Sequence record: SRR20825019_238
Reading direction: 5' to 3' (one strand)
DNA length: 46,528 nucleotides
Shown: positions 1 through 46,528 of the stretch, piece by piece
Layout: each line of letters starts with the position of its first letter
Numbering within the stretch: the stretch's first letter is position 1
Position numbers and translations under genes: made by a program
Notes under the pieces: generated by a model
The model's input: only the letters and a program-made list of their open reading frames with translations
Database searches by the model: none
What the model was told of the DNA's origin: nothing

Positions 1-1
1 G

Positions 2-2863
2 GTGAACCTTGTGGTGGAATCCAAGAATATTGGGGCCATTTCCAATTTGGACGGGTCCTTTACCATTAATGCAGGCCCTGATGATGTGCTGATTTTTTCC
101 ATAGTCGGTTTCGAGACCCTTACCGTTCCCATATCGGGTAGGGAAGAAATTCTTGTTGCCTTGGAGGAGGAAGTGACCCAGTTGGGTGAAGTAGTCCTCA
201 ATGCGGGCTATTACACGGTCTCCGAACGGGAACGAACCGGGAGCATCATCAAGGTGCAATCCGTCGAGCTTGAAAAACAGCCCATTTCCAACCCATTGGC
301 AGGACTTCAAGGAAGGGCTGCCGGAGTTGAAATTGTCCAGACCTCTGGGGTCACGGGATCGAAATTCGATATTCGGATAAGAGGAAGGAACAGTATCCGT
401 TCCGATGGCAATGAACCCCTTTATATCGTTGATGGGGTTCCCTTTTCCTCATCAAGCTTAGGGGAACAACAGTCTTCCTCCAGCGTTATTACCGGAGGGG
501 CCATCAGTCCATTGAACAACCTAAACCCTTCCGATATTGAAAGCATCGAGATATTAAAGGATGCCGATGCCACCGCCATATATGGTTCCCGGGGCGCCAA
601 TGGTGTGGTGCTGATAACCACCAAAAAAGGTAAGGCCGGGGAAACCGTCTTTGAGCTCAATATATTGACAGGAATGGGAAGAGTTTCCAATACCTTGGAC
701 CTGTTGCACACACCAGACTATCTGGCCATGCGTAGGGAGGCCTATGCCAATGATGGTATCGAGCCGCTGCCCTCCAACGTCTATGATATCAATGGCACCT
801 GGGATGAAAACAGGTATACCGATTGGCAAAAAGTATTGTTCGGTCAAACCTCTTATCTGACCAATGTACAAGGTTCTGTGTCGGGGGGAAGTGAGCGGAC
901 ACGGTTTTTGGTCAGTGGAAACTATCATAGACAAAGCAATGTCTACTATGGGGGCTATGCCAACGACAAGGTTTCCGTTTTGGCCAATCTCAACCATACC
1001 TCAAAAAATGATAGGCTCTCCCTTCAACTCTCCACGGGATATACCTCCAACACGAACAATCTCCCGGCAACAGGGCTGGTCTTAACGGCAACCGGCCTTG
1101 CCCCCAATGCCCCTGAACTGGTCAATGAGGACGGGTCGCTCAATTGGGCGGATTCAACTTGGAGCAATCCCCTACGTCATTTGGAAGGATTCTATGAGTC
1201 CAATTCGACCAACCTTATCAGTAATATGAACCTTAAGTATAGCCTTTTTGATGATTTGATCTTGACCACCAATCTGGGCTATACGGAAAGCCATGTCAAG
1301 GAGTTGAAGACGATTCCTTCCACCATATATGATCCGGCATATGGGGTAGGTCCGGAATATTCCAGTGCCATTCACAATGTATCCCAACGCACTTCCTGGA
1401 TCGTGGAGCCCCAATTGCATTTTAGCCATGACTTTGGAAATACCCGATTGGAAGTATTGGCAGGGCTGACCTTTCAAGAGCAAACGGATAATCGCTTGTC
1501 GCAGAATGGACAAGGGTTTACCAGTAACAGCCTGATAGAAAACCTGGCCGCCGCCTCAACTATCATCCCGTTACAGGATGTGGAAGAGGTCTACAGATAC
1601 AACGCATTGTTCGGCAGGGTAAACATCAACCATCAGGGAAAGTATATCTTGAACGCTACGGGCAGAAGGGACGGCTCCAGTCGATTTGGGCCGAACAAAA
1701 GATTTGCAAATTTTGGTGCACTGGGAGCGGCATGGGTATTCTCCGAGGAAGGGTTTATATCCGAAACATTGCCCCAGTTGAGCCTTGGAAAGATAAGGGC
1801 AAGTTATGGGACTTCAGGGAACGACCAAATCGGGAACTATCAATATTTGGACACCTACTCCTATGGTAGTACACAGTATCAGAATATGGTGGGACTGTAT
1901 CCGACACGACTGTTCAATCCCGATTTTGGGTGGGAGTCCAACAGGAAGTTTGAAATTGGTTTAGATCTTGGTTTCTACAATGACCGCATTGTTTTCGGCG
2001 GCAACTATTATAAGAACCGTTCTTCCAATCAATTGGTGGGAATCCCCTTGCCCGGAACCACTGGTTTTGGGTCCATACAAGGGAATTTGGATGCCACCGT
2101 GGAGAATACGGGCTGGGAATTGCTGCTCAACACAGTGAACCTTGATAGCAAAAATCTACGCTGGTCCACTTCACTGAACATTACAATTCCCAAGAACAAG
2201 TTGGTGTCCTTTCCCGATTTGGAAGGTTCGACCTATGCGAATCAATTGGTGATCGGTGAACCGTTGAACATTGTAAAGTTGTATCAGTTCAATGGTGTCG
2301 ACCCTGAGACAGGACTCTATCAGTTTGAGGACTTCAATGGGGATGGTATAATTTCATCCCCTGATGACAGGCAAGTGGTCAAGGACCTTGGACCAAAATT
2401 TTTTGGTGGATTTGCCAATCAAGTTTCCTATAAAAAATTCCATTTGGACATACTGCTGCAGTTTACCCAACAGGAGGGATACAATTACCGGTATTCAACC
2501 GGTATACCCGGAGGAATGACCAATCAACCCACTGAGGTATTGGAACGTTGGCAAACGGTCGGAGATCAATCTTTTATACAACGATTTTCCTCCGGACGGG
2601 ATTCGGAGGCCAGGACGGCACATTCGCTGTATTCCAATAGTGATGCCTCGGTATCGGATGCCTCCTATATACGTTTGAAGACCCTATCCATTTCTTATGA
2701 ATTGGCCAATAGGGATAAGCATGGGTTTGGCTGTGAGCTTTTTCTAAGGGGACAGAACCTTTGGACATGGACTAAGTATAAGGGGTTGGATCCTGAGACA
2801 CAGTCCATGTCAAGCCCTCCCGTCTTACGAATGATCAGTCTAGGAACCCAATTAAAATTTTAA
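2..2863 (+). CDS. SusC/RagA-family TonB-dependent outer membrane transporter (5' end probably outside the window)
   Basis: SusC plug signature DIESIEILKDADATAIYGSRGANGVVLITTKKG, RRDGSSRFG motif and C-terminal Phe. The frame is open from the window edge with no signal peptide, and a SusD gene follows. Confidence 0.95.
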   Translation: MNLVVESKNIGAISNLDGSFTINAGPDDVLIFSIVGFETLTVPISGREEILVALEEEVTQLGEVVLNAGYYTVSERERTGSIIKVQSVELEKQPISNPLAGLQGRAAGVEIVQTSGVTGSKFDIRIRGRNSIRSDGNEPLYIVDGVPFSSSSLGEQQSSSSVITGGAISPLNNLNPSDIESIEILKDADATAIYGSRGANGVVLITTKKGKAGETVFELNILTGMGRVSNTLDLLHTPDYLAMRREAYANDGIEPLPSNVYDINGTWDENRYTDWQKVLFGQTSYLTNVQGSVSGGSERTRFLVSGNYHRQSNVYYGGYANDKVSVLANLNHTSKNDRLSLQLSTGYTSNTNNLPATGLVLTATGLAPNAPELVNEDGSLNWADSTWSNPLRHLEGFYESNSTNLISNMNLKYSLFDDLILTTNLGYTESHVKELKTIPSTIYDPAYGVGPEYSSAIHNVSQRTSWIVEPQLHFSHDFGNTRLEVLAGLTFQEQTDNRLSQNGQGFTSNSLIENLAAASTIIPLQDVEEVYRYNALFGRVNINHQGKYILNATGRRDGSSRFGPNKRFANFGALGAAWVFSEEGFISETLPQLSLGKIRASYGTSGNDQIGNYQYLDTYSYGSTQYQNMVGLYPTRLFNPDFGWESNRKFEIGLDLGFYNDRIVFGGNYYKNRSSNQLVGIPLPGTTGFGSIQGNLDATVENTGWELLLNTVNLDSKNLRWSTSLNITIPKNKLVSFPDLEGSTYANQLVIGEPLNIVKLYQFNGVDPETGLYQFEDFNGDGIISSPDDRQVVKDLGPKFFGGFANQVSYKKFHLDILLQFTQQEGYNYRYSTGIPGGMTNQPTEVLERWQTVGDQSFIQRFSSGRDSEARTAHSLYSNSDASVSDASYIRLKTLSISYELANRDKHGFGCELFLRGQNLWTWTKYKGLDPETQSMSSPPVLRMISLGTQLKF

Positions 2864-2873
2864 AAATAACACC

Positions 2874-4271
2874 ATGAAATCAGTTATAGGAACAATTCAA
2901 TTTATGAGAAAAATACCTTTGTGGTCTTTTTGCATTTTGATTATGATAATCACTTCCTGCGAGGATTTTACCGAAGTCGATCCTCCCAACAATCAATTGA
3001 CGGGCTTAGTGGTTTTTGAAGATGCTTCCACTGTGGATGCTGCCTTTGCACATATGTACAGTGAATTGCGAAATGCTGCCTTTACCAGTGGAACGACCTC
3101 AGGGTTGACCTATTTATTAGGGCACTATACGGACGAGCTTAATCTATACAACCCCAGTTTCCAATCCATCGAAGTCTATGAAGAAAATAATGTGCTTCCC
3201 ACGGATGGCTATGTACAGGGCTTTTGGAATTCAGGATACACCCTGATTCATGCATCAAATAGTATTTTGGAAGGAGTCAGTGCCTCTACGGCCCTTTCAT
3301 TGGAGGATAAGCAACGCTTTTTGGGCGAGGCTCATTTTCTAAGGGCCTTCATCCACTTTTACTTGACCAATCTGTTCGGGGACATCCCCTATGTGGAAAG
3401 TACGGACTATAGGGTGAACAGTACCATGGGCCGTATGGAAGCTGCTATGGTTTATCAAAAGATCATTGATGATTTGATACAGGCCAAATCGAACATGCCC
3501 ATGGATTCCGGGACCAAATTCCGTCCGAACCATTGGGTTGCATCAGCACTTTTGGCCAGGGTCTACCTTTATCAAGGCAATTGGGCTGGGGCGTTGGAGG
3601 AAGCACAAAGGGTTGTCGAAAATGGAGGGTATCAATTGAGTGCGGATGTAGCACAAGTGTTTTTAATCGATAGTGAGGAAACGTTGTGGCAATTGGATTC
3701 AGGGATTGATGGGGTCAATACAGAGGAGGCCTTTACCTTTATTTTTACCGATGGACCACCACCCTATTCCGCCCTGAGCAATCAGTTGGTGGACAGTTTT
3801 GAGGCGGGGGATGCACGCTCGACAAATTGGGTCGGTTCTGTTTCGGATGGTACCGAGATATGGTACTACCCCTATAAGTACAAAGTAAATACCAATACGG
3901 CCACCACGGAGGAGTGCTCCATTCTTTTTCGTTTGGCAGAACTCCATTTGATTGCAGCCGAGGCCGCCGTACAATCAGGGGATATGGAATTGGCCATGGA
4001 ATATATCAATATGCTACGGGAAAGGGCAGGTCTCTCCATGATCTCATCGACGGATCGAGCCAGCTTATTGGATGCCATTCAGAGGGAACGACAGGTGGAG
4101 CTCTTTACGGAACAGGGCCATCGTTTTTTCGACTTAAAGCGAACAGGAAGAATAGATGGGACACTTGCCCCAATAAAGCCCAATTGGCAGCATACGGATG
4201 CACTATTGCCCATACCGGAATCAGAATTATTGCTCAACCCCAACCTAGAGCCCCAGAATGAAGGATATTGA
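2874..4271 (+). CDS. SusD/RagB-family surface lipoprotein
   Basis: Lipobox IITSC; motifs GEAHFLRAF, ALLARVYLY, FRLAELHL and ERQVELFTEQGHRFFDLKR; C-terminal QNEGY. Start could be the Met at 2904. Confidence 0.95.
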   Translation: MKSVIGTIQFMRKIPLWSFCILIMIITSCEDFTEVDPPNNQLTGLVVFEDASTVDAAFAHMYSELRNAAFTSGTTSGLTYLLGHYTDELNLYNPSFQSIEVYEENNVLPTDGYVQGFWNSGYTLIHASNSILEGVSASTALSLEDKQRFLGEAHFLRAFIHFYLTNLFGDIPYVESTDYRVNSTMGRMEAAMVYQKIIDDLIQAKSNMPMDSGTKFRPNHWVASALLARVYLYQGNWAGALEEAQRVVENGGYQLSADVAQVFLIDSEETLWQLDSGIDGVNTEEAFTFIFTDGPPPYSALSNQLVDSFEAGDARSTNWVGSVSDGTEIWYYPYKYKVNTNTATTEECSILFRLAELHLIAAEAAVQSGDMELAMEYINMLRERAGLSMISSTDRASLLDAIQRERQVELFTEQGHRFFDLKRTGRIDGTLAPIKPNWQHTDALLPIPESELLLNPNLEPQNEGY

Positions 4272-6558
4272 TAGAAATACAAACGGATTGTTGTTTAACA
4301 AGGTAAAACAGGTACTTGTAATATATAACAGGAATGTTTTGTTTTCTGTGATTGTTTGGCTAGTGGTCTGTCCCATCATGGGGCAGACCGATTCCAAACT
4401 AAGGGGACATTTAGAAGGAGAGCGACTTATAATGACCTTGGACGAAAACACACTGGGAAAACCGATGCTATTAGTCAAGCATGGGGCATCGGACCAATAC
4501 CAGGTCAGATGGTCCAAGAAAGCTGACTACCTAGTATTGGAGGCTCCTCCAGTATATTCCCTTGCCGGGGTGCTGATTCCACAAGGAGCGAATGGAACAA
4601 CCCCAATTTTGGGACGGTTTCCGATAGAATCCAGTATACGCCAAAAGGGCTACCTACAAGTGGATTTGACCGATTTTGTCCTTCTGGCCTCGATTTCGTG
4701 GCAGGGCAACGGTCAAGAATCAGTGGATAGACAACGATCCTATGTTGATGGAGTGTATAATTTGGACAAGGAAGTGGTCATCAGTACAAAAAGAACAATA
4801 CTAAAAAATGGTAAGCGCATCAGCACAGTGGCGGATTTCAGTTTTTATTTGTTGCCCGAGCCCATGAAGCCCAGATTGTTTGACCATCGTATGGGCTTTT
4901 TTGGTGAATACATAACGGATGTCCTGAACCATAATCCAAAGCCTGCAGTAGCGAGTATCATGCGTTGGCGTTTGGAAAAGAAAGACAAAACCCAAAAGAT
5001 GTGTGAGCCTGAAAGACCCATTGTCTTCTATTTGGATAGGGCCATCCCCGAAAAATGGAAACCCTATATACGTGCTGGTATATTGGAATGGGAGCCGGCC
5101 TTTGAAGCTGCTGGTTTCAAGAATGCTTTGGTCATTAAGGAGCTAGGTTCAAAGGATACCCTCATTCCTGACAACGCTATGGCTCGATCGATGATACGAT
5201 GGAATATGGATGAAGGCATACGAAAGGAGCGGCGATCCAGCTCCACCGTTCACCAAATCACGGATTTTCGGACAGGAGAGATTCTCAAAGCCGACATTAT
5301 TTTGGCAGGCACTTTAGCCTATTTGGTAGATCAGTATTTCATCCGTTGTGCGCCTTTGGACCCCAGGGCCCGACAATACCTGGTACCAGATAGCCTTAAG
5401 GGGGAACTATTACAATATATCACCGCTCATGAAGCCGGTCATGCCTTTGGTATCAAGGATGCCAATTTTGGAGAGTACGCCTATCCTATTGAAAAAACAA
5501 GGGATAGGGATTGGCTCAAGACCATGGGACATACCCCGAGTATTATGGGTTATGCACGCCACAATTATGTGGTCCAGCCCGAGGATGGAATCCCCCCTTC
5601 ATTGCTTATCCAAAAAGTAGGTCCCATGGATCAATACCACATTCAATGGGGATACCGGGAAATTCAAAATGTTCGGCGGTCGAGCGATGAGCTTCCCATA
5701 CTGGAACACTTGGTACGGCAACAGGACAGTGTACCCTGGTACCGATACAATCTCAATCAATATGAAAGGGTCGGACCAGGAACCCTAAATAATGTGATGG
5801 ACAATGACAATCCTATTGAAAGTACGCGTTTGGGCCTTAAGAATATGGAACGAGTGATGAAAATACTGGATGAAATGTACCACAGTGGAAAAATGGATAG
5901 GTCAGTTCTGGAAAGAAGGTATACAGCGACATTGGAACTATGGTATGGGGAGATGCAACATGTTTTGAGCTTGGTTGGCGGTTATTCGATTCAGTACAGG
6001 TCCCTTGGACAACAAGGGAGAGTGTACAACCCCATTGATAGGGAGGACCAAGAGCAAGCATTGTCTTTTTTTATAGAACATGTGATTAACCCACCACATT
6101 GGTTGACACATCCCAATTTCCTTATTGGTAATCGGTTTTCCACTCATCCAGATGAATTGATGGATTACCAACAAAAGCTTGTACTGAAACTGTTCGGACC
6201 GCACCGAATGAAACGATTGGAGTGGATGGAGGAAGCCCTGGGTTTTAGGGATTTGACCGAACAGGTTTTAATGGGTTTTCAAACAACGCTTTTCCAAACA
6301 AAAGGTATCAACGACCGTCGACGTCAAGCGCTACAAAAAGGATTTATTGCCCTATTGGTCAAGGTAATTGGGGAAGGGATGGGCCACTCGGACAAACTGG
6401 GCAACTTTGGATATTCTGAACGGGTCAAGGGATTTTTTATGAAAGCCTATACCACATTGAAAACTGATTTGGAACTTTCCCTGGAGCGTAATTCATTTTC
6501 CCGCAATGCAGGTCATTTAAGACATTGTCTCCTGATTATGGAGCAAGCGTTCCCCTAG
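4258..6558 (+). CDS. Zinc-dependent metalloprotease (metzincin-like, DUF5117/DUF4953 EcxA-like family)
   Basis: PMKPRLFDHRMGFF, PIVFYLDRAIPEKWKPYIRAGILEW, HEAGHAFGIKD zinc motif, SIMGY Met-turn and GPMD. The start is uncertain (14-nt overlap with susD). Confidence 0.85.
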   Translation: MKDIDRNTNGLLFNKVKQVLVIYNRNVLFSVIVWLVVCPIMGQTDSKLRGHLEGERLIMTLDENTLGKPMLLVKHGASDQYQVRWSKKADYLVLEAPPVYSLAGVLIPQGANGTTPILGRFPIESSIRQKGYLQVDLTDFVLLASISWQGNGQESVDRQRSYVDGVYNLDKEVVISTKRTILKNGKRISTVADFSFYLLPEPMKPRLFDHRMGFFGEYITDVLNHNPKPAVASIMRWRLEKKDKTQKMCEPERPIVFYLDRAIPEKWKPYIRAGILEWEPAFEAAGFKNALVIKELGSKDTLIPDNAMARSMIRWNMDEGIRKERRSSSTVHQITDFRTGEILKADIILAGTLAYLVDQYFIRCAPLDPRARQYLVPDSLKGELLQYITAHEAGHAFGIKDANFGEYAYPIEKTRDRDWLKTMGHTPSIMGYARHNYVVQPEDGIPPSLLIQKVGPMDQYHIQWGYREIQNVRRSSDELPILEHLVRQQDSVPWYRYNLNQYERVGPGTLNNVMDNDNPIESTRLGLKNMERVMKILDEMYHSGKMDRSVLERRYTATLELWYGEMQHVLSLVGGYSIQYRSLGQQGRVYNPIDREDQEQALSFFIEHVINPPHWLTHPNFLIGNRFSTHPDELMDYQQKLVLKLFGPHRMKRLEWMEEALGFRDLTEQVLMGFQTTLFQTKGINDRRRQALQKGFIALLVKVIGEGMGHSDKLGNFGYSERVKGFFMKAYTTLKTDLELSLERNSFSRNAGHLRHCLLIMEQAFP

Positions 6559-6576
6559 ATTTTTGAATTAGTCAAA

Positions 6577-6604
6577 GAAAAGGAGCCATTATCGGCTCCT
6601 TTTC
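6577..6604. terminator. Bidirectional intrinsic terminator between convergent operons
   Basis: GAAAAGGAGCC-ATTATC-GGCTCCTTTTC perfect 11-bp inverted repeat with A/T tracts on both sides. Confidence 0.85.
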
Positions 6605-6626
6605 CCAATTCTACCATGAAAACAAA

Positions 6627-6878
6627 CTATTGTCTGTAAAGAGGTGTTGTACATGAGGTCCCATTTTTGGCAAAAACGTATTCATCATTTTCTGTAGTAC
6701 ATTCTTGCGTACCTTGCGGGGTACATTGTTCATCAACCTTTTGGCATGGGGCCGGGCTATTGATGTAATTTTGGACAAAAGATTCATCTACTGTATCGTT
6801 TGTCGTAAAGGCGCTGGCTGCGACAGCAAGTACTACAGCCAACCCTGGAATCAGAAATTTTGTTTTACTAAACTTCAT
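6627..6878 (-). CDS. Small secreted Cys-rich protein (resembles DUF6520 family)
   Basis: 83 aa with a Sec signal ending AASA/FT. The mature part has C-x6-C-x7-C-x15-C. A-rich leader upstream and terminator downstream. Confidence 0.8.
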   Translation of the reverse strand: MKFSKTKFLIPGLAVVLAVAASAFTTNDTVDESFVQNYINSPAPCQKVDEQCTPQGTQECTTENDEYVFAKNGTSCTTPLYRQ

Positions 6879-6904
6879 AATGATAACATTTAAATTAATA
6901 CTAT

Positions 6905-6943
6905 GATCTACTCTCTTTTACGGGTTTTCGATCGCATTCCCGT
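6905..6943 (-). other. Candidate structured RNA element (H-type pseudoknot) in the leader of the Cys-peptide gene
   Basis: Minus strand reads ACGGG-AATGC-GATC-GAAAA-CCCGT-AAAAGAG-AGTA-GATC. ACGGG/CCCGT and GATC/GATC pairings interleave, with GAA/AGUA next to the second stem. Confidence 0.35.
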
Positions 6944-8043
6944 TACTGGCCAGTAATATTTTCTTGTTCCCCATAGGGAGTGTGGTCCACAAACCCTTCC
7001 CTAAAATTGTAGACAGAGAGTGCATTGTCAATCAAGGCCACTAGACGGCCATCATTTACACTGAACCCATGGACCTTTTCCTTTCCCATATGATAGAGGT
7101 AGAAGCTATATCTATAGGTAGCATCACTCCAGTTATAAACATCGATGATGGAAGCGACCTTTAGAATTTCCCGATTCTCATTTTTACCGAGTCTATCCGA
7201 TGCTATGAACATAAAGTTTTTGTACATGGTCGCCCTGGTATTGACCACGAGGGGTGGCGATTTCATTTTGGATGTTTTGGATCGATCGAGTTGGGCAATC
7301 TCAATTCGGGCTTTTTTGACGGTGTCAATCGTCTGTTGTCGTTTCAAGGTTTTTAACCGGGAATCCATGGTCATGAACTGGTTACGATAGAAGTAAACAT
7401 ATCCCAATCTGGTTTTATCAGGGGTCGTTAGCATGATGCCATCGACATCGAAAACTCCATCAATCTGTCTTTGTAGAATCTCAGGATGCAGCTCAACAGA
7501 GAAATGATCCCTTTTTTCAAGGAGGCCCAATGTGACCGTTCTTGTATCGTTTTGCATGGTTTTTATGTAAATCCTGTTACTGTCGAGAACCAAGGATTTC
7601 GTAAAATAAGCTTCGTTACGCATCCAGGGCCCAGCCACCCAGTTGTTGGTCGAACCACGGAATATATAAGGAATCGAACCGTCCAACACAAAGAAAAAAG
7701 GCGGTTGTACTTGAACATGGACGTTTTTAAAAGGAAGGTCCATATTCGACAATTTTAATTTAACATGTGCCGTATCCCTTGTGGCCAGATTGATTTTCAA
7801 GAGGTGGAGAGGGGCTGTGGAATTACCAAGGTATACCATATCTTTCCCAAGACCTGCGACATAATAGGAATTGAACCCTAGGTCTATGTCATATTCCTTG
7901 ATGACAGGATGTGGAGGGAATCTTCGAATGAAAGCATTGTTGCGGTGCACCTGTTCTTCTGAAGAAAGGAACAGGATTACCATAAGGCCGATGCTCATTA
8001 CAATGGTTCCCAGTAGTTTTATGTAAACATTGTTCAACATCAT
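6943..8043 (-). CDS. Membrane-anchored beta-rich periplasmic/extracellular protein (possible beta-propeller), partner of the MauE/DoxX protein
   Basis: N-terminal TM (LLGTIVMSIGLMVILFL), NNAFIRRFP motif and repeated short beta-strand pattern. ATGA overlap with the upstream gene. Confidence 0.7.
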   Translation of the reverse strand: MMLNNVYIKLLGTIVMSIGLMVILFLSSEEQVHRNNAFIRRFPPHPVIKEYDIDLGFNSYYVAGLGKDMVYLGNSTAPLHLLKINLATRDTAHVKLKLSNMDLPFKNVHVQVQPPFFFVLDGSIPYIFRGSTNNWVAGPWMRNEAYFTKSLVLDSNRIYIKTMQNDTRTVTLGLLEKRDHFSVELHPEILQRQIDGVFDVDGIMLTTPDKTRLGYVYFYRNQFMTMDSRLKTLKRQQTIDTVKKARIEIAQLDRSKTSKMKSPPLVVNTRATMYKNFMFIASDRLGKNENREILKVASIIDVYNWSDATYRYSFYLYHMGKEKVHGFSVNDGRLVALIDNALSVYNFREGFVDHTPYGEQENITGQ

Positions 8044-8492
8044 ATTGAGATTGGTTTACGGGTTGAATAGTTTGTCAATTGTAGGATGGCAATAATGGAA
8101 AGCACCCAAAAGAACAGATTAAATACAATGTGCTCCGTCCATCCTAAATCTTCCAGAACTCCCCCACAGGAGCAAGGGATGTAGTCACTTAAGTTCAGCA
8201 CCAATATGATATAGGTTGTGAACATAGTCATCAGGCCCAATGTCATAAAAAGAGCCTTATATCGGGTGGATTTCATTGATAATAGTATGGCCAGCATATA
8301 TTCAGCAAGTGGAACAAGCCATGCCACCCAATTTGCGTATGCTGTCAATATTGGAGATTGCCCCAATTGTACCCTGAACTGTTCAAAGTCCATCAGTTTG
8401 CTTGTGGCCGCATATACAAAAAGCAAAACATATAGGAAGCATATCAGCTCTACGATGACTCCCTTAGCTTTTATGTTTTTTACACTGTACAT
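8040..8492 (-). CDS. MauE/DoxX-family redox-associated membrane protein
   Basis: Four hydrophobic segments, YAATSKL, IPCSCGG dithiol motif and W-x-x-H-x-x-FN. Confidence 0.85.
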   Translation of the reverse strand: MYSVKNIKAKGVIVELICFLYVLLFVYAATSKLMDFEQFRVQLGQSPILTAYANWVAWLVPLAEYMLAILLSMKSTRYKALFMTLGLMTMFTTYIILVLNLSDYIPCSCGGVLEDLGWTEHIVFNLFFWVLSIIAILQLTNYSTRKPISI

Positions 8493-8532
8493 TGTAACTA
8501 TCTGATTTACAATGTAAAATTAAGAAGTGTGA

Positions 8533-8578
8533 TGGATCCCTAAGGGATTATTTTGGCTCTGAGAAGGATTATTTTGAC
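8533..8578. promoter_or_regulatory. Tandem 21-bp direct repeats, candidate AraC-family operator upstream of the mauE-like operon
   Basis: TGGATCCCTAAGGGATTATTT / TGGCTCTGAGAAGGATTATTT / TGAC. GGATTATTTTG is repeated exactly at 8545 and 8566. A related array lies at 10027-10072. Confidence 0.6.
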
Positions 8579-9531
8579 GATTTTCTCAATGCTGTGGGAC
8601 TATATCCATACTTTTTTTTGAACTCTCGGGCTAAATGGTTACCCTTTTTAAATCCTACCATTTTTGCGATGGAACCGATGGTCTTATTGGAGTGTTCTAT
8701 CAAAACATGGGCTCTTCTGAGTCGCTCATTTTTTTGATATTGAAAGGGGGTCATAGCATATAATTCCTTGAACCCCCTCTTGAATTTGTATTCGTTGGTC
8801 CAGCATAATTGGGCAAGGGTTTTTATTGATGGCAAGGTTTCGTCCAAATTGTCCAGAATATAATCCTTTACCCTTCTTAGGTTATCAAAGTCGACCATAT
8901 TGAGGAGAGGCTCTTCTTTGTCCATCTTTTTAGATAGAAGTTTATGATCCTGCAGTTGTAGCTCTACCTTCTTTTTTATCTTTCTTTCCTTAATTCCTTT
9001 ATTTTGGACCATATCAAAACTGGTTATGATGGTTCTTTCTTTATTATTTGTATTATTCAGAAAACGAATGATATGGCAATGAGCAGGTAGCTCCAACCCC
9101 GATTGTTCCATAAAGGTCAGGTTTACGGTCATTTCCGAAATAGAGGAACGGTTCAATTCCTTCAATAATTTTTTCCATCCTTTTCGGGAATCATTGGTCA
9201 ATAGATTAATGAATGGAGTATCAAGCAAGGCCGTTTTATCATATCCTAGCAATTCTTCCACTTTATAGTTCGTTTTTATTATCTGGCCACTATCGTTGAT
9301 TTCAAAGAACATTTGAACGACTAAGTGGTAGGAATTGTGAAGGTTGACGAATGCTTGGTGCCTAAAGGCATCCTTTATTTCTTCGCTGGCACTGTTGGTC
9401 AAAAAGGTCAAAGCTTCCAAGATATCATCATTGTCCGACCGATTGATCTGATACGAGAAATTCCCATTGGAGATTTTGACCAATTGGGAGAAAATGTCTT
9501 CCAGTCTTTTTTTGTTTTCCGGTCGGTCCAT
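8569..9531 (-). CDS. AraC-family transcriptional regulator with N-terminal HAMP-like and PAS domains
   Basis: C-terminal AraC HTH (NEYKFKRGFK...IAKMVGF...AREFKKKYGYSP) and PAS-like FEINDSGQIIKTNYKVEELLGY. No TM segment. Confidence 0.9.
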   Translation of the reverse strand: MDRPENKKRLEDIFSQLVKISNGNFSYQINRSDNDDILEALTFLTNSASEEIKDAFRHQAFVNLHNSYHLVVQMFFEINDSGQIIKTNYKVEELLGYDKTALLDTPFINLLTNDSRKGWKKLLKELNRSSISEMTVNLTFMEQSGLELPAHCHIIRFLNNTNNKERTIITSFDMVQNKGIKERKIKKKVELQLQDHKLLSKKMDKEEPLLNMVDFDNLRRVKDYILDNLDETLPSIKTLAQLCWTNEYKFKRGFKELYAMTPFQYQKNERLRRAHVLIEHSNKTIGSIAKMVGFKKGNHLAREFKKKYGYSPTALRKSSK

Positions 9532-9570
9532 GATTAAAATTTTATATTGATACTATTTAGATTTTGCGCT

Positions 9571-9942
9571 TTAGAGATTGTGAACAATAAACCGCTCAGC
9601 TTCTTTTATATCCTCGAACACTTGAGTTGACACAGTCGATATTTTGGTAATGATAAATTTGGAGAATGCCTGCTCCAAAGGGGTGGTTGCAACTAGCACG
9701 AGACATTTGATCAATCCTGTCCCCTCATTTGCCAAGTATCGCCAAGCATCCTTGTCCACATTTTTAAGACCTTTCAAACTGCACAAAATGTGATAGGGCT
9801 TTCCTTGTTGTAACCTTATTCTTTGTGCGACGACTTTTTTTGCACCAGAAAGATCTATATACGCTTGTTCTTTCCAAATGAAGAATAGTATATCCTTTTC
9901 TATCCACATGGTCGCAATTTCGGTTTCCACAAATCTTTTCAT
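9571..9942 (-). CDS. Small STAS/SEC14 (SpoIIAA-like) domain protein
   Basis: 123 aa with MWIEKDILF, IDLSGAK, VDKDAWRYLA and QVFEDIKEAERF pattern; 39 nt upstream of the AraC gene, same strand. Confidence 0.6.
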   Translation of the reverse strand: MKRFVETEIATMWIEKDILFFIWKEQAYIDLSGAKKVVAQRIRLQQGKPYHILCSLKGLKNVDKDAWRYLANEGTGLIKCLVLVATTPLEQAFSKFIITKISTVSTQVFEDIKEAERFIVHNL

Positions 9943-10026
9943 GCCCTTCCAGTTTCAAAATGGTCTTTTAAAGTAAAAATTTTTAAAATGAATAATTAAC
10001 AAGAAAAATCTGATTTTTAACAGAGT

Positions 10027-10072
10027 TGGCTCTAAAATGTAAAAAAGTGGATCTGTAAAGGATTTTTTTGAC
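10027..10072. promoter_or_regulatory. Second copy of the 21-bp direct-repeat array, upstream of the STAS-AraC operon
   Basis: TGGCTCTAAAATGTAAAAAAG / TGGATCTGTAAAGGATTTTTT / TGAC. 10058-10072 matches 8564-8578 at 14/15. Confidence 0.55.
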
Positions 10073-10303
10073 CCGAACAAGCTTGTGAAATACAACACCC
10101 CATTGATTTTGATTAGTTTAAAACAGTTTTGTTTGAATGATAAAAATGGATGTTAGCATAGCTTTATGATTAAAATTTAGTTCAATTTGAGTTTAATTCC
10201 ACTCTTTGTAGGGGAAACCACAAGAGTTCATAAAAACCAAAGACCAGGTCTATGTCCAACCTATGAAAGTTACAAATGGCTCACGGGGTACTTTTTAAAG
10301 ATT

Positions 10304-10566
10304 ATGGACATGAAATATCAAAAACTGCTGTCGGAATTTGAAGGCCAATTGGATCAACTGGATCATGGTGGAGGAGATATTTTATTTAGGGCCGAAAAGG
10401 GGATTGTTCTGGTGGAAAAAGTATCCGAGCGTTACAAAAGAAGGTGGCGGAGAAGCCATTTCCTTCGAAGGAGGATGAAATCTATTTCTTCAAACATGTC
10501 AAGCCCCAGATCTTTAGTAAACTGATATATTACATCAAGTTGTTCAATATTGAGAGCAAACGTCCA
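10304..10566 (+). pseudogene. rteC: RteC-domain protein, frameshifted and truncated
   Basis: MDMKYQKLLSEFEGQLDQL...AEKGIVLVEK, then a frame change at ~10420 continuing IRALQKKVAEKPFPSKEDEIYFFKHVKPQIFSKLIYYIKLFNIESKRP (typical RteC N-terminal motif), cut off at the IS fragment. Confidence 0.8.
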
Positions 10567-10690
10567 CTCAGGTCCAGATCATCAGGGTAATCCAGTAATT
10601 GATAAAACTCTTTATTGTCCTTGGGATGCAATTGTTCTACCTTTCCGTTGAGTTGTGGCCTTCTCGGCTTTATGTAACGGCATGCCGGAT
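10567..10690 (-). mobile_element. Degenerate IS481-family-like transposase (integrase core) fragment
   Basis: RYIKPRRPQLNGKVEQLH..DNKEFYQLLDYPDDLDL resembles the P-x-x-N-G-K-V-E-R catalytic Glu region of IS481/rve transposases. No full ORF. Confidence 0.7.
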
Positions 10691-10787
10691 AACTTCCATA
10701 GGAGAGTTTTTCTTTTTTTGAACCCATTGGCTTTTAAAGTAATTCCAGCCCCCCTTCAGAAATAGCTTCATTTTTTTATCCCAAACC

Positions 10788-10814
10788 TTTATTGTAACAG
10801 AATGTTACAATAAA
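10788..10814. repeat. Perfect 12-bp inverted repeat (operator-like)
   Basis: TTTATTGTAACA-GAA-TGTTACAATAAA, ~127 nt upstream of the esterase start. Confidence 0.6.
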
Positions 10815-10940
10815 AAATACCATATCTTAGTGATATCATTCACAGGGATGATTTGATTTTTACTAGGCTGACCGTAACGGATGTAAGTAAAAATCAACCC
10901 AATAACAATAACACATAAACAACAACTAAACAAAATCAGG

Positions 10941-12149
10941 ATGAAAAAAGCAGTAAACAAACTAGGTAGGTTCCGCATTCAATTGATGTTGGTAATCTTG
11001 ACCCTGCCATTAGCGGCCATTGGTCAAGAAGTCGGTTCCATGGAGCGACTGGTCTCTCCCGAAATTGCCGATGACAACACGGTAACGTTTAGAATTAAGG
11101 CGCCCAAGGCGGAAAAGGTGGTCTTATCCGGCAATTGGATGCCAATGGTAGGCGAGGGAATGGCCATGACCCGAAAGACCGTAGCGCTGACCAAAGGTGA
11201 AAACGGTGTCTGGTCCACCACGGTCGGACCGTTGGAGCCAGAACTTTATGGCTACACTTTTGTCGTAGATGACGTCAATACGTTGGATACCGCCAATTTG
11301 ATGGTTGCCCGTGACGGCACATTCCGAACAGAAAACGTGTTGTACATTCCTGGGAAAGCCTCCGAACTTTATTGGGTCAAAACAGGGTCCAAAGGCACAG
11401 TTCACCAAGTTTGGTACGAGTCCCCGACCTTGGATCTAACCCGTAGAATGTATGTGTACACACCACCGGGGTATGCCGACAGCAACGAGAACTACCCTGT
11501 TCTGTACCTATTGCACGGTGGAGGTGGAGACGAAGAGGCATGGCCAACCCTTGGGGTTGCCAACCATATCTTGGACAATTTGATCAACTCAGGAAAAGCC
11601 AAACCTATGATCGTAGTGATGACCAATGGCAACCCGGACCAGGCCGCGGCTTTGACGGTAAGTCCTAAGTTGGAACCTTCAACGCAACCCGCAGGAGGTA
11701 TGGCCAATATGATGTTCGAAAAAAGCTTGGTCAACGATGTGATCCCTTATATAGAATCACACTATAAAGTAAAGCCCAACAAAGAGAACCGTGCTTTGAC
11801 GGGATTGAGTATGGGCGGATTACAGACCATGAACACCACTTTTGAAAACCCTGAGCTGTTCGATTACATTGGTGTCATGAGCATGGGCTTTGCTGATTTG
11901 AGTCGTTTTGGAATCGAGGTCGATCATTCTAAAAGAGGAGAACAGATTGAAGCTTTAAAAGCTGCTGACCCTGAGCTGTATTGGATTGCATGTGGTACGG
12001 ATGATTTCTTGTACCAAAGTGTCGTGGATATGCGAAATGAGCTGGACAAACACGATTTTGACTACACCTATCGTGAAAGTACCGGCGGACATACATGGTC
12101 CAACTGGAGAATCTACCTATCGGAATTCGCACCGATGTTGTTTAAATAA
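10941..12149 (+). CDS. Secreted alpha/beta-hydrolase esterase with N-terminal Ig-like (CBM48/E-set) domain, CE1-like
   Basis: Signal peptide, VTFRIKAPKA, YPVLYLLHGGG, nucleophile GLSMGG, CGTDD and GGHTW. Confidence 0.9.
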   Translation: MKKAVNKLGRFRIQLMLVILTLPLAAIGQEVGSMERLVSPEIADDNTVTFRIKAPKAEKVVLSGNWMPMVGEGMAMTRKTVALTKGENGVWSTTVGPLEPELYGYTFVVDDVNTLDTANLMVARDGTFRTENVLYIPGKASELYWVKTGSKGTVHQVWYESPTLDLTRRMYVYTPPGYADSNENYPVLYLLHGGGGDEEAWPTLGVANHILDNLINSGKAKPMIVVMTNGNPDQAAALTVSPKLEPSTQPAGGMANMMFEKSLVNDVIPYIESHYKVKPNKENRALTGLSMGGLQTMNTTFENPELFDYIGVMSMGFADLSRFGIEVDHSKRGEQIEALKAADPELYWIACGTDDFLYQSVVDMRNELDKHDFDYTYRESTGGHTWSNWRIYLSEFAPMLFK

Positions 12150-12185
12150 ATCGATTCACACCGAAAAGAATCTTTAAAAATTTAG

Positions 12186-12220
12186 AACCCTTCCAAGTCA
12201 TAGAATTGGAAGGGTTTTTT
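12186..12220 (+). terminator. Intrinsic terminator after the esterase
   Basis: AACCCTTCCAA-GTCATAGAA-TTGGAAGGGTT followed by T tract. Confidence 0.85.
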
Positions 12221-12272
12221 CGTATGCGGCAATACAAAAGGGGATTACATCCGTAATTGCGTAAATCACATG

Positions 12273-13454
12273 TTACTCTAGATTTAATGATTTGCTTAAA
12301 ACACTGGAAACCTTTTTTTCATTATAACCTGCCTCGTTATAAATTACTCCCCCCTTTTTGTCAATAATTACAATCGTCGGTCCTGCCTGAACATTTAAAG
12401 ATTTAGCTAACGGACCACCCATGTACAAACTTGGATAAAGCATATTGATTTTTGTTTTATAAGTTTTAAGTGAGTGGAGAGATGCTTCTTGCTCTCTGAA
12501 CTCGACGCCGAATATCTTTAATCCTTTATTCCCATACTTCATATGGAACATATTGATGGATGGAACGGCCTTGATACATGGCCCGCAATTCCTAAACCAA
12601 AACTCTAACATAACGACCTGGCCCTTAAAGCCAAAGGGCTTAATCAGATCATCACTGGCCATATCCGGTAGTTCAAGGTTTTTTACTGCGGCTGTATTGG
12701 CAGAATTCTCATTATCGCCTTTGTCATTGTCGGGAGTTTGGAAAAACTCCTCTAATGAAACGCGTTTGTAATCAGGTAGTTCATTGCCTTCCCAGAACTC
12801 CTTTGACTTTACATAATCAAATCTATAATTATAAAACGTCCGGGCAATATGGCCTGTGCTTCCATTTTCCATTTTCATTCGTTTGGGCAACAGATTGTCC
12901 TTATATATGTGTAAAACATAATTGCTGTCCTCATAACCCTCCTTCTGTGTTATTTTTCGCCTTTCCCAATCAAACCAACCATTGTGTATGGTTATTTTAA
13001 ATTCATAATCATCGTTTGAAACCTTGTTTTCAATGAGCTCCACGGTAGTGGAATAGTTTGTCAACACCTCTGCCAAAAAGTTCCTTATAGGTACAAACGT
13101 TAATAAAAGCGGATTGTTGACAAGGGGTTTTTCGTTGACCATAACAAGCTTTTTCTTTTTAGAGCTTAGTAGCTGTCTTTTGCCATCGTACAATAATTTA
13201 TCCTCATCATTTCCCAAATAATACCTTGGTGTTTTTAAAAGAGACCCTGATTTCAAATCAAAATAAATAAAATCCTCATGTGTGAGGTAGGTTACATTGC
13301 TCTCTTCCGCTTCCTTTTGTGAATCATAGGCAACGCTCTGGAGCTCCATCATTCGCTCAAGGCTTTTTTCCAAAATTTTGGTATCCTGTTCAGGGCTTTG
13401 TGAAAAGGAAAAGTGATGGGACAGGATGCAGAAGAATACAATCTTTAATTTCAT
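12273..13454 (-). CDS. TlpA/ResA-like thiol-disulfide oxidoreductase with N-terminal LolA-like region
   Basis: C-terminal GQVVMLEFWFRNCGPC and PTIVIIDKKG. The signal peptide fits a start at 13454 (MKLKIVFF); the ORF track starts at 13505. Confidence 0.8.
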   Translation of the reverse strand: MKLKIVFFCILSHHFSFSQSPEQDTKILEKSLERMMELQSVAYDSQKEAEESNVTYLTHEDFIYFDLKSGSLLKTPRYYLGNDEDKLLYDGKRQLLSSKKKKLVMVNEKPLVNNPLLLTFVPIRNFLAEVLTNYSTTVELIENKVSNDDYEFKITIHNGWFDWERRKITQKEGYEDSNYVLHIYKDNLLPKRMKMENGSTGHIARTFYNYRFDYVKSKEFWEGNELPDYKRVSLEEFFQTPDNDKGDNENSANTAAVKNLELPDMASDDLIKPFGFKGQVVMLEFWFRNCGPCIKAVPSINMFHMKYGNKGLKIFGVEFREQEASLHSLKTYKTKINMLYPSLYMGGPLAKSLNVQAGPTIVIIDKKGGVIYNEAGYNEKKVSSVLSKSLNLE

Positions 13455-13672
13455 AGGAACAAATTTTCCATCCTTTTGGAGGAGGATGGTTTTTATAATC
13501 ATCAAGTAGGGGGAATTTGTAGCTGAACGGTTCTTAAGTTAGCAATAAGGATTTGATTGCGAGTGGTTTTGGGAATAAATTAGGAAATAATAGGAGTCAG
13601 ATTGTACTAACTTTTTTATACCTGGGCCATATGCTTTCAAGAATTCACTAATTTGGCACAAAGGAGGAAAAT

Positions 13673-14764
13673 ATGCTCACTGCCGAACAAAAACTAAAGG
13701 AACGTATCAAGGAACTTACCTGTTTGTACGAGGTAACTTCCCTCATTGTTAATTGTGATTACGATGATATGGAAACCGCATTGCTCGGAATTGTACAGTG
13801 TTTGCAGCGTGCTTGGCAGTTTAATGAGGATACTTATGTGCTCTTATCCAACTCTGATTATTTTATAAAGACGGAGGAGAAAGGAGAAGACTACGTGTTT
13901 TTGGAGTCGTTCATCACCGTGTTCAATAAACCGAGGGGTGAAATCAAAGTGGGGTATCCCTCCCCCAAGTACCAACTCAAGGATTTTTTGGAGGAAGAAC
14001 AGCAACTGTTGGACAATGTGTGCCTAAAAGTGGGCAATCTGTTGGAGCGGAAGGAAATCAAGGAAAAGGAAGAGCATATACGCCGACAAGTGGAACAATC
14101 CGATCGGCTGCGGATCCTGGGAGAGATTACAGCCGGAATCGCCCATGAGCTCAATACGCCACTTGCCAATATTCTTGGTTTCACCGAGTTGTTGAAGGAG
14201 CGCGTCAGCAATGACCCACAAGCGTCCAAAGATTTGGACAAGATCATCACCAACACCATATTTTCTCGCGAAGTGGTCAAAAAGCTGATGTTCTTTGCCT
14301 GCGAAATGCCCGAAACACGGGAAGTCATCAATGTGGTAGAGGTAATAGAGGAAGCCATCAACATGCTACGGACCACGTTGCGCCAAAATGAGGTTGCTTG
14401 CGAATTTCAACATTCCCAGGACACCATCGAACTTCGTATCGATAAAATCCAGCTGACCCAAGTGGTCTTCAATCTTATTGTGAACGCCATCTATTTTGCG
14501 CCGCCTAAAAGTACCATTTCAGTCGCTCTGGCGATTGAAAAAGACAATGTCATTTTAAAAATTGCCGACCAAGGCCCTGGCATACCGGAAGTATCCAAAG
14601 CACATATTTTTGACCCCTTTTTTACTACCAAACCCGTGGGCGAGGGATCGGGATTGGGACTTAGTGTAGTGCACGGCATTGTACAGAGTCACCAAGGGAG
14701 TATCGCGGTTAGGCCAAATACCCCAACAGGAACTATCTTTACATTAAAATTCCCAAAAAAGTAA
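13673..14764 (+). CDS. Soluble sensor histidine kinase
   Basis: H-box AGIAHELNTPL, N-box NLIVNA, DQGPGI, FDPFFTTK and GSGLGL. No TM segment. Confidence 0.93.
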   Translation: MLTAEQKLKERIKELTCLYEVTSLIVNCDYDDMETALLGIVQCLQRAWQFNEDTYVLLSNSDYFIKTEEKGEDYVFLESFITVFNKPRGEIKVGYPSPKYQLKDFLEEEQQLLDNVCLKVGNLLERKEIKEKEEHIRRQVEQSDRLRILGEITAGIAHELNTPLANILGFTELLKERVSNDPQASKDLDKIITNTIFSREVVKKLMFFACEMPETREVINVVEVIEEAINMLRTTLRQNEVACEFQHSQDTIELRIDKIQLTQVVFNLIVNAIYFAPPKSTISVALAIEKDNVILKIADQGPGIPEVSKAHIFDPFFTTKPVGEGSGLGLSVVHGIVQSHQGSIAVRPNTPTGTIFTLKFPKK

Positions 14765-14769
14765 GCGCC

Positions 14770-16095
14770 TTGTTGAAAAAGGAGAACATATTGCTGGTTG
14801 ATGACGACATCGATATTTTGGAGCTGCTACAACGGCATTTAAAATCGATGGACTATCACACGTACAAGGCCATTTCGGTAAAGGAGGCATTATACATTTT
14901 AAAGGATACTGAAATAGACCTGTTGGTGACCGATATTAATATGCCTGATATTGATGGGCTGCAATTGGTGAAATATGTGGCCGAACATTTTCCAAATATG
15001 CCGAAGTTGGTGGTGACCGGTTTTCCTTCCGTTGAAGATGCCTCCAGCGTAATCGAACATGGTGCGACCGATTATTTGACCAAACCTTTTACAAAGGCCG
15101 AACTCGAAATGGCCGTAAAAAAAGCCTTGGCGCATAAGGAAGCAAAGGAAACCTTTAAAACACCAACGGTAAACCCCATCCCTAGCAATGGATATGCCGA
15201 TATGATCGGGACTTCCGAAGCGTTCCAAAAAGTTACCGAGATCATAGATCGGGTAAGGGACAACCACGCCACGGTTTTGGTACGTGGAGAAAGCGGCACG
15301 GGAAAAGAACTAGTGGCACGGGCCATCCATTATTCGGGCAAATTCGCACGGGCACCTTTTATAGCTGTGAACTGTGGGGCCATACCCGAGAATTTGTTGG
15401 AAGCCGAACTTTTCGGATACACCAAAGGTGCTTTTACGGGCGCGAACGAAAACCGTAATGGATTTTTCCAGGCGGCGCACAAGGGCACTATTTTTTTGGA
15501 TGAAATTGGAAATGCCAGCCTACCGGTTCAAAATCGATTATTGAGGGTGCTTCAAGAAAAGGAGGTGACCAAGATCGGTTCGCAAAAACCTGAAAAATTG
15601 GATGTTCGGGTCATTGCTGCAACCAATAGCGATTTGAATGAGCTTATTCAAAAGAAAACCTTTCGCGAAGACCTGTTCTACCGTCTTTCCGTTGTCACTG
15701 TGGAGGTGCCACCACTGAGGGAACGTACTTCGGACATTGCCTTGTTGGTCGATAAATTTATGGAGAAATATGGCATTGAGTACAAGGACCGATTTGTCCG
15801 TATAGACGATGGTGCCCTTGAAGTCCTAAAGAGATATTCATGGCCTGGCAATATCCGGGAACTTGAGAATGTGGTGCAGCGCGCCGTGATTATGTGCGAT
15901 GGCAAAATCACGTTGGAACACCTTCCCAATGAATTAAAGTATAAAATCGACTTTCCGGAGAAAGGATACATAACGCTTCAGGAAAAAGAAAGGGAATATA
16001 TTCAGGAAGTTCTTCTATCCGTTCAAGGCAACAAGACCAAGGCCGCCGAAATTTTAGGGATCAACCGAAAAACACTTCGCGAAAAACTCAAATAA
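14770..16095 (+). CDS. Sigma54-dependent response regulator (REC-AAA+-Fis HTH; NtrC/AtoC family)
   Basis: LLVDDD, DINMP, GESGTGKE, intact GAFTGA (15427-15444), FLDEIG, WPGNIREL and C-terminal HTH. TTG start. Confidence 0.95.
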   Translation: MLKKENILLVDDDIDILELLQRHLKSMDYHTYKAISVKEALYILKDTEIDLLVTDINMPDIDGLQLVKYVAEHFPNMPKLVVTGFPSVEDASSVIEHGATDYLTKPFTKAELEMAVKKALAHKEAKETFKTPTVNPIPSNGYADMIGTSEAFQKVTEIIDRVRDNHATVLVRGESGTGKELVARAIHYSGKFARAPFIAVNCGAIPENLLEAELFGYTKGAFTGANENRNGFFQAAHKGTIFLDEIGNASLPVQNRLLRVLQEKEVTKIGSQKPEKLDVRVIAATNSDLNELIQKKTFREDLFYRLSVVTVEVPPLRERTSDIALLVDKFMEKYGIEYKDRFVRIDDGALEVLKRYSWPGNIRELENVVQRAVIMCDGKITLEHLPNELKYKIDFPEKGYITLQEKEREYIQEVLLSVQGNKTKAAEILGINRKTLREKLK

Positions 16096-16100
16096 CCGAT

Positions 16101-16134
16101 GGGGCATTCTGCCCCGGCCGGGTAAAAATTACCC
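16101..16134. promoter_or_regulatory. Tandem palindromic upstream activator sites (candidate bEBP binding sites)
   Basis: GGGGCATTCTGCCCC (16101-16115) and GGGTAAAAATTACCC (16120-16134), ~100 nt upstream of a sigma54 promoter. Confidence 0.6.
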
Positions 16135-16170
16135 GCCACCGACTTCTTTTGTTTAATATGATTTTATTAA

Positions 16171-16195
16171 TAATAAATTGATTATCAATTAATTA
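16171..16195. promoter_or_regulatory. IHF-consensus sites in the AT-rich spacer
   Basis: WATCAA-N4-TTR matches on minus (AATCAATTTATTA, 16183-16171) and plus (TATCAATTAATTA, 16183-16195) strands. Confidence 0.45.
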
Positions 16196-16225
16196 TTAAT
16201 AAAATCCACTCATAACATATCCAAA

Positions 16226-16240
16226 TGGCACAGGCTTTGC
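16226..16240 (+). promoter_or_regulatory. Sigma54 (-24/-12) promoter
   Basis: TGGCAC-AGGCT-TTGC, exact TGGCAC-N5-TTGC consensus, 56 nt before the Rnk-like gene. Confidence 0.85.
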
Positions 16241-16296
16241 CCTTTACTGTGCAAAATGCTGGGATGCTATTTTTTTGGTATCCCGTCCGTTAAGAA

Positions 16297-16719
16297 ATGA
16301 AAATGAAATACGGAAGCCTGATCATGGAGAAAAAGGATTATCTAACGCTTAAAAGAATACTGAACTTCCATAGGTATTATGAGGATTATGCCCATAAGGA
16401 TGCCTTGGAACAGTTGGGCGAGAGAATAGACGGGGCTTTGGTAGAGGATGAGTCGGACATGCCGGACGATGTGGTTCGTTTGAACTCAAAGGTCACGGTG
16501 GAATTTGCACCAGGGGCCCAACAAACGTTTCAGTTGGTTCCCTCTACACGGGGAGACCTTAAGAAAGGCAAGGTCTCCGTGGTGAGCACTTTTGGGGCGA
16601 GCTTGGTAGGACTTGCGGTGGGGGATCAAATACAGTTTGGTTTTCCCACAGATGTACAATCCTTCAAGATAGTCGGTGTAGAACAGTCACACCAATTATT
16701 GTCCAGTTTTGACTTTTAA
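16297..16719 (+). CDS. rnk: Rnk-like GreA/GreB-family protein
   Basis: MPDDVVRLNSKV and KVSVVSTFGASLVG (GreA/B C-terminal domain) with a short N-terminal helical part as in Rnk. Confidence 0.75.
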   Translation: MKMKYGSLIMEKKDYLTLKRILNFHRYYEDYAHKDALEQLGERIDGALVEDESDMPDDVVRLNSKVTVEFAPGAQQTFQLVPSTRGDLKKGKVSVVSTFGASLVGLAVGDQIQFGFPTDVQSFKIVGVEQSHQLLSSFDF

Positions 16720-16753
16720 GAAAACAATTATAAACCCTAAATATTAAATAGTT

Positions 16754-17113
16754 ATGAGAATTATAGTTTTAGCAATTCTGTTCGTGGTAGCGACCACAAA
16801 TATCAATGCACAAAGTGCAAACCCACAAGAGATCAAGGTTGGTGATGTCCTGGAAATTGGTCGTCCAGATGCACCTCAATTTCAACATATTGATTTTCCA
16901 AGGGCAAACTTCATCATTAAAAAAGGAGGGATCGCCAACTATAAAAGAGTAGTGGGGAACAAAGTGGTAGTGACCGACATCAAAGAGAAAAAAGATGGAA
17001 CCGTTGTTGTAAAGATCAAAAAAACGGATGGAAAAAGGTTTTTTAACAGTCACCCAGTGGTTAAAGCAGATTTAAAGGATGCTCTCGAGTCCGGTGAGCT
17101 CAATGTACTGTAG
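16754..17113 (+). CDS. Secreted hypothetical protein, basic
   Basis: Signal peptide ending INA/Q; HIDFPRANFIIKKGGIANYK motif; same strand as the rnk-like gene, 34 nt downstream. Confidence 0.75.
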   Translation: MRIIVLAILFVVATTNINAQSANPQEIKVGDVLEIGRPDAPQFQHIDFPRANFIIKKGGIANYKRVVGNKVVVTDIKEKKDGTVVVKIKKTDGKRFFNSHPVVKADLKDALESGELNVL

Positions 17114-17128
17114 TAGTTGATTGATGAT

Positions 17129-17190
17129 ATCCGCCCGGCTCAAGCATTAGGTTTGCTCAATTAGAATGGTTAGCTAATGGCTGGGCGGAT
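17129..17190 (+). terminator. Long GC-rich stem-loop after the sigma54-driven operon (terminator or stabiliser)
   Basis: ATCCGCCCGGC...GCTGGGCGGAT outer stem and CATTAG/CTAATG inner stem; weak U tract. Confidence 0.5.
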
Positions 17191-17259
17191 TTGCGTCACT
17201 GTAAAAAATTTAATATCATTTATTTATATTTAATCCAATTCATGTAAAAACAAGAAAAG

Positions 17260-17877
17260 ATGCCAAAAAGAACCTTAAGACAACGAATTCATGCCGGTTT
17301 TGTGCTGGCTGCGGCATTTTTATTGGTTCTTGCGTCCAATCGGTTGAACAACCGGAACTTTTCGGCCGTGGAACATGGAGTGGATTCCGTTTTTGAAGAC
17401 CGATTGGTAGTTCAGGAATATATTTACAGGCTGAACAATTTGTTCCATAAAAAGGAATTGTTTTTGGCCAACAATACGTTGGACGACAAGGGCCTGCCCT
17501 ATTACCCTGAAATAAAAACCATTCTTGCCGATTTTGAAAAGACAGATTTGACCCGTGAGGAAGCGTTGCAATTATCAAGTTTAAACGAAAATTACGCGGA
17601 ACTCAAAACCTTGGAAAAGGCACATTTGAAGAACCAGGCTTCTGAAGAGGACATCATTGCTGTTTTGGGCAGTATCGGTAAAAATCTAGATGAACTTTCT
17701 GAGGTGCAACTTTCCGAAGGGAGACAATTGACACAGCGCTCCAAGAGGTCATTGGGAATGAACGAGCTATTGTCCCGAATTGAAATTGTGTTCCTCATCA
17801 TTATCGGGATATTGTTTCTTGTCATCGTTTTTTATCGTGACAAACCCAATATGGAATTGGTGGAAGACGAGGCTTAA
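17260..17877 (+). CDS. Membrane protein with MCP-type four-helix-bundle sensory domain, no cytoplasmic output domain
   Basis: TM1, SVFEDRLV and TDLTREE (4HB_MCP-like), TM2, then only a ~14-aa tail. Confidence 0.7.
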   Translation: MPKRTLRQRIHAGFVLAAAFLLVLASNRLNNRNFSAVEHGVDSVFEDRLVVQEYIYRLNNLFHKKELFLANNTLDDKGLPYYPEIKTILADFEKTDLTREEALQLSSLNENYAELKTLEKAHLKNQASEEDIIAVLGSIGKNLDELSEVQLSEGRQLTQRSKRSLGMNELLSRIEIVFLIIIGILFLVIVFYRDKPNMELVEDEA

Positions 17878-18317
17878 TCTACCTCCAATATCTCCTGTTC
17901 TGTACCATTAAAGGTAAATCGCTCCCCTTTTTCTTTTCCCAACAACAATTTGGCAATAGGGGCATTTGTGGAGATACAGTACACAACCGTATTATTTTGA
18001 TTGAAAGCCCCAGCGGAAATGGCTAAAAAATAATGTGCCATACTGGTTTGTACCAAGGAGCCCAGCCGTATTTTCTCGGAAATGCCGTCAATATTGATTT
18101 TACGGAGAATGCCGCGCGTGGTATCAACTTCCTGTAATTGTTGCCCAAGCTTTTCCTGTTCCAACTGTACCATGGCCCTACCCGTCTCATGTTTGTCCCC
18201 TGCTGAACTTTTGGTTTCGGAGCCTAAGGATTCCTGTAGCTCCTCACTCTGTTTTTTAAGGCGTTCCGAGCGTTCGTTCACATAGTTCCAACAAAATTCC
18301 AATAGTGCTTTTTTCAT
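17874..18317 (-). CDS. GreA/GreB-like transcription elongation factor homolog
   Basis: Coiled coil with KSSAGDKHETGRAM tip, IRLGSLVQT and ISTNAPIAKLLLGKEKG. Likely start at 18317 (ORF track 18332). Confidence 0.7.
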   Translation of the reverse strand: MKKALLEFCWNYVNERSERLKKQSEELQESLGSETKSSAGDKHETGRAMVQLEQEKLGQQLQEVDTTRGILRKINIDGISEKIRLGSLVQTSMAHYFLAISAGAFNQNNTVVYCISTNAPIAKLLLGKEKGERFTFNGTEQEILEVD

Positions 18318-18324
18318 AATTTGG

Positions 18325-19677
18325 TTATGCAAAGGTAAGTCGGAAAACAGTTTCCGAATCGGGAACCGAACGTACTTGGATGCTCCCCCCGTGAAGTTGC
18401 ATCACTCTTTTGGAAAGGCTTAGCCCAATTCCCGTCCCTTCACTTTTTGTGGTAAAAAACGGGACAAATATCTCGTCCATCACCTCAGGAGGAATACCGG
18501 GTCCATTATCACGAATGTCTATGAATTTGGAGCCGTTTTCATCAATTCCGGCAATCATTTGTACTTTTCCTGCGTTTGTGGACTCTACCGCTTGCAAAGC
18601 ATTTTTTCCCAAATTGATCAGTACCTGGGAGATTTGTTTCTCATCAATGTAAAATTCCAAATCCTCTGGATGGCAAACGGTGGCGAACTCACTTTCCCCA
18701 TCCACCAACCTGGCCGACATCAGTACGTCGATTTTTTCCAGAAGGTCCTTTCCCTTGACCAATGACTTGTTGGGTTCCGGTACGTGCAGTAGGCTTCTGT
18801 ACGATTGTACAAAGTCCATCAGGTCGCCTCCTTGCTCCTTGATTACTTCCAGGCCCTTTAAGGTATTTTTAATTTGAACCTCCTCCAGCTCCTTCATTGG
18901 AGTGATTTTGTCCCCTTTCCTATAATATTTTATAATGGAATCCGATATAGAGGCAATCGGGGTAATGGTGTTCATAATCTCGTGGGTCAGCACGCGAATA
19001 AGCCTTACCCAAGACTCGGTTTCTTTTTCGTCAAGCTCTTTATGGATATCTTGTACCACTACCAATTGCAAGGACTGACCGTTCAACATCAACGGAGTGG
19101 ACTTGAGCGCCAATTGAATTTGTTCCCGTTCATTGGACAATTGGAAGAGCTTGCGTTCAAAAGGATTGAAGTTTTTAAATATCTGGTAGAGGTTTTCATC
19201 AACCTGCTTTAATTGTTTAATATGGTTCAAAGGAGTGTAATCCAACAACTTTTCCAAGGTAGGGTTGGCAAACAGGATGTGGCCTTTCTCATTATAGGTC
19301 ATGATGCCAATGCTCGCCTGCTTTAAGATTTCTTGATAGTACTGTTCCCGTATCTGGAGTTGCATATGTACCTGTTGGATAAGGCCATTTACACGGTTTA
19401 AACTTTTGTTCAGCTCTTTGAAAGACTCAATGGTAACACCTTCGGGAAACCGAAGGGTGAAATCCTCGTTTTTAATGGCATCAAAAAAATAGGCGATTTT
19501 GCGGTTGGTACGGTTGATGAAGGTAATCAATGTAAATACCTGTACCACCAAAATAAGGACAAAGAGTGCCATGGCAAAATACCATTTATAGGACATGGAG
19601 AAAGCCACTCCTATGGCGGACAGCGTCAAAAAAATGACCCGAAGAATAAGTTGTATATAAAAATTTCTACTGGCCAT
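18325..19677 (-). CDS. Sensor histidine kinase with two closely spaced TMs and PAS domain (NtrY-like)
   Basis: TM-short loop-TM at the N-terminus, PAS (GHILFANP), H-box LTHEIMNTITPI, DNGPGI, FFTTK and GTGIGL. Confidence 0.92.
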   Translation of the reverse strand: MASRNFYIQLILRVIFLTLSAIGVAFSMSYKWYFAMALFVLILVVQVFTLITFINRTNRKIAYFFDAIKNEDFTLRFPEGVTIESFKELNKSLNRVNGLIQQVHMQLQIREQYYQEILKQASIGIMTYNEKGHILFANPTLEKLLDYTPLNHIKQLKQVDENLYQIFKNFNPFERKLFQLSNEREQIQLALKSTPLMLNGQSLQLVVVQDIHKELDEKETESWVRLIRVLTHEIMNTITPIASISDSIIKYYRKGDKITPMKELEEVQIKNTLKGLEVIKEQGGDLMDFVQSYRSLLHVPEPNKSLVKGKDLLEKIDVLMSARLVDGESEFATVCHPEDLEFYIDEKQISQVLINLGKNALQAVESTNAGKVQMIAGIDENGSKFIDIRDNGPGIPPEVMDEIFVPFFTTKSEGTGIGLSLSKRVMQLHGGSIQVRSVPDSETVFRLTFA

Positions 19678-19680
19678 AGA

Positions 19681-21039
19681 TCACTTTTTTTTCAACTTAT
19701 TGTAAAGGGTTTGGCGGGATATGCCCAATTGTTCTGCAGCTGCGCTATAGTTTCCTTCGTTCTGCTCCAAGGCCCTGTTGATCATCTGTTGCTCCATTTC
19801 ATTTAGGGTCATGGGCTCGCTGTCCATGGATTGCATGGGCTTGGCATGTAGCAAAAAATCCGATGGTTTAAGTACGTTGCCGTCAGATAATATTACGGCA
19901 CGTTCCATGGTATGTTGCAGCTCCCGTACATTTCCGGGCCAGGGATATTCCATCAGTTTCTCCTGGGACGCCTGATTCATTCGCAGGCCCGATTTATCAT
20001 ATTTGTGAGCAAACTTTTTCAGGAAAAAATCGGCAAGCACCAAAATGTCCCCATCGCGTTCGCGAAGTGGTGGCACCTCAATATGGATGGTGTTGATACG
20101 GTACACTAGATCTTCTCGGAAGAGTCCATCGGCGACCATTTGTTCCAAATTGCAGTTGGTCGCACATATCAATCTGATATCTACTTCTGTAGGCTTATTG
20201 GAACCTACGCGTACCACTGATTTGTTCTGGATGGAGGACAATAATTTGGCCTGCATCTGTAAGGAAAGATTTCCGATTTCATCCAAGAACAAACTACCTT
20301 GATGTGCGGCCTCAAACTTGCCCGCTCGATCTTCCTTGGCATCGGTAAAGGAGCCTTTGGTATGGCCAAAAAGCTCGCTTTCGAATAAATTCTCAGCAAT
20401 GGAGCCCATATCCACACCTATAAAAACTTCATTTTTTCTGTTGGAAAGACGGTGCAGCTCACGGGCTATCAATTCTTTTCCAGTGCCATTCTCACCCGTG
20501 ATCAGTACATTAACGTCGGTTTTCGCAACCTTGGCCACGAGGTTGAGCACAGAGGTCAGTGCTTTGGACTGGCCGATGATAAAATTACGATCCTGATTAA
20601 TGACCTGTTTTAAATTGTTCTCCTTTTTCTTGAGGTTGTGTATTTCCTGCTTCGATTTTCGAAGTTCGTAAGCAGATTTCACCGTGGTCATCAACCGCTC
20701 GTTGTTCCAAGGTTTCAGTACAAAGTCAGAAGCCCCCTGTTTTAATGCCCTTACCGCCAAATCAACGGCCCCGTAGGCGGTCATCATAATTACCGATGTG
20801 TTAGGGGACCTTTTTTTAATTTCGTTGAGCCAATACAATCCTTCATTTCCGGTGTTGACACCAGCGGAGAAGTTCATGTCCAACAATACAATGTCCATAT
20901 CCTCAAGATTTGGAAAGGAAGAAATCTGGTTGGGGTTGAAGATGGTTTGAACACTTTTATACTCAAACTGTAAAAGAATTTCCAGAGCACTCAGCACACT
21001 CTTATTATCATCGACCACTAAGATTTTGGCATCAATCAT
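19681..21039 (-). CDS. Sigma54-type response regulator (REC-AAA+-HTH) with variant GSFTDA loop
   Basis: LVVDDN, LDMNF, GENGTGKE, GSFTDA (20338-20355), FLDEIG, WPGNVREL and LGISRQTLYNK. Confidence 0.93.
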   Translation of the reverse strand: MIDAKILVVDDNKSVLSALEILLQFEYKSVQTIFNPNQISSFPNLEDMDIVLLDMNFSAGVNTGNEGLYWLNEIKKRSPNTSVIMMTAYGAVDLAVRALKQGASDFVLKPWNNERLMTTVKSAYELRKSKQEIHNLKKKENNLKQVINQDRNFIIGQSKALTSVLNLVAKVAKTDVNVLITGENGTGKELIARELHRLSNRKNEVFIGVDMGSIAENLFESELFGHTKGSFTDAKEDRAGKFEAAHQGSLFLDEIGNLSLQMQAKLLSSIQNKSVVRVGSNKPTEVDIRLICATNCNLEQMVADGLFREDLVYRINTIHIEVPPLRERDGDILVLADFFLKKFAHKYDKSGLRMNQASQEKLMEYPWPGNVRELQHTMERAVILSDGNVLKPSDFLLHAKPMQSMDSEPMTLNEMEQQMINRALEQNEGNYSAAAEQLGISRQTLYNKLKKK

Positions 21040-21101
21040 TGGATAACAGTATTCAAATGGACAGCTAAAACTAGTAATTGCTTCAATATGGTCTGCCTTA
21101 T

Positions 21102-21140
21102 TGTAAAATATTTGGACATTTTTTGTACAAAATTTTTACA
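21102..21140. promoter_or_regulatory. Tandem TGT-N11-ACA palindromes (candidate activator sites)
   Basis: TGTAAAATATTTGGACA (21102-21118) and TGTACAAAATTTTTACA (21124-21140), 22 bp apart. Confidence 0.6.
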
Positions 21141-21203
21141 CCTGCTTTATCTTGAGCGCGCTTTATTGAGTGTAACTGTCTGATAATCAATTTTAAAATA
21201 TTT

Positions 21204-21218
21204 TGGCATAAGAATAGA
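21204..21218 (+). promoter_or_regulatory. Putative non-canonical sigma54 promoter of the transporter operon
   Basis: TGGCAT-AAGAA-TAGA: good -24 element, -12 reads GA rather than GC. Preceded by an IHF-like site (21173-21185, minus TATCAGACAGTTA) and the palindrome pair. Confidence 0.45.
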
Positions 21219-21243
21219 ATACAGTTTGGCACAGTAATACACT

Positions 21244-22578
21244 ATGAATCTAAAAATAAACATAACAACCTTTTTATTATTGGCTTCGTTCCTTGGGTTT
21301 TCCCAAGAAGTATGGACGTTGGAAGAATGTGTGGCTTATGCCATCGAACACAACCTTCAGGTAAAGAATACCTCATACAACAATGAATCCAGCAAGGAAT
21401 CTTATCGGCAGTCCATACGTGACCTGTTGCCATCGGTAAGCGGCTCTACCGACTATACTATACGATATGGTAGGTCTGCCGACCCCCAGACCAACGATTA
21501 CGTGAACACGGAATTCTTTAGTAACAACTATTCGCTTAATGCCAGTTTGGACCTGTTCCGCGGTTTTCAAAAAATGAATTCGATAAGAGCATCAAAATTT
21601 ATTTATAAGGCAACCCAAGAGGACATTCTACAGGAAAAGTTCTTGTTGGCCTTTAGGGTGATGAGTGCGTTTTACGATATCAAGTTCTTTCAAGGCCTAG
21701 TGAACAATACTTTGGAACAATTGGAAATTTCGCAGGCCAATTACGATTTGGTCGAAAAACAAGTAGAATTGGGATTGATGGCAGGGGCCGATCTTTACGA
21801 AGCTGAATCCAACCTTTTGGGGGATAAGTTTCTATTGACCCAGAACCGCAACCAATTGACAAATGCCAAACTGGTGCTTTTACAAGAAATGAACCTGATT
21901 GGCGCTACGGACATTGAAATCCAAGAAACCCTTGAAGAGACCTCACCTAACCGAGATGTGACCTTGGATTCGCTGTATCGGTCGGCCCGCGGATTTGTTC
22001 CCTTGGTAAAAGCACAGGAGTATCGTGTTTCCGCGGCCAAAAAGCAAATGCAGGCCACAAGGGGAGACCTATTCCCCTCTTTATCCCTTTTTGCAGGTTA
22101 CGGAACCAGTTATTTTGAGACCAATGTGGATGAGAATGGCAATGTAATTCCATTTAAGACCCAGTTCAACGACAACCAATCCAAGTTTGTCGGTGCCCAG
22201 TTGAACATTCCGATTACCAATGGTTGGGCCAATCACTCCAGGGTAAAACAGCAAAAGATAGCCTACATGCAGGCAAAGAACAACCTTGAGATACAAGAGC
22301 AGGAACTGTTCAAACTGTTGCAACAATTAGTTCAGGACAACCGTGCACTTATTGCGGAATATGAGCAGAGCTTACAAAAGGTCGATGCACAGGAATTGGC
22401 TTTCACCATTGCTCAAAAAAGATATGAAAAGGGATTGATCAATGCATTGGAACTGTTTCAGGCCAAGAACCTTTTCGGTGTGGCACAGAACGAGAACTTA
22501 CAGGTGGGATTAAGGTTAAAAGTCAATCAAAGTACCATTGATTTTTACAGCGGTCTGCCCATATTTAACATCAACTAA
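21244..22578 (+). CDS. TolC-family outer membrane channel
   Basis: Signal peptide, WTLEECVAYAIEHN, LLPSVS / LFPSLSL repeats and RYEKGLIN. Confidence 0.93.
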   Translation: MNLKINITTFLLLASFLGFSQEVWTLEECVAYAIEHNLQVKNTSYNNESSKESYRQSIRDLLPSVSGSTDYTIRYGRSADPQTNDYVNTEFFSNNYSLNASLDLFRGFQKMNSIRASKFIYKATQEDILQEKFLLAFRVMSAFYDIKFFQGLVNNTLEQLEISQANYDLVEKQVELGLMAGADLYEAESNLLGDKFLLTQNRNQLTNAKLVLLQEMNLIGATDIEIQETLEETSPNRDVTLDSLYRSARGFVPLVKAQEYRVSAAKKQMQATRGDLFPSLSLFAGYGTSYFETNVDENGNVIPFKTQFNDNQSKFVGAQLNIPITNGWANHSRVKQQKIAYMQAKNNLEIQEQELFKLLQQLVQDNRALIAEYEQSLQKVDAQELAFTIAQKRYEKGLINALELFQAKNLFGVAQNENLQVGLRLKVNQSTIDFYSGLPIFNIN

Positions 22579-22586
22579 AATAAACC

Positions 22587-23837
22587 ATGGATATACAATT
22601 AGAGAAAAAGAAAGGACTTAAACTCAAGCATTACGGCTACATCGCTTTGGGCATATTGCTCTTGTTCGTTGGCTATAAGTTGATTTTTGCCAGCTCCATG
22701 TCCACCTTTAGGACAGAGAAGGATCGCTTGTCCATCTCCTCGGTGACCGCCGGCAAATTTGACGACTACATAACCATAAATGGAAACGTGGCACCTATCG
22801 CCACCATTTATATGGATGCCTATGAAGGAGGCCGGGTATCCGAAAAATTGATCGAGGAAGGTTCCATGGTCAAGCAAGGGGACATTATTCTTAAATTGGA
22901 GAACATGGCCCTGTACGAGCAAATTTTGGCAAGCGAAAGCAACTTGGCCCTTAAACAGAACGATCTACGTTCCACCAAACTTACTTTTGATTCCAGACAA
23001 GTGGAGGGCAGAAAATCCTTGGCCACTGCACAATACGATGTGCAACGCTTAAAACGAGCTTACGAGCAGAACAAAGAGCTATATGAAGAGGAACTGGTTT
23101 CCAAAGAAACATATCTAAAATCCAAGGAAGATTACGAATTGGCACAAAAACAATACGAAATAGTAAAGTTACAGACCGAGCAGGATGATGAATTGAGAGA
23201 AACCTCATTAAAGGGACTGGATACGGACCTAGATCGTATGCAGAAAACATTGTCCATGGTCTACGAGCGGTTGGACCACTTGAACGTTCGAGCCCCGGCC
23301 GATGGCCAATTGGGCTTTTTGGATGCCGAGATAGGCCAGAACATTTCACAGGGACAGCGTATCGGCCAGATCAATGTACTGACCGATTTTAAAATCGAAG
23401 CGGATATCGATGAGCATTATATTGACCGTGTAAAGAGAGACCTTTCCGCTTCTTTGGAGCGAAATGGAAACGAGTACAAACTGCGCTTGCGCAAGGTTTA
23501 CCCCGAAGTACGGAACGGCAGGTTTAGGGTCGATTTGGTTTTTGTGGACGAAAAACCCGAAACCATAAGAGCAGGTCAGAGCTACAACATACGATTGCAA
23601 CTGGGCGAATCCAACGATGCCATGTTGCTTCCCAAAGGAGGTTTTTTCCAAAGCACGGGAGGACAATGGGTGTTCGTGGTAAGTCCCGATGGCAATGAAG
23701 CCATTAAGCGCAATGTGCGATTGGGCAAACAAAACTCAAGATATTATGAGGTCCTTGAGGGGCTTCAGCCTGGAGAACAGGTCATTACCAGTAACTACGA
23801 TAGTTTTGGCGATGCGGAACGGATTGTATTGAAATAA
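22587..23837 (+). CDS. Periplasmic adaptor (membrane fusion protein, MacA/HlyD family)
   Basis: N-terminal TM, GGRVSEKLIEEGSMVKQGD lipoyl half, long coiled coil, VRAPADG and EVLEGLQPGEQVI. Confidence 0.93.
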   Translation: MDIQLEKKKGLKLKHYGYIALGILLLFVGYKLIFASSMSTFRTEKDRLSISSVTAGKFDDYITINGNVAPIATIYMDAYEGGRVSEKLIEEGSMVKQGDIILKLENMALYEQILASESNLALKQNDLRSTKLTFDSRQVEGRKSLATAQYDVQRLKRAYEQNKELYEEELVSKETYLKSKEDYELAQKQYEIVKLQTEQDDELRETSLKGLDTDLDRMQKTLSMVYERLDHLNVRAPADGQLGFLDAEIGQNISQGQRIGQINVLTDFKIEADIDEHYIDRVKRDLSASLERNGNEYKLRLRKVYPEVRNGRFRVDLVFVDEKPETIRAGQSYNIRLQLGESNDAMLLPKGGFFQSTGGQWVFVVSPDGNEAIKRNVRLGKQNSRYYEVLEGLQPGEQVITSNYDSFGDAERIVLK

Positions 23838-23902
23838 TCCGCAGAAATGTAACAATGATCAAAAATGAACAGTCTTTAACAAGCAATCAAACAACCATTA
23901 CA

Positions 23903-24598
23903 ATGATAAAAATTACAGATCTTAAAAAAAGTTTCCGAACAGAAGAAGTGGAAACCTTGGCCCTAAATGGCGTAAACCTTAAGGTTGAAGAAGGGGAATT
24001 TGTGGCGATCATGGGCCCCTCCGGATGTGGAAAGTCAACCTTGTTGAACATTATAGGGATGTTGGACAACCCTACGCAGGGAAGCTACAACTTCGCAGGG
24101 CACGAAGTCGGCGGATTAAAGGAAAGTCAACGGACCCAATTGCGAAAGGGGAATCTGGGCTTTGTGTTCCAAAGCTTTAACCTGATCGATGAGCTCACCG
24201 TTTTTGAAAACGTGGAACTGCCATTGATCTACCTTAAGATGAACAAGGCCGAGCGCAAAGAAAAAGTGCAGAAGGTACTGGAACGCATGAAAATCGCACA
24301 CCGAGAAAAGCACTTTCCCCAACAACTTTCCGGGGGTCAACAGCAAAGGGTTGCCATCGCAAGAGCCGTGGTCACCAATCCAAAACTGATCTTGGCGGAT
24401 GAGCCGACCGGTAACTTGGATTCCAAAAACGGTATAGAGGTAATGAACCTGTTGACCGAGCTGAACCAAGAGGGGACCACCATTGTTATGGTAACACACT
24501 CCGATAGGGATTCGCATTATGCGCACAGGGTAATCAATTTATTCGACGGTCAAATCGTGACCGAAAGTCAGAACAAACCATTAAAGGCCATGATATAG
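23903..24598 (+). CDS. ABC transporter ATP-binding protein 1 (LolD/MacB-type)
   Basis: GPSGCGKS, LSGGQQQRVAIARA, LADEPTGNLD and VTH. Likely start 23903 (ORF track 23855). Confidence 0.95.
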   Translation: MIKITDLKKSFRTEEVETLALNGVNLKVEEGEFVAIMGPSGCGKSTLLNIIGMLDNPTQGSYNFAGHEVGGLKESQRTQLRKGNLGFVFQSFNLIDELTVFENVELPLIYLKMNKAERKEKVQKVLERMKIAHREKHFPQQLSGGQQQRVAIARAVVTNPKLILADEPTGNLDSKNGIEVMNLLTELNQEGTTIVMVTHSDRDSHYAHRVINLFDGQIVTESQNKPLKAMI

Positions 24599-24610
24599 GA
24601 GTTTATGTCA

Positions 24611-24634
24611 TCAATCAAAAAAACGATCAAATCA
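24611..24634 (+). repeat. Permease-junction motif, copy 1
   Basis: TCAATCAAAAAAACGATCAAATCA. Confidence 0.7.
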
Positions 24635-24639
24635 TTCAC

Positions 24640-27021
24640 ATGTTCAGGAACAATCTAAAGGTAGCGTGGAGAAATCTCAAGTCTAATAGACTTTTTTCAA
24701 TAATAAATATAGTGGGACTTTCTATAGGCCTCACTATTGTGATGTTGCTTTTTCTGTTCATTTCCTACGAAAGGAGCTTTGACTCCATGTTTCCAAAGAA
24801 AGACAGGATCCAACGGGTTTTATTAAAAACCAATGGAGATTTTGGTTTTGAGACCTGGGCCACAGTACCTCCGGTAACGGCCTTGGCCATGAAAGAAGAG
24901 GTGACGAATGTGGAAAGTGCCGCAAGGTTGTTGAAACATAATTTTGGCGACCCCGCCTCATTGCGCATTAATAATCAAAACTTTACCGAAAACCTTTTTT
25001 ATTGGGTAGATAAGGAGCTGCTTACCATTTTTGATATTGAAATGGTTAAAGGAAGTTCTACCGGCGCCTTGGACAGACCCGGTACGGTAATTCTTTCCGA
25101 AAAAGCCGCCCAAACCTATTTTGGCGACCAAAATCCGATCGGACAAACCATAGTGGTCGATAACAATCGTGAGCTTGAGGTAACAGGAATATACAAGGAT
25201 TTCCCTGAAAACAGTACCCTTGATGCGGACATTATGGCGTCGAGCAACGGATATTGGTTCTACGACAGAAAATCTTGGAGCAATGCCAGTTTTGAGACTT
25301 ATTGTTTATTAAAGAAGAATGTTTCCGTAGAGGCCACTCAGGCACAAATTGACCAAATGCTGAAGGCAAATATTGAAAAAGAGGGCCAATGGTACACGTT
25401 TGGTCTACAACCTTTGGAAAAGGTACACTTATATTCGGCATCTTTTGCTAGCGGTTATGCTTCTCATATTGGGGACATCAACGAGGTTCGCAACCTTACC
25501 TATTTAGCCATTTTGATTCTTTTGATTGCTTGTATCAACTACATGAACCTTACTACGGCCCGTTCCCAAAAGCGTTCCAAGGAAGTGGGAATAAGCAAAA
25601 CCCTGGGAGCCTCTTCAAAATCCTTAGTGTGGAGATTTTATCTGGAAGCAGGACTCATCACGGCAATTTCCATTGTGCTGGGCATTATACTGACTATGTT
25701 GTTATTGCCCAGTTTTAATGCCTTAACAAACCAAAGTTTGACCATGGGTCTGCTGTTGACACCAGCTTTTGCATCCGCAACTTTAGGTGTATGGGGTATT
25801 ACGACGCTAGTATCTGGCCTATACCCATCGCTTTACCTATCCAAGTTTTTGCCAAAAGAAATTCTATCACCTTCCTTAAATCGTGGAAAAGGGAATTTGG
25901 TGATCAGAAAAGGTCTTGTGGTAATGCAATTTGCCGCTTCGGCAGCATTGATAGTTGGGGTTATGGTCATCTATCAACAAACAAAATATATCCAGAACAA
26001 GAACTTGGGTTTTGTTGCGGACAATGTGATGGCTATTTCTATTGGAGGATTGAGCGGGGAAGAAAACCGTAATGCTCTGGAGCAAGAGTTTAAAAAACTG
26101 TCAGAAGTAACTGCTGTATCCATGGTACAGGGGTATCCCGGAATGGATGTGAGCGGGCGAACACTTCGAAAAAAAGGCACGGACAATAAAGGGCTCAATA
26201 TCCAGACCAACGTGACCGATGCAGGTATTGTTAACGCACTCAAACTACAGCTTTTGGCAGGAGAAAGTTTGCCCGAATTCAAAAGTGAAACAGATACTTT
26301 GGTTGAAGTGGTCCTGAATAAAAAAGCGGTTGATTTTTTGGGGTATTCCCCGGAAGAGGCCATTGGAAAGAAAGTCTTTATCGGGGTTCCACAGACCATA
26401 GTGGGAGTGGTGGATGACTTTAATTATGAATCGTTGCACCAACCTATTGGAGCCTATGCATTTCACAATAATTCAGGAGAAGGCAAATCTTATATGCTTG
26501 TGCGGTTTAAGTCTGGCAATTTGGCCAACACTGTGGAGGAACTTAAAAGAACCTTTACCAAAGTCGTCACTAATCTGGATTTCAATTATTCCTTTTTGGA
26601 TCAAAATATTGCAAGATTGTACGCCAAGGAAAAACGAACAGGACAGATTAGTGTTGTGTTCTGTATGTTGGCCATTTTTGTGGCCGCATTGGGTCTTTTT
26701 GGCTTGGCAGCTTATACGGCGGAACAGCGAAGAAAGGAAATTGGCATACGAAAGGTATTGGGTGCATCTGTGGCCAAAATAAGCCAAATGCTATCTGCTG
26801 ATTTTACAAAGCTAGTGCTGGTAGGTCTAATCATAGGATTTCCGTTGGCCTATTTTTCCATGGAGAATTGGCTGGAAGGTTTTGCATATCGAATCAAAAT
26901 TCAATGGTGGGTGTTTGCTTTGTCTGGATGTATTGCTTTGGGTATAGCGCTTGTAACGGTCAGCTTTCAGTCTATAAGGGCAGCGTTGGCCAACCCGACC
27001 AAAAGTCTGAAAGCAGAATAA
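24640..27021 (+). CDS. Type VII ABC permease 1 (duplicated MacB periplasmic + FtsX domains)
   Basis: MFRNNLKVAWR start, INYMNL..ARS..R.KEVGI, EQRRKEIGIRKVLGA and NPTKSLKAE end. Confidence 0.93.
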   Translation: MFRNNLKVAWRNLKSNRLFSIINIVGLSIGLTIVMLLFLFISYERSFDSMFPKKDRIQRVLLKTNGDFGFETWATVPPVTALAMKEEVTNVESAARLLKHNFGDPASLRINNQNFTENLFYWVDKELLTIFDIEMVKGSSTGALDRPGTVILSEKAAQTYFGDQNPIGQTIVVDNNRELEVTGIYKDFPENSTLDADIMASSNGYWFYDRKSWSNASFETYCLLKKNVSVEATQAQIDQMLKANIEKEGQWYTFGLQPLEKVHLYSASFASGYASHIGDINEVRNLTYLAILILLIACINYMNLTTARSQKRSKEVGISKTLGASSKSLVWRFYLEAGLITAISIVLGIILTMLLLPSFNALTNQSLTMGLLLTPAFASATLGVWGITTLVSGLYPSLYLSKFLPKEILSPSLNRGKGNLVIRKGLVVMQFAASAALIVGVMVIYQQTKYIQNKNLGFVADNVMAISIGGLSGEENRNALEQEFKKLSEVTAVSMVQGYPGMDVSGRTLRKKGTDNKGLNIQTNVTDAGIVNALKLQLLAGESLPEFKSETDTLVEVVLNKKAVDFLGYSPEEAIGKKVFIGVPQTIVGVVDDFNYESLHQPIGAYAFHNNSGEGKSYMLVRFKSGNLANTVEELKRTFTKVVTNLDFNYSFLDQNIARLYAKEKRTGQISVVFCMLAIFVAALGLFGLAAYTAEQRRKEIGIRKVLGASVAKISQMLSADFTKLVLVGLIIGFPLAYFSMENWLEGFAYRIKIQWWVFALSGCIALGIALVTVSFQSIRAALANPTKSLKAE

Positions 27022-27026
27022 AAAAA

Positions 27027-27049
27027 TCAATCAAAAAACGATCAAATCA
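27027..27049 (+). repeat. Permease-junction motif, copy 2
   Basis: TCAATCAAAAAACGATCAAATCA, one A shorter than copy 1. Confidence 0.7.
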
Positions 27050-27054
27050 ATAGT

Positions 27055-29472
27055 ATGTTCAAGAACCACTTAAATATCGCATGGAGAAGTATTAAAAAGG
27101 ACAAGCTCTTCACATTTATAAAAATAGGTGGGTTTGCCGTTGGTATCGCGGCCTGTCTTTTGATCACCCTTTTCATCGGCAATGAATCCAGTTATGATAC
27201 CCATTACCAAAACAAAGACCACATATACCGAGTGGTGTTCCAAGGTGAGATTCAAGGAGAGGTAATGAAGAGCACCCACTTTCAATTGCCTTTTTCCGAT
27301 GCACTCCAATCTGATTTTGCCGAAATAACCAAGGCGGGAAAAGTGAACACCATTGAAATCTTTGGTGCGGGCAAACGAGGTTTTAGGATAAACGGGGCAC
27401 AGGAGAACACTTTTGAAGAGAACTTTATCATTGCGGATCAGGAGGCTTTTGAGATTTTGGAAATCGAACTGGAACAGGGAGACCCGACAACTGCGTTGAC
27501 CAATCCAAAGAGCATCGTAATTTCTAGGTCTAAAGCGAACAAATACTTCCCGAACGGAAATGCCATAGACCAAGTAGTCTTTTTGGACAATGACACTTCC
27601 GAACCCTACACCGTAACAGGGATAATGGAGGATATTCCAAAAAATATGCACCTGAATTTTGATTTTATGCTTCCTGTGGAGGACACCAATGGAAGCTGGA
27701 CCAACCAGAACTATTTTACCTATGTGTTGGTCAATCCGAACACCGATATTCGGGAATTGGAACAAAAAATGTCTTCCATTGTTGAAAAATACATTATTCC
27801 GGCGCAAATGGAAAGGGGCCGCTCGGCCAGTTTTATAGATGTACTGCGGACCGCTGAGTACAAACTGCAACCGGTAACGGACATTTACCTGAAATCGGAC
27901 CTAAAAATGCAGGATGGATTGAAGCATGGCGATGTCAAGTTTGTATGGCTCTTTGCGGCCATAGCCATTTTTGTACTGCTCTTGGCCATTATCAACTTTA
28001 TCAATCTTTCCACGGCCAAATCAGCCAATAGGGCCAAAGAAGTGGGTTTAAGAAAGACCATAGGGGCATTTAGGAACAGTTTGGTCAACCAATTTTTGAC
28101 CGAATCGGTCATGTTCAGTGTTATTTCTTTTGTGCTAGGTGTGTTCTTGGCTTGGGGACTGCTACCGTTCTTTAATGAAATCGCTTCAAAAGACATTGAA
28201 CTCCCATGGAGCGATTGGTGGTTTGTGCCCGTATTGCTTGTTGCTGCATTGTTTGTAGGTGTTTTGGCAGGAATTTATCCGGCGTTTTACCTATCTGCCT
28301 TTAAACCGGCCAATGTTCTTAAAGGTTCCTTGAGCGTGGGCAGCAAAAGTGGCAGACTGCGCAGTGGATTGGTCATCTTTCAATTTACCACTTCGGTGAT
28401 CCTGATTATTGGCACATTGATCATCTACCGCCAGATGGACTATATCGTCAGCAAGGAATTGGGATATGATAAGGAACGTGTGGTAGTGCTGGAGGGAACC
28501 CATATTCTTGACAACAAAATAGAATCATTTAAACAACAATTATCATCATTATCTCAGGTGAAAAGTGTGACATCCACCAACTATTTGCCCATTGATGGAG
28601 GGAGCCGAAATGGAAACACCTTTATGGTCGATGGCCAGGATGATGGAGGAAGAGGTGTAGCTGCACAGATTTGGAAGGTTGACTATGGTTATACCGAAAC
28701 CTTGGGAATCCAATTGGATAAGGGTAGAACTTTTTCAAAGGACTTTGCCTACGATTCCATCAATTCGATAGTCATCAATAACAAAATGGCCGCAGAGCTT
28801 GGTCTAAAGGATCCAATCGGTAAAAAATTGGACAACAACAGCCAAGTTTTTGAGATTATAGGGGTGATAGAGGATTTTCATTTTAAATCCTTGAAAGAGG
28901 ATATCTCCGCATTGTCATTGGTCATAGGAAAGGACAATGGAGCTGTTTCGGTAAAACTTGAAAAAGGAAACCCGACCGATGCGCTCGCTGCCATTGAGCA
29001 AGTTTGGAACAGAAATGTTCCAAATCAAGCACTCAACTACTCTTTTTTGGAGCAGGAATTTGCCCAAATGCACGAAGATGTACAGCGAATGGGCAAAATA
29101 TTCAACAGTTTTGCCTTATTTGCCATTCTTGTGGCCTGTCTGGGCCTGTTTGCCCTATCAGCATTTATGGTAGAGCAGCGAAGAAAGGAGATAAGCATTC
29201 GTAGAGTGCTCGGCGCGCCCTTCCAAAATATTTATAAACTGCTCACTTTTGACTTTCTGAAACTTATCATCATTTCAATTGTGATTGCCACACCTATAGG
29301 CTGGTATTTGATGAACAGGTGGTTGGAAGGTTTCGCTTACAGAATCAGTATTGGATGGGAAGTTTTTTTAATGGCAGGGGTCATCGCCCTGTGCATTGCC
29401 GTACTGACCATCAGCTATCAATCCATAGGAGCGGCCTTTTTACAACCGACCAAAGGTCTGCGCAATGAATAA
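27055..29472 (+). CDS. Type VII ABC permease 2
   Basis: Same two-repeat MacB/FtsX architecture; INFINLSTAKS..RAKEVGLRK. Confidence 0.93.
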   Translation: MFKNHLNIAWRSIKKDKLFTFIKIGGFAVGIAACLLITLFIGNESSYDTHYQNKDHIYRVVFQGEIQGEVMKSTHFQLPFSDALQSDFAEITKAGKVNTIEIFGAGKRGFRINGAQENTFEENFIIADQEAFEILEIELEQGDPTTALTNPKSIVISRSKANKYFPNGNAIDQVVFLDNDTSEPYTVTGIMEDIPKNMHLNFDFMLPVEDTNGSWTNQNYFTYVLVNPNTDIRELEQKMSSIVEKYIIPAQMERGRSASFIDVLRTAEYKLQPVTDIYLKSDLKMQDGLKHGDVKFVWLFAAIAIFVLLLAIINFINLSTAKSANRAKEVGLRKTIGAFRNSLVNQFLTESVMFSVISFVLGVFLAWGLLPFFNEIASKDIELPWSDWWFVPVLLVAALFVGVLAGIYPAFYLSAFKPANVLKGSLSVGSKSGRLRSGLVIFQFTTSVILIIGTLIIYRQMDYIVSKELGYDKERVVVLEGTHILDNKIESFKQQLSSLSQVKSVTSTNYLPIDGGSRNGNTFMVDGQDDGGRGVAAQIWKVDYGYTETLGIQLDKGRTFSKDFAYDSINSIVINNKMAAELGLKDPIGKKLDNNSQVFEIIGVIEDFHFKSLKEDISALSLVIGKDNGAVSVKLEKGNPTDALAAIEQVWNRNVPNQALNYSFLEQEFAQMHEDVQRMGKIFNSFALFAILVACLGLFALSAFMVEQRRKEISIRRVLGAPFQNIYKLLTFDFLKLIIISIVIATPIGWYLMNRWLEGFAYRISIGWEVFLMAGVIALCIAVLTISYQSIGAAFLQPTKGLRNE

Positions 29473-29486
29473 ATCAATCAAAAAAC
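29466..29486 (+). repeat. Permease-junction motif, copy 3
   Basis: TGAATAAATCAATCAAAAAAC, identical to 34267-34287. Confidence 0.7.
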
Positions 29487-29496
29487 ACCATCGATC

Positions 29497-31896
29497 ATGC
29501 TAAAGAACTATATTAAAATCGCCTGGAGAAACCTTGCAAAAAACAAGGGTTATACCATAATCAACGTAGGAGGTCTTGCGTTGGGCATGGCGGTAACGCT
29601 CATTATCGGCCTTTGGGTGCAAGATGAGCTGAGCTATAACGATTACAACACCAATAAGGACAAAATCGCCCAAATATTCCAATCCCAAACGTTCAATGGG
29701 GAAACCGGAACCGGGCCCGCTATCCCGAGACCATTGGAGAAAGCTTTTAGGGATGGTTATATGGATAATTTTGAGTATTTGGTGATGTCTTCTTGGACCA
29801 CCTCCCAATATTTAAAATATAAGGAAACAAGCATTTCTCGCGAAGGCAATTTTATGCAGCGGGAAGCTCCCGAAATCCTTGATATAAAAATTTTGAAGGG
29901 AGAAAGGGACGGTGTTCGGGAAATCAACTCCATAATGTTGAACGAGTCCACCGCCAAAGCACTTTTTGGGGAGGAAGACCCGATTGGAAAGGTAATCGAG
30001 GTAAATAGCCAATACGATATGATGGTCACGGCAGTTTACGAGGACCTCCCTTTCAATGCCTCTTTTAATGACACAGAATTCATAATGCCATGGGATAAAT
30101 ATGTCTCAGTGAACGAATGGATCAAAAATGCCGAAGATCAATGGGGGAACAATTCGTTTCAAATGTTTGTCCAGATTGCGGACAATACGACCATGGAATC
30201 CGTTACCTCAAAAATTCTGGAGGTAAAACAGAAGCTGAACGAAAACTCCAGGGAATTCAACGCCCAATTGTTTCTATTTCCAATGGAGGATTGGCACCTG
30301 CGCAGCAGTTTCGAAAACGGGAAGCAAGCAGGGGGCCGAATCAAATATGTTTGGCTGTTCGGAATTATCGGAGGGTTTGTATTGCTTTTGGCCTGTATCA
30401 ATTTTATGAATCTCAGTACCGCCCGTTCGGAGAAAAGGGCAAAGGAGGTGGGGATCAGAAAATCCATTGGGTCTCAGCGCTCCCAATTGATCAACCAGTT
30501 TTTGGGCGAGTCCTTTTTGGTGGTATCATTTGCCTTTGCAATTGCTGTATTGATCGTTGTGGCGTCCTTGAACGGGTTCAATAATTTGGCAAGAAAAGAA
30601 ATATCCTTCCCTTGGGGCTCCCTTGCATTTTGGGGTGTTTCTTTGGTCTTTATAACGGTCACAGCTCTTTTGGCGGGCAGCTATCCTGCTCTTTATTTAT
30701 CCTCGTTCAGACCAGTGGATGTCTTAAAGGGAACTTTCAAGGCAGGCAAGCATTCCGGTTTACCAAGAAAGATTTTGGTGGTGGTCCAGTTTACCGTTTC
30801 CGTAGCGTTCATCATCGGAACCGTGATCGTAATGCAACAGATCAATTATGCTAAAAACAGACCCATTGGGTACGATAAGGAGGGTCTGGTCCAGATTCCG
30901 ACGATGAGCCAGGATTTTACGGGCAAGTTTGAATTGATGCGGGATGAATTCATCAATTCAGGAGCGGTTGTGGAAATGTCCACATCCAGCGCCCCGACCA
31001 CTAACATTTGGTCCAACCGGAGCGGATTTGTTTGGGAGGGCAAACCAGAAGGTTTCCAAGAAGATCTGGCATGGACCGAAGTGTCCCCTGAATATGCCAA
31101 AAGTCTCAACTTAAAGATTGTGGAGGGAAGGGATTTTTCACGGGAGTTCCCCTCGGACTCCAATGCCGTGCTGATCAATGAAACGGCCGTGAAATATATG
31201 GGGCTCAAGAATCCAATAGGAAAGTTTATTAAGGACGATGATGAGGAAGACCCATCGCCACCTTTAAAGATAATAGGCGTGGTTCAGGACATGATCGCAC
31301 AGTCGCCGTACGAACCAGTGAAACAAGGCATGTACGTTTTTGATAAATACGGCAATGCTTCCTATTACAATATGAGATTGAACCCATCCCAGAGTGCAAG
31401 CCAGAACATTGCAGTAATCGAGAGGGTATTCAAAGAGCATTTCCCGAACATTCCCTTTCAATACGATTTTGTGGACGAGGAATATGCTGAAAAATTTGCA
31501 TCTGAAGAACGGATTGGCACCCTATCCGGTATTTTCACCGCACTTGCCATTTTAATAAGCTGTTTGGGACTATTTGGTCTCACCTCTTTTGTTGCGGAAC
31601 AGCGCACCAAGGAGATAGGGGTGCGAAAAGTGCTGGGCGCATCGGTATTTAATGTTTGGAACATGTTGTCCAAGGACTTTTTAAAACTTGTGATTATCTC
31701 CTGTTTTATCGCGGTGCCCATTGCCTATTATGTAATGAACGGATGGTTGCAAGAATATCCGTACAGGGTGATTTTGAAATGGTGGATTTTTGGCTTGGCC
31801 ATGCTCGGAGCCCTCGCGGTAACGGTGCTCACGGTAAGTTTTCAGGCCATACGGGCGGCAAAATCCAACCCGGTCAAAAGTTTGAGAACGGAATAA
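29497..31896 (+). CDS. Type VII ABC permease 3
   Basis: INFMNLSTARSEKRAKEVGIRK, EQRTKEIGVRKVLGA and NPVKSLRTE. Confidence 0.93.
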   Translation: MLKNYIKIAWRNLAKNKGYTIINVGGLALGMAVTLIIGLWVQDELSYNDYNTNKDKIAQIFQSQTFNGETGTGPAIPRPLEKAFRDGYMDNFEYLVMSSWTTSQYLKYKETSISREGNFMQREAPEILDIKILKGERDGVREINSIMLNESTAKALFGEEDPIGKVIEVNSQYDMMVTAVYEDLPFNASFNDTEFIMPWDKYVSVNEWIKNAEDQWGNNSFQMFVQIADNTTMESVTSKILEVKQKLNENSREFNAQLFLFPMEDWHLRSSFENGKQAGGRIKYVWLFGIIGGFVLLLACINFMNLSTARSEKRAKEVGIRKSIGSQRSQLINQFLGESFLVVSFAFAIAVLIVVASLNGFNNLARKEISFPWGSLAFWGVSLVFITVTALLAGSYPALYLSSFRPVDVLKGTFKAGKHSGLPRKILVVVQFTVSVAFIIGTVIVMQQINYAKNRPIGYDKEGLVQIPTMSQDFTGKFELMRDEFINSGAVVEMSTSSAPTTNIWSNRSGFVWEGKPEGFQEDLAWTEVSPEYAKSLNLKIVEGRDFSREFPSDSNAVLINETAVKYMGLKNPIGKFIKDDDEEDPSPPLKIIGVVQDMIAQSPYEPVKQGMYVFDKYGNASYYNMRLNPSQSASQNIAVIERVFKEHFPNIPFQYDFVDEEYAEKFASEERIGTLSGIFTALAILISCLGLFGLTSFVAEQRTKEIGVRKVLGASVFNVWNMLSKDFLKLVIISCFIAVPIAYYVMNGWLQEYPYRVILKWWIFGLAMLGALAVTVLTVSFQAIRAAKSNPVKSLRTE

Positions 31897-31906
31897 GAAC
31901 AGGATC

Positions 31907-34273
31907 ATGATCAAGAACTATCTAAAAATAGCATGGAGAGGGCTTGTTAGGAGCAAGGTTTATTCAACAATAAACATTGTCGGCCTATCCATGTCCCTTG
32001 CCGCCTGTATGCTGATAGTTCTTTATGTTGGCCATGAGCTGAGCTATGACAAGTTTCATGACGATGCCAGTAACATTTATCAAGCGGAAACTAAGATAAC
32101 CTTTGGTAAGGACCCCATCCATATACCGTATTTGGATTATTCCGATGCCCCGGAAGGTAAAGGAAGTGTAGCAGGAATCCAAGAATACCTAAGATATCAA
32201 AAGGTTTCCGAAAATGTTATGGTTACCAATACAGAGAACCCTTCGTTAAAGTTTTCCGAGGATAAGGTTTTGTTCGCAGACCCAAACTTTTTTGAGTTCT
32301 TCAGTTTTAATCTGATAAAGGGCAACAAAGGAGAGGTGTTGGCCAATCCCAACAGTATTGTTATTTCCGAAAGGACGGCCACAAAGTATTTTGCAGACAG
32401 CGATCCTATTGGAAGACCACTACAGCTTTTTGGTGATGAGATATTTACCGTTACAGGGGTCTCAGCCGACCCACCTTCGAATTCAAGCATAGGTTTTGAT
32501 TTTATCCTGCCCATTTCCAGTATGTTGGGAATGGAAAAATATAAGGAGGATATTGAACAAGGGCACTTGAACTTCACCACACTTTTCCTGTTGGATGAAT
32601 CGGCCGACCCTAAAATGGTCGAGGCAGGCCTGCTAAATTCCTTTGGAAAGAACGCAGGTGATGATGTCCAAAAAAAATACCTGTTGAGGCCACTACAGAG
32701 TCTACATTTAGGTGAGGATTGGGCTAAAAACAAATACATTGGCATATTTCCATTGGTAGCCCTTTTGATTTTGATATTGGCATTGGTAAACTATGCAAGC
32801 TTGTCCACTGCCCGCTCTACAACACGTTCAAAGGAGGTCGGAGTCAGAAAAGTAATGGGAGCACCCAGAAGGGCCATTGCACAACAATTCTATTTCGAAT
32901 CCGCGCTTTACACGATCATATCGTTCGTTTTGGGCTATTTTTTATGTCTTACACTACAACCTAAATTCTTTGAGCTTTTAGGGGTCCAAGTGGACAACGC
33001 ATTCATTTTTAGCCCCGAAATGCTAATGTCACTTGTATTGCTCCTGTTACTGACCATATTTTTGGCAGCTGCATATCCCGCCATTTTACTTTCCTCGTTT
33101 AAGCCCATTGCGGTACTACAGGGAAAATTGAGCAAGCAGCAAGGAGGAATAGCGCTAAGAAAGTTTTTCACTGTTTTCCAGTTCGGTATATCGGTAGCCC
33201 TTATTATTTGTGCATTTGTAATGGATAGGCAGCTGGATTATTTCAGGCACGCCGATACAGGCGTAAATAGGGAAAATATTGTAATGCTTCCATTTTCCGA
33301 AAAGCTCGGTAAACACTTTGGTGCATTTCAGGAGGAAGTCGGTTCACTTCCGGGAATAGTGGAAACCAGCTCTGGAATTCTACCACTTTACAAAGGCCAT
33401 AACATGATGGGCGTCCAAAGCGATAATAGCGATGAGATGATTTTTTTGCCAACGCTTACCATAAACAAAGACTTTGTTTCAATGATGGGCCTTTCTTGGG
33501 CAATTCCTCCTAAAGACTCCATTATAAAAATGGGGGATAGATCTGCCGTGATAATTAATCAAGCAGCTGTTGCCAGATTAAACCTAGAAGAAGATCCAGT
33601 TCATCAAAAAATTAATGGTCAGTATGAAATCAAAGGTGTTTTGAAAGATTTTAATTACTCTTCGCTGCACCACAAGATAGGCGCGTTATGCCTGTTCATA
33701 AAGAATGACCCTTCTTACAAATGGCTTGAAAAAGGAGGGGTGCTCTATGCCAAGGTTGGACCGAAAACCAATATTCCAACAATGTTGGATGGACTAAAGG
33801 CCAAATATCAGAAATATGACAACGAGCAGCCATTCGAATATTATTTTCTCGACGATGTTTTTGACTCACAGTATAAAGCAGAAGACCGTTTGGCAAAGAT
33901 TTTTGGAGTCTTTACGGGCTTTGCCATGTTGATTGCGGTAATGGGACTTTTCGGCTTGGCCACTTTCACGGCATTGCAACGAAGAAAAGAAATCGGGATT
34001 AGAAAAGTATTGGGCGCTTCGGTAGAAAACGTGACCACATTATTATCCAAGGATTTCTTAAAACTGGTGCTTTTTGCCATTTGCTTAGCCTCACCATTTG
34101 CATACTGGTTTATGGACAAATGGTTGGAAAACTTTGCTTATAGGGCCCCCATGTCATGGTGGATATTCGTTTTGGCCACATTAGGAACTTTGTCGGCCGC
34201 CATATTAACGATTGGTTACCATGCCATTAGAGCGGCCAGTGCAAATCCAATAAAGAGCCTTAGAACTGAATAA
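31907..34273 (+). CDS. Type VII ABC permease 4
   Basis: VNYASLSTARS..RSKEVGVRK, QRRKEIGIRKVLGA and NPIKSLRTE. Confidence 0.93.
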   Translation: MIKNYLKIAWRGLVRSKVYSTINIVGLSMSLAACMLIVLYVGHELSYDKFHDDASNIYQAETKITFGKDPIHIPYLDYSDAPEGKGSVAGIQEYLRYQKVSENVMVTNTENPSLKFSEDKVLFADPNFFEFFSFNLIKGNKGEVLANPNSIVISERTATKYFADSDPIGRPLQLFGDEIFTVTGVSADPPSNSSIGFDFILPISSMLGMEKYKEDIEQGHLNFTTLFLLDESADPKMVEAGLLNSFGKNAGDDVQKKYLLRPLQSLHLGEDWAKNKYIGIFPLVALLILILALVNYASLSTARSTTRSKEVGVRKVMGAPRRAIAQQFYFESALYTIISFVLGYFLCLTLQPKFFELLGVQVDNAFIFSPEMLMSLVLLLLLTIFLAAAYPAILLSSFKPIAVLQGKLSKQQGGIALRKFFTVFQFGISVALIICAFVMDRQLDYFRHADTGVNRENIVMLPFSEKLGKHFGAFQEEVGSLPGIVETSSGILPLYKGHNMMGVQSDNSDEMIFLPTLTINKDFVSMMGLSWAIPPKDSIIKMGDRSAVIINQAAVARLNLEEDPVHQKINGQYEIKGVLKDFNYSSLHHKIGALCLFIKNDPSYKWLEKGGVLYAKVGPKTNIPTMLDGLKAKYQKYDNEQPFEYYFLDDVFDSQYKAEDRLAKIFGVFTGFAMLIAVMGLFGLATFTALQRRKEIGIRKVLGASVENVTTLLSKDFLKLVLFAICLASPFAYWFMDKWLENFAYRAPMSWWIFVLATLGTLSAAILTIGYHAIRAASANPIKSLRTE

Positions 34274-34289
34274 ATCAATCAAAAAACGA
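34267..34289 (+). repeat. Permease-junction motif, copy 4
   Basis: TGAATAAATCAATCAAAAAACGA. Confidence 0.7.
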
Positions 34290-34294
34290 GAATC

Positions 34295-36727
34295 ATGTTC
34301 AAAAACAACATCAAAATAGCATGGAGAAGCCTAAAAAAGCAGCCATTCTTCACCTTCCTTAACATATTTGGATTAGCAATAGGAATGGCTGGTGGGCTTT
34401 TACTCGGCCTTTACATTTGGGACGATCTTAACCACGATAACATGTTCACGGATGCGGAACGCATTTATCGTATTAATGCCGACACGAAATTTGGGGGCGC
34501 CGAAGAAAATGTTTCGGAGATATCCGCACCCATGGCCCGGGCAATGGTAAACGACATCCCACAAGTTGAAATGGCCACAAGGTTCAGAAATATTGGGAGC
34601 GTATTTATTCGACCACAAGATGAAATGGATAACGTTAGGGAGTCCCATGTTTCGTATGCCGACTCCACGTTTTTTGATATGTTCGGAATCGATCTTTTGT
34701 ACGGGGATAGACATACGGCATTAGTGGAGCCCAATACATTGGTTATGACACGTACTGCTGCAGAAAAACATTTTCCTATTGATCAAGCAGTCGGAAAAAC
34801 ACTGATAATCAATGATGAGGATGTTTATACGGTCTCAGGGGTATTGGAAGACCTACCAAAGAACTCGATATTTAAGGACAAACCCATTTTTTTGGCCATG
34901 TCCGGTTATGAAGATGCTCTACAGGCAGAATGGGGCAGTCACAACTACTATACGTTCGTAAAGTTAACCCCAGGTGTTTCTGGCGAAGACATTCAGGACC
35001 AAATGCAGGCCATGGTCGGGAGGTATGTTATTCCTTATGCACAAAAATTCTTTCCCGGTATCACCGAACAACAATTTTTGGAGTCGGGGAATTACATTAA
35101 CTATTCCACCATTCCCTTAAAGGATATTCATTTATACTCCAAAAGAAGCCCGGAGTTCAGCACTGTCAGCGATATCAAGAATGTGTACATCCTTGGGGCA
35201 ATCGCTTTGATACTTTTGGTGTTGGCTAGCGTGAATTTCATGAACCTGTCCACGGCCCATTCCCTTAAACGGTCAAAAGAAGTGGGTATCCGAAAAACAT
35301 TGGGATCCCAGCGTAGTGGATTAATCGGCCAGTTTTTGACCGAATCCGGACTGATCGCCGTGGGCTCATTGATTTTTGCCTTGTTGATCGCGGCCCTTGT
35401 CATGCCACTGTACAATGACCTTGCCGGGAAAGAATTGTCCATACCCTATGCCAATCCTGTTTTTTGGTTGATTTTGATCGTAGCAGCATTGGTCCTTGGT
35501 CTGTTCTCTGGAAGTTACCCCGCATTCTTCATGTCGCGTTTTGTTGCCGCAAAAGTACTGAAAGGTCAAGGGGACAACTCCATTGGAGGCGGTAGGGTAA
35601 GAAATGCATTGGTCATACTTCAATTTAGTATATCCGTATTTCTGATTATGGGGACCCTAACGGTATTTCAGCAACTGCGTTTTATACAGGGGAAAGACCT
35701 CGGTTATGGAAAAAACCAAGTATTGATCATAGGTGGTGTTAATGGCCTTGAAGGAAAAAGACAGGCGTTCAAAGATGCAGTACTTCGGTTAAGTCAGGTG
35801 AACACGGCAACGTTGAGCAGTTACCTGCCCACGCCATCCTCGCGCAGCAGCGGAACCTATATGCTGGCAGAGGATAGGAGCCAAGAAAGATCCATCAATA
35901 TGCAGCAATGGAATGTTGACGATGATTATATCTCCACAATCAACCTTTCCCTTGTTTATGGAAGGGACTTTGATGTGACAAAATTCCCGACCGATTCATC
36001 TGCGGTCATATTAAATGAAAAAGCTGTGGCCGTTTTGGGAAAAACTCCTGAAAGTGTTATTGGAACCCAATTTGTCAATGACTTTGAGAACGGGTCTTTG
36101 TCGACCGTAGTCGGAGTGGTCAAGAATTTTCATTTTGAGACACTTAAGGAAGAGGTAGGGGCCCTGGCTCTTTTCAATGGCGGCGGAAATCCGGATAATT
36201 TGGCCATCAAGCTCGAAGGAGGAGATGTGACAAGAACCGTGGCAGCAGTGGAGAATATATGGAGGGAGATGGCACCTACACAGCCCTTTGAACATTATTT
36301 TATGGACGATTCCTTCAACAATAGTTATGAAGCGGAGCAGCGATTGGGGCAGATCTTCATGGTTTTCACCTTGCTGTCCATCGTAATAGCCTGCTTGGGC
36401 CTGCTTGGGCTTGCTGCTTTCAATGCCCAAAAACGGGTGAAGGAAATCGGAGTGAGAAAGGTTTTGGGCGCGGGTGTCGGACAGATTGTCTACCGGTTGT
36501 CCGCGGACTTTTTAAAATTGGTCGGACTAGCCATAGTTATTGCATTGCCCTTGGGGTGGTATGCCATGGACCGATGGCTTCAGGACTTCTCGTACCGAAT
36601 AGAGATACCATGGTGGATATTTGCCCTGTCCGCATTATTGGCCATTGGAGTTGCCATAGTAACCGTTAGTTACCAAAGTATTAAGGCGGCCGTAGTGAAT
36701 CCCGTCAAAAGCTTACGAACAGAATAA
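34295..36727 (+). CDS. Type VII ABC permease 5
   Basis: VNFMNLSTAHS.KRSKEVGIRK, KRVKEIGVRKVLGA and NPVKSLRTE. Confidence 0.93.
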   Translation: MFKNNIKIAWRSLKKQPFFTFLNIFGLAIGMAGGLLLGLYIWDDLNHDNMFTDAERIYRINADTKFGGAEENVSEISAPMARAMVNDIPQVEMATRFRNIGSVFIRPQDEMDNVRESHVSYADSTFFDMFGIDLLYGDRHTALVEPNTLVMTRTAAEKHFPIDQAVGKTLIINDEDVYTVSGVLEDLPKNSIFKDKPIFLAMSGYEDALQAEWGSHNYYTFVKLTPGVSGEDIQDQMQAMVGRYVIPYAQKFFPGITEQQFLESGNYINYSTIPLKDIHLYSKRSPEFSTVSDIKNVYILGAIALILLVLASVNFMNLSTAHSLKRSKEVGIRKTLGSQRSGLIGQFLTESGLIAVGSLIFALLIAALVMPLYNDLAGKELSIPYANPVFWLILIVAALVLGLFSGSYPAFFMSRFVAAKVLKGQGDNSIGGGRVRNALVILQFSISVFLIMGTLTVFQQLRFIQGKDLGYGKNQVLIIGGVNGLEGKRQAFKDAVLRLSQVNTATLSSYLPTPSSRSSGTYMLAEDRSQERSINMQQWNVDDDYISTINLSLVYGRDFDVTKFPTDSSAVILNEKAVAVLGKTPESVIGTQFVNDFENGSLSTVVGVVKNFHFETLKEEVGALALFNGGGNPDNLAIKLEGGDVTRTVAAVENIWREMAPTQPFEHYFMDDSFNNSYEAEQRLGQIFMVFTLLSIVIACLGLLGLAAFNAQKRVKEIGVRKVLGAGVGQIVYRLSADFLKLVGLAIVIALPLGWYAMDRWLQDFSYRIEIPWWIFALSALLAIGVAIVTVSYQSIKAAVVNPVKSLRTE

Positions 36728-36749
36728 CCAACCACAAAAAGCAAAGCAC

Positions 36750-39200
36750 ATGTTGATCAATCATCTTAAAATAGCCTGGCGAAGTATCTTAAAGAACAAA
36801 TTGTTTTCCTTCATCAATGTGGTTGGTCTTTCCATTGGCCTCTGCTCCGCATTGGTCATCGGGGCCATTATTTATTTCGATTTTTCGTTCGACACCTTCC
36901 ATAAGGACAAGGATAGGATATATCGGGTCACATCGCTTTTCAAGTCCGGAAACGATGAGTTTACCAATAGAGGTGTCCCTGTTCCCTTGATGCAGACCTT
37001 CAAGGACGGGGTTTCGGGAGTTGAGGAGGTGGCACCTTTTATGAGCGCGAATTTTTCAAAAGTTGAAAACAAAAGTCAGGAGGTGATTCTCAAAAATGTG
37101 AACGATGGTATTTTTGCCGACGAGGGCTATTTTCAATTATTTGATTACCAATGGCTGGCGGGCAATTCACAAACTGCACTATCAGAACCCGCACAAGTTG
37201 TGCTGACCAAGAATACCGCAGCAAAATATTTCCCCAAAAAAAGTCCTACAGATGTGATTGGAAGCACCTTGGTCTACAACGACTCCATCAATGTGAAGGT
37301 TTCGGGAGTTGTTGCTGATTTTGAAAAAAACACCGATTTCAAGTTTACGGATTTCATGTCCATGAGCTCCGCAAAAATGTTCGGCGAAAAAGAAATTGCG
37401 ACCAGTGATCAGTGGAACAACACAAGCTCTGGAGATCAATTGTTCTTCAAGGTCAGAGAAGGGGTCGATATGGCCGCCATACGGTCCCGATTGGATGCTT
37501 TGGCCAAAGAACACAAAAACACTGCAGCCTGGGCTGCGGATGATGAAAGGTTGTTCGTGCTGCAAAGCTTGCCTGAAATTCATTTTGGGGGCAAAAGCGG
37601 CGATTACCCATTCAACAACTCCGACCATGTGGCCAGCAAGACCGTTTTGACAAGCCTATCCTTTGTAGCATTGTTTTTATTGTTGTTGGGCTGCGCCAAC
37701 TTCATCAACCTAAATTCGGCCCAAGCACTCACGCGCGCAAAGGAAATCGGTATTCGAAAAACCTTGGGGAGCTCCAAAAAGCAAGTGGTGCGCCAATTTT
37801 TGGGAGAGACCTTCATATTGACCGTTCTGGCGACGCTCCTATCTCTTTTGATGGCTCCTTTCCTGTTGCAACAGTTTTCCGAGTTTTTACCAAGTGGGAT
37901 CGACCTTTCCGTTTTATATAGTATGCAAGGGATACTTGGAATTATTTTGTTGGTGACCATTGTAAGTATATTATCGGGCTTCTATCCCGCATTTGTGCTT
38001 TCGAAGTTTAGACCGGTTGCCGTGCTAAAGGGACAGTTTACAAAAGGAGACAAAGGCACGCGTTTGCGCAAGACCCTTACGGTTTTTCAATTTGTGGTCG
38101 CCCAAGTATTTGTAATAGCAACGATGTTGGTCACCAAACAACTGCATTTTGTCATGAACAAGGACATGGGCATCAAGACCGAGGCGGTGGCCTATGTGCG
38201 CCTTCCATGGAACGATAAGTCCGAAGTAAAAAAAGAAAGGTTGTTTTCCCAAATGGAGAAGATAAAGGGACTTTCCAAAGTAAGCTGGGGCGGAAACCCA
38301 CCCACTTCCAACAATATATCCTCCACAATTTTGACCTATTTCAAGGAAGAAAACGAGATGCACCAAGAAACCGAAATGCTCTGGGGGGACATAACCTATC
38401 TTAAAACCTACGGAATACCCCTATTGGCGGGCAGGGAAAGATTGAACGACAGTGTAAAGGAGTACATTGTAAACGAAAGGTTTGCCAAGGCTTTGGGCTT
38501 TCAAGATCCCGCTGAGGTCGTGGGCACTTTTCTAAAGATGGACAGCACACAAATTCCGGTAGTGGGACTAATGCGAGATTTTAACCAAAGGTCGTTAAGG
38601 TCGGACATTAAACCATTGGCCCTGACCGGGGATTGGGGCAACAGCAATTATTCCAGTTTTAATGCCATTCATTTTGACCTTGGCAATAATACCGATAATT
38701 GGAACGAAACCATTGAAGGCGTAGAACAGGCATGGGCTTCGGTTTATCCCGATCAAGAGATACAGGTAGAGTTCATGGACGAATTGGTGGAAGGCTTTTA
38801 CCGAAGGGAAAGAAGTACCGTACAGCTTTTAAAATGGGCCACAGGCCTGGCCATATTGATCAGTTGTTTGGGACTTATGGGCCTAGTCGTTTATACCACT
38901 GAAAGAAGGGTCAAAGAAATAGGGGTGCGAAAAGTATTGGGTGCCAATCTGGCCCAATTGAATATTTTATTGTGCAAGGAATTTTTGATTCTTGTAGCGG
39001 TTGCCTTTGCTGTTGCAGTGCCCATATCGTGGTATTTGGTGCAGGAATGGATAGAAAGCTTCGCGTATAAGACCGAACTAAGTTGGTGGGTATTCTTGGC
39101 AAGTGGAATCGGGATGGCCGTTATTGCCATGGCCGTAACCGGGGCAAGAACATACAAAACGGCCAACATCAACCCGATAGAAAGCTTAAGGAACGAATAG
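36750..39200 (+). CDS. Type VII ABC permease 6
   Basis: ANFINLNSAQALTRAKEIGIRK, ERRVKEIGVRKVLGA and NPIESLRNE. Confidence 0.93.
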   Translation: MLINHLKIAWRSILKNKLFSFINVVGLSIGLCSALVIGAIIYFDFSFDTFHKDKDRIYRVTSLFKSGNDEFTNRGVPVPLMQTFKDGVSGVEEVAPFMSANFSKVENKSQEVILKNVNDGIFADEGYFQLFDYQWLAGNSQTALSEPAQVVLTKNTAAKYFPKKSPTDVIGSTLVYNDSINVKVSGVVADFEKNTDFKFTDFMSMSSAKMFGEKEIATSDQWNNTSSGDQLFFKVREGVDMAAIRSRLDALAKEHKNTAAWAADDERLFVLQSLPEIHFGGKSGDYPFNNSDHVASKTVLTSLSFVALFLLLLGCANFINLNSAQALTRAKEIGIRKTLGSSKKQVVRQFLGETFILTVLATLLSLLMAPFLLQQFSEFLPSGIDLSVLYSMQGILGIILLVTIVSILSGFYPAFVLSKFRPVAVLKGQFTKGDKGTRLRKTLTVFQFVVAQVFVIATMLVTKQLHFVMNKDMGIKTEAVAYVRLPWNDKSEVKKERLFSQMEKIKGLSKVSWGGNPPTSNNISSTILTYFKEENEMHQETEMLWGDITYLKTYGIPLLAGRERLNDSVKEYIVNERFAKALGFQDPAEVVGTFLKMDSTQIPVVGLMRDFNQRSLRSDIKPLALTGDWGNSNYSSFNAIHFDLGNNTDNWNETIEGVEQAWASVYPDQEIQVEFMDELVEGFYRRERSTVQLLKWATGLAILISCLGLMGLVVYTTERRVKEIGVRKVLGANLAQLNILLCKEFLILVAVAFAVAVPISWYLVQEWIESFAYKTELSWWVFLASGIGMAVIAMAVTGARTYKTANINPIESLRNE

Positions 39201-39223
39201 ACTAACCAATCAAAACGAAAACC

Positions 39224-41635
39224 ATGTTCAAGAACTATTTAAAAATTGCTTGGAGAAACCTGATAAAGAACAAAATTTTCAGTGTAGCCAATATCGTTGG
39301 CCTTACCTGTGCGTTTGCTGTGTCCATTTTATTGACAATGACTGCATTGTTCGAACTATCCTTTGATCAATTTCATCTAAACAAGGACTCTGCCTATCAA
39401 GTCTACTTGACCAACCAGACCCCTAGGGGAGCCGAGACCAGCACATCCAACCCTGTTCCTTTGGCAAGTGCCCTCAAGGAAGAAGTGCCCGGAATAAAAC
39501 GAATCACCAGAACATTGAGTGAAGATGCCCTGATTTCTTTTAATGATAAAGATTTGGACTTAGATGCTGAATATGTGGATGCGGAGTTCTTCAATATTTT
39601 CACATTTCCCGTTATAGCAGGGAACATCAGTAATCCCCTGCCTTCCAAAAACGCGGTTTCCATCACCGAGGAAACAGCCACAAAAATGTTTGGAAACACC
39701 GATGTGGTCGGAAAGGTAGTTCAGGTGCAAATTGGAGGAGAGGAGCACCCATTCACAATTGCATCAATTTTAGAGAACACGCCCCCCAATAGTAGTATCG
39801 ATTTTGACATTGTAATACCGTTTGAGAACCATCCAGAATATGAATCGAACAAGGACGTCTGGAACTCACAATTTCACCCTGTTTATCTGCAATTGGAAGA
39901 TGGGATGACGCCACAACAATTTGAAATCAATTCAAGAGCCTTTGCCAACCTACATTACAAGGGAAGTATTGAAAGCGATAAAAGGGATGGTGCTTCACCC
40001 GATGAAAATGGTCAATACAAACAATTCCACCTTTTGCCAGTAAAGGACCTTCATTTTGCGACCTTTAAAGAAGGTCTGGTCGATACCGCCCATACTTTCC
40101 CCTATTTAATCTTGGGCGTTGCCTTGGTGATCATTTTTATAGTTTGTGCCAACTTCATAAATATGAACATTGCCCTGAGCGAAAAAAGATTAAAGGAAAT
40201 CGGTATGCGCAAAACACTAGGGGCCGTTAAACAACAATTGTTTTTCCAGTTTTGGATGGAGAGCCTTATCGTGTTTTTGATTGCTATTGGTCTCGGACTT
40301 TTGGTCAGTAATTTGCTTATTGGTCCGTTCAAGACCCTTTTTGTCACAAAGGCCACCTTTGCCAACGTGACCCAACCAGGAATTATAGCACTATTTGTTA
40401 TATCGATTTTTGTGATCACCCTTATTGCCGGAGGTTATCCTGCATTGATTTTGAGCAAACTCAGCACCTTGAGGGCACTAAAAGGAAAGTTGGATTTTGG
40501 GAAAAATCGGTTGAGAAACGGCCTGATCGTGCTTCAATTTGTGATTGCCATCATATTGATCAGCGGTACTTTAGTACTTCACGGACAAATAGAATTTTTG
40601 AGGAATAAGGACCTTGGGTACAATAAGGAGCAGGTAGTGTCCATTCCCTTGAACGGAAGAAAGGATAGTTATGCCGTACTGGAATTATTGCGTGATGAGC
40701 TTTCCCAGGCCCCAGGTGTTCTGAGTGTTTCCGGCTCCGACAGCAATTTGGGCCTTGGAAAGGATGGCAGCATTACCAGTAGTGCCATGGGATTTGATTA
40801 TAAAGGAAGAGGGTTGATCACAAATGCACTTACCGTGGATTACGATTACGCCAAAACCTTGGATATCGAGCTTCTGGAAGGACGCATGTTCGACAAAAAA
40901 TATAGCACCGACAGTCTGAGTTTGGTAATCAACGAAAGTATGGCCAAACAATTTGGGGAAGATGACCCGCTGTCCATCCGAATCAATATGGATGATTCCG
41001 TCACGTATTCTGTCGTTGGGGTTATAAAGGACTATTATTTTCAGGATGTAAAAAGAGAAGTGAAACCACTTACACTTTTCTTGAACCGCAACTGGGATTT
41101 ATATTACGCCTATGTGAAAATTGCTCCGGACAATGCCGCGCAATCCTTTGATGCCATAAAAGCCGCGTGGGAGAAGATTGAGCCCCAAGCTGACTTTTTG
41201 GGCTCATTTTTGGATGAAAACGTGGACCGCACCTTTAAAAGGGAGAAAACATTGGCCACCATTATAACCAGTGGCAGTATACTGGGGATTATTCTCAGCT
41301 GTTTGGGATTATTTGCCATATCCATGCTAGTGGTCGCACAACGTACAAAAGAAATCGGAGTGCGAAAGGTGGTCGGCGCCAGTATATCCTCTGTGGCCCT
41401 ATTGCTCACCAAGGATTTTTTAAAATTGGTAGGTCTGGCCTTCATCATTGCCACTCCGATATCCTGGTATTTTTTAAATGAATGGTTGCAGGACTATGCC
41501 TCCCATGTAAGCTTGAGTCCTTTGTTCTTTGTTGCGGCAGGGCTTACAGCTACATTGATTGCGTTTATTACAGTAGGATCCAGAACGGTAAAGGCCGCAT
41601 CTGCGAACCCAGTAAAGAGTTTACGAGACGAATAA
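39224..41635 (+). CDS. Type VII ABC permease 7
   Basis: ANFINMNIALSEKRLKEIGMRK, QRTKEIGVRKVVGA and NPVKSLRDE. Confidence 0.93.
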   Translation: MFKNYLKIAWRNLIKNKIFSVANIVGLTCAFAVSILLTMTALFELSFDQFHLNKDSAYQVYLTNQTPRGAETSTSNPVPLASALKEEVPGIKRITRTLSEDALISFNDKDLDLDAEYVDAEFFNIFTFPVIAGNISNPLPSKNAVSITEETATKMFGNTDVVGKVVQVQIGGEEHPFTIASILENTPPNSSIDFDIVIPFENHPEYESNKDVWNSQFHPVYLQLEDGMTPQQFEINSRAFANLHYKGSIESDKRDGASPDENGQYKQFHLLPVKDLHFATFKEGLVDTAHTFPYLILGVALVIIFIVCANFINMNIALSEKRLKEIGMRKTLGAVKQQLFFQFWMESLIVFLIAIGLGLLVSNLLIGPFKTLFVTKATFANVTQPGIIALFVISIFVITLIAGGYPALILSKLSTLRALKGKLDFGKNRLRNGLIVLQFVIAIILISGTLVLHGQIEFLRNKDLGYNKEQVVSIPLNGRKDSYAVLELLRDELSQAPGVLSVSGSDSNLGLGKDGSITSSAMGFDYKGRGLITNALTVDYDYAKTLDIELLEGRMFDKKYSTDSLSLVINESMAKQFGEDDPLSIRINMDDSVTYSVVGVIKDYYFQDVKREVKPLTLFLNRNWDLYYAYVKIAPDNAAQSFDAIKAAWEKIEPQADFLGSFLDENVDRTFKREKTLATIITSGSILGIILSCLGLFAISMLVVAQRTKEIGVRKVVGASISSVALLLTKDFLKLVGLAFIIATPISWYFLNEWLQDYASHVSLSPLFFVAAGLTATLIAFITVGSRTVKAASANPVKSLRDE

Positions 41636-41679
41636 GTCAAACAAAATGATGGGTGAGAGCCTAACCAAAAAAGGAAACC

Positions 41680-44106
41680 ATGCTTAAGAACTATCTAAAA
41701 ATCGCTCTAAGGTACTTGCTGAAGAACAAGTTGTATTCTATCATCAACATTTTTGGCCTTGCCGTGGGGATAGCCTCATTTGTTCTTATAATGCTCTATG
41801 TAAATTATGAAAAGAGCTATGACACATTTGAAGGTTCCGAAAATGTATATAGGATCTACATGGATTATCTTGAAGGGGACACTTATGTGCCGGGCGATGC
41901 CATGACGTATAATTCGTCAGGCCCAGCCTTAAAGGAAATGTTTCCTGAAGTACTGGATTATGTAAGGTTTTACTATTTTGAAAAATTAGCTTTTAAAGTT
42001 GGTGAAAAGATCTTGGAGCAGCCATTGGGGTCTTTGGCCGACCCTTCTTACTTTAATATATTCAACTACCCTTTGTCAAAAGGAGATTCCGAAACCGTTC
42101 TAACAGAACCTAATTCCATTGTTCTTTCAAAATCTTTTGCCGAAAAACTTTTTGGGAACGAAAACCCTTTAAGAAGAACAATTTCTGTATTTGAAGACGG
42201 CAAAGAGACCCAACTTACGGTTACAGGTATTATGGAAGATGTTCCTGAAACAGCTCATTACAGAAATTCGTTTCTAATTTCCTACGAGACCGAAAAAACA
42301 CTGACCGATTTTGGACCCACAGCCCATGAGCTAAACTGGAACATGAACAATTATTACACCTATTTGAAGTTGGCTCCAAACACCAATATTGATGTCTTGC
42401 GTCAAAAAATAATAGACAGCGATATTGAAAAAAGTGAAACCGAAAGACATAACATAGAACCTATTGAGGATATTCATTTGTATTCCGATAAACCTTATGA
42501 AGTCACGGCTAACGGTAGTGTTCTGAGAATAAAGTTCTTAACAGCTATAGCTTTTATCATCCTTGTTCTTTCTTGGTTGAACTATGTTAATCTTTCGACG
42601 ACCAAATCGATGGAAAGGGCAAAGGAAGCAGGCATAAGAAAAGTTGCCGGGGCAAAAAAATCGCAGCTCATAGTCCAATCTTTAATGGAATCCTTACTGC
42701 TTAACTTTATCGCCATTGCCATTGCCCTCTCGATAGTTTTTGGAGTACTCCCCTTCTATACCAACATCATAGGAAATGAGCTCAATCTTGATTGGGGGTT
42801 TATAGTAAGCTTTATCCCTTATTTTATTTTCATAATAGGAGGCGTGATTTTGGCTGGGCTTTATCCCGCGTTATTGCTCAGCAGGTATTCGCCGGCAAAA
42901 GCACTCAAAGGAAAGGTGAGGGCCTCTACCGAAGGCATTGGACTTCGAAAAGGACTTATTGTCACACAGTTTTTTGCTACGATCGTATTGTTAACAGGAA
43001 CATTCATTATCTCTAAGCAAATCAATTTTTTGGATAATCAACCTATCGGTGCCGATGTTGGTCAAATTATAGCCCTGCATGGAACGGTGGTCTCGACCCA
43101 ATCGGATTCTTTGGTAAATAATGATTTTAGGGTATTAAAAGAGCAATTAGAGGACTTCCCTTTTATTGAGAAGACCGCCATCGCCCAAACCTATCCAGGT
43201 GATAGTTTTGACAATCTGTCCTCAAGTCGTGGAATTTGGTTGCCCGACGGGAGAAGTGACAAAGCCAATATTTTCTATACCTATCATGCCCAACCGGATT
43301 ACTTTGATTTAATGGACATTGAATTTTTGGCCGGGGGGACCTTTGTTCTGAATTCCAAGTTTGAAGGGAATCAAATTGTGGTGAACGAGACATTTTTAAA
43401 AACAGTGGGAATCTCCTCACCTGAAGACCTGCTGAATAAAACTGTAAGTTTCTGGGGAAACAATGAATGGAAAGTTGTAGGTATTATCAAAGATTACTAT
43501 CACTTTGGATTAAAAACACCCGTTTTACCAACGATTGTCAGATATCAGGATGACATAAGCAATCTGTTGGTTAAAATTGACAAATCTTCTATATCAATTG
43601 CAGGATTGGAAACAGCATTGAGTCAAATTGAAAACAAATGGCATGAAATTTTCCCTCAAAGTACATTCAATTATACCTTTTTAGATGAAAAATTTGAAGC
43701 CCAATATGAACAGGACAAAGCTTTTGGAAAGGCCTTTCAGATTTTTACGGTTCTTTCTATTCTTATTGCATCATTGGGACTTTTTGGCCTTACGGCATAT
43801 ACCGTTGTGCTGCGGAAAAAGGAAATAGGCATAAGAAAGGTAAACGGCGCCACTATAACACAAGTACTAACCTTATTGAACAAGGACTTTGTAAAATTGT
43901 TAGGATTGGCCTTCATTATTGCGATACCAAGCTCTTGGTACGTAATGAACCAATGGTTGGAAGGATTTACGTATAGAACAAATTTCAGTTGGTGGATATT
44001 CGCTTTGGCGGGAACAACAGCACTTCTGATTACTTTTTTAACGGTAAGCTGGCAGAGTTTTAAAGCTGCTATCGCCAATCCAGTGGAATCATTAAAAGAC
44101 GAATAA
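41680..44106 (+). CDS. Type VII ABC permease 8
   Basis: LNYVNLSTTKSMERAKEAGIRK, RKKEIGIRKVNGA and NPVESLKDE. Confidence 0.93.
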   Translation: MLKNYLKIALRYLLKNKLYSIINIFGLAVGIASFVLIMLYVNYEKSYDTFEGSENVYRIYMDYLEGDTYVPGDAMTYNSSGPALKEMFPEVLDYVRFYYFEKLAFKVGEKILEQPLGSLADPSYFNIFNYPLSKGDSETVLTEPNSIVLSKSFAEKLFGNENPLRRTISVFEDGKETQLTVTGIMEDVPETAHYRNSFLISYETEKTLTDFGPTAHELNWNMNNYYTYLKLAPNTNIDVLRQKIIDSDIEKSETERHNIEPIEDIHLYSDKPYEVTANGSVLRIKFLTAIAFIILVLSWLNYVNLSTTKSMERAKEAGIRKVAGAKKSQLIVQSLMESLLLNFIAIAIALSIVFGVLPFYTNIIGNELNLDWGFIVSFIPYFIFIIGGVILAGLYPALLLSRYSPAKALKGKVRASTEGIGLRKGLIVTQFFATIVLLTGTFIISKQINFLDNQPIGADVGQIIALHGTVVSTQSDSLVNNDFRVLKEQLEDFPFIEKTAIAQTYPGDSFDNLSSSRGIWLPDGRSDKANIFYTYHAQPDYFDLMDIEFLAGGTFVLNSKFEGNQIVVNETFLKTVGISSPEDLLNKTVSFWGNNEWKVVGIIKDYYHFGLKTPVLPTIVRYQDDISNLLVKIDKSSISIAGLETALSQIENKWHEIFPQSTFNYTFLDEKFEAQYEQDKAFGKAFQIFTVLSILIASLGLFGLTAYTVVLRKKEIGIRKVNGATITQVLTLLNKDFVKLLGLAFIIAIPSSWYVMNQWLEGFTYRTNFSWWIFALAGTTALLITFLTVSWQSFKAAIANPVESLKDE

Positions 44107-44117
44107 ATAAACATACT

Positions 44118-44780
44118 ATGCTATTACAACTCAACAACATATTCAAATGGGTCACTACGGGAGGCCAACGTATTTTTTTGCTGAAAGATATCAATCTGGA
44201 AGTGGAAGAAGGAGAGTTTATTTCAATAATGGGACCTTCGGGATCGGGAAAATCCACTTTGCTCAACGTGATCGGGATGTTGGATACTTTTGATGAGGGA
44301 GAATACAACTTCATGGATGAATCAGTCCATTCCCTTAAAGAAAAACACCGTTCCAACCTGTACAAACAATACATCGGCTTTGTGTTCCAATCCTACCACT
44401 TATTGGATGAACTTACGGTTAAGGAAAATTTGGAAATGCCCTTGATTTATAAAAAAATCAAAGGCTCCGAACGCAAGGCCATGGTGGCCGATATGCTGGA
44501 CCGTTTCAATATTGTGGGCAAAAAGGACCTTTTCCCAGCTCAGTTGAGTGGTGGACAGCAACAGCTGGTCGGGGTGGCGAGGGCTTTGATTGCCAGCCCA
44601 AAATTGATTTTGGCGGATGAGCCCACAGGTAACCTCAATTCCAAACAGGGCGAGGAAATCATGGAGCTATTCAAGCAATTAAATGAAGAAGGGGTGACCA
44701 TTATCCAGGTGACACATTCGGAGAAAAATGCCGAATATGGATCCAGAATCATCAATTTGTTGGACGGGAGAATGGTTTGA
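44118..44780 (+). CDS. ABC transporter ATP-binding protein 2 (LolD/MacB-type)
   Basis: GPSGSGKS, LSGGQQQLVGVARAL, LADEPTGNLN and VTH. Confidence 0.95.
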   Translation: MLLQLNNIFKWVTTGGQRIFLLKDINLEVEEGEFISIMGPSGSGKSTLLNVIGMLDTFDEGEYNFMDESVHSLKEKHRSNLYKQYIGFVFQSYHLLDELTVKENLEMPLIYKKIKGSERKAMVADMLDRFNIVGKKDLFPAQLSGGQQQLVGVARALIASPKLILADEPTGNLNSKQGEEIMELFKQLNEEGVTIIQVTHSEKNAEYGSRIINLLDGRMV

Positions 44781-44803
44781 TTTATAATACCAAAAGTAAA
44801 GTT

Positions 44804-44848
44804 CAAGTTCAAACTCAATACCAGAAAAATTATTGATTCTTGAACTTG
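44804..44848. terminator. Imperfect hairpin between convergent genes
   Basis: CAAGTTCAA..TCAATA / TATTGA...TTGAACTTG inverted repeat. Confidence 0.45.
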
Positions 44849-44865
44849 TTGTTTGCTCTTGATTT

Positions 44866-45987
44866 TTATTGATTGGCTAAATCCGCAAGTTCTTGGCCAA
44901 CAAGACTGCCAAGGGCCACGCCCATACCGCCCAAACGGACACCACAGTAAACGGAGTTGGAAATCTCTTTTACTATGGGCGACTTTTGGGTGCCGACACC
45001 CATGATGCCGCACCACCTTCGCTCAATTTTTACGGTTTGTTTGGGCAAAATCATATTACGGAGCAATGCTTCAAGCTTATCTTGGATGATTTGTGTTTCC
45101 CCAAATTCGGTGGTTTCCTCGGTATCAAAATCAAGGTTTCTTCCTCCACCGAATAGGATTCTGTCATCTATGTTCCGGAAATAATAGTAGCCTTCATCAA
45201 AATGGAATGTTCCCTTTATGTGCAGATTTTTGATGGGCTCCGTAATCAAAACTTGGGCTCTTGCAGGTTTTACGGTTTCTGACGGTAATAGTTTGGATGC
45301 AAACCCGTTGGTGGCTACAAATACTTTCTTGGATTGGAATTCAAAGTCGGTTGTTCTGATGATTCCAACACCATTGGAATCTGTTACGCCTTGCACCATT
45401 ACGCCGTTTAAAATCGGTATGTCCATTGATATACATTTTTGAATCAAGGAACGCATCATTTTGCCCGTATCCAATTGCCCTTCAAACTGATGTGTGATAT
45501 ATTTTTTTTGAATATTTTCAAAATTGAACAGATTTCCAATAGTGAGGAAAGGGTGTTCCCCGAAGATTGGGGTCATCAGCCGATTTAGATAAGGGATGGA
45601 TTCACGACATTTTTCGAACAGCTCTGGTTTATCCAATGGGAACAGTTCATGACTTCCATGCATTTGAAAGCCTAAGGCTTCGTCTCCCAATAAACGGCGT
45701 AATCGATGAATGCCGTTCCAGCGTTTTTCAACGAGCTTCACCACTTCTTCTTCTGAATGGTGCTCCAAGTCCGATAGAATTTCCGAGGCGCTCCCAAAAC
45801 AAGCAAAACCTGCATTTTTGGTACTGGCTCCTTGTGGCAAACTGCCTTTTTCCAAAACCAGAACTTTACTGTGAGGATGTTTTTCCTTAAGGCGTATGGC
45901 ACAATTAATACCAACGATGCCGCTGCCGATTACGGTAAAATCAACATTGGAAAACCAACTTTTATATTCCCAGTAACTTAATTGCAT
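44866..45987 (-). CDS. FAD-dependent oxidoreductase (DAO/PuuB-like family)
   Basis: SYW start, VIGSGIVG dinucleotide motif, GASTKNAGF, VATNG and GGMGV. Confidence 0.9.
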   Translation of the reverse strand: MQLSYWEYKSWFSNVDFTVIGSGIVGINCAIRLKEKHPHSKVLVLEKGSLPQGASTKNAGFACFGSASEILSDLEHHSEEEVVKLVEKRWNGIHRLRRLLGDEALGFQMHGSHELFPLDKPELFEKCRESIPYLNRLMTPIFGEHPFLTIGNLFNFENIQKKYITHQFEGQLDTGKMMRSLIQKCISMDIPILNGVMVQGVTDSNGVGIIRTTDFEFQSKKVFVATNGFASKLLPSETVKPARAQVLITEPIKNLHIKGTFHFDEGYYYFRNIDDRILFGGGRNLDFDTEETTEFGETQIIQDKLEALLRNMILPKQTVKIERRWCGIMGVGTQKSPIVKEISNSVYCGVRLGGMGVALGSLVGQELADLANQ

Positions 45988-45993
45988 AAAAGA

Positions 45994-46018
45994 AAAGCCC
46001 CGATAAATTCGGGGCTTT
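45994..46018 (-). terminator. Intrinsic terminator after accC
   Basis: Minus strand AAAGCCCCGA-ATTTA-TCGGGGCTTT followed by TCTTTT. Confidence 0.8.
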
Positions 46019-46020
46019 GA

Positions 46021-46528
46021 TTAATGTTCTTCTTTATATTTTGGATCCATTTTAAAATCCTCCATGAATTTGGTGGTATAGTTACCTGCCAAATAATCTG
46101 GGTGATCCATCAACTGGCGATGGAACGGAATAGTTGTCTTTATGCCTTCGATCACGAACTCGTCCAAGGCCCTTCTCATTTTATTGATAGCCTCTTCCCT
46201 TGTTTGGGCGGTGGTAATCAACTTGGCGATCATGGAATCATAGTTCGGAGGAATCATATAACCACTGTACACATGGGTGTCCAAACGAACACCGTGCCCC
46301 CCTGGCGTATGAAGCGTTGTAATTTTGCCGGGTGAAGGTCTAAAGTCGTTATAAGGGTCTTCCGCGTTGATCCTACATTCGATGGAGTGTAATTTTGGGT
46401 AGTAGTTTTTACCTGAAATCGGCACGCCACCCGCAACCAAAATTTGCTCACGGATCAAATCGTAATCAACAACTTGCTCGGTAATTGGGTGCTCCACCTG
46501 AATACGGGTGTTCATTTCCATAAAGTAG
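46021..46528 (-). CDS. accC: Acetyl-CoA carboxylase biotin carboxylase subunit, C-terminal part (5' end outside the window)
   Basis: [41 protein letters not shown] and GIKTTIPFH. Confidence 0.96.

Follow-up and report, generated by a model that had tools for sequence, protein, structure and literature searches.

The 46,528-nt stretch of DNA analysed here (the window), from the marine flavobacterium Flagellimonas abyssi W52, contains at positions 21244-44780 twelve co-directional genes on the plus strand. We read them, with somewhat better than even confidence, as one MacAB-TolC-like (type VII ABC) tripartite efflux operon in which eight alternative inner-membrane permeases differ in their substrates. 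A gene for a TolC-family duct is followed by genes for a MacA/DarC-like adaptor, ATPase 1, the permeases P1-P8 (788-816 aa) and ATPase 2 (Table 1). Judging from this gene content, the eight permeases would have the adaptor, the duct and the ATPases in common.

Table 1. Features of the permease array and its upstream regulatory genes (window coordinates).
Feature	Coordinates	Strand	Domains and remarks
Sensor histidine kinase, 450 aa	18325..19677	-	PAS + HATPase_c (Pfam); putative operon sensor
NtrC-type sigma-54-dependent response regulator, 452 aa	19681..21039	-	Response_reg + Sigma54_activat + HTH_8; divergent from operon
Putative promoter region	21100..21231	+	Block conserved with F. crocea
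TolC-family outer-membrane factor, 444 aa	21244..22578	+	Pfam OEP, 153 bits
Periplasmic adaptor (membrane fusion protein), 416 aa	22587..23837	+	HlyD_3 + HlyD_D23
ATPase 1, 247 aa as ORF reads	23855..24598	+	ABC_tran
Permease P1, 793 aa	24640..27021	+	MacB_PCD + FtsX
Permease P2, 805 aa	27055..29472	+	MacB_PCD + FtsX
Permease P3, 799 aa	29497..31896	+	MacB_PCD + FtsX
Permease P4, 788 aa	31907..34273	+	MacB_PCD + FtsX
Permease P5, 810 aa	34295..36727	+	MacB_PCD + FtsX; structure modelled
Permease P6, 816 aa	36750..39200	+	MacB_PCD + FtsX
Permease P7, 803 aa	39224..41635	+	MacB_PCD + FtsX
Permease P8, 808 aa	41680..44106	+	MacB_PCD + FtsX
ATPase 2, 220 aa	44118..44780	+	ABC_tran; 54% identical to ATPase 1

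The spacers between the twelve genes measure, in order, 8, 17, 41, 33, 24, 10, 21, 22, 23, 44 and 11 nt. The nine spacers flanking permeases thus span 10-44 nt, as an earlier note on this DNA had stated for its eight intact tandem paralogues. That note had also seen no obvious internal terminators, and two crude scans indeed placed no terminator-like site inside any operon spacer. Their terminator-like totals did not exceed those of shuffled sequences (15 vs 12.9 ± 3.6 and 18 vs 14.9 ± 4.2), nor did the totals of sigma-70-like sites in equally crude scans (22 vs 23.1 ± 5.4 and 24 vs 27.6 ± 4.3). Rfam and tRNA scans returned nothing. The twelve genes are presumably co-transcribed as one operon.

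Each permease is an eight-helix fusion of two MacB-like halves. Pfam assigns MacB_PCD and FtsX domains to all eight proteins, with two FtsX stretches in every one and two passing MacB_PCD stretches in five, and eight hydrophobic segments (4+4) are conserved across the permease alignment. The Pfam domains thereby confirm the parts list given earlier: one duct, one adaptor, two ATPases and eight permeases made of two MacB-like halves. The conserved motifs described before were recovered almost completely: the N-terminal motif and the C-terminal P-x-x-x-L-R/K-x-E are present in all eight permeases, whereas two KE-x-G-x-R/S-K/R motifs occur in seven, the second motif of P2 reading KEISIRR instead. 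Because N-terminal halves match each other with 171 bits and C-terminal halves with 208 bits, compared to 36.5 bits between N- and C-terminal halves, the fusion must be old.

An AlphaFold model of P5 (mean pLDDT 82.9, pTM 0.75) consists of eight long helices and two alpha/beta domains, with the KE-x-G-x-RK motifs located on short helices at residues 327-336 and 715-723. In both halves, this motif and its short helix lie at the right place after helix 2 for a predicted coupling helix, and the four-helix FtsX unit with a large domain between helices 1 and 2, which defines type VII ABC permeases, is present. Top Foldseek matches of the model were YbbP (E 4e-20), 3is6, MacB, LolE and BceB; the match to 3is6, the periplasmic domain of a Porphyromonas gingivalis (P. 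gingivalis) permease, reached a TM score of 0.79, normalised to the target. Positions 3-424 of the permease family profile align with E. coli MacB (5nik, MacAB-TolC) across its entire membrane and periplasmic portion.

Among named families, the NCBIfam model ADOP (TIGR03434) is the top match for all eight permeases and aligns end to end, at 223-309 bits against a cut-off of 622.3, and the permeases fall beside this already named family, below its curated cut-off. DarB (NF038008) follows with 79-173 bits across all eight (cut-off 700). MacB proper (NF007826) gives 30-67 bits against a threshold of 966, and the ATPases here are separate genes, which sets the permeases apart from it. YbbP (NF041854), with a cut-off of 999, gives 18-23 bits for P1, P2 and P6 and does not match the other five. 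The family is large: with one permease as query, 19,928 clusters (50% identity) were found at E ≤ 1e-30.

The core parts fit a tripartite pump as well. The duct has a signal-peptide-like N-terminus and scores 117 bits against TIGR01844 (below the cut-off of 225), and the adaptor, with a single N-terminal membrane helix in the hydropathy scan, scores 152 bits against TIGR01730 RND_mfp (above the cut-off of 94.9) and 203 bits against DarC (below 450). DarD is the best NCBIfam match for both ATPases, with 303 bits for ATPase 1 (cut-off 375) and 254 bits for ATPase 2. ATPase 1 further matches LolD and the N-terminal part of MacB, and carries Walker A, LSGGQ, Walker B and H-loop. Translation of this protein may in fact begin at residue 17; in F. 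crocea, the orthologous ORF comprises 231 aa. The arrays of F. chongwuensis and MAG Co_bin.134 likewise close with ATPase 2, at 98.6% and 91.4% identity, respectively. In the MAG, full-length permeases reach only 55-65%, and by this measure the core parts appear much better conserved than the permeases. In all Flagellimonas-type loci with visible ends, the adaptor and ATPase 1 lie on one side of the array and ATPase 2 on the other.

Between paralogues, the periplasmic domains are the most divergent parts of the permeases, as had been noticed earlier. P2-P8 show 29-34% identity to P1, and the mean per-domain identity over the 28 paralogue pairs is lowest for PCD1 (22.4%) and PCD2 (23.5%), followed by TM2-4 (34.4%), linker+TM5 (36.2%), N-terminus+TM1 (46.4%) and TM6-8 (46.7%). 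Since the permeases differ mainly in these domains, each of them most likely handles a different class of substrates. The repertoire of the earlier note needs a correction here: orthologues across genera and the permease tree show that the eight permeases are ancient, separately conserved lineages and not a recently diversified set. Each permease has orthologues of ∼60% identity in other genera, P5 among them, and the two periplasmic domains of P5 share 57% and 49% with its orthologues but 23% and 25% with the seven neighboring paralogues. Conservation is highest for the P3 lineage, with 89-91% identity in F. aequoris, F. sediminis and Allomuricauda sp. M10, and P1 orthologues are 83-86% identical in four species. 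P8 is an outlier in composition, with a GC content of 38.5% and GC3 of 39.3% compared to 41.7-45.3% and 43.7-53.6% for P1-P7; it shows 72-76% identity to proteins of Maribacter and other Flavobacteriaceae but 52% to the nearest F. aequoris gene. The tree (FastTree, 54 rows) gave full support for every lineage. It was built without L001 and L002, which are near-identical to the window, without L007, near-identical to L006, and without the truncated ORFs L008 1-1686 and L012 13431-14552; the deep branching between lineages carried long-branch warnings and was not relied on.

All eight permeases are under purifying selection, so none of them is a decaying copy. Whole-gene dN/dS, estimated pairwise by the Nei-Gojobori method, ranged from 0.022 to 0.130 across those 23 of 45 permease orthologue comparisons that had finite dS; in the other 22, dS was saturated, and a site-model test of positive selection was therefore not possible. 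Diversifying selection was not seen: in the per-domain pairwise estimates no domain reached a dN/dS of 1, and the highest values, 0.51-0.60, come from segments with at most 0.03 substitutions per site. In five of seven orthologue pairs with F. aequoris, the periplasmic domains evolved 1.6-2.3 times faster than the membrane domains, and in two (P1 and P3) they were no faster. Faster evolution of periplasmic domains is usual for the superfamily; their low identity is described in the part of the Greene 2018 review available to us (PMC5985334).

A comparison of arrays, as proposed earlier, revealed that their content varies between related species. Relatives carry seven permeases, at least nine, or a different subset, with P1 missing from the F. 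crocea array and P8 from that of F. chongwuensis, and the content differs even between near-identical genomes. Altogether, at least 11 permease lineages with gains and losses can be distinguished, and lineages recur across many genera. Identity is also mosaic: an 11.7-kb block, which begins in the spacer before P2 and reaches into P6 as far as the first helix of its final membrane module, is conserved at 98-99% between flanks at 71-89%. Relative to F. crocea, the recombination breakpoint in P6 maps to about 38785-38875, where the TM6-8 module begins.

The operon is probably controlled by the sigma-54 two-component pair encoded divergently upstream of it. This pair occupies the same position in all three loci with a visible upstream side: the window, L003 and the Cyclobacteriaceae locus L010. 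At this position, the response regulator has orthologues with 94.5% (L003) and 52.4% (L010) identity, the latter being only 37.9% identical to the other sigma-54 regulator of the window. In the histidine kinase, the hydropathy scan detected overlapping hydrophobic segments at residues 6-57, which we read from the printed N-terminus as two putative membrane helices with a very short loop; the L010 kinase (34% identity) has a like N-terminal layout. Within the putative promoter region, the block conserved with F. crocea contains a near-palindrome, TGTACAAAATTTTTACA, at 21124-21140, and the box TTTGGCA occurs in it twice at a distance of 23 nt (21202-21208 and 21225-21231). A search for the sigma-54 -24/-12 box (TGGCAC-N5-TTGC, up to two mismatches) found none in 21040-21243. 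The same search gave 40 matches in the whole window, where 40.8 are expected, and an exact match at 16226-16240 was rejected as part of another unit. The regulatory link rests on synteny, because a canonical sigma-54 box is missing from the promoter region in the window. The L010 operon is preceded by such a box with one mismatch, and for Bacteroidia a computational survey describes, in the part available, an enrichment of sigma-54 promoters before COG0577 permeases (PMC12316311).

Based on these observations, we propose the following mode of action, in which we infer the direction and kind of transport as well as the differences in substrates. The two-component pair would switch the operon on. 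A single permease chain would stand in for the dimer of MacB or LolC/E, with one ATPase subunit docked on each of its two cytoplasmic coupling helices, and any one permease would form a complete pump with the adaptor, the TolC-like duct and two ATPase subunits. This pump would pick up its substrates in the periplasm or in the outer leaflet of the inner membrane and expel them by mechanotransmission, each permease handling its own class of antimicrobial peptides, toxins or amphiphiles of the marine habitat. Species would alter their permease set by gain, loss and recombination of whole genes. One transcript poses a stoichiometry problem for this scheme, since each of the eight permeases would need two ATPase and about six adaptor subunits. 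The modular pump proposed in the earlier note is partly supported, by architecture, periplasmic divergence, array variation and purifying selection. A bolder extension, which we regard as possible but doubtful, treats the array as a set of horizontally exchangeable specificity cassettes for one engine: recombination between species at the conserved gene boundaries and membrane modules would retune the range of expelled compounds and leave ATPases, adaptor and duct untouched, and the loop-less kinase might sense how active the pump is, in the manner of Bce modules, and not an outside ligand.

Alternatively, some or all of the permeases could work on their own as type VII machines, pulling lipids, lipoproteins or hydrophobic compounds out of the inner membrane or activating periplasmic enzymes, comparable to YbbAP-TesA, LolCDE and FtsEX, with one or a few pairing with the adaptor. 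The best whole-chain fold match, YbbP, works with a periplasmic hydrolase and not a duct (PMC12646458, in part), the Psychroflexus torquis cluster discussed below holds a thioesterase gene (PMC3914696, in part), and related arrays occur without adaptor or duct. A Chondrinema litorale plasmid, for example, carries two runs of five related permeases behind PadR-like regulators with no ATPase, adaptor or duct nearby; such arrays indicate that the family can function, or can at least occur as genes, in a different setting. We nevertheless consider this rather unlikely for the present locus, where the ORF list and Pfam reveal no hydrolase or chaperone partner gene inside the operon, where adaptor and ATPases bracket the array wherever Flagellimonas-type ends are visible, and where the permeases lack the two linker helices of YbbP. 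Dedicated export of self-made cargo such as peptides, siderophores or glycolipids, as by DarBCD, PvdRT-OpmQ or DevBCA-HgdD, we hold to be unlikely. DarB, DarC and DarD are the best named NCBIfam models after ADOP, although all scores are far below the cut-offs. According to the available parts of the sources, DarBCD raises the darobactin titre 2-4 fold (PMC8442675) and DevBCA paralogues of Anabaena export glycolipids via one common duct (PMC8277102). Yet no radical-SAM, NRPS/PKS or precursor-like family was found among the 16 other ORFs of the 46.5 kb seen, distant producers being possible; the array lineages recur in many genera; and shifts in content between near-identical genomes suit defence or niche roles better than a fixed biosynthesis.

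That the eight permeases form one obligate hetero-oligomeric complex would agree with their common operon and conserved lineage order, but it is highly improbable: every chain by itself supplies the two halves of a type VII dimer, and relatives thrive with seven, at least nine or a different subset, which an obligate complex should not tolerate. Hardly credible is the idea of redundant duplicates with one working copy and the others drifting. Nothing more than the repetition itself speaks for it, whereas eight intact frames, dN/dS values of 0.02-0.13 in every lineage, conservation across genera of paralogues only ∼30% identical and the tree all contradict it. The preferred reading remains that of eight alternative permeases working with one set of shared parts.

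Comparable clusters are already in print and common in annotations, as the earlier note had suspected, and this operon adds one. ADOP-type permeases of Bacteroidota are named in PMC3914696, for a cluster, and in PMC11573002, for copy counts. The former (2014), as far as its available part goes, describes in Psychroflexus torquis (Flavobacteriaceae) a 42-kb genomic-island cluster with eight to ten paralogues, many highly abundant in the proteome, that adjoins other transporter genes including ATP-binding ones. By analogy, this abundance would argue against the possibility, raised before, that only one permease is expressed. The latter counts 28 and 33 copies in Dyadobacter genomes. A functional study of such arrays was not found in the literature searched, supplements unopened. 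A paper on Flavobacterium johnsoniae (F. johnsoniae)/Burkholderia coevolution was set aside as irrelevant, its pump type being unconfirmed and its authors discussing the pump as RND, as were papers on the fitness of plant-associated Bacteroidota and on protein variability.

Double-length MacB-type permeases represent a large uncharacterised expansion of membrane proteins in Bacteroidota and Acidobacteria. The operon is a clean case, with all presumed partners encoded together, and allows one to ask what the substrates are, whether one adaptor, duct and ATPase pair can serve many permeases, and whether the periplasmic domains hold a specificity code. If true, the shared-engine model would add a new principle to the way tripartite pumps are organised, and it would bear on intrinsic resistance and on chemical warfare between Bacteroidota of marine and gut habitats.

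Among known systems, ADOP proteins (TIGR03434) resemble the permeases in having two MacB_PCD+FtsX halves per ∼800-aa chain and in forming large tandem paralogous sets. Their name stands for "orphan" permeases without a neighboring ATPase, whereas here two ABC_tran genes bracket the array and an adaptor and a duct belong to the operon. The N-terminal "permease prefix" domain and the PadR-like regulator of the Chondrinema plasmid arrays are also missing here. The nearest characterised relative is not MacB, the reference used earlier, but the darobactin exporter DarBCD of Photorhabdus (PMC8442675, in part), which likewise combines a double-length permease, a separate ATPase and an adaptor and provides the best named functional models for all three types of parts. 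It differs in its single permease within a RiPP gene cluster, and the scores in the window are below the equivalog cut-offs. MacAB-TolC shares the superfamily and the membrane and periplasmic fold, and genes for an adaptor and a TolC-like duct lead the operon described here. Its mechanotransmission on periplasmic substrates (PMC5985334, in part) is the likely mechanism here by analogy; MacB itself, however, is a homodimer of four-helix chains with the ATPase fused N-terminally, in contrast to eight eight-helix fusions with separate ATPases.

YbbAP-TesA of E. coli, the best whole-chain structural match, relies on a permease that is a pseudosymmetric fusion, carries two periplasmic domains and binds two copies of a separate ATPase via two coupling helices (PMC12646458, in part). 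YbbP differs by its 10 helices, including two linkers, and its periplasmic lipid hydrolase partner, the permeases of the window having eight. DevBCA/HgdD of Anabaena comes closest in logic, as several MacB-type pumps with differing roles use one outer-membrane duct (PMC8277102, in part). There, each pump has its own adaptor, ATPase and operon, whereas here only the permease is multiplied. BceAB-BceRS of the Firmicutes, finally, also places a type VII permease next to a kinase with two membrane helices and no external sensor domain, and BceS senses through its transporter. BceB differs in having 10 helices and one external domain, and the associated regulator is of the OmpR type.

The window matches contig 3 of Flagellimonas abyssi W52 (Flavobacteriaceae) with 100% identity. 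Twelve plus-strand ORFs separated by spacers of 8-44 nt make up the operon, which according to Pfam and NCBIfam encodes, in this order, a TolC-family outer-membrane factor (the duct), an adaptor, an ABC ATPase, eight permeases of 788-816 amino acids (P1-P8) and a second ATPase. The earlier note had correctly described this eight-permease operon, and the three short motifs that it listed hold with one exception, the second coupling motif of P2. The adaptor scored above the NCBIfam cut-off for RND_mfp and below those of the DarC-like and MacA-like models. Both ATPases, which share 54% identity, retain Walker A, the LSGGQ signature, Walker B and the H-loop. ATPase 2 shows small deviations beside the signature and in the D-loop (LSGGQQQL and TGNLN versus LSGGQQQR and TGNLD in ATPase 1), and the two proteins may not be interchangeable. 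Translation of ATPase 1 may start only after the first 16 codons: the F. crocea ORF begins at the equivalent of residue 17, the first residue of the part aligning with ATPase 2. By simple scans, no terminator-like sites were found in the operon spacers, and the totals of promoter-like and terminator-like sites did not exceed those of shuffled sequence. A ATCAATCAAAAAAC-like motif is common to the spacers before P1, P2, P3 and P5 and weaker in two others, and these spacers belong to genes only ~30% identical. The phylum mostly lacks Shine-Dalgarno sites; the motif is possibly a translation-initiation or coupling signal.

Positions of the features discussed in the text
Feature	Position	Strand
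SusC-like receptor, SusD-like lipoprotein, Met-zincin	2-6558	
MauE-family and 366-aa proteins	6943-9531	-
Thioredoxin-like protein	12273-13505	
Second histidine kinase and sigma-54 regulator pair	13673-16095	
TGGCAC-N5-TTGC match	16226-16240	+
140-aa ORF	16297-16719	
119-aa ORF	16754-17113	
205-aa protein	17260-17877	+
152-aa ORF	17874-18332	-
Histidine kinase	18325-19677	-
Response regulator	19681-21039	-
Conserved upstream block	21100-21231	
Operon	21244-44780	+
TolC-family duct	21244-22578	+
Adaptor	22587-23837	+
ATPase 1	23855-24598	+
First 16 codons of ATPase 1	23855-23902	+
P1-P8	24640-44106	+
Spacer motif before P1, P2, P3, P5	24599-24639, 27022-27054, 29473-29496, 34274-34294	
Weaker spacer motif	36728-36749, 39201-39223	
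Block shared with F. crocea	27047-38800	
Right edge of this block	~38785-38875	
P8	41680-44106	+
ATPase 2	44118-44780	+

MacB_PCD and FtsX domains are present in every permease, with two FtsX stretches in all eight (Pfam). In an alignment, eight hydrophobic segments are conserved, in a 1+3 and 1+3 pattern, together with two long hydrophilic domains. The N-terminus and the loops after helix 2 are rich in lysine and arginine, which fits an N-in topology that puts both large domains outside. The AlphaFold model of P5 (52 sequences, mean pLDDT 82.9, pTM 0.75) contains eight long helices and two alpha/beta domains; the KE-x-G-x-RK motifs sit on short helices (327-336 and 715-723). Alignment and model agree with the two MacB-like halves per chain proposed earlier. 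The top hit of a Foldseek search of the PDB with this model was E. coli YbbP, matched along the whole chain, followed by 3is6 (crystal structure of the periplasmic domain of a Porphyromonas gingivalis permease), MacB, LolE/LolC, BceB and HrtB. Positions 3-424 of a family profile align with MacB of the MacAB-TolC structure over its entire membrane and periplasmic region. YbbP and BceB have a ten-helix layout, unlike the permeases of the window, and no solved structure of the eight-helix fused form turned up among those searched. N-terminal halves match each other with a mean of 171 bits and C-terminal halves with 208 bits, versus 36.5 bits between N- and C-terminal halves. The fusion is therefore old, long predating the multiplication of the genes, and the halves are non-equivalent, as they are in LolC/LolE. 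YbbAP contains one fused permease, to which two copies of the ATPase bind via two coupling helices (PMC12646458). By analogy, each permease chain would bind two ATPase subunits to give a complete membrane unit.

The best NCBIfam model for all eight permeases is ADOP (TIGR03434), matched end to end with 223-309 bits against a cut-off of 622, and the second is DarB, with 79-173 bits against 700. ADOP is the "duplicated permease" family, and DarB is the darobactin exporter permease. Judged by these curated thresholds, the permeases are relatives of both families and members of neither. They are part of a very large wider family; with one permease as query, 98,770 clusters (50% identity) matched at E <= 0.001 and 19,928 at E <= 1e-30.

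P2-P8 are 29-34% identical to P1. In line with the strong differences described in the earlier note, the periplasmic regions are the most divergent: averaged over the 28 paralogue pairs, identity is 22.4% and 23.5% in periplasmic domains 1 and 2, 34.4% in TM2-4, 36.2% in the linker with TM5, 46.4% in the N-terminus with TM1 and 46.7% in TM6-8. Each paralogue has orthologues of its own. For P5, full-length relatives of ~60% identity occur in Maribacter, Aquimarina, Arenibacter, Costertonia and other genera; those with a name are annotated only in general terms, such as "FtsX-like permease" or "ABC transporter permease". In the periplasmic domains of P5, identity is 57% and 49% with 22 distant orthologues, versus 23% and 25% with the seven neighboring paralogues. 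In pairwise orthologue comparisons, no domain reached a dN/dS of 1, and whole genes gave 0.022-0.130 (the 23 of 45 comparisons with finite dS). Every permease gene is under purifying selection. Relative to F. aequoris, amino-acid change in the periplasmic domains is 1.6-2.3 times faster than in the membrane domains in five of seven lineages, and not faster in P1 and P3. All eight permeases are thus functional, old and individually constrained, with external domains that are lineage-specific rather than hypervariable.

A genome scan yielded 13 loci, which were typed by BLASTP against the window's proteins, and this comparison among relatives, proposed in the earlier note, revealed that array content differs between species. 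F. aurea has the same eight permeases; F. crocea lacks P1, and between its P6 and P7 lies an additional permease that is very divergent. In F. chongwuensis, P7 is directly followed by ATPase 2, with no P8. F. aequoris, F. sediminis and Allomuricauda sp. M10 harbor two further lineages, after P1 and after P4; they also have a gene only 52% identical to P8, and P7 is not in the stretch visible. MAG Co_bin.134 shows the order P2-P4-P6-P7-ATPase 2. In the paralogue phylogeny, also suggested there (FastTree, 54 permeases), the permeases of these arrays fall into eleven lineages, all fully supported locally; the deep order is unreliable, with long-branch warnings. Within one species pair, orthologue identity ranges from 91% (P3) down to 52% (P8). 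At two loci with the extra lineages (L006 and L009), the tree places the lineage after P1 with P3 and that after P4 with P6, and joins P2 with P5. This grouping, on deep branches carrying the long-branch flag, hints that a three-gene block was duplicated long ago.

Between species, nucleotide identity varies along the array in a mosaic fashion. In the comparison with F. crocea, it is 74-89% for the regulator, duct, adaptor and ATPase 1, 89-99% for P2-P6 (98-99% in most tiles) and 71-75% for P7. The resulting 11.7-kb block (5140-16900 of the F. crocea locus, L003) extends from P2 to most of P6 between flanks of 71-89%. Fine mapping placed its left edge in the spacer directly before the P2 start codon and its right edge where the last membrane module of P6 begins. 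Compared with F. chongwuensis, duct and adaptor are 98-99% identical, P1 73-78% and a downstream oxidoreductase 80-81%. P8 differs in composition, with a GC content of 38.5% and a GC3 of 39.3%, versus 41.7-45.3% and 43.7-53.6% for P1-P7. It is 72% identical to Maribacter proteins (72-76% including other Flavobacteriaceae proteins) and 52% to the nearest F. aequoris gene, and looks like a recent acquisition. The mosaic identity, the block edges and the outlying P8 point to interspecies exchange of entire permease genes or of blocks, with the transferred segments inferred from their flanks only.

A sigma-54-type response regulator and a histidine kinase are encoded divergently upstream of the operon. 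The kinase has two N-terminal helices linked by few residues and no external domain. This pair occupies the same position in F. crocea and in a Cyclobacteriaceae MAG from another order, that is, in all three loci with the upstream side visible. In the MAG, the regulator is 52% and the kinase 34% identical, the kinase N-terminus is the same, and a –24/–12 box with one mismatch and a palindrome lie upstream of the adaptor gene. No canonical sigma-54 –24/–12 box is present in the operon promoter region of the window. A block conserved between the window and L003 (1590-1745) contains the near-palindrome TGTACAAAATTTTTACA. The same block carries two TTTGGCA boxes; their distance is exactly 23 nt in F. 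abyssi as in F. crocea, and the second one ends 12 nt before the start codon. A 2025 computational survey, in the part cited, reports sigma-54 promoters as enriched before this permease class in Bacteroidia (PMC12316311). The divergent pair likely controls the operon; the promoter evidence is mixed.

Several neighboring genes deserve mention. Because of an 8-nt overlap with the end of the kinase gene, the 152-aa ORF, which has a weak GreA/GreB C-terminal match, is likely part of the regulator operon. The 205-aa protein encoded opposite belongs to no family and has a single membrane helix, at the C-terminus. TGGCAC-N5-TTGC is matched exactly at just one site of the window, which lies directly downstream of a second kinase and sigma-54 regulator pair and precedes the 140-aa ORF and then the 119-aa ORF, which has a signal-peptide-like start; they are probably a separate sigma-54 unit. 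At the left end, a SusC-like TonB-dependent receptor, a SusD-like lipoprotein and a DUF5117/DUF4953 Met-zincin form a utilization locus with a peptidase at its center instead of a glycosidase. The MauE-family membrane protein and the 366-aa protein, the latter without family, adjoin a PAS/AraC regulator, and a large thioredoxin-like protein is encoded nearby.

On balance, we lean towards a regulated tripartite efflux operon, in which eight alternative, specialized permeases would share one pair of ATPases, one adaptor and one duct. Of the two main rivals, that some of the permeases act independently of the duct, in extraction or mechanotransduction, is unlikely. The nearest characterized system is DarBCD, the loss of which lowers the darobactin titer 2-4 fold according to the cited passage (PMC8442675); that the operon serves the export of self-made products we regard as rather improbable. 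An obligate hetero-complex of the permeases and a set of decaying duplicates are both contradicted by the data.

The efflux operon favored here belongs to an already known, functionally uncharacterized kind, and full-text literature searches found no functional study of such permease arrays. In Psychroflexus torquis (Flavobacteriaceae), the cited part of the 2014 genome paper describes a 42-kb cluster of eight to ten ADOP paralogues that adjoins other transporter genes, ATP-binding ones among them, and is highly abundant in the proteome, with its role given as unknown (PMC3914696). Dyadobacter genomes contain 28 and 33 ADOP copies (PMC11573002). On the Chondrinema litorale plasmid NZ_CP111048.1 (11528-38684), we found two runs of five tandem permeases each (~865-885 aa), each run behind a PadR-like regulator of 113-115 aa; the 42 kb shown contain no ATPase, adaptor or duct, and the whole record has 16 matching places. 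Two of these ten permeases were tested, and both carry an extra N-terminal "permease prefix domain 2". Given these cases, tandem permease arrays are neither new nor rare. The present analysis adds evidence for old, individually constrained permease lineages, for their cassette-like turnover and mosaic exchange between species, and for a conserved sigma-54 two-component partner. At least seven MacB-type pumps use one common duct in Anabaena, but there each has its own adaptor and ATPase (PMC8277102), whereas the operon of F. abyssi encodes one adaptor and two ATPases along with eight permeases.
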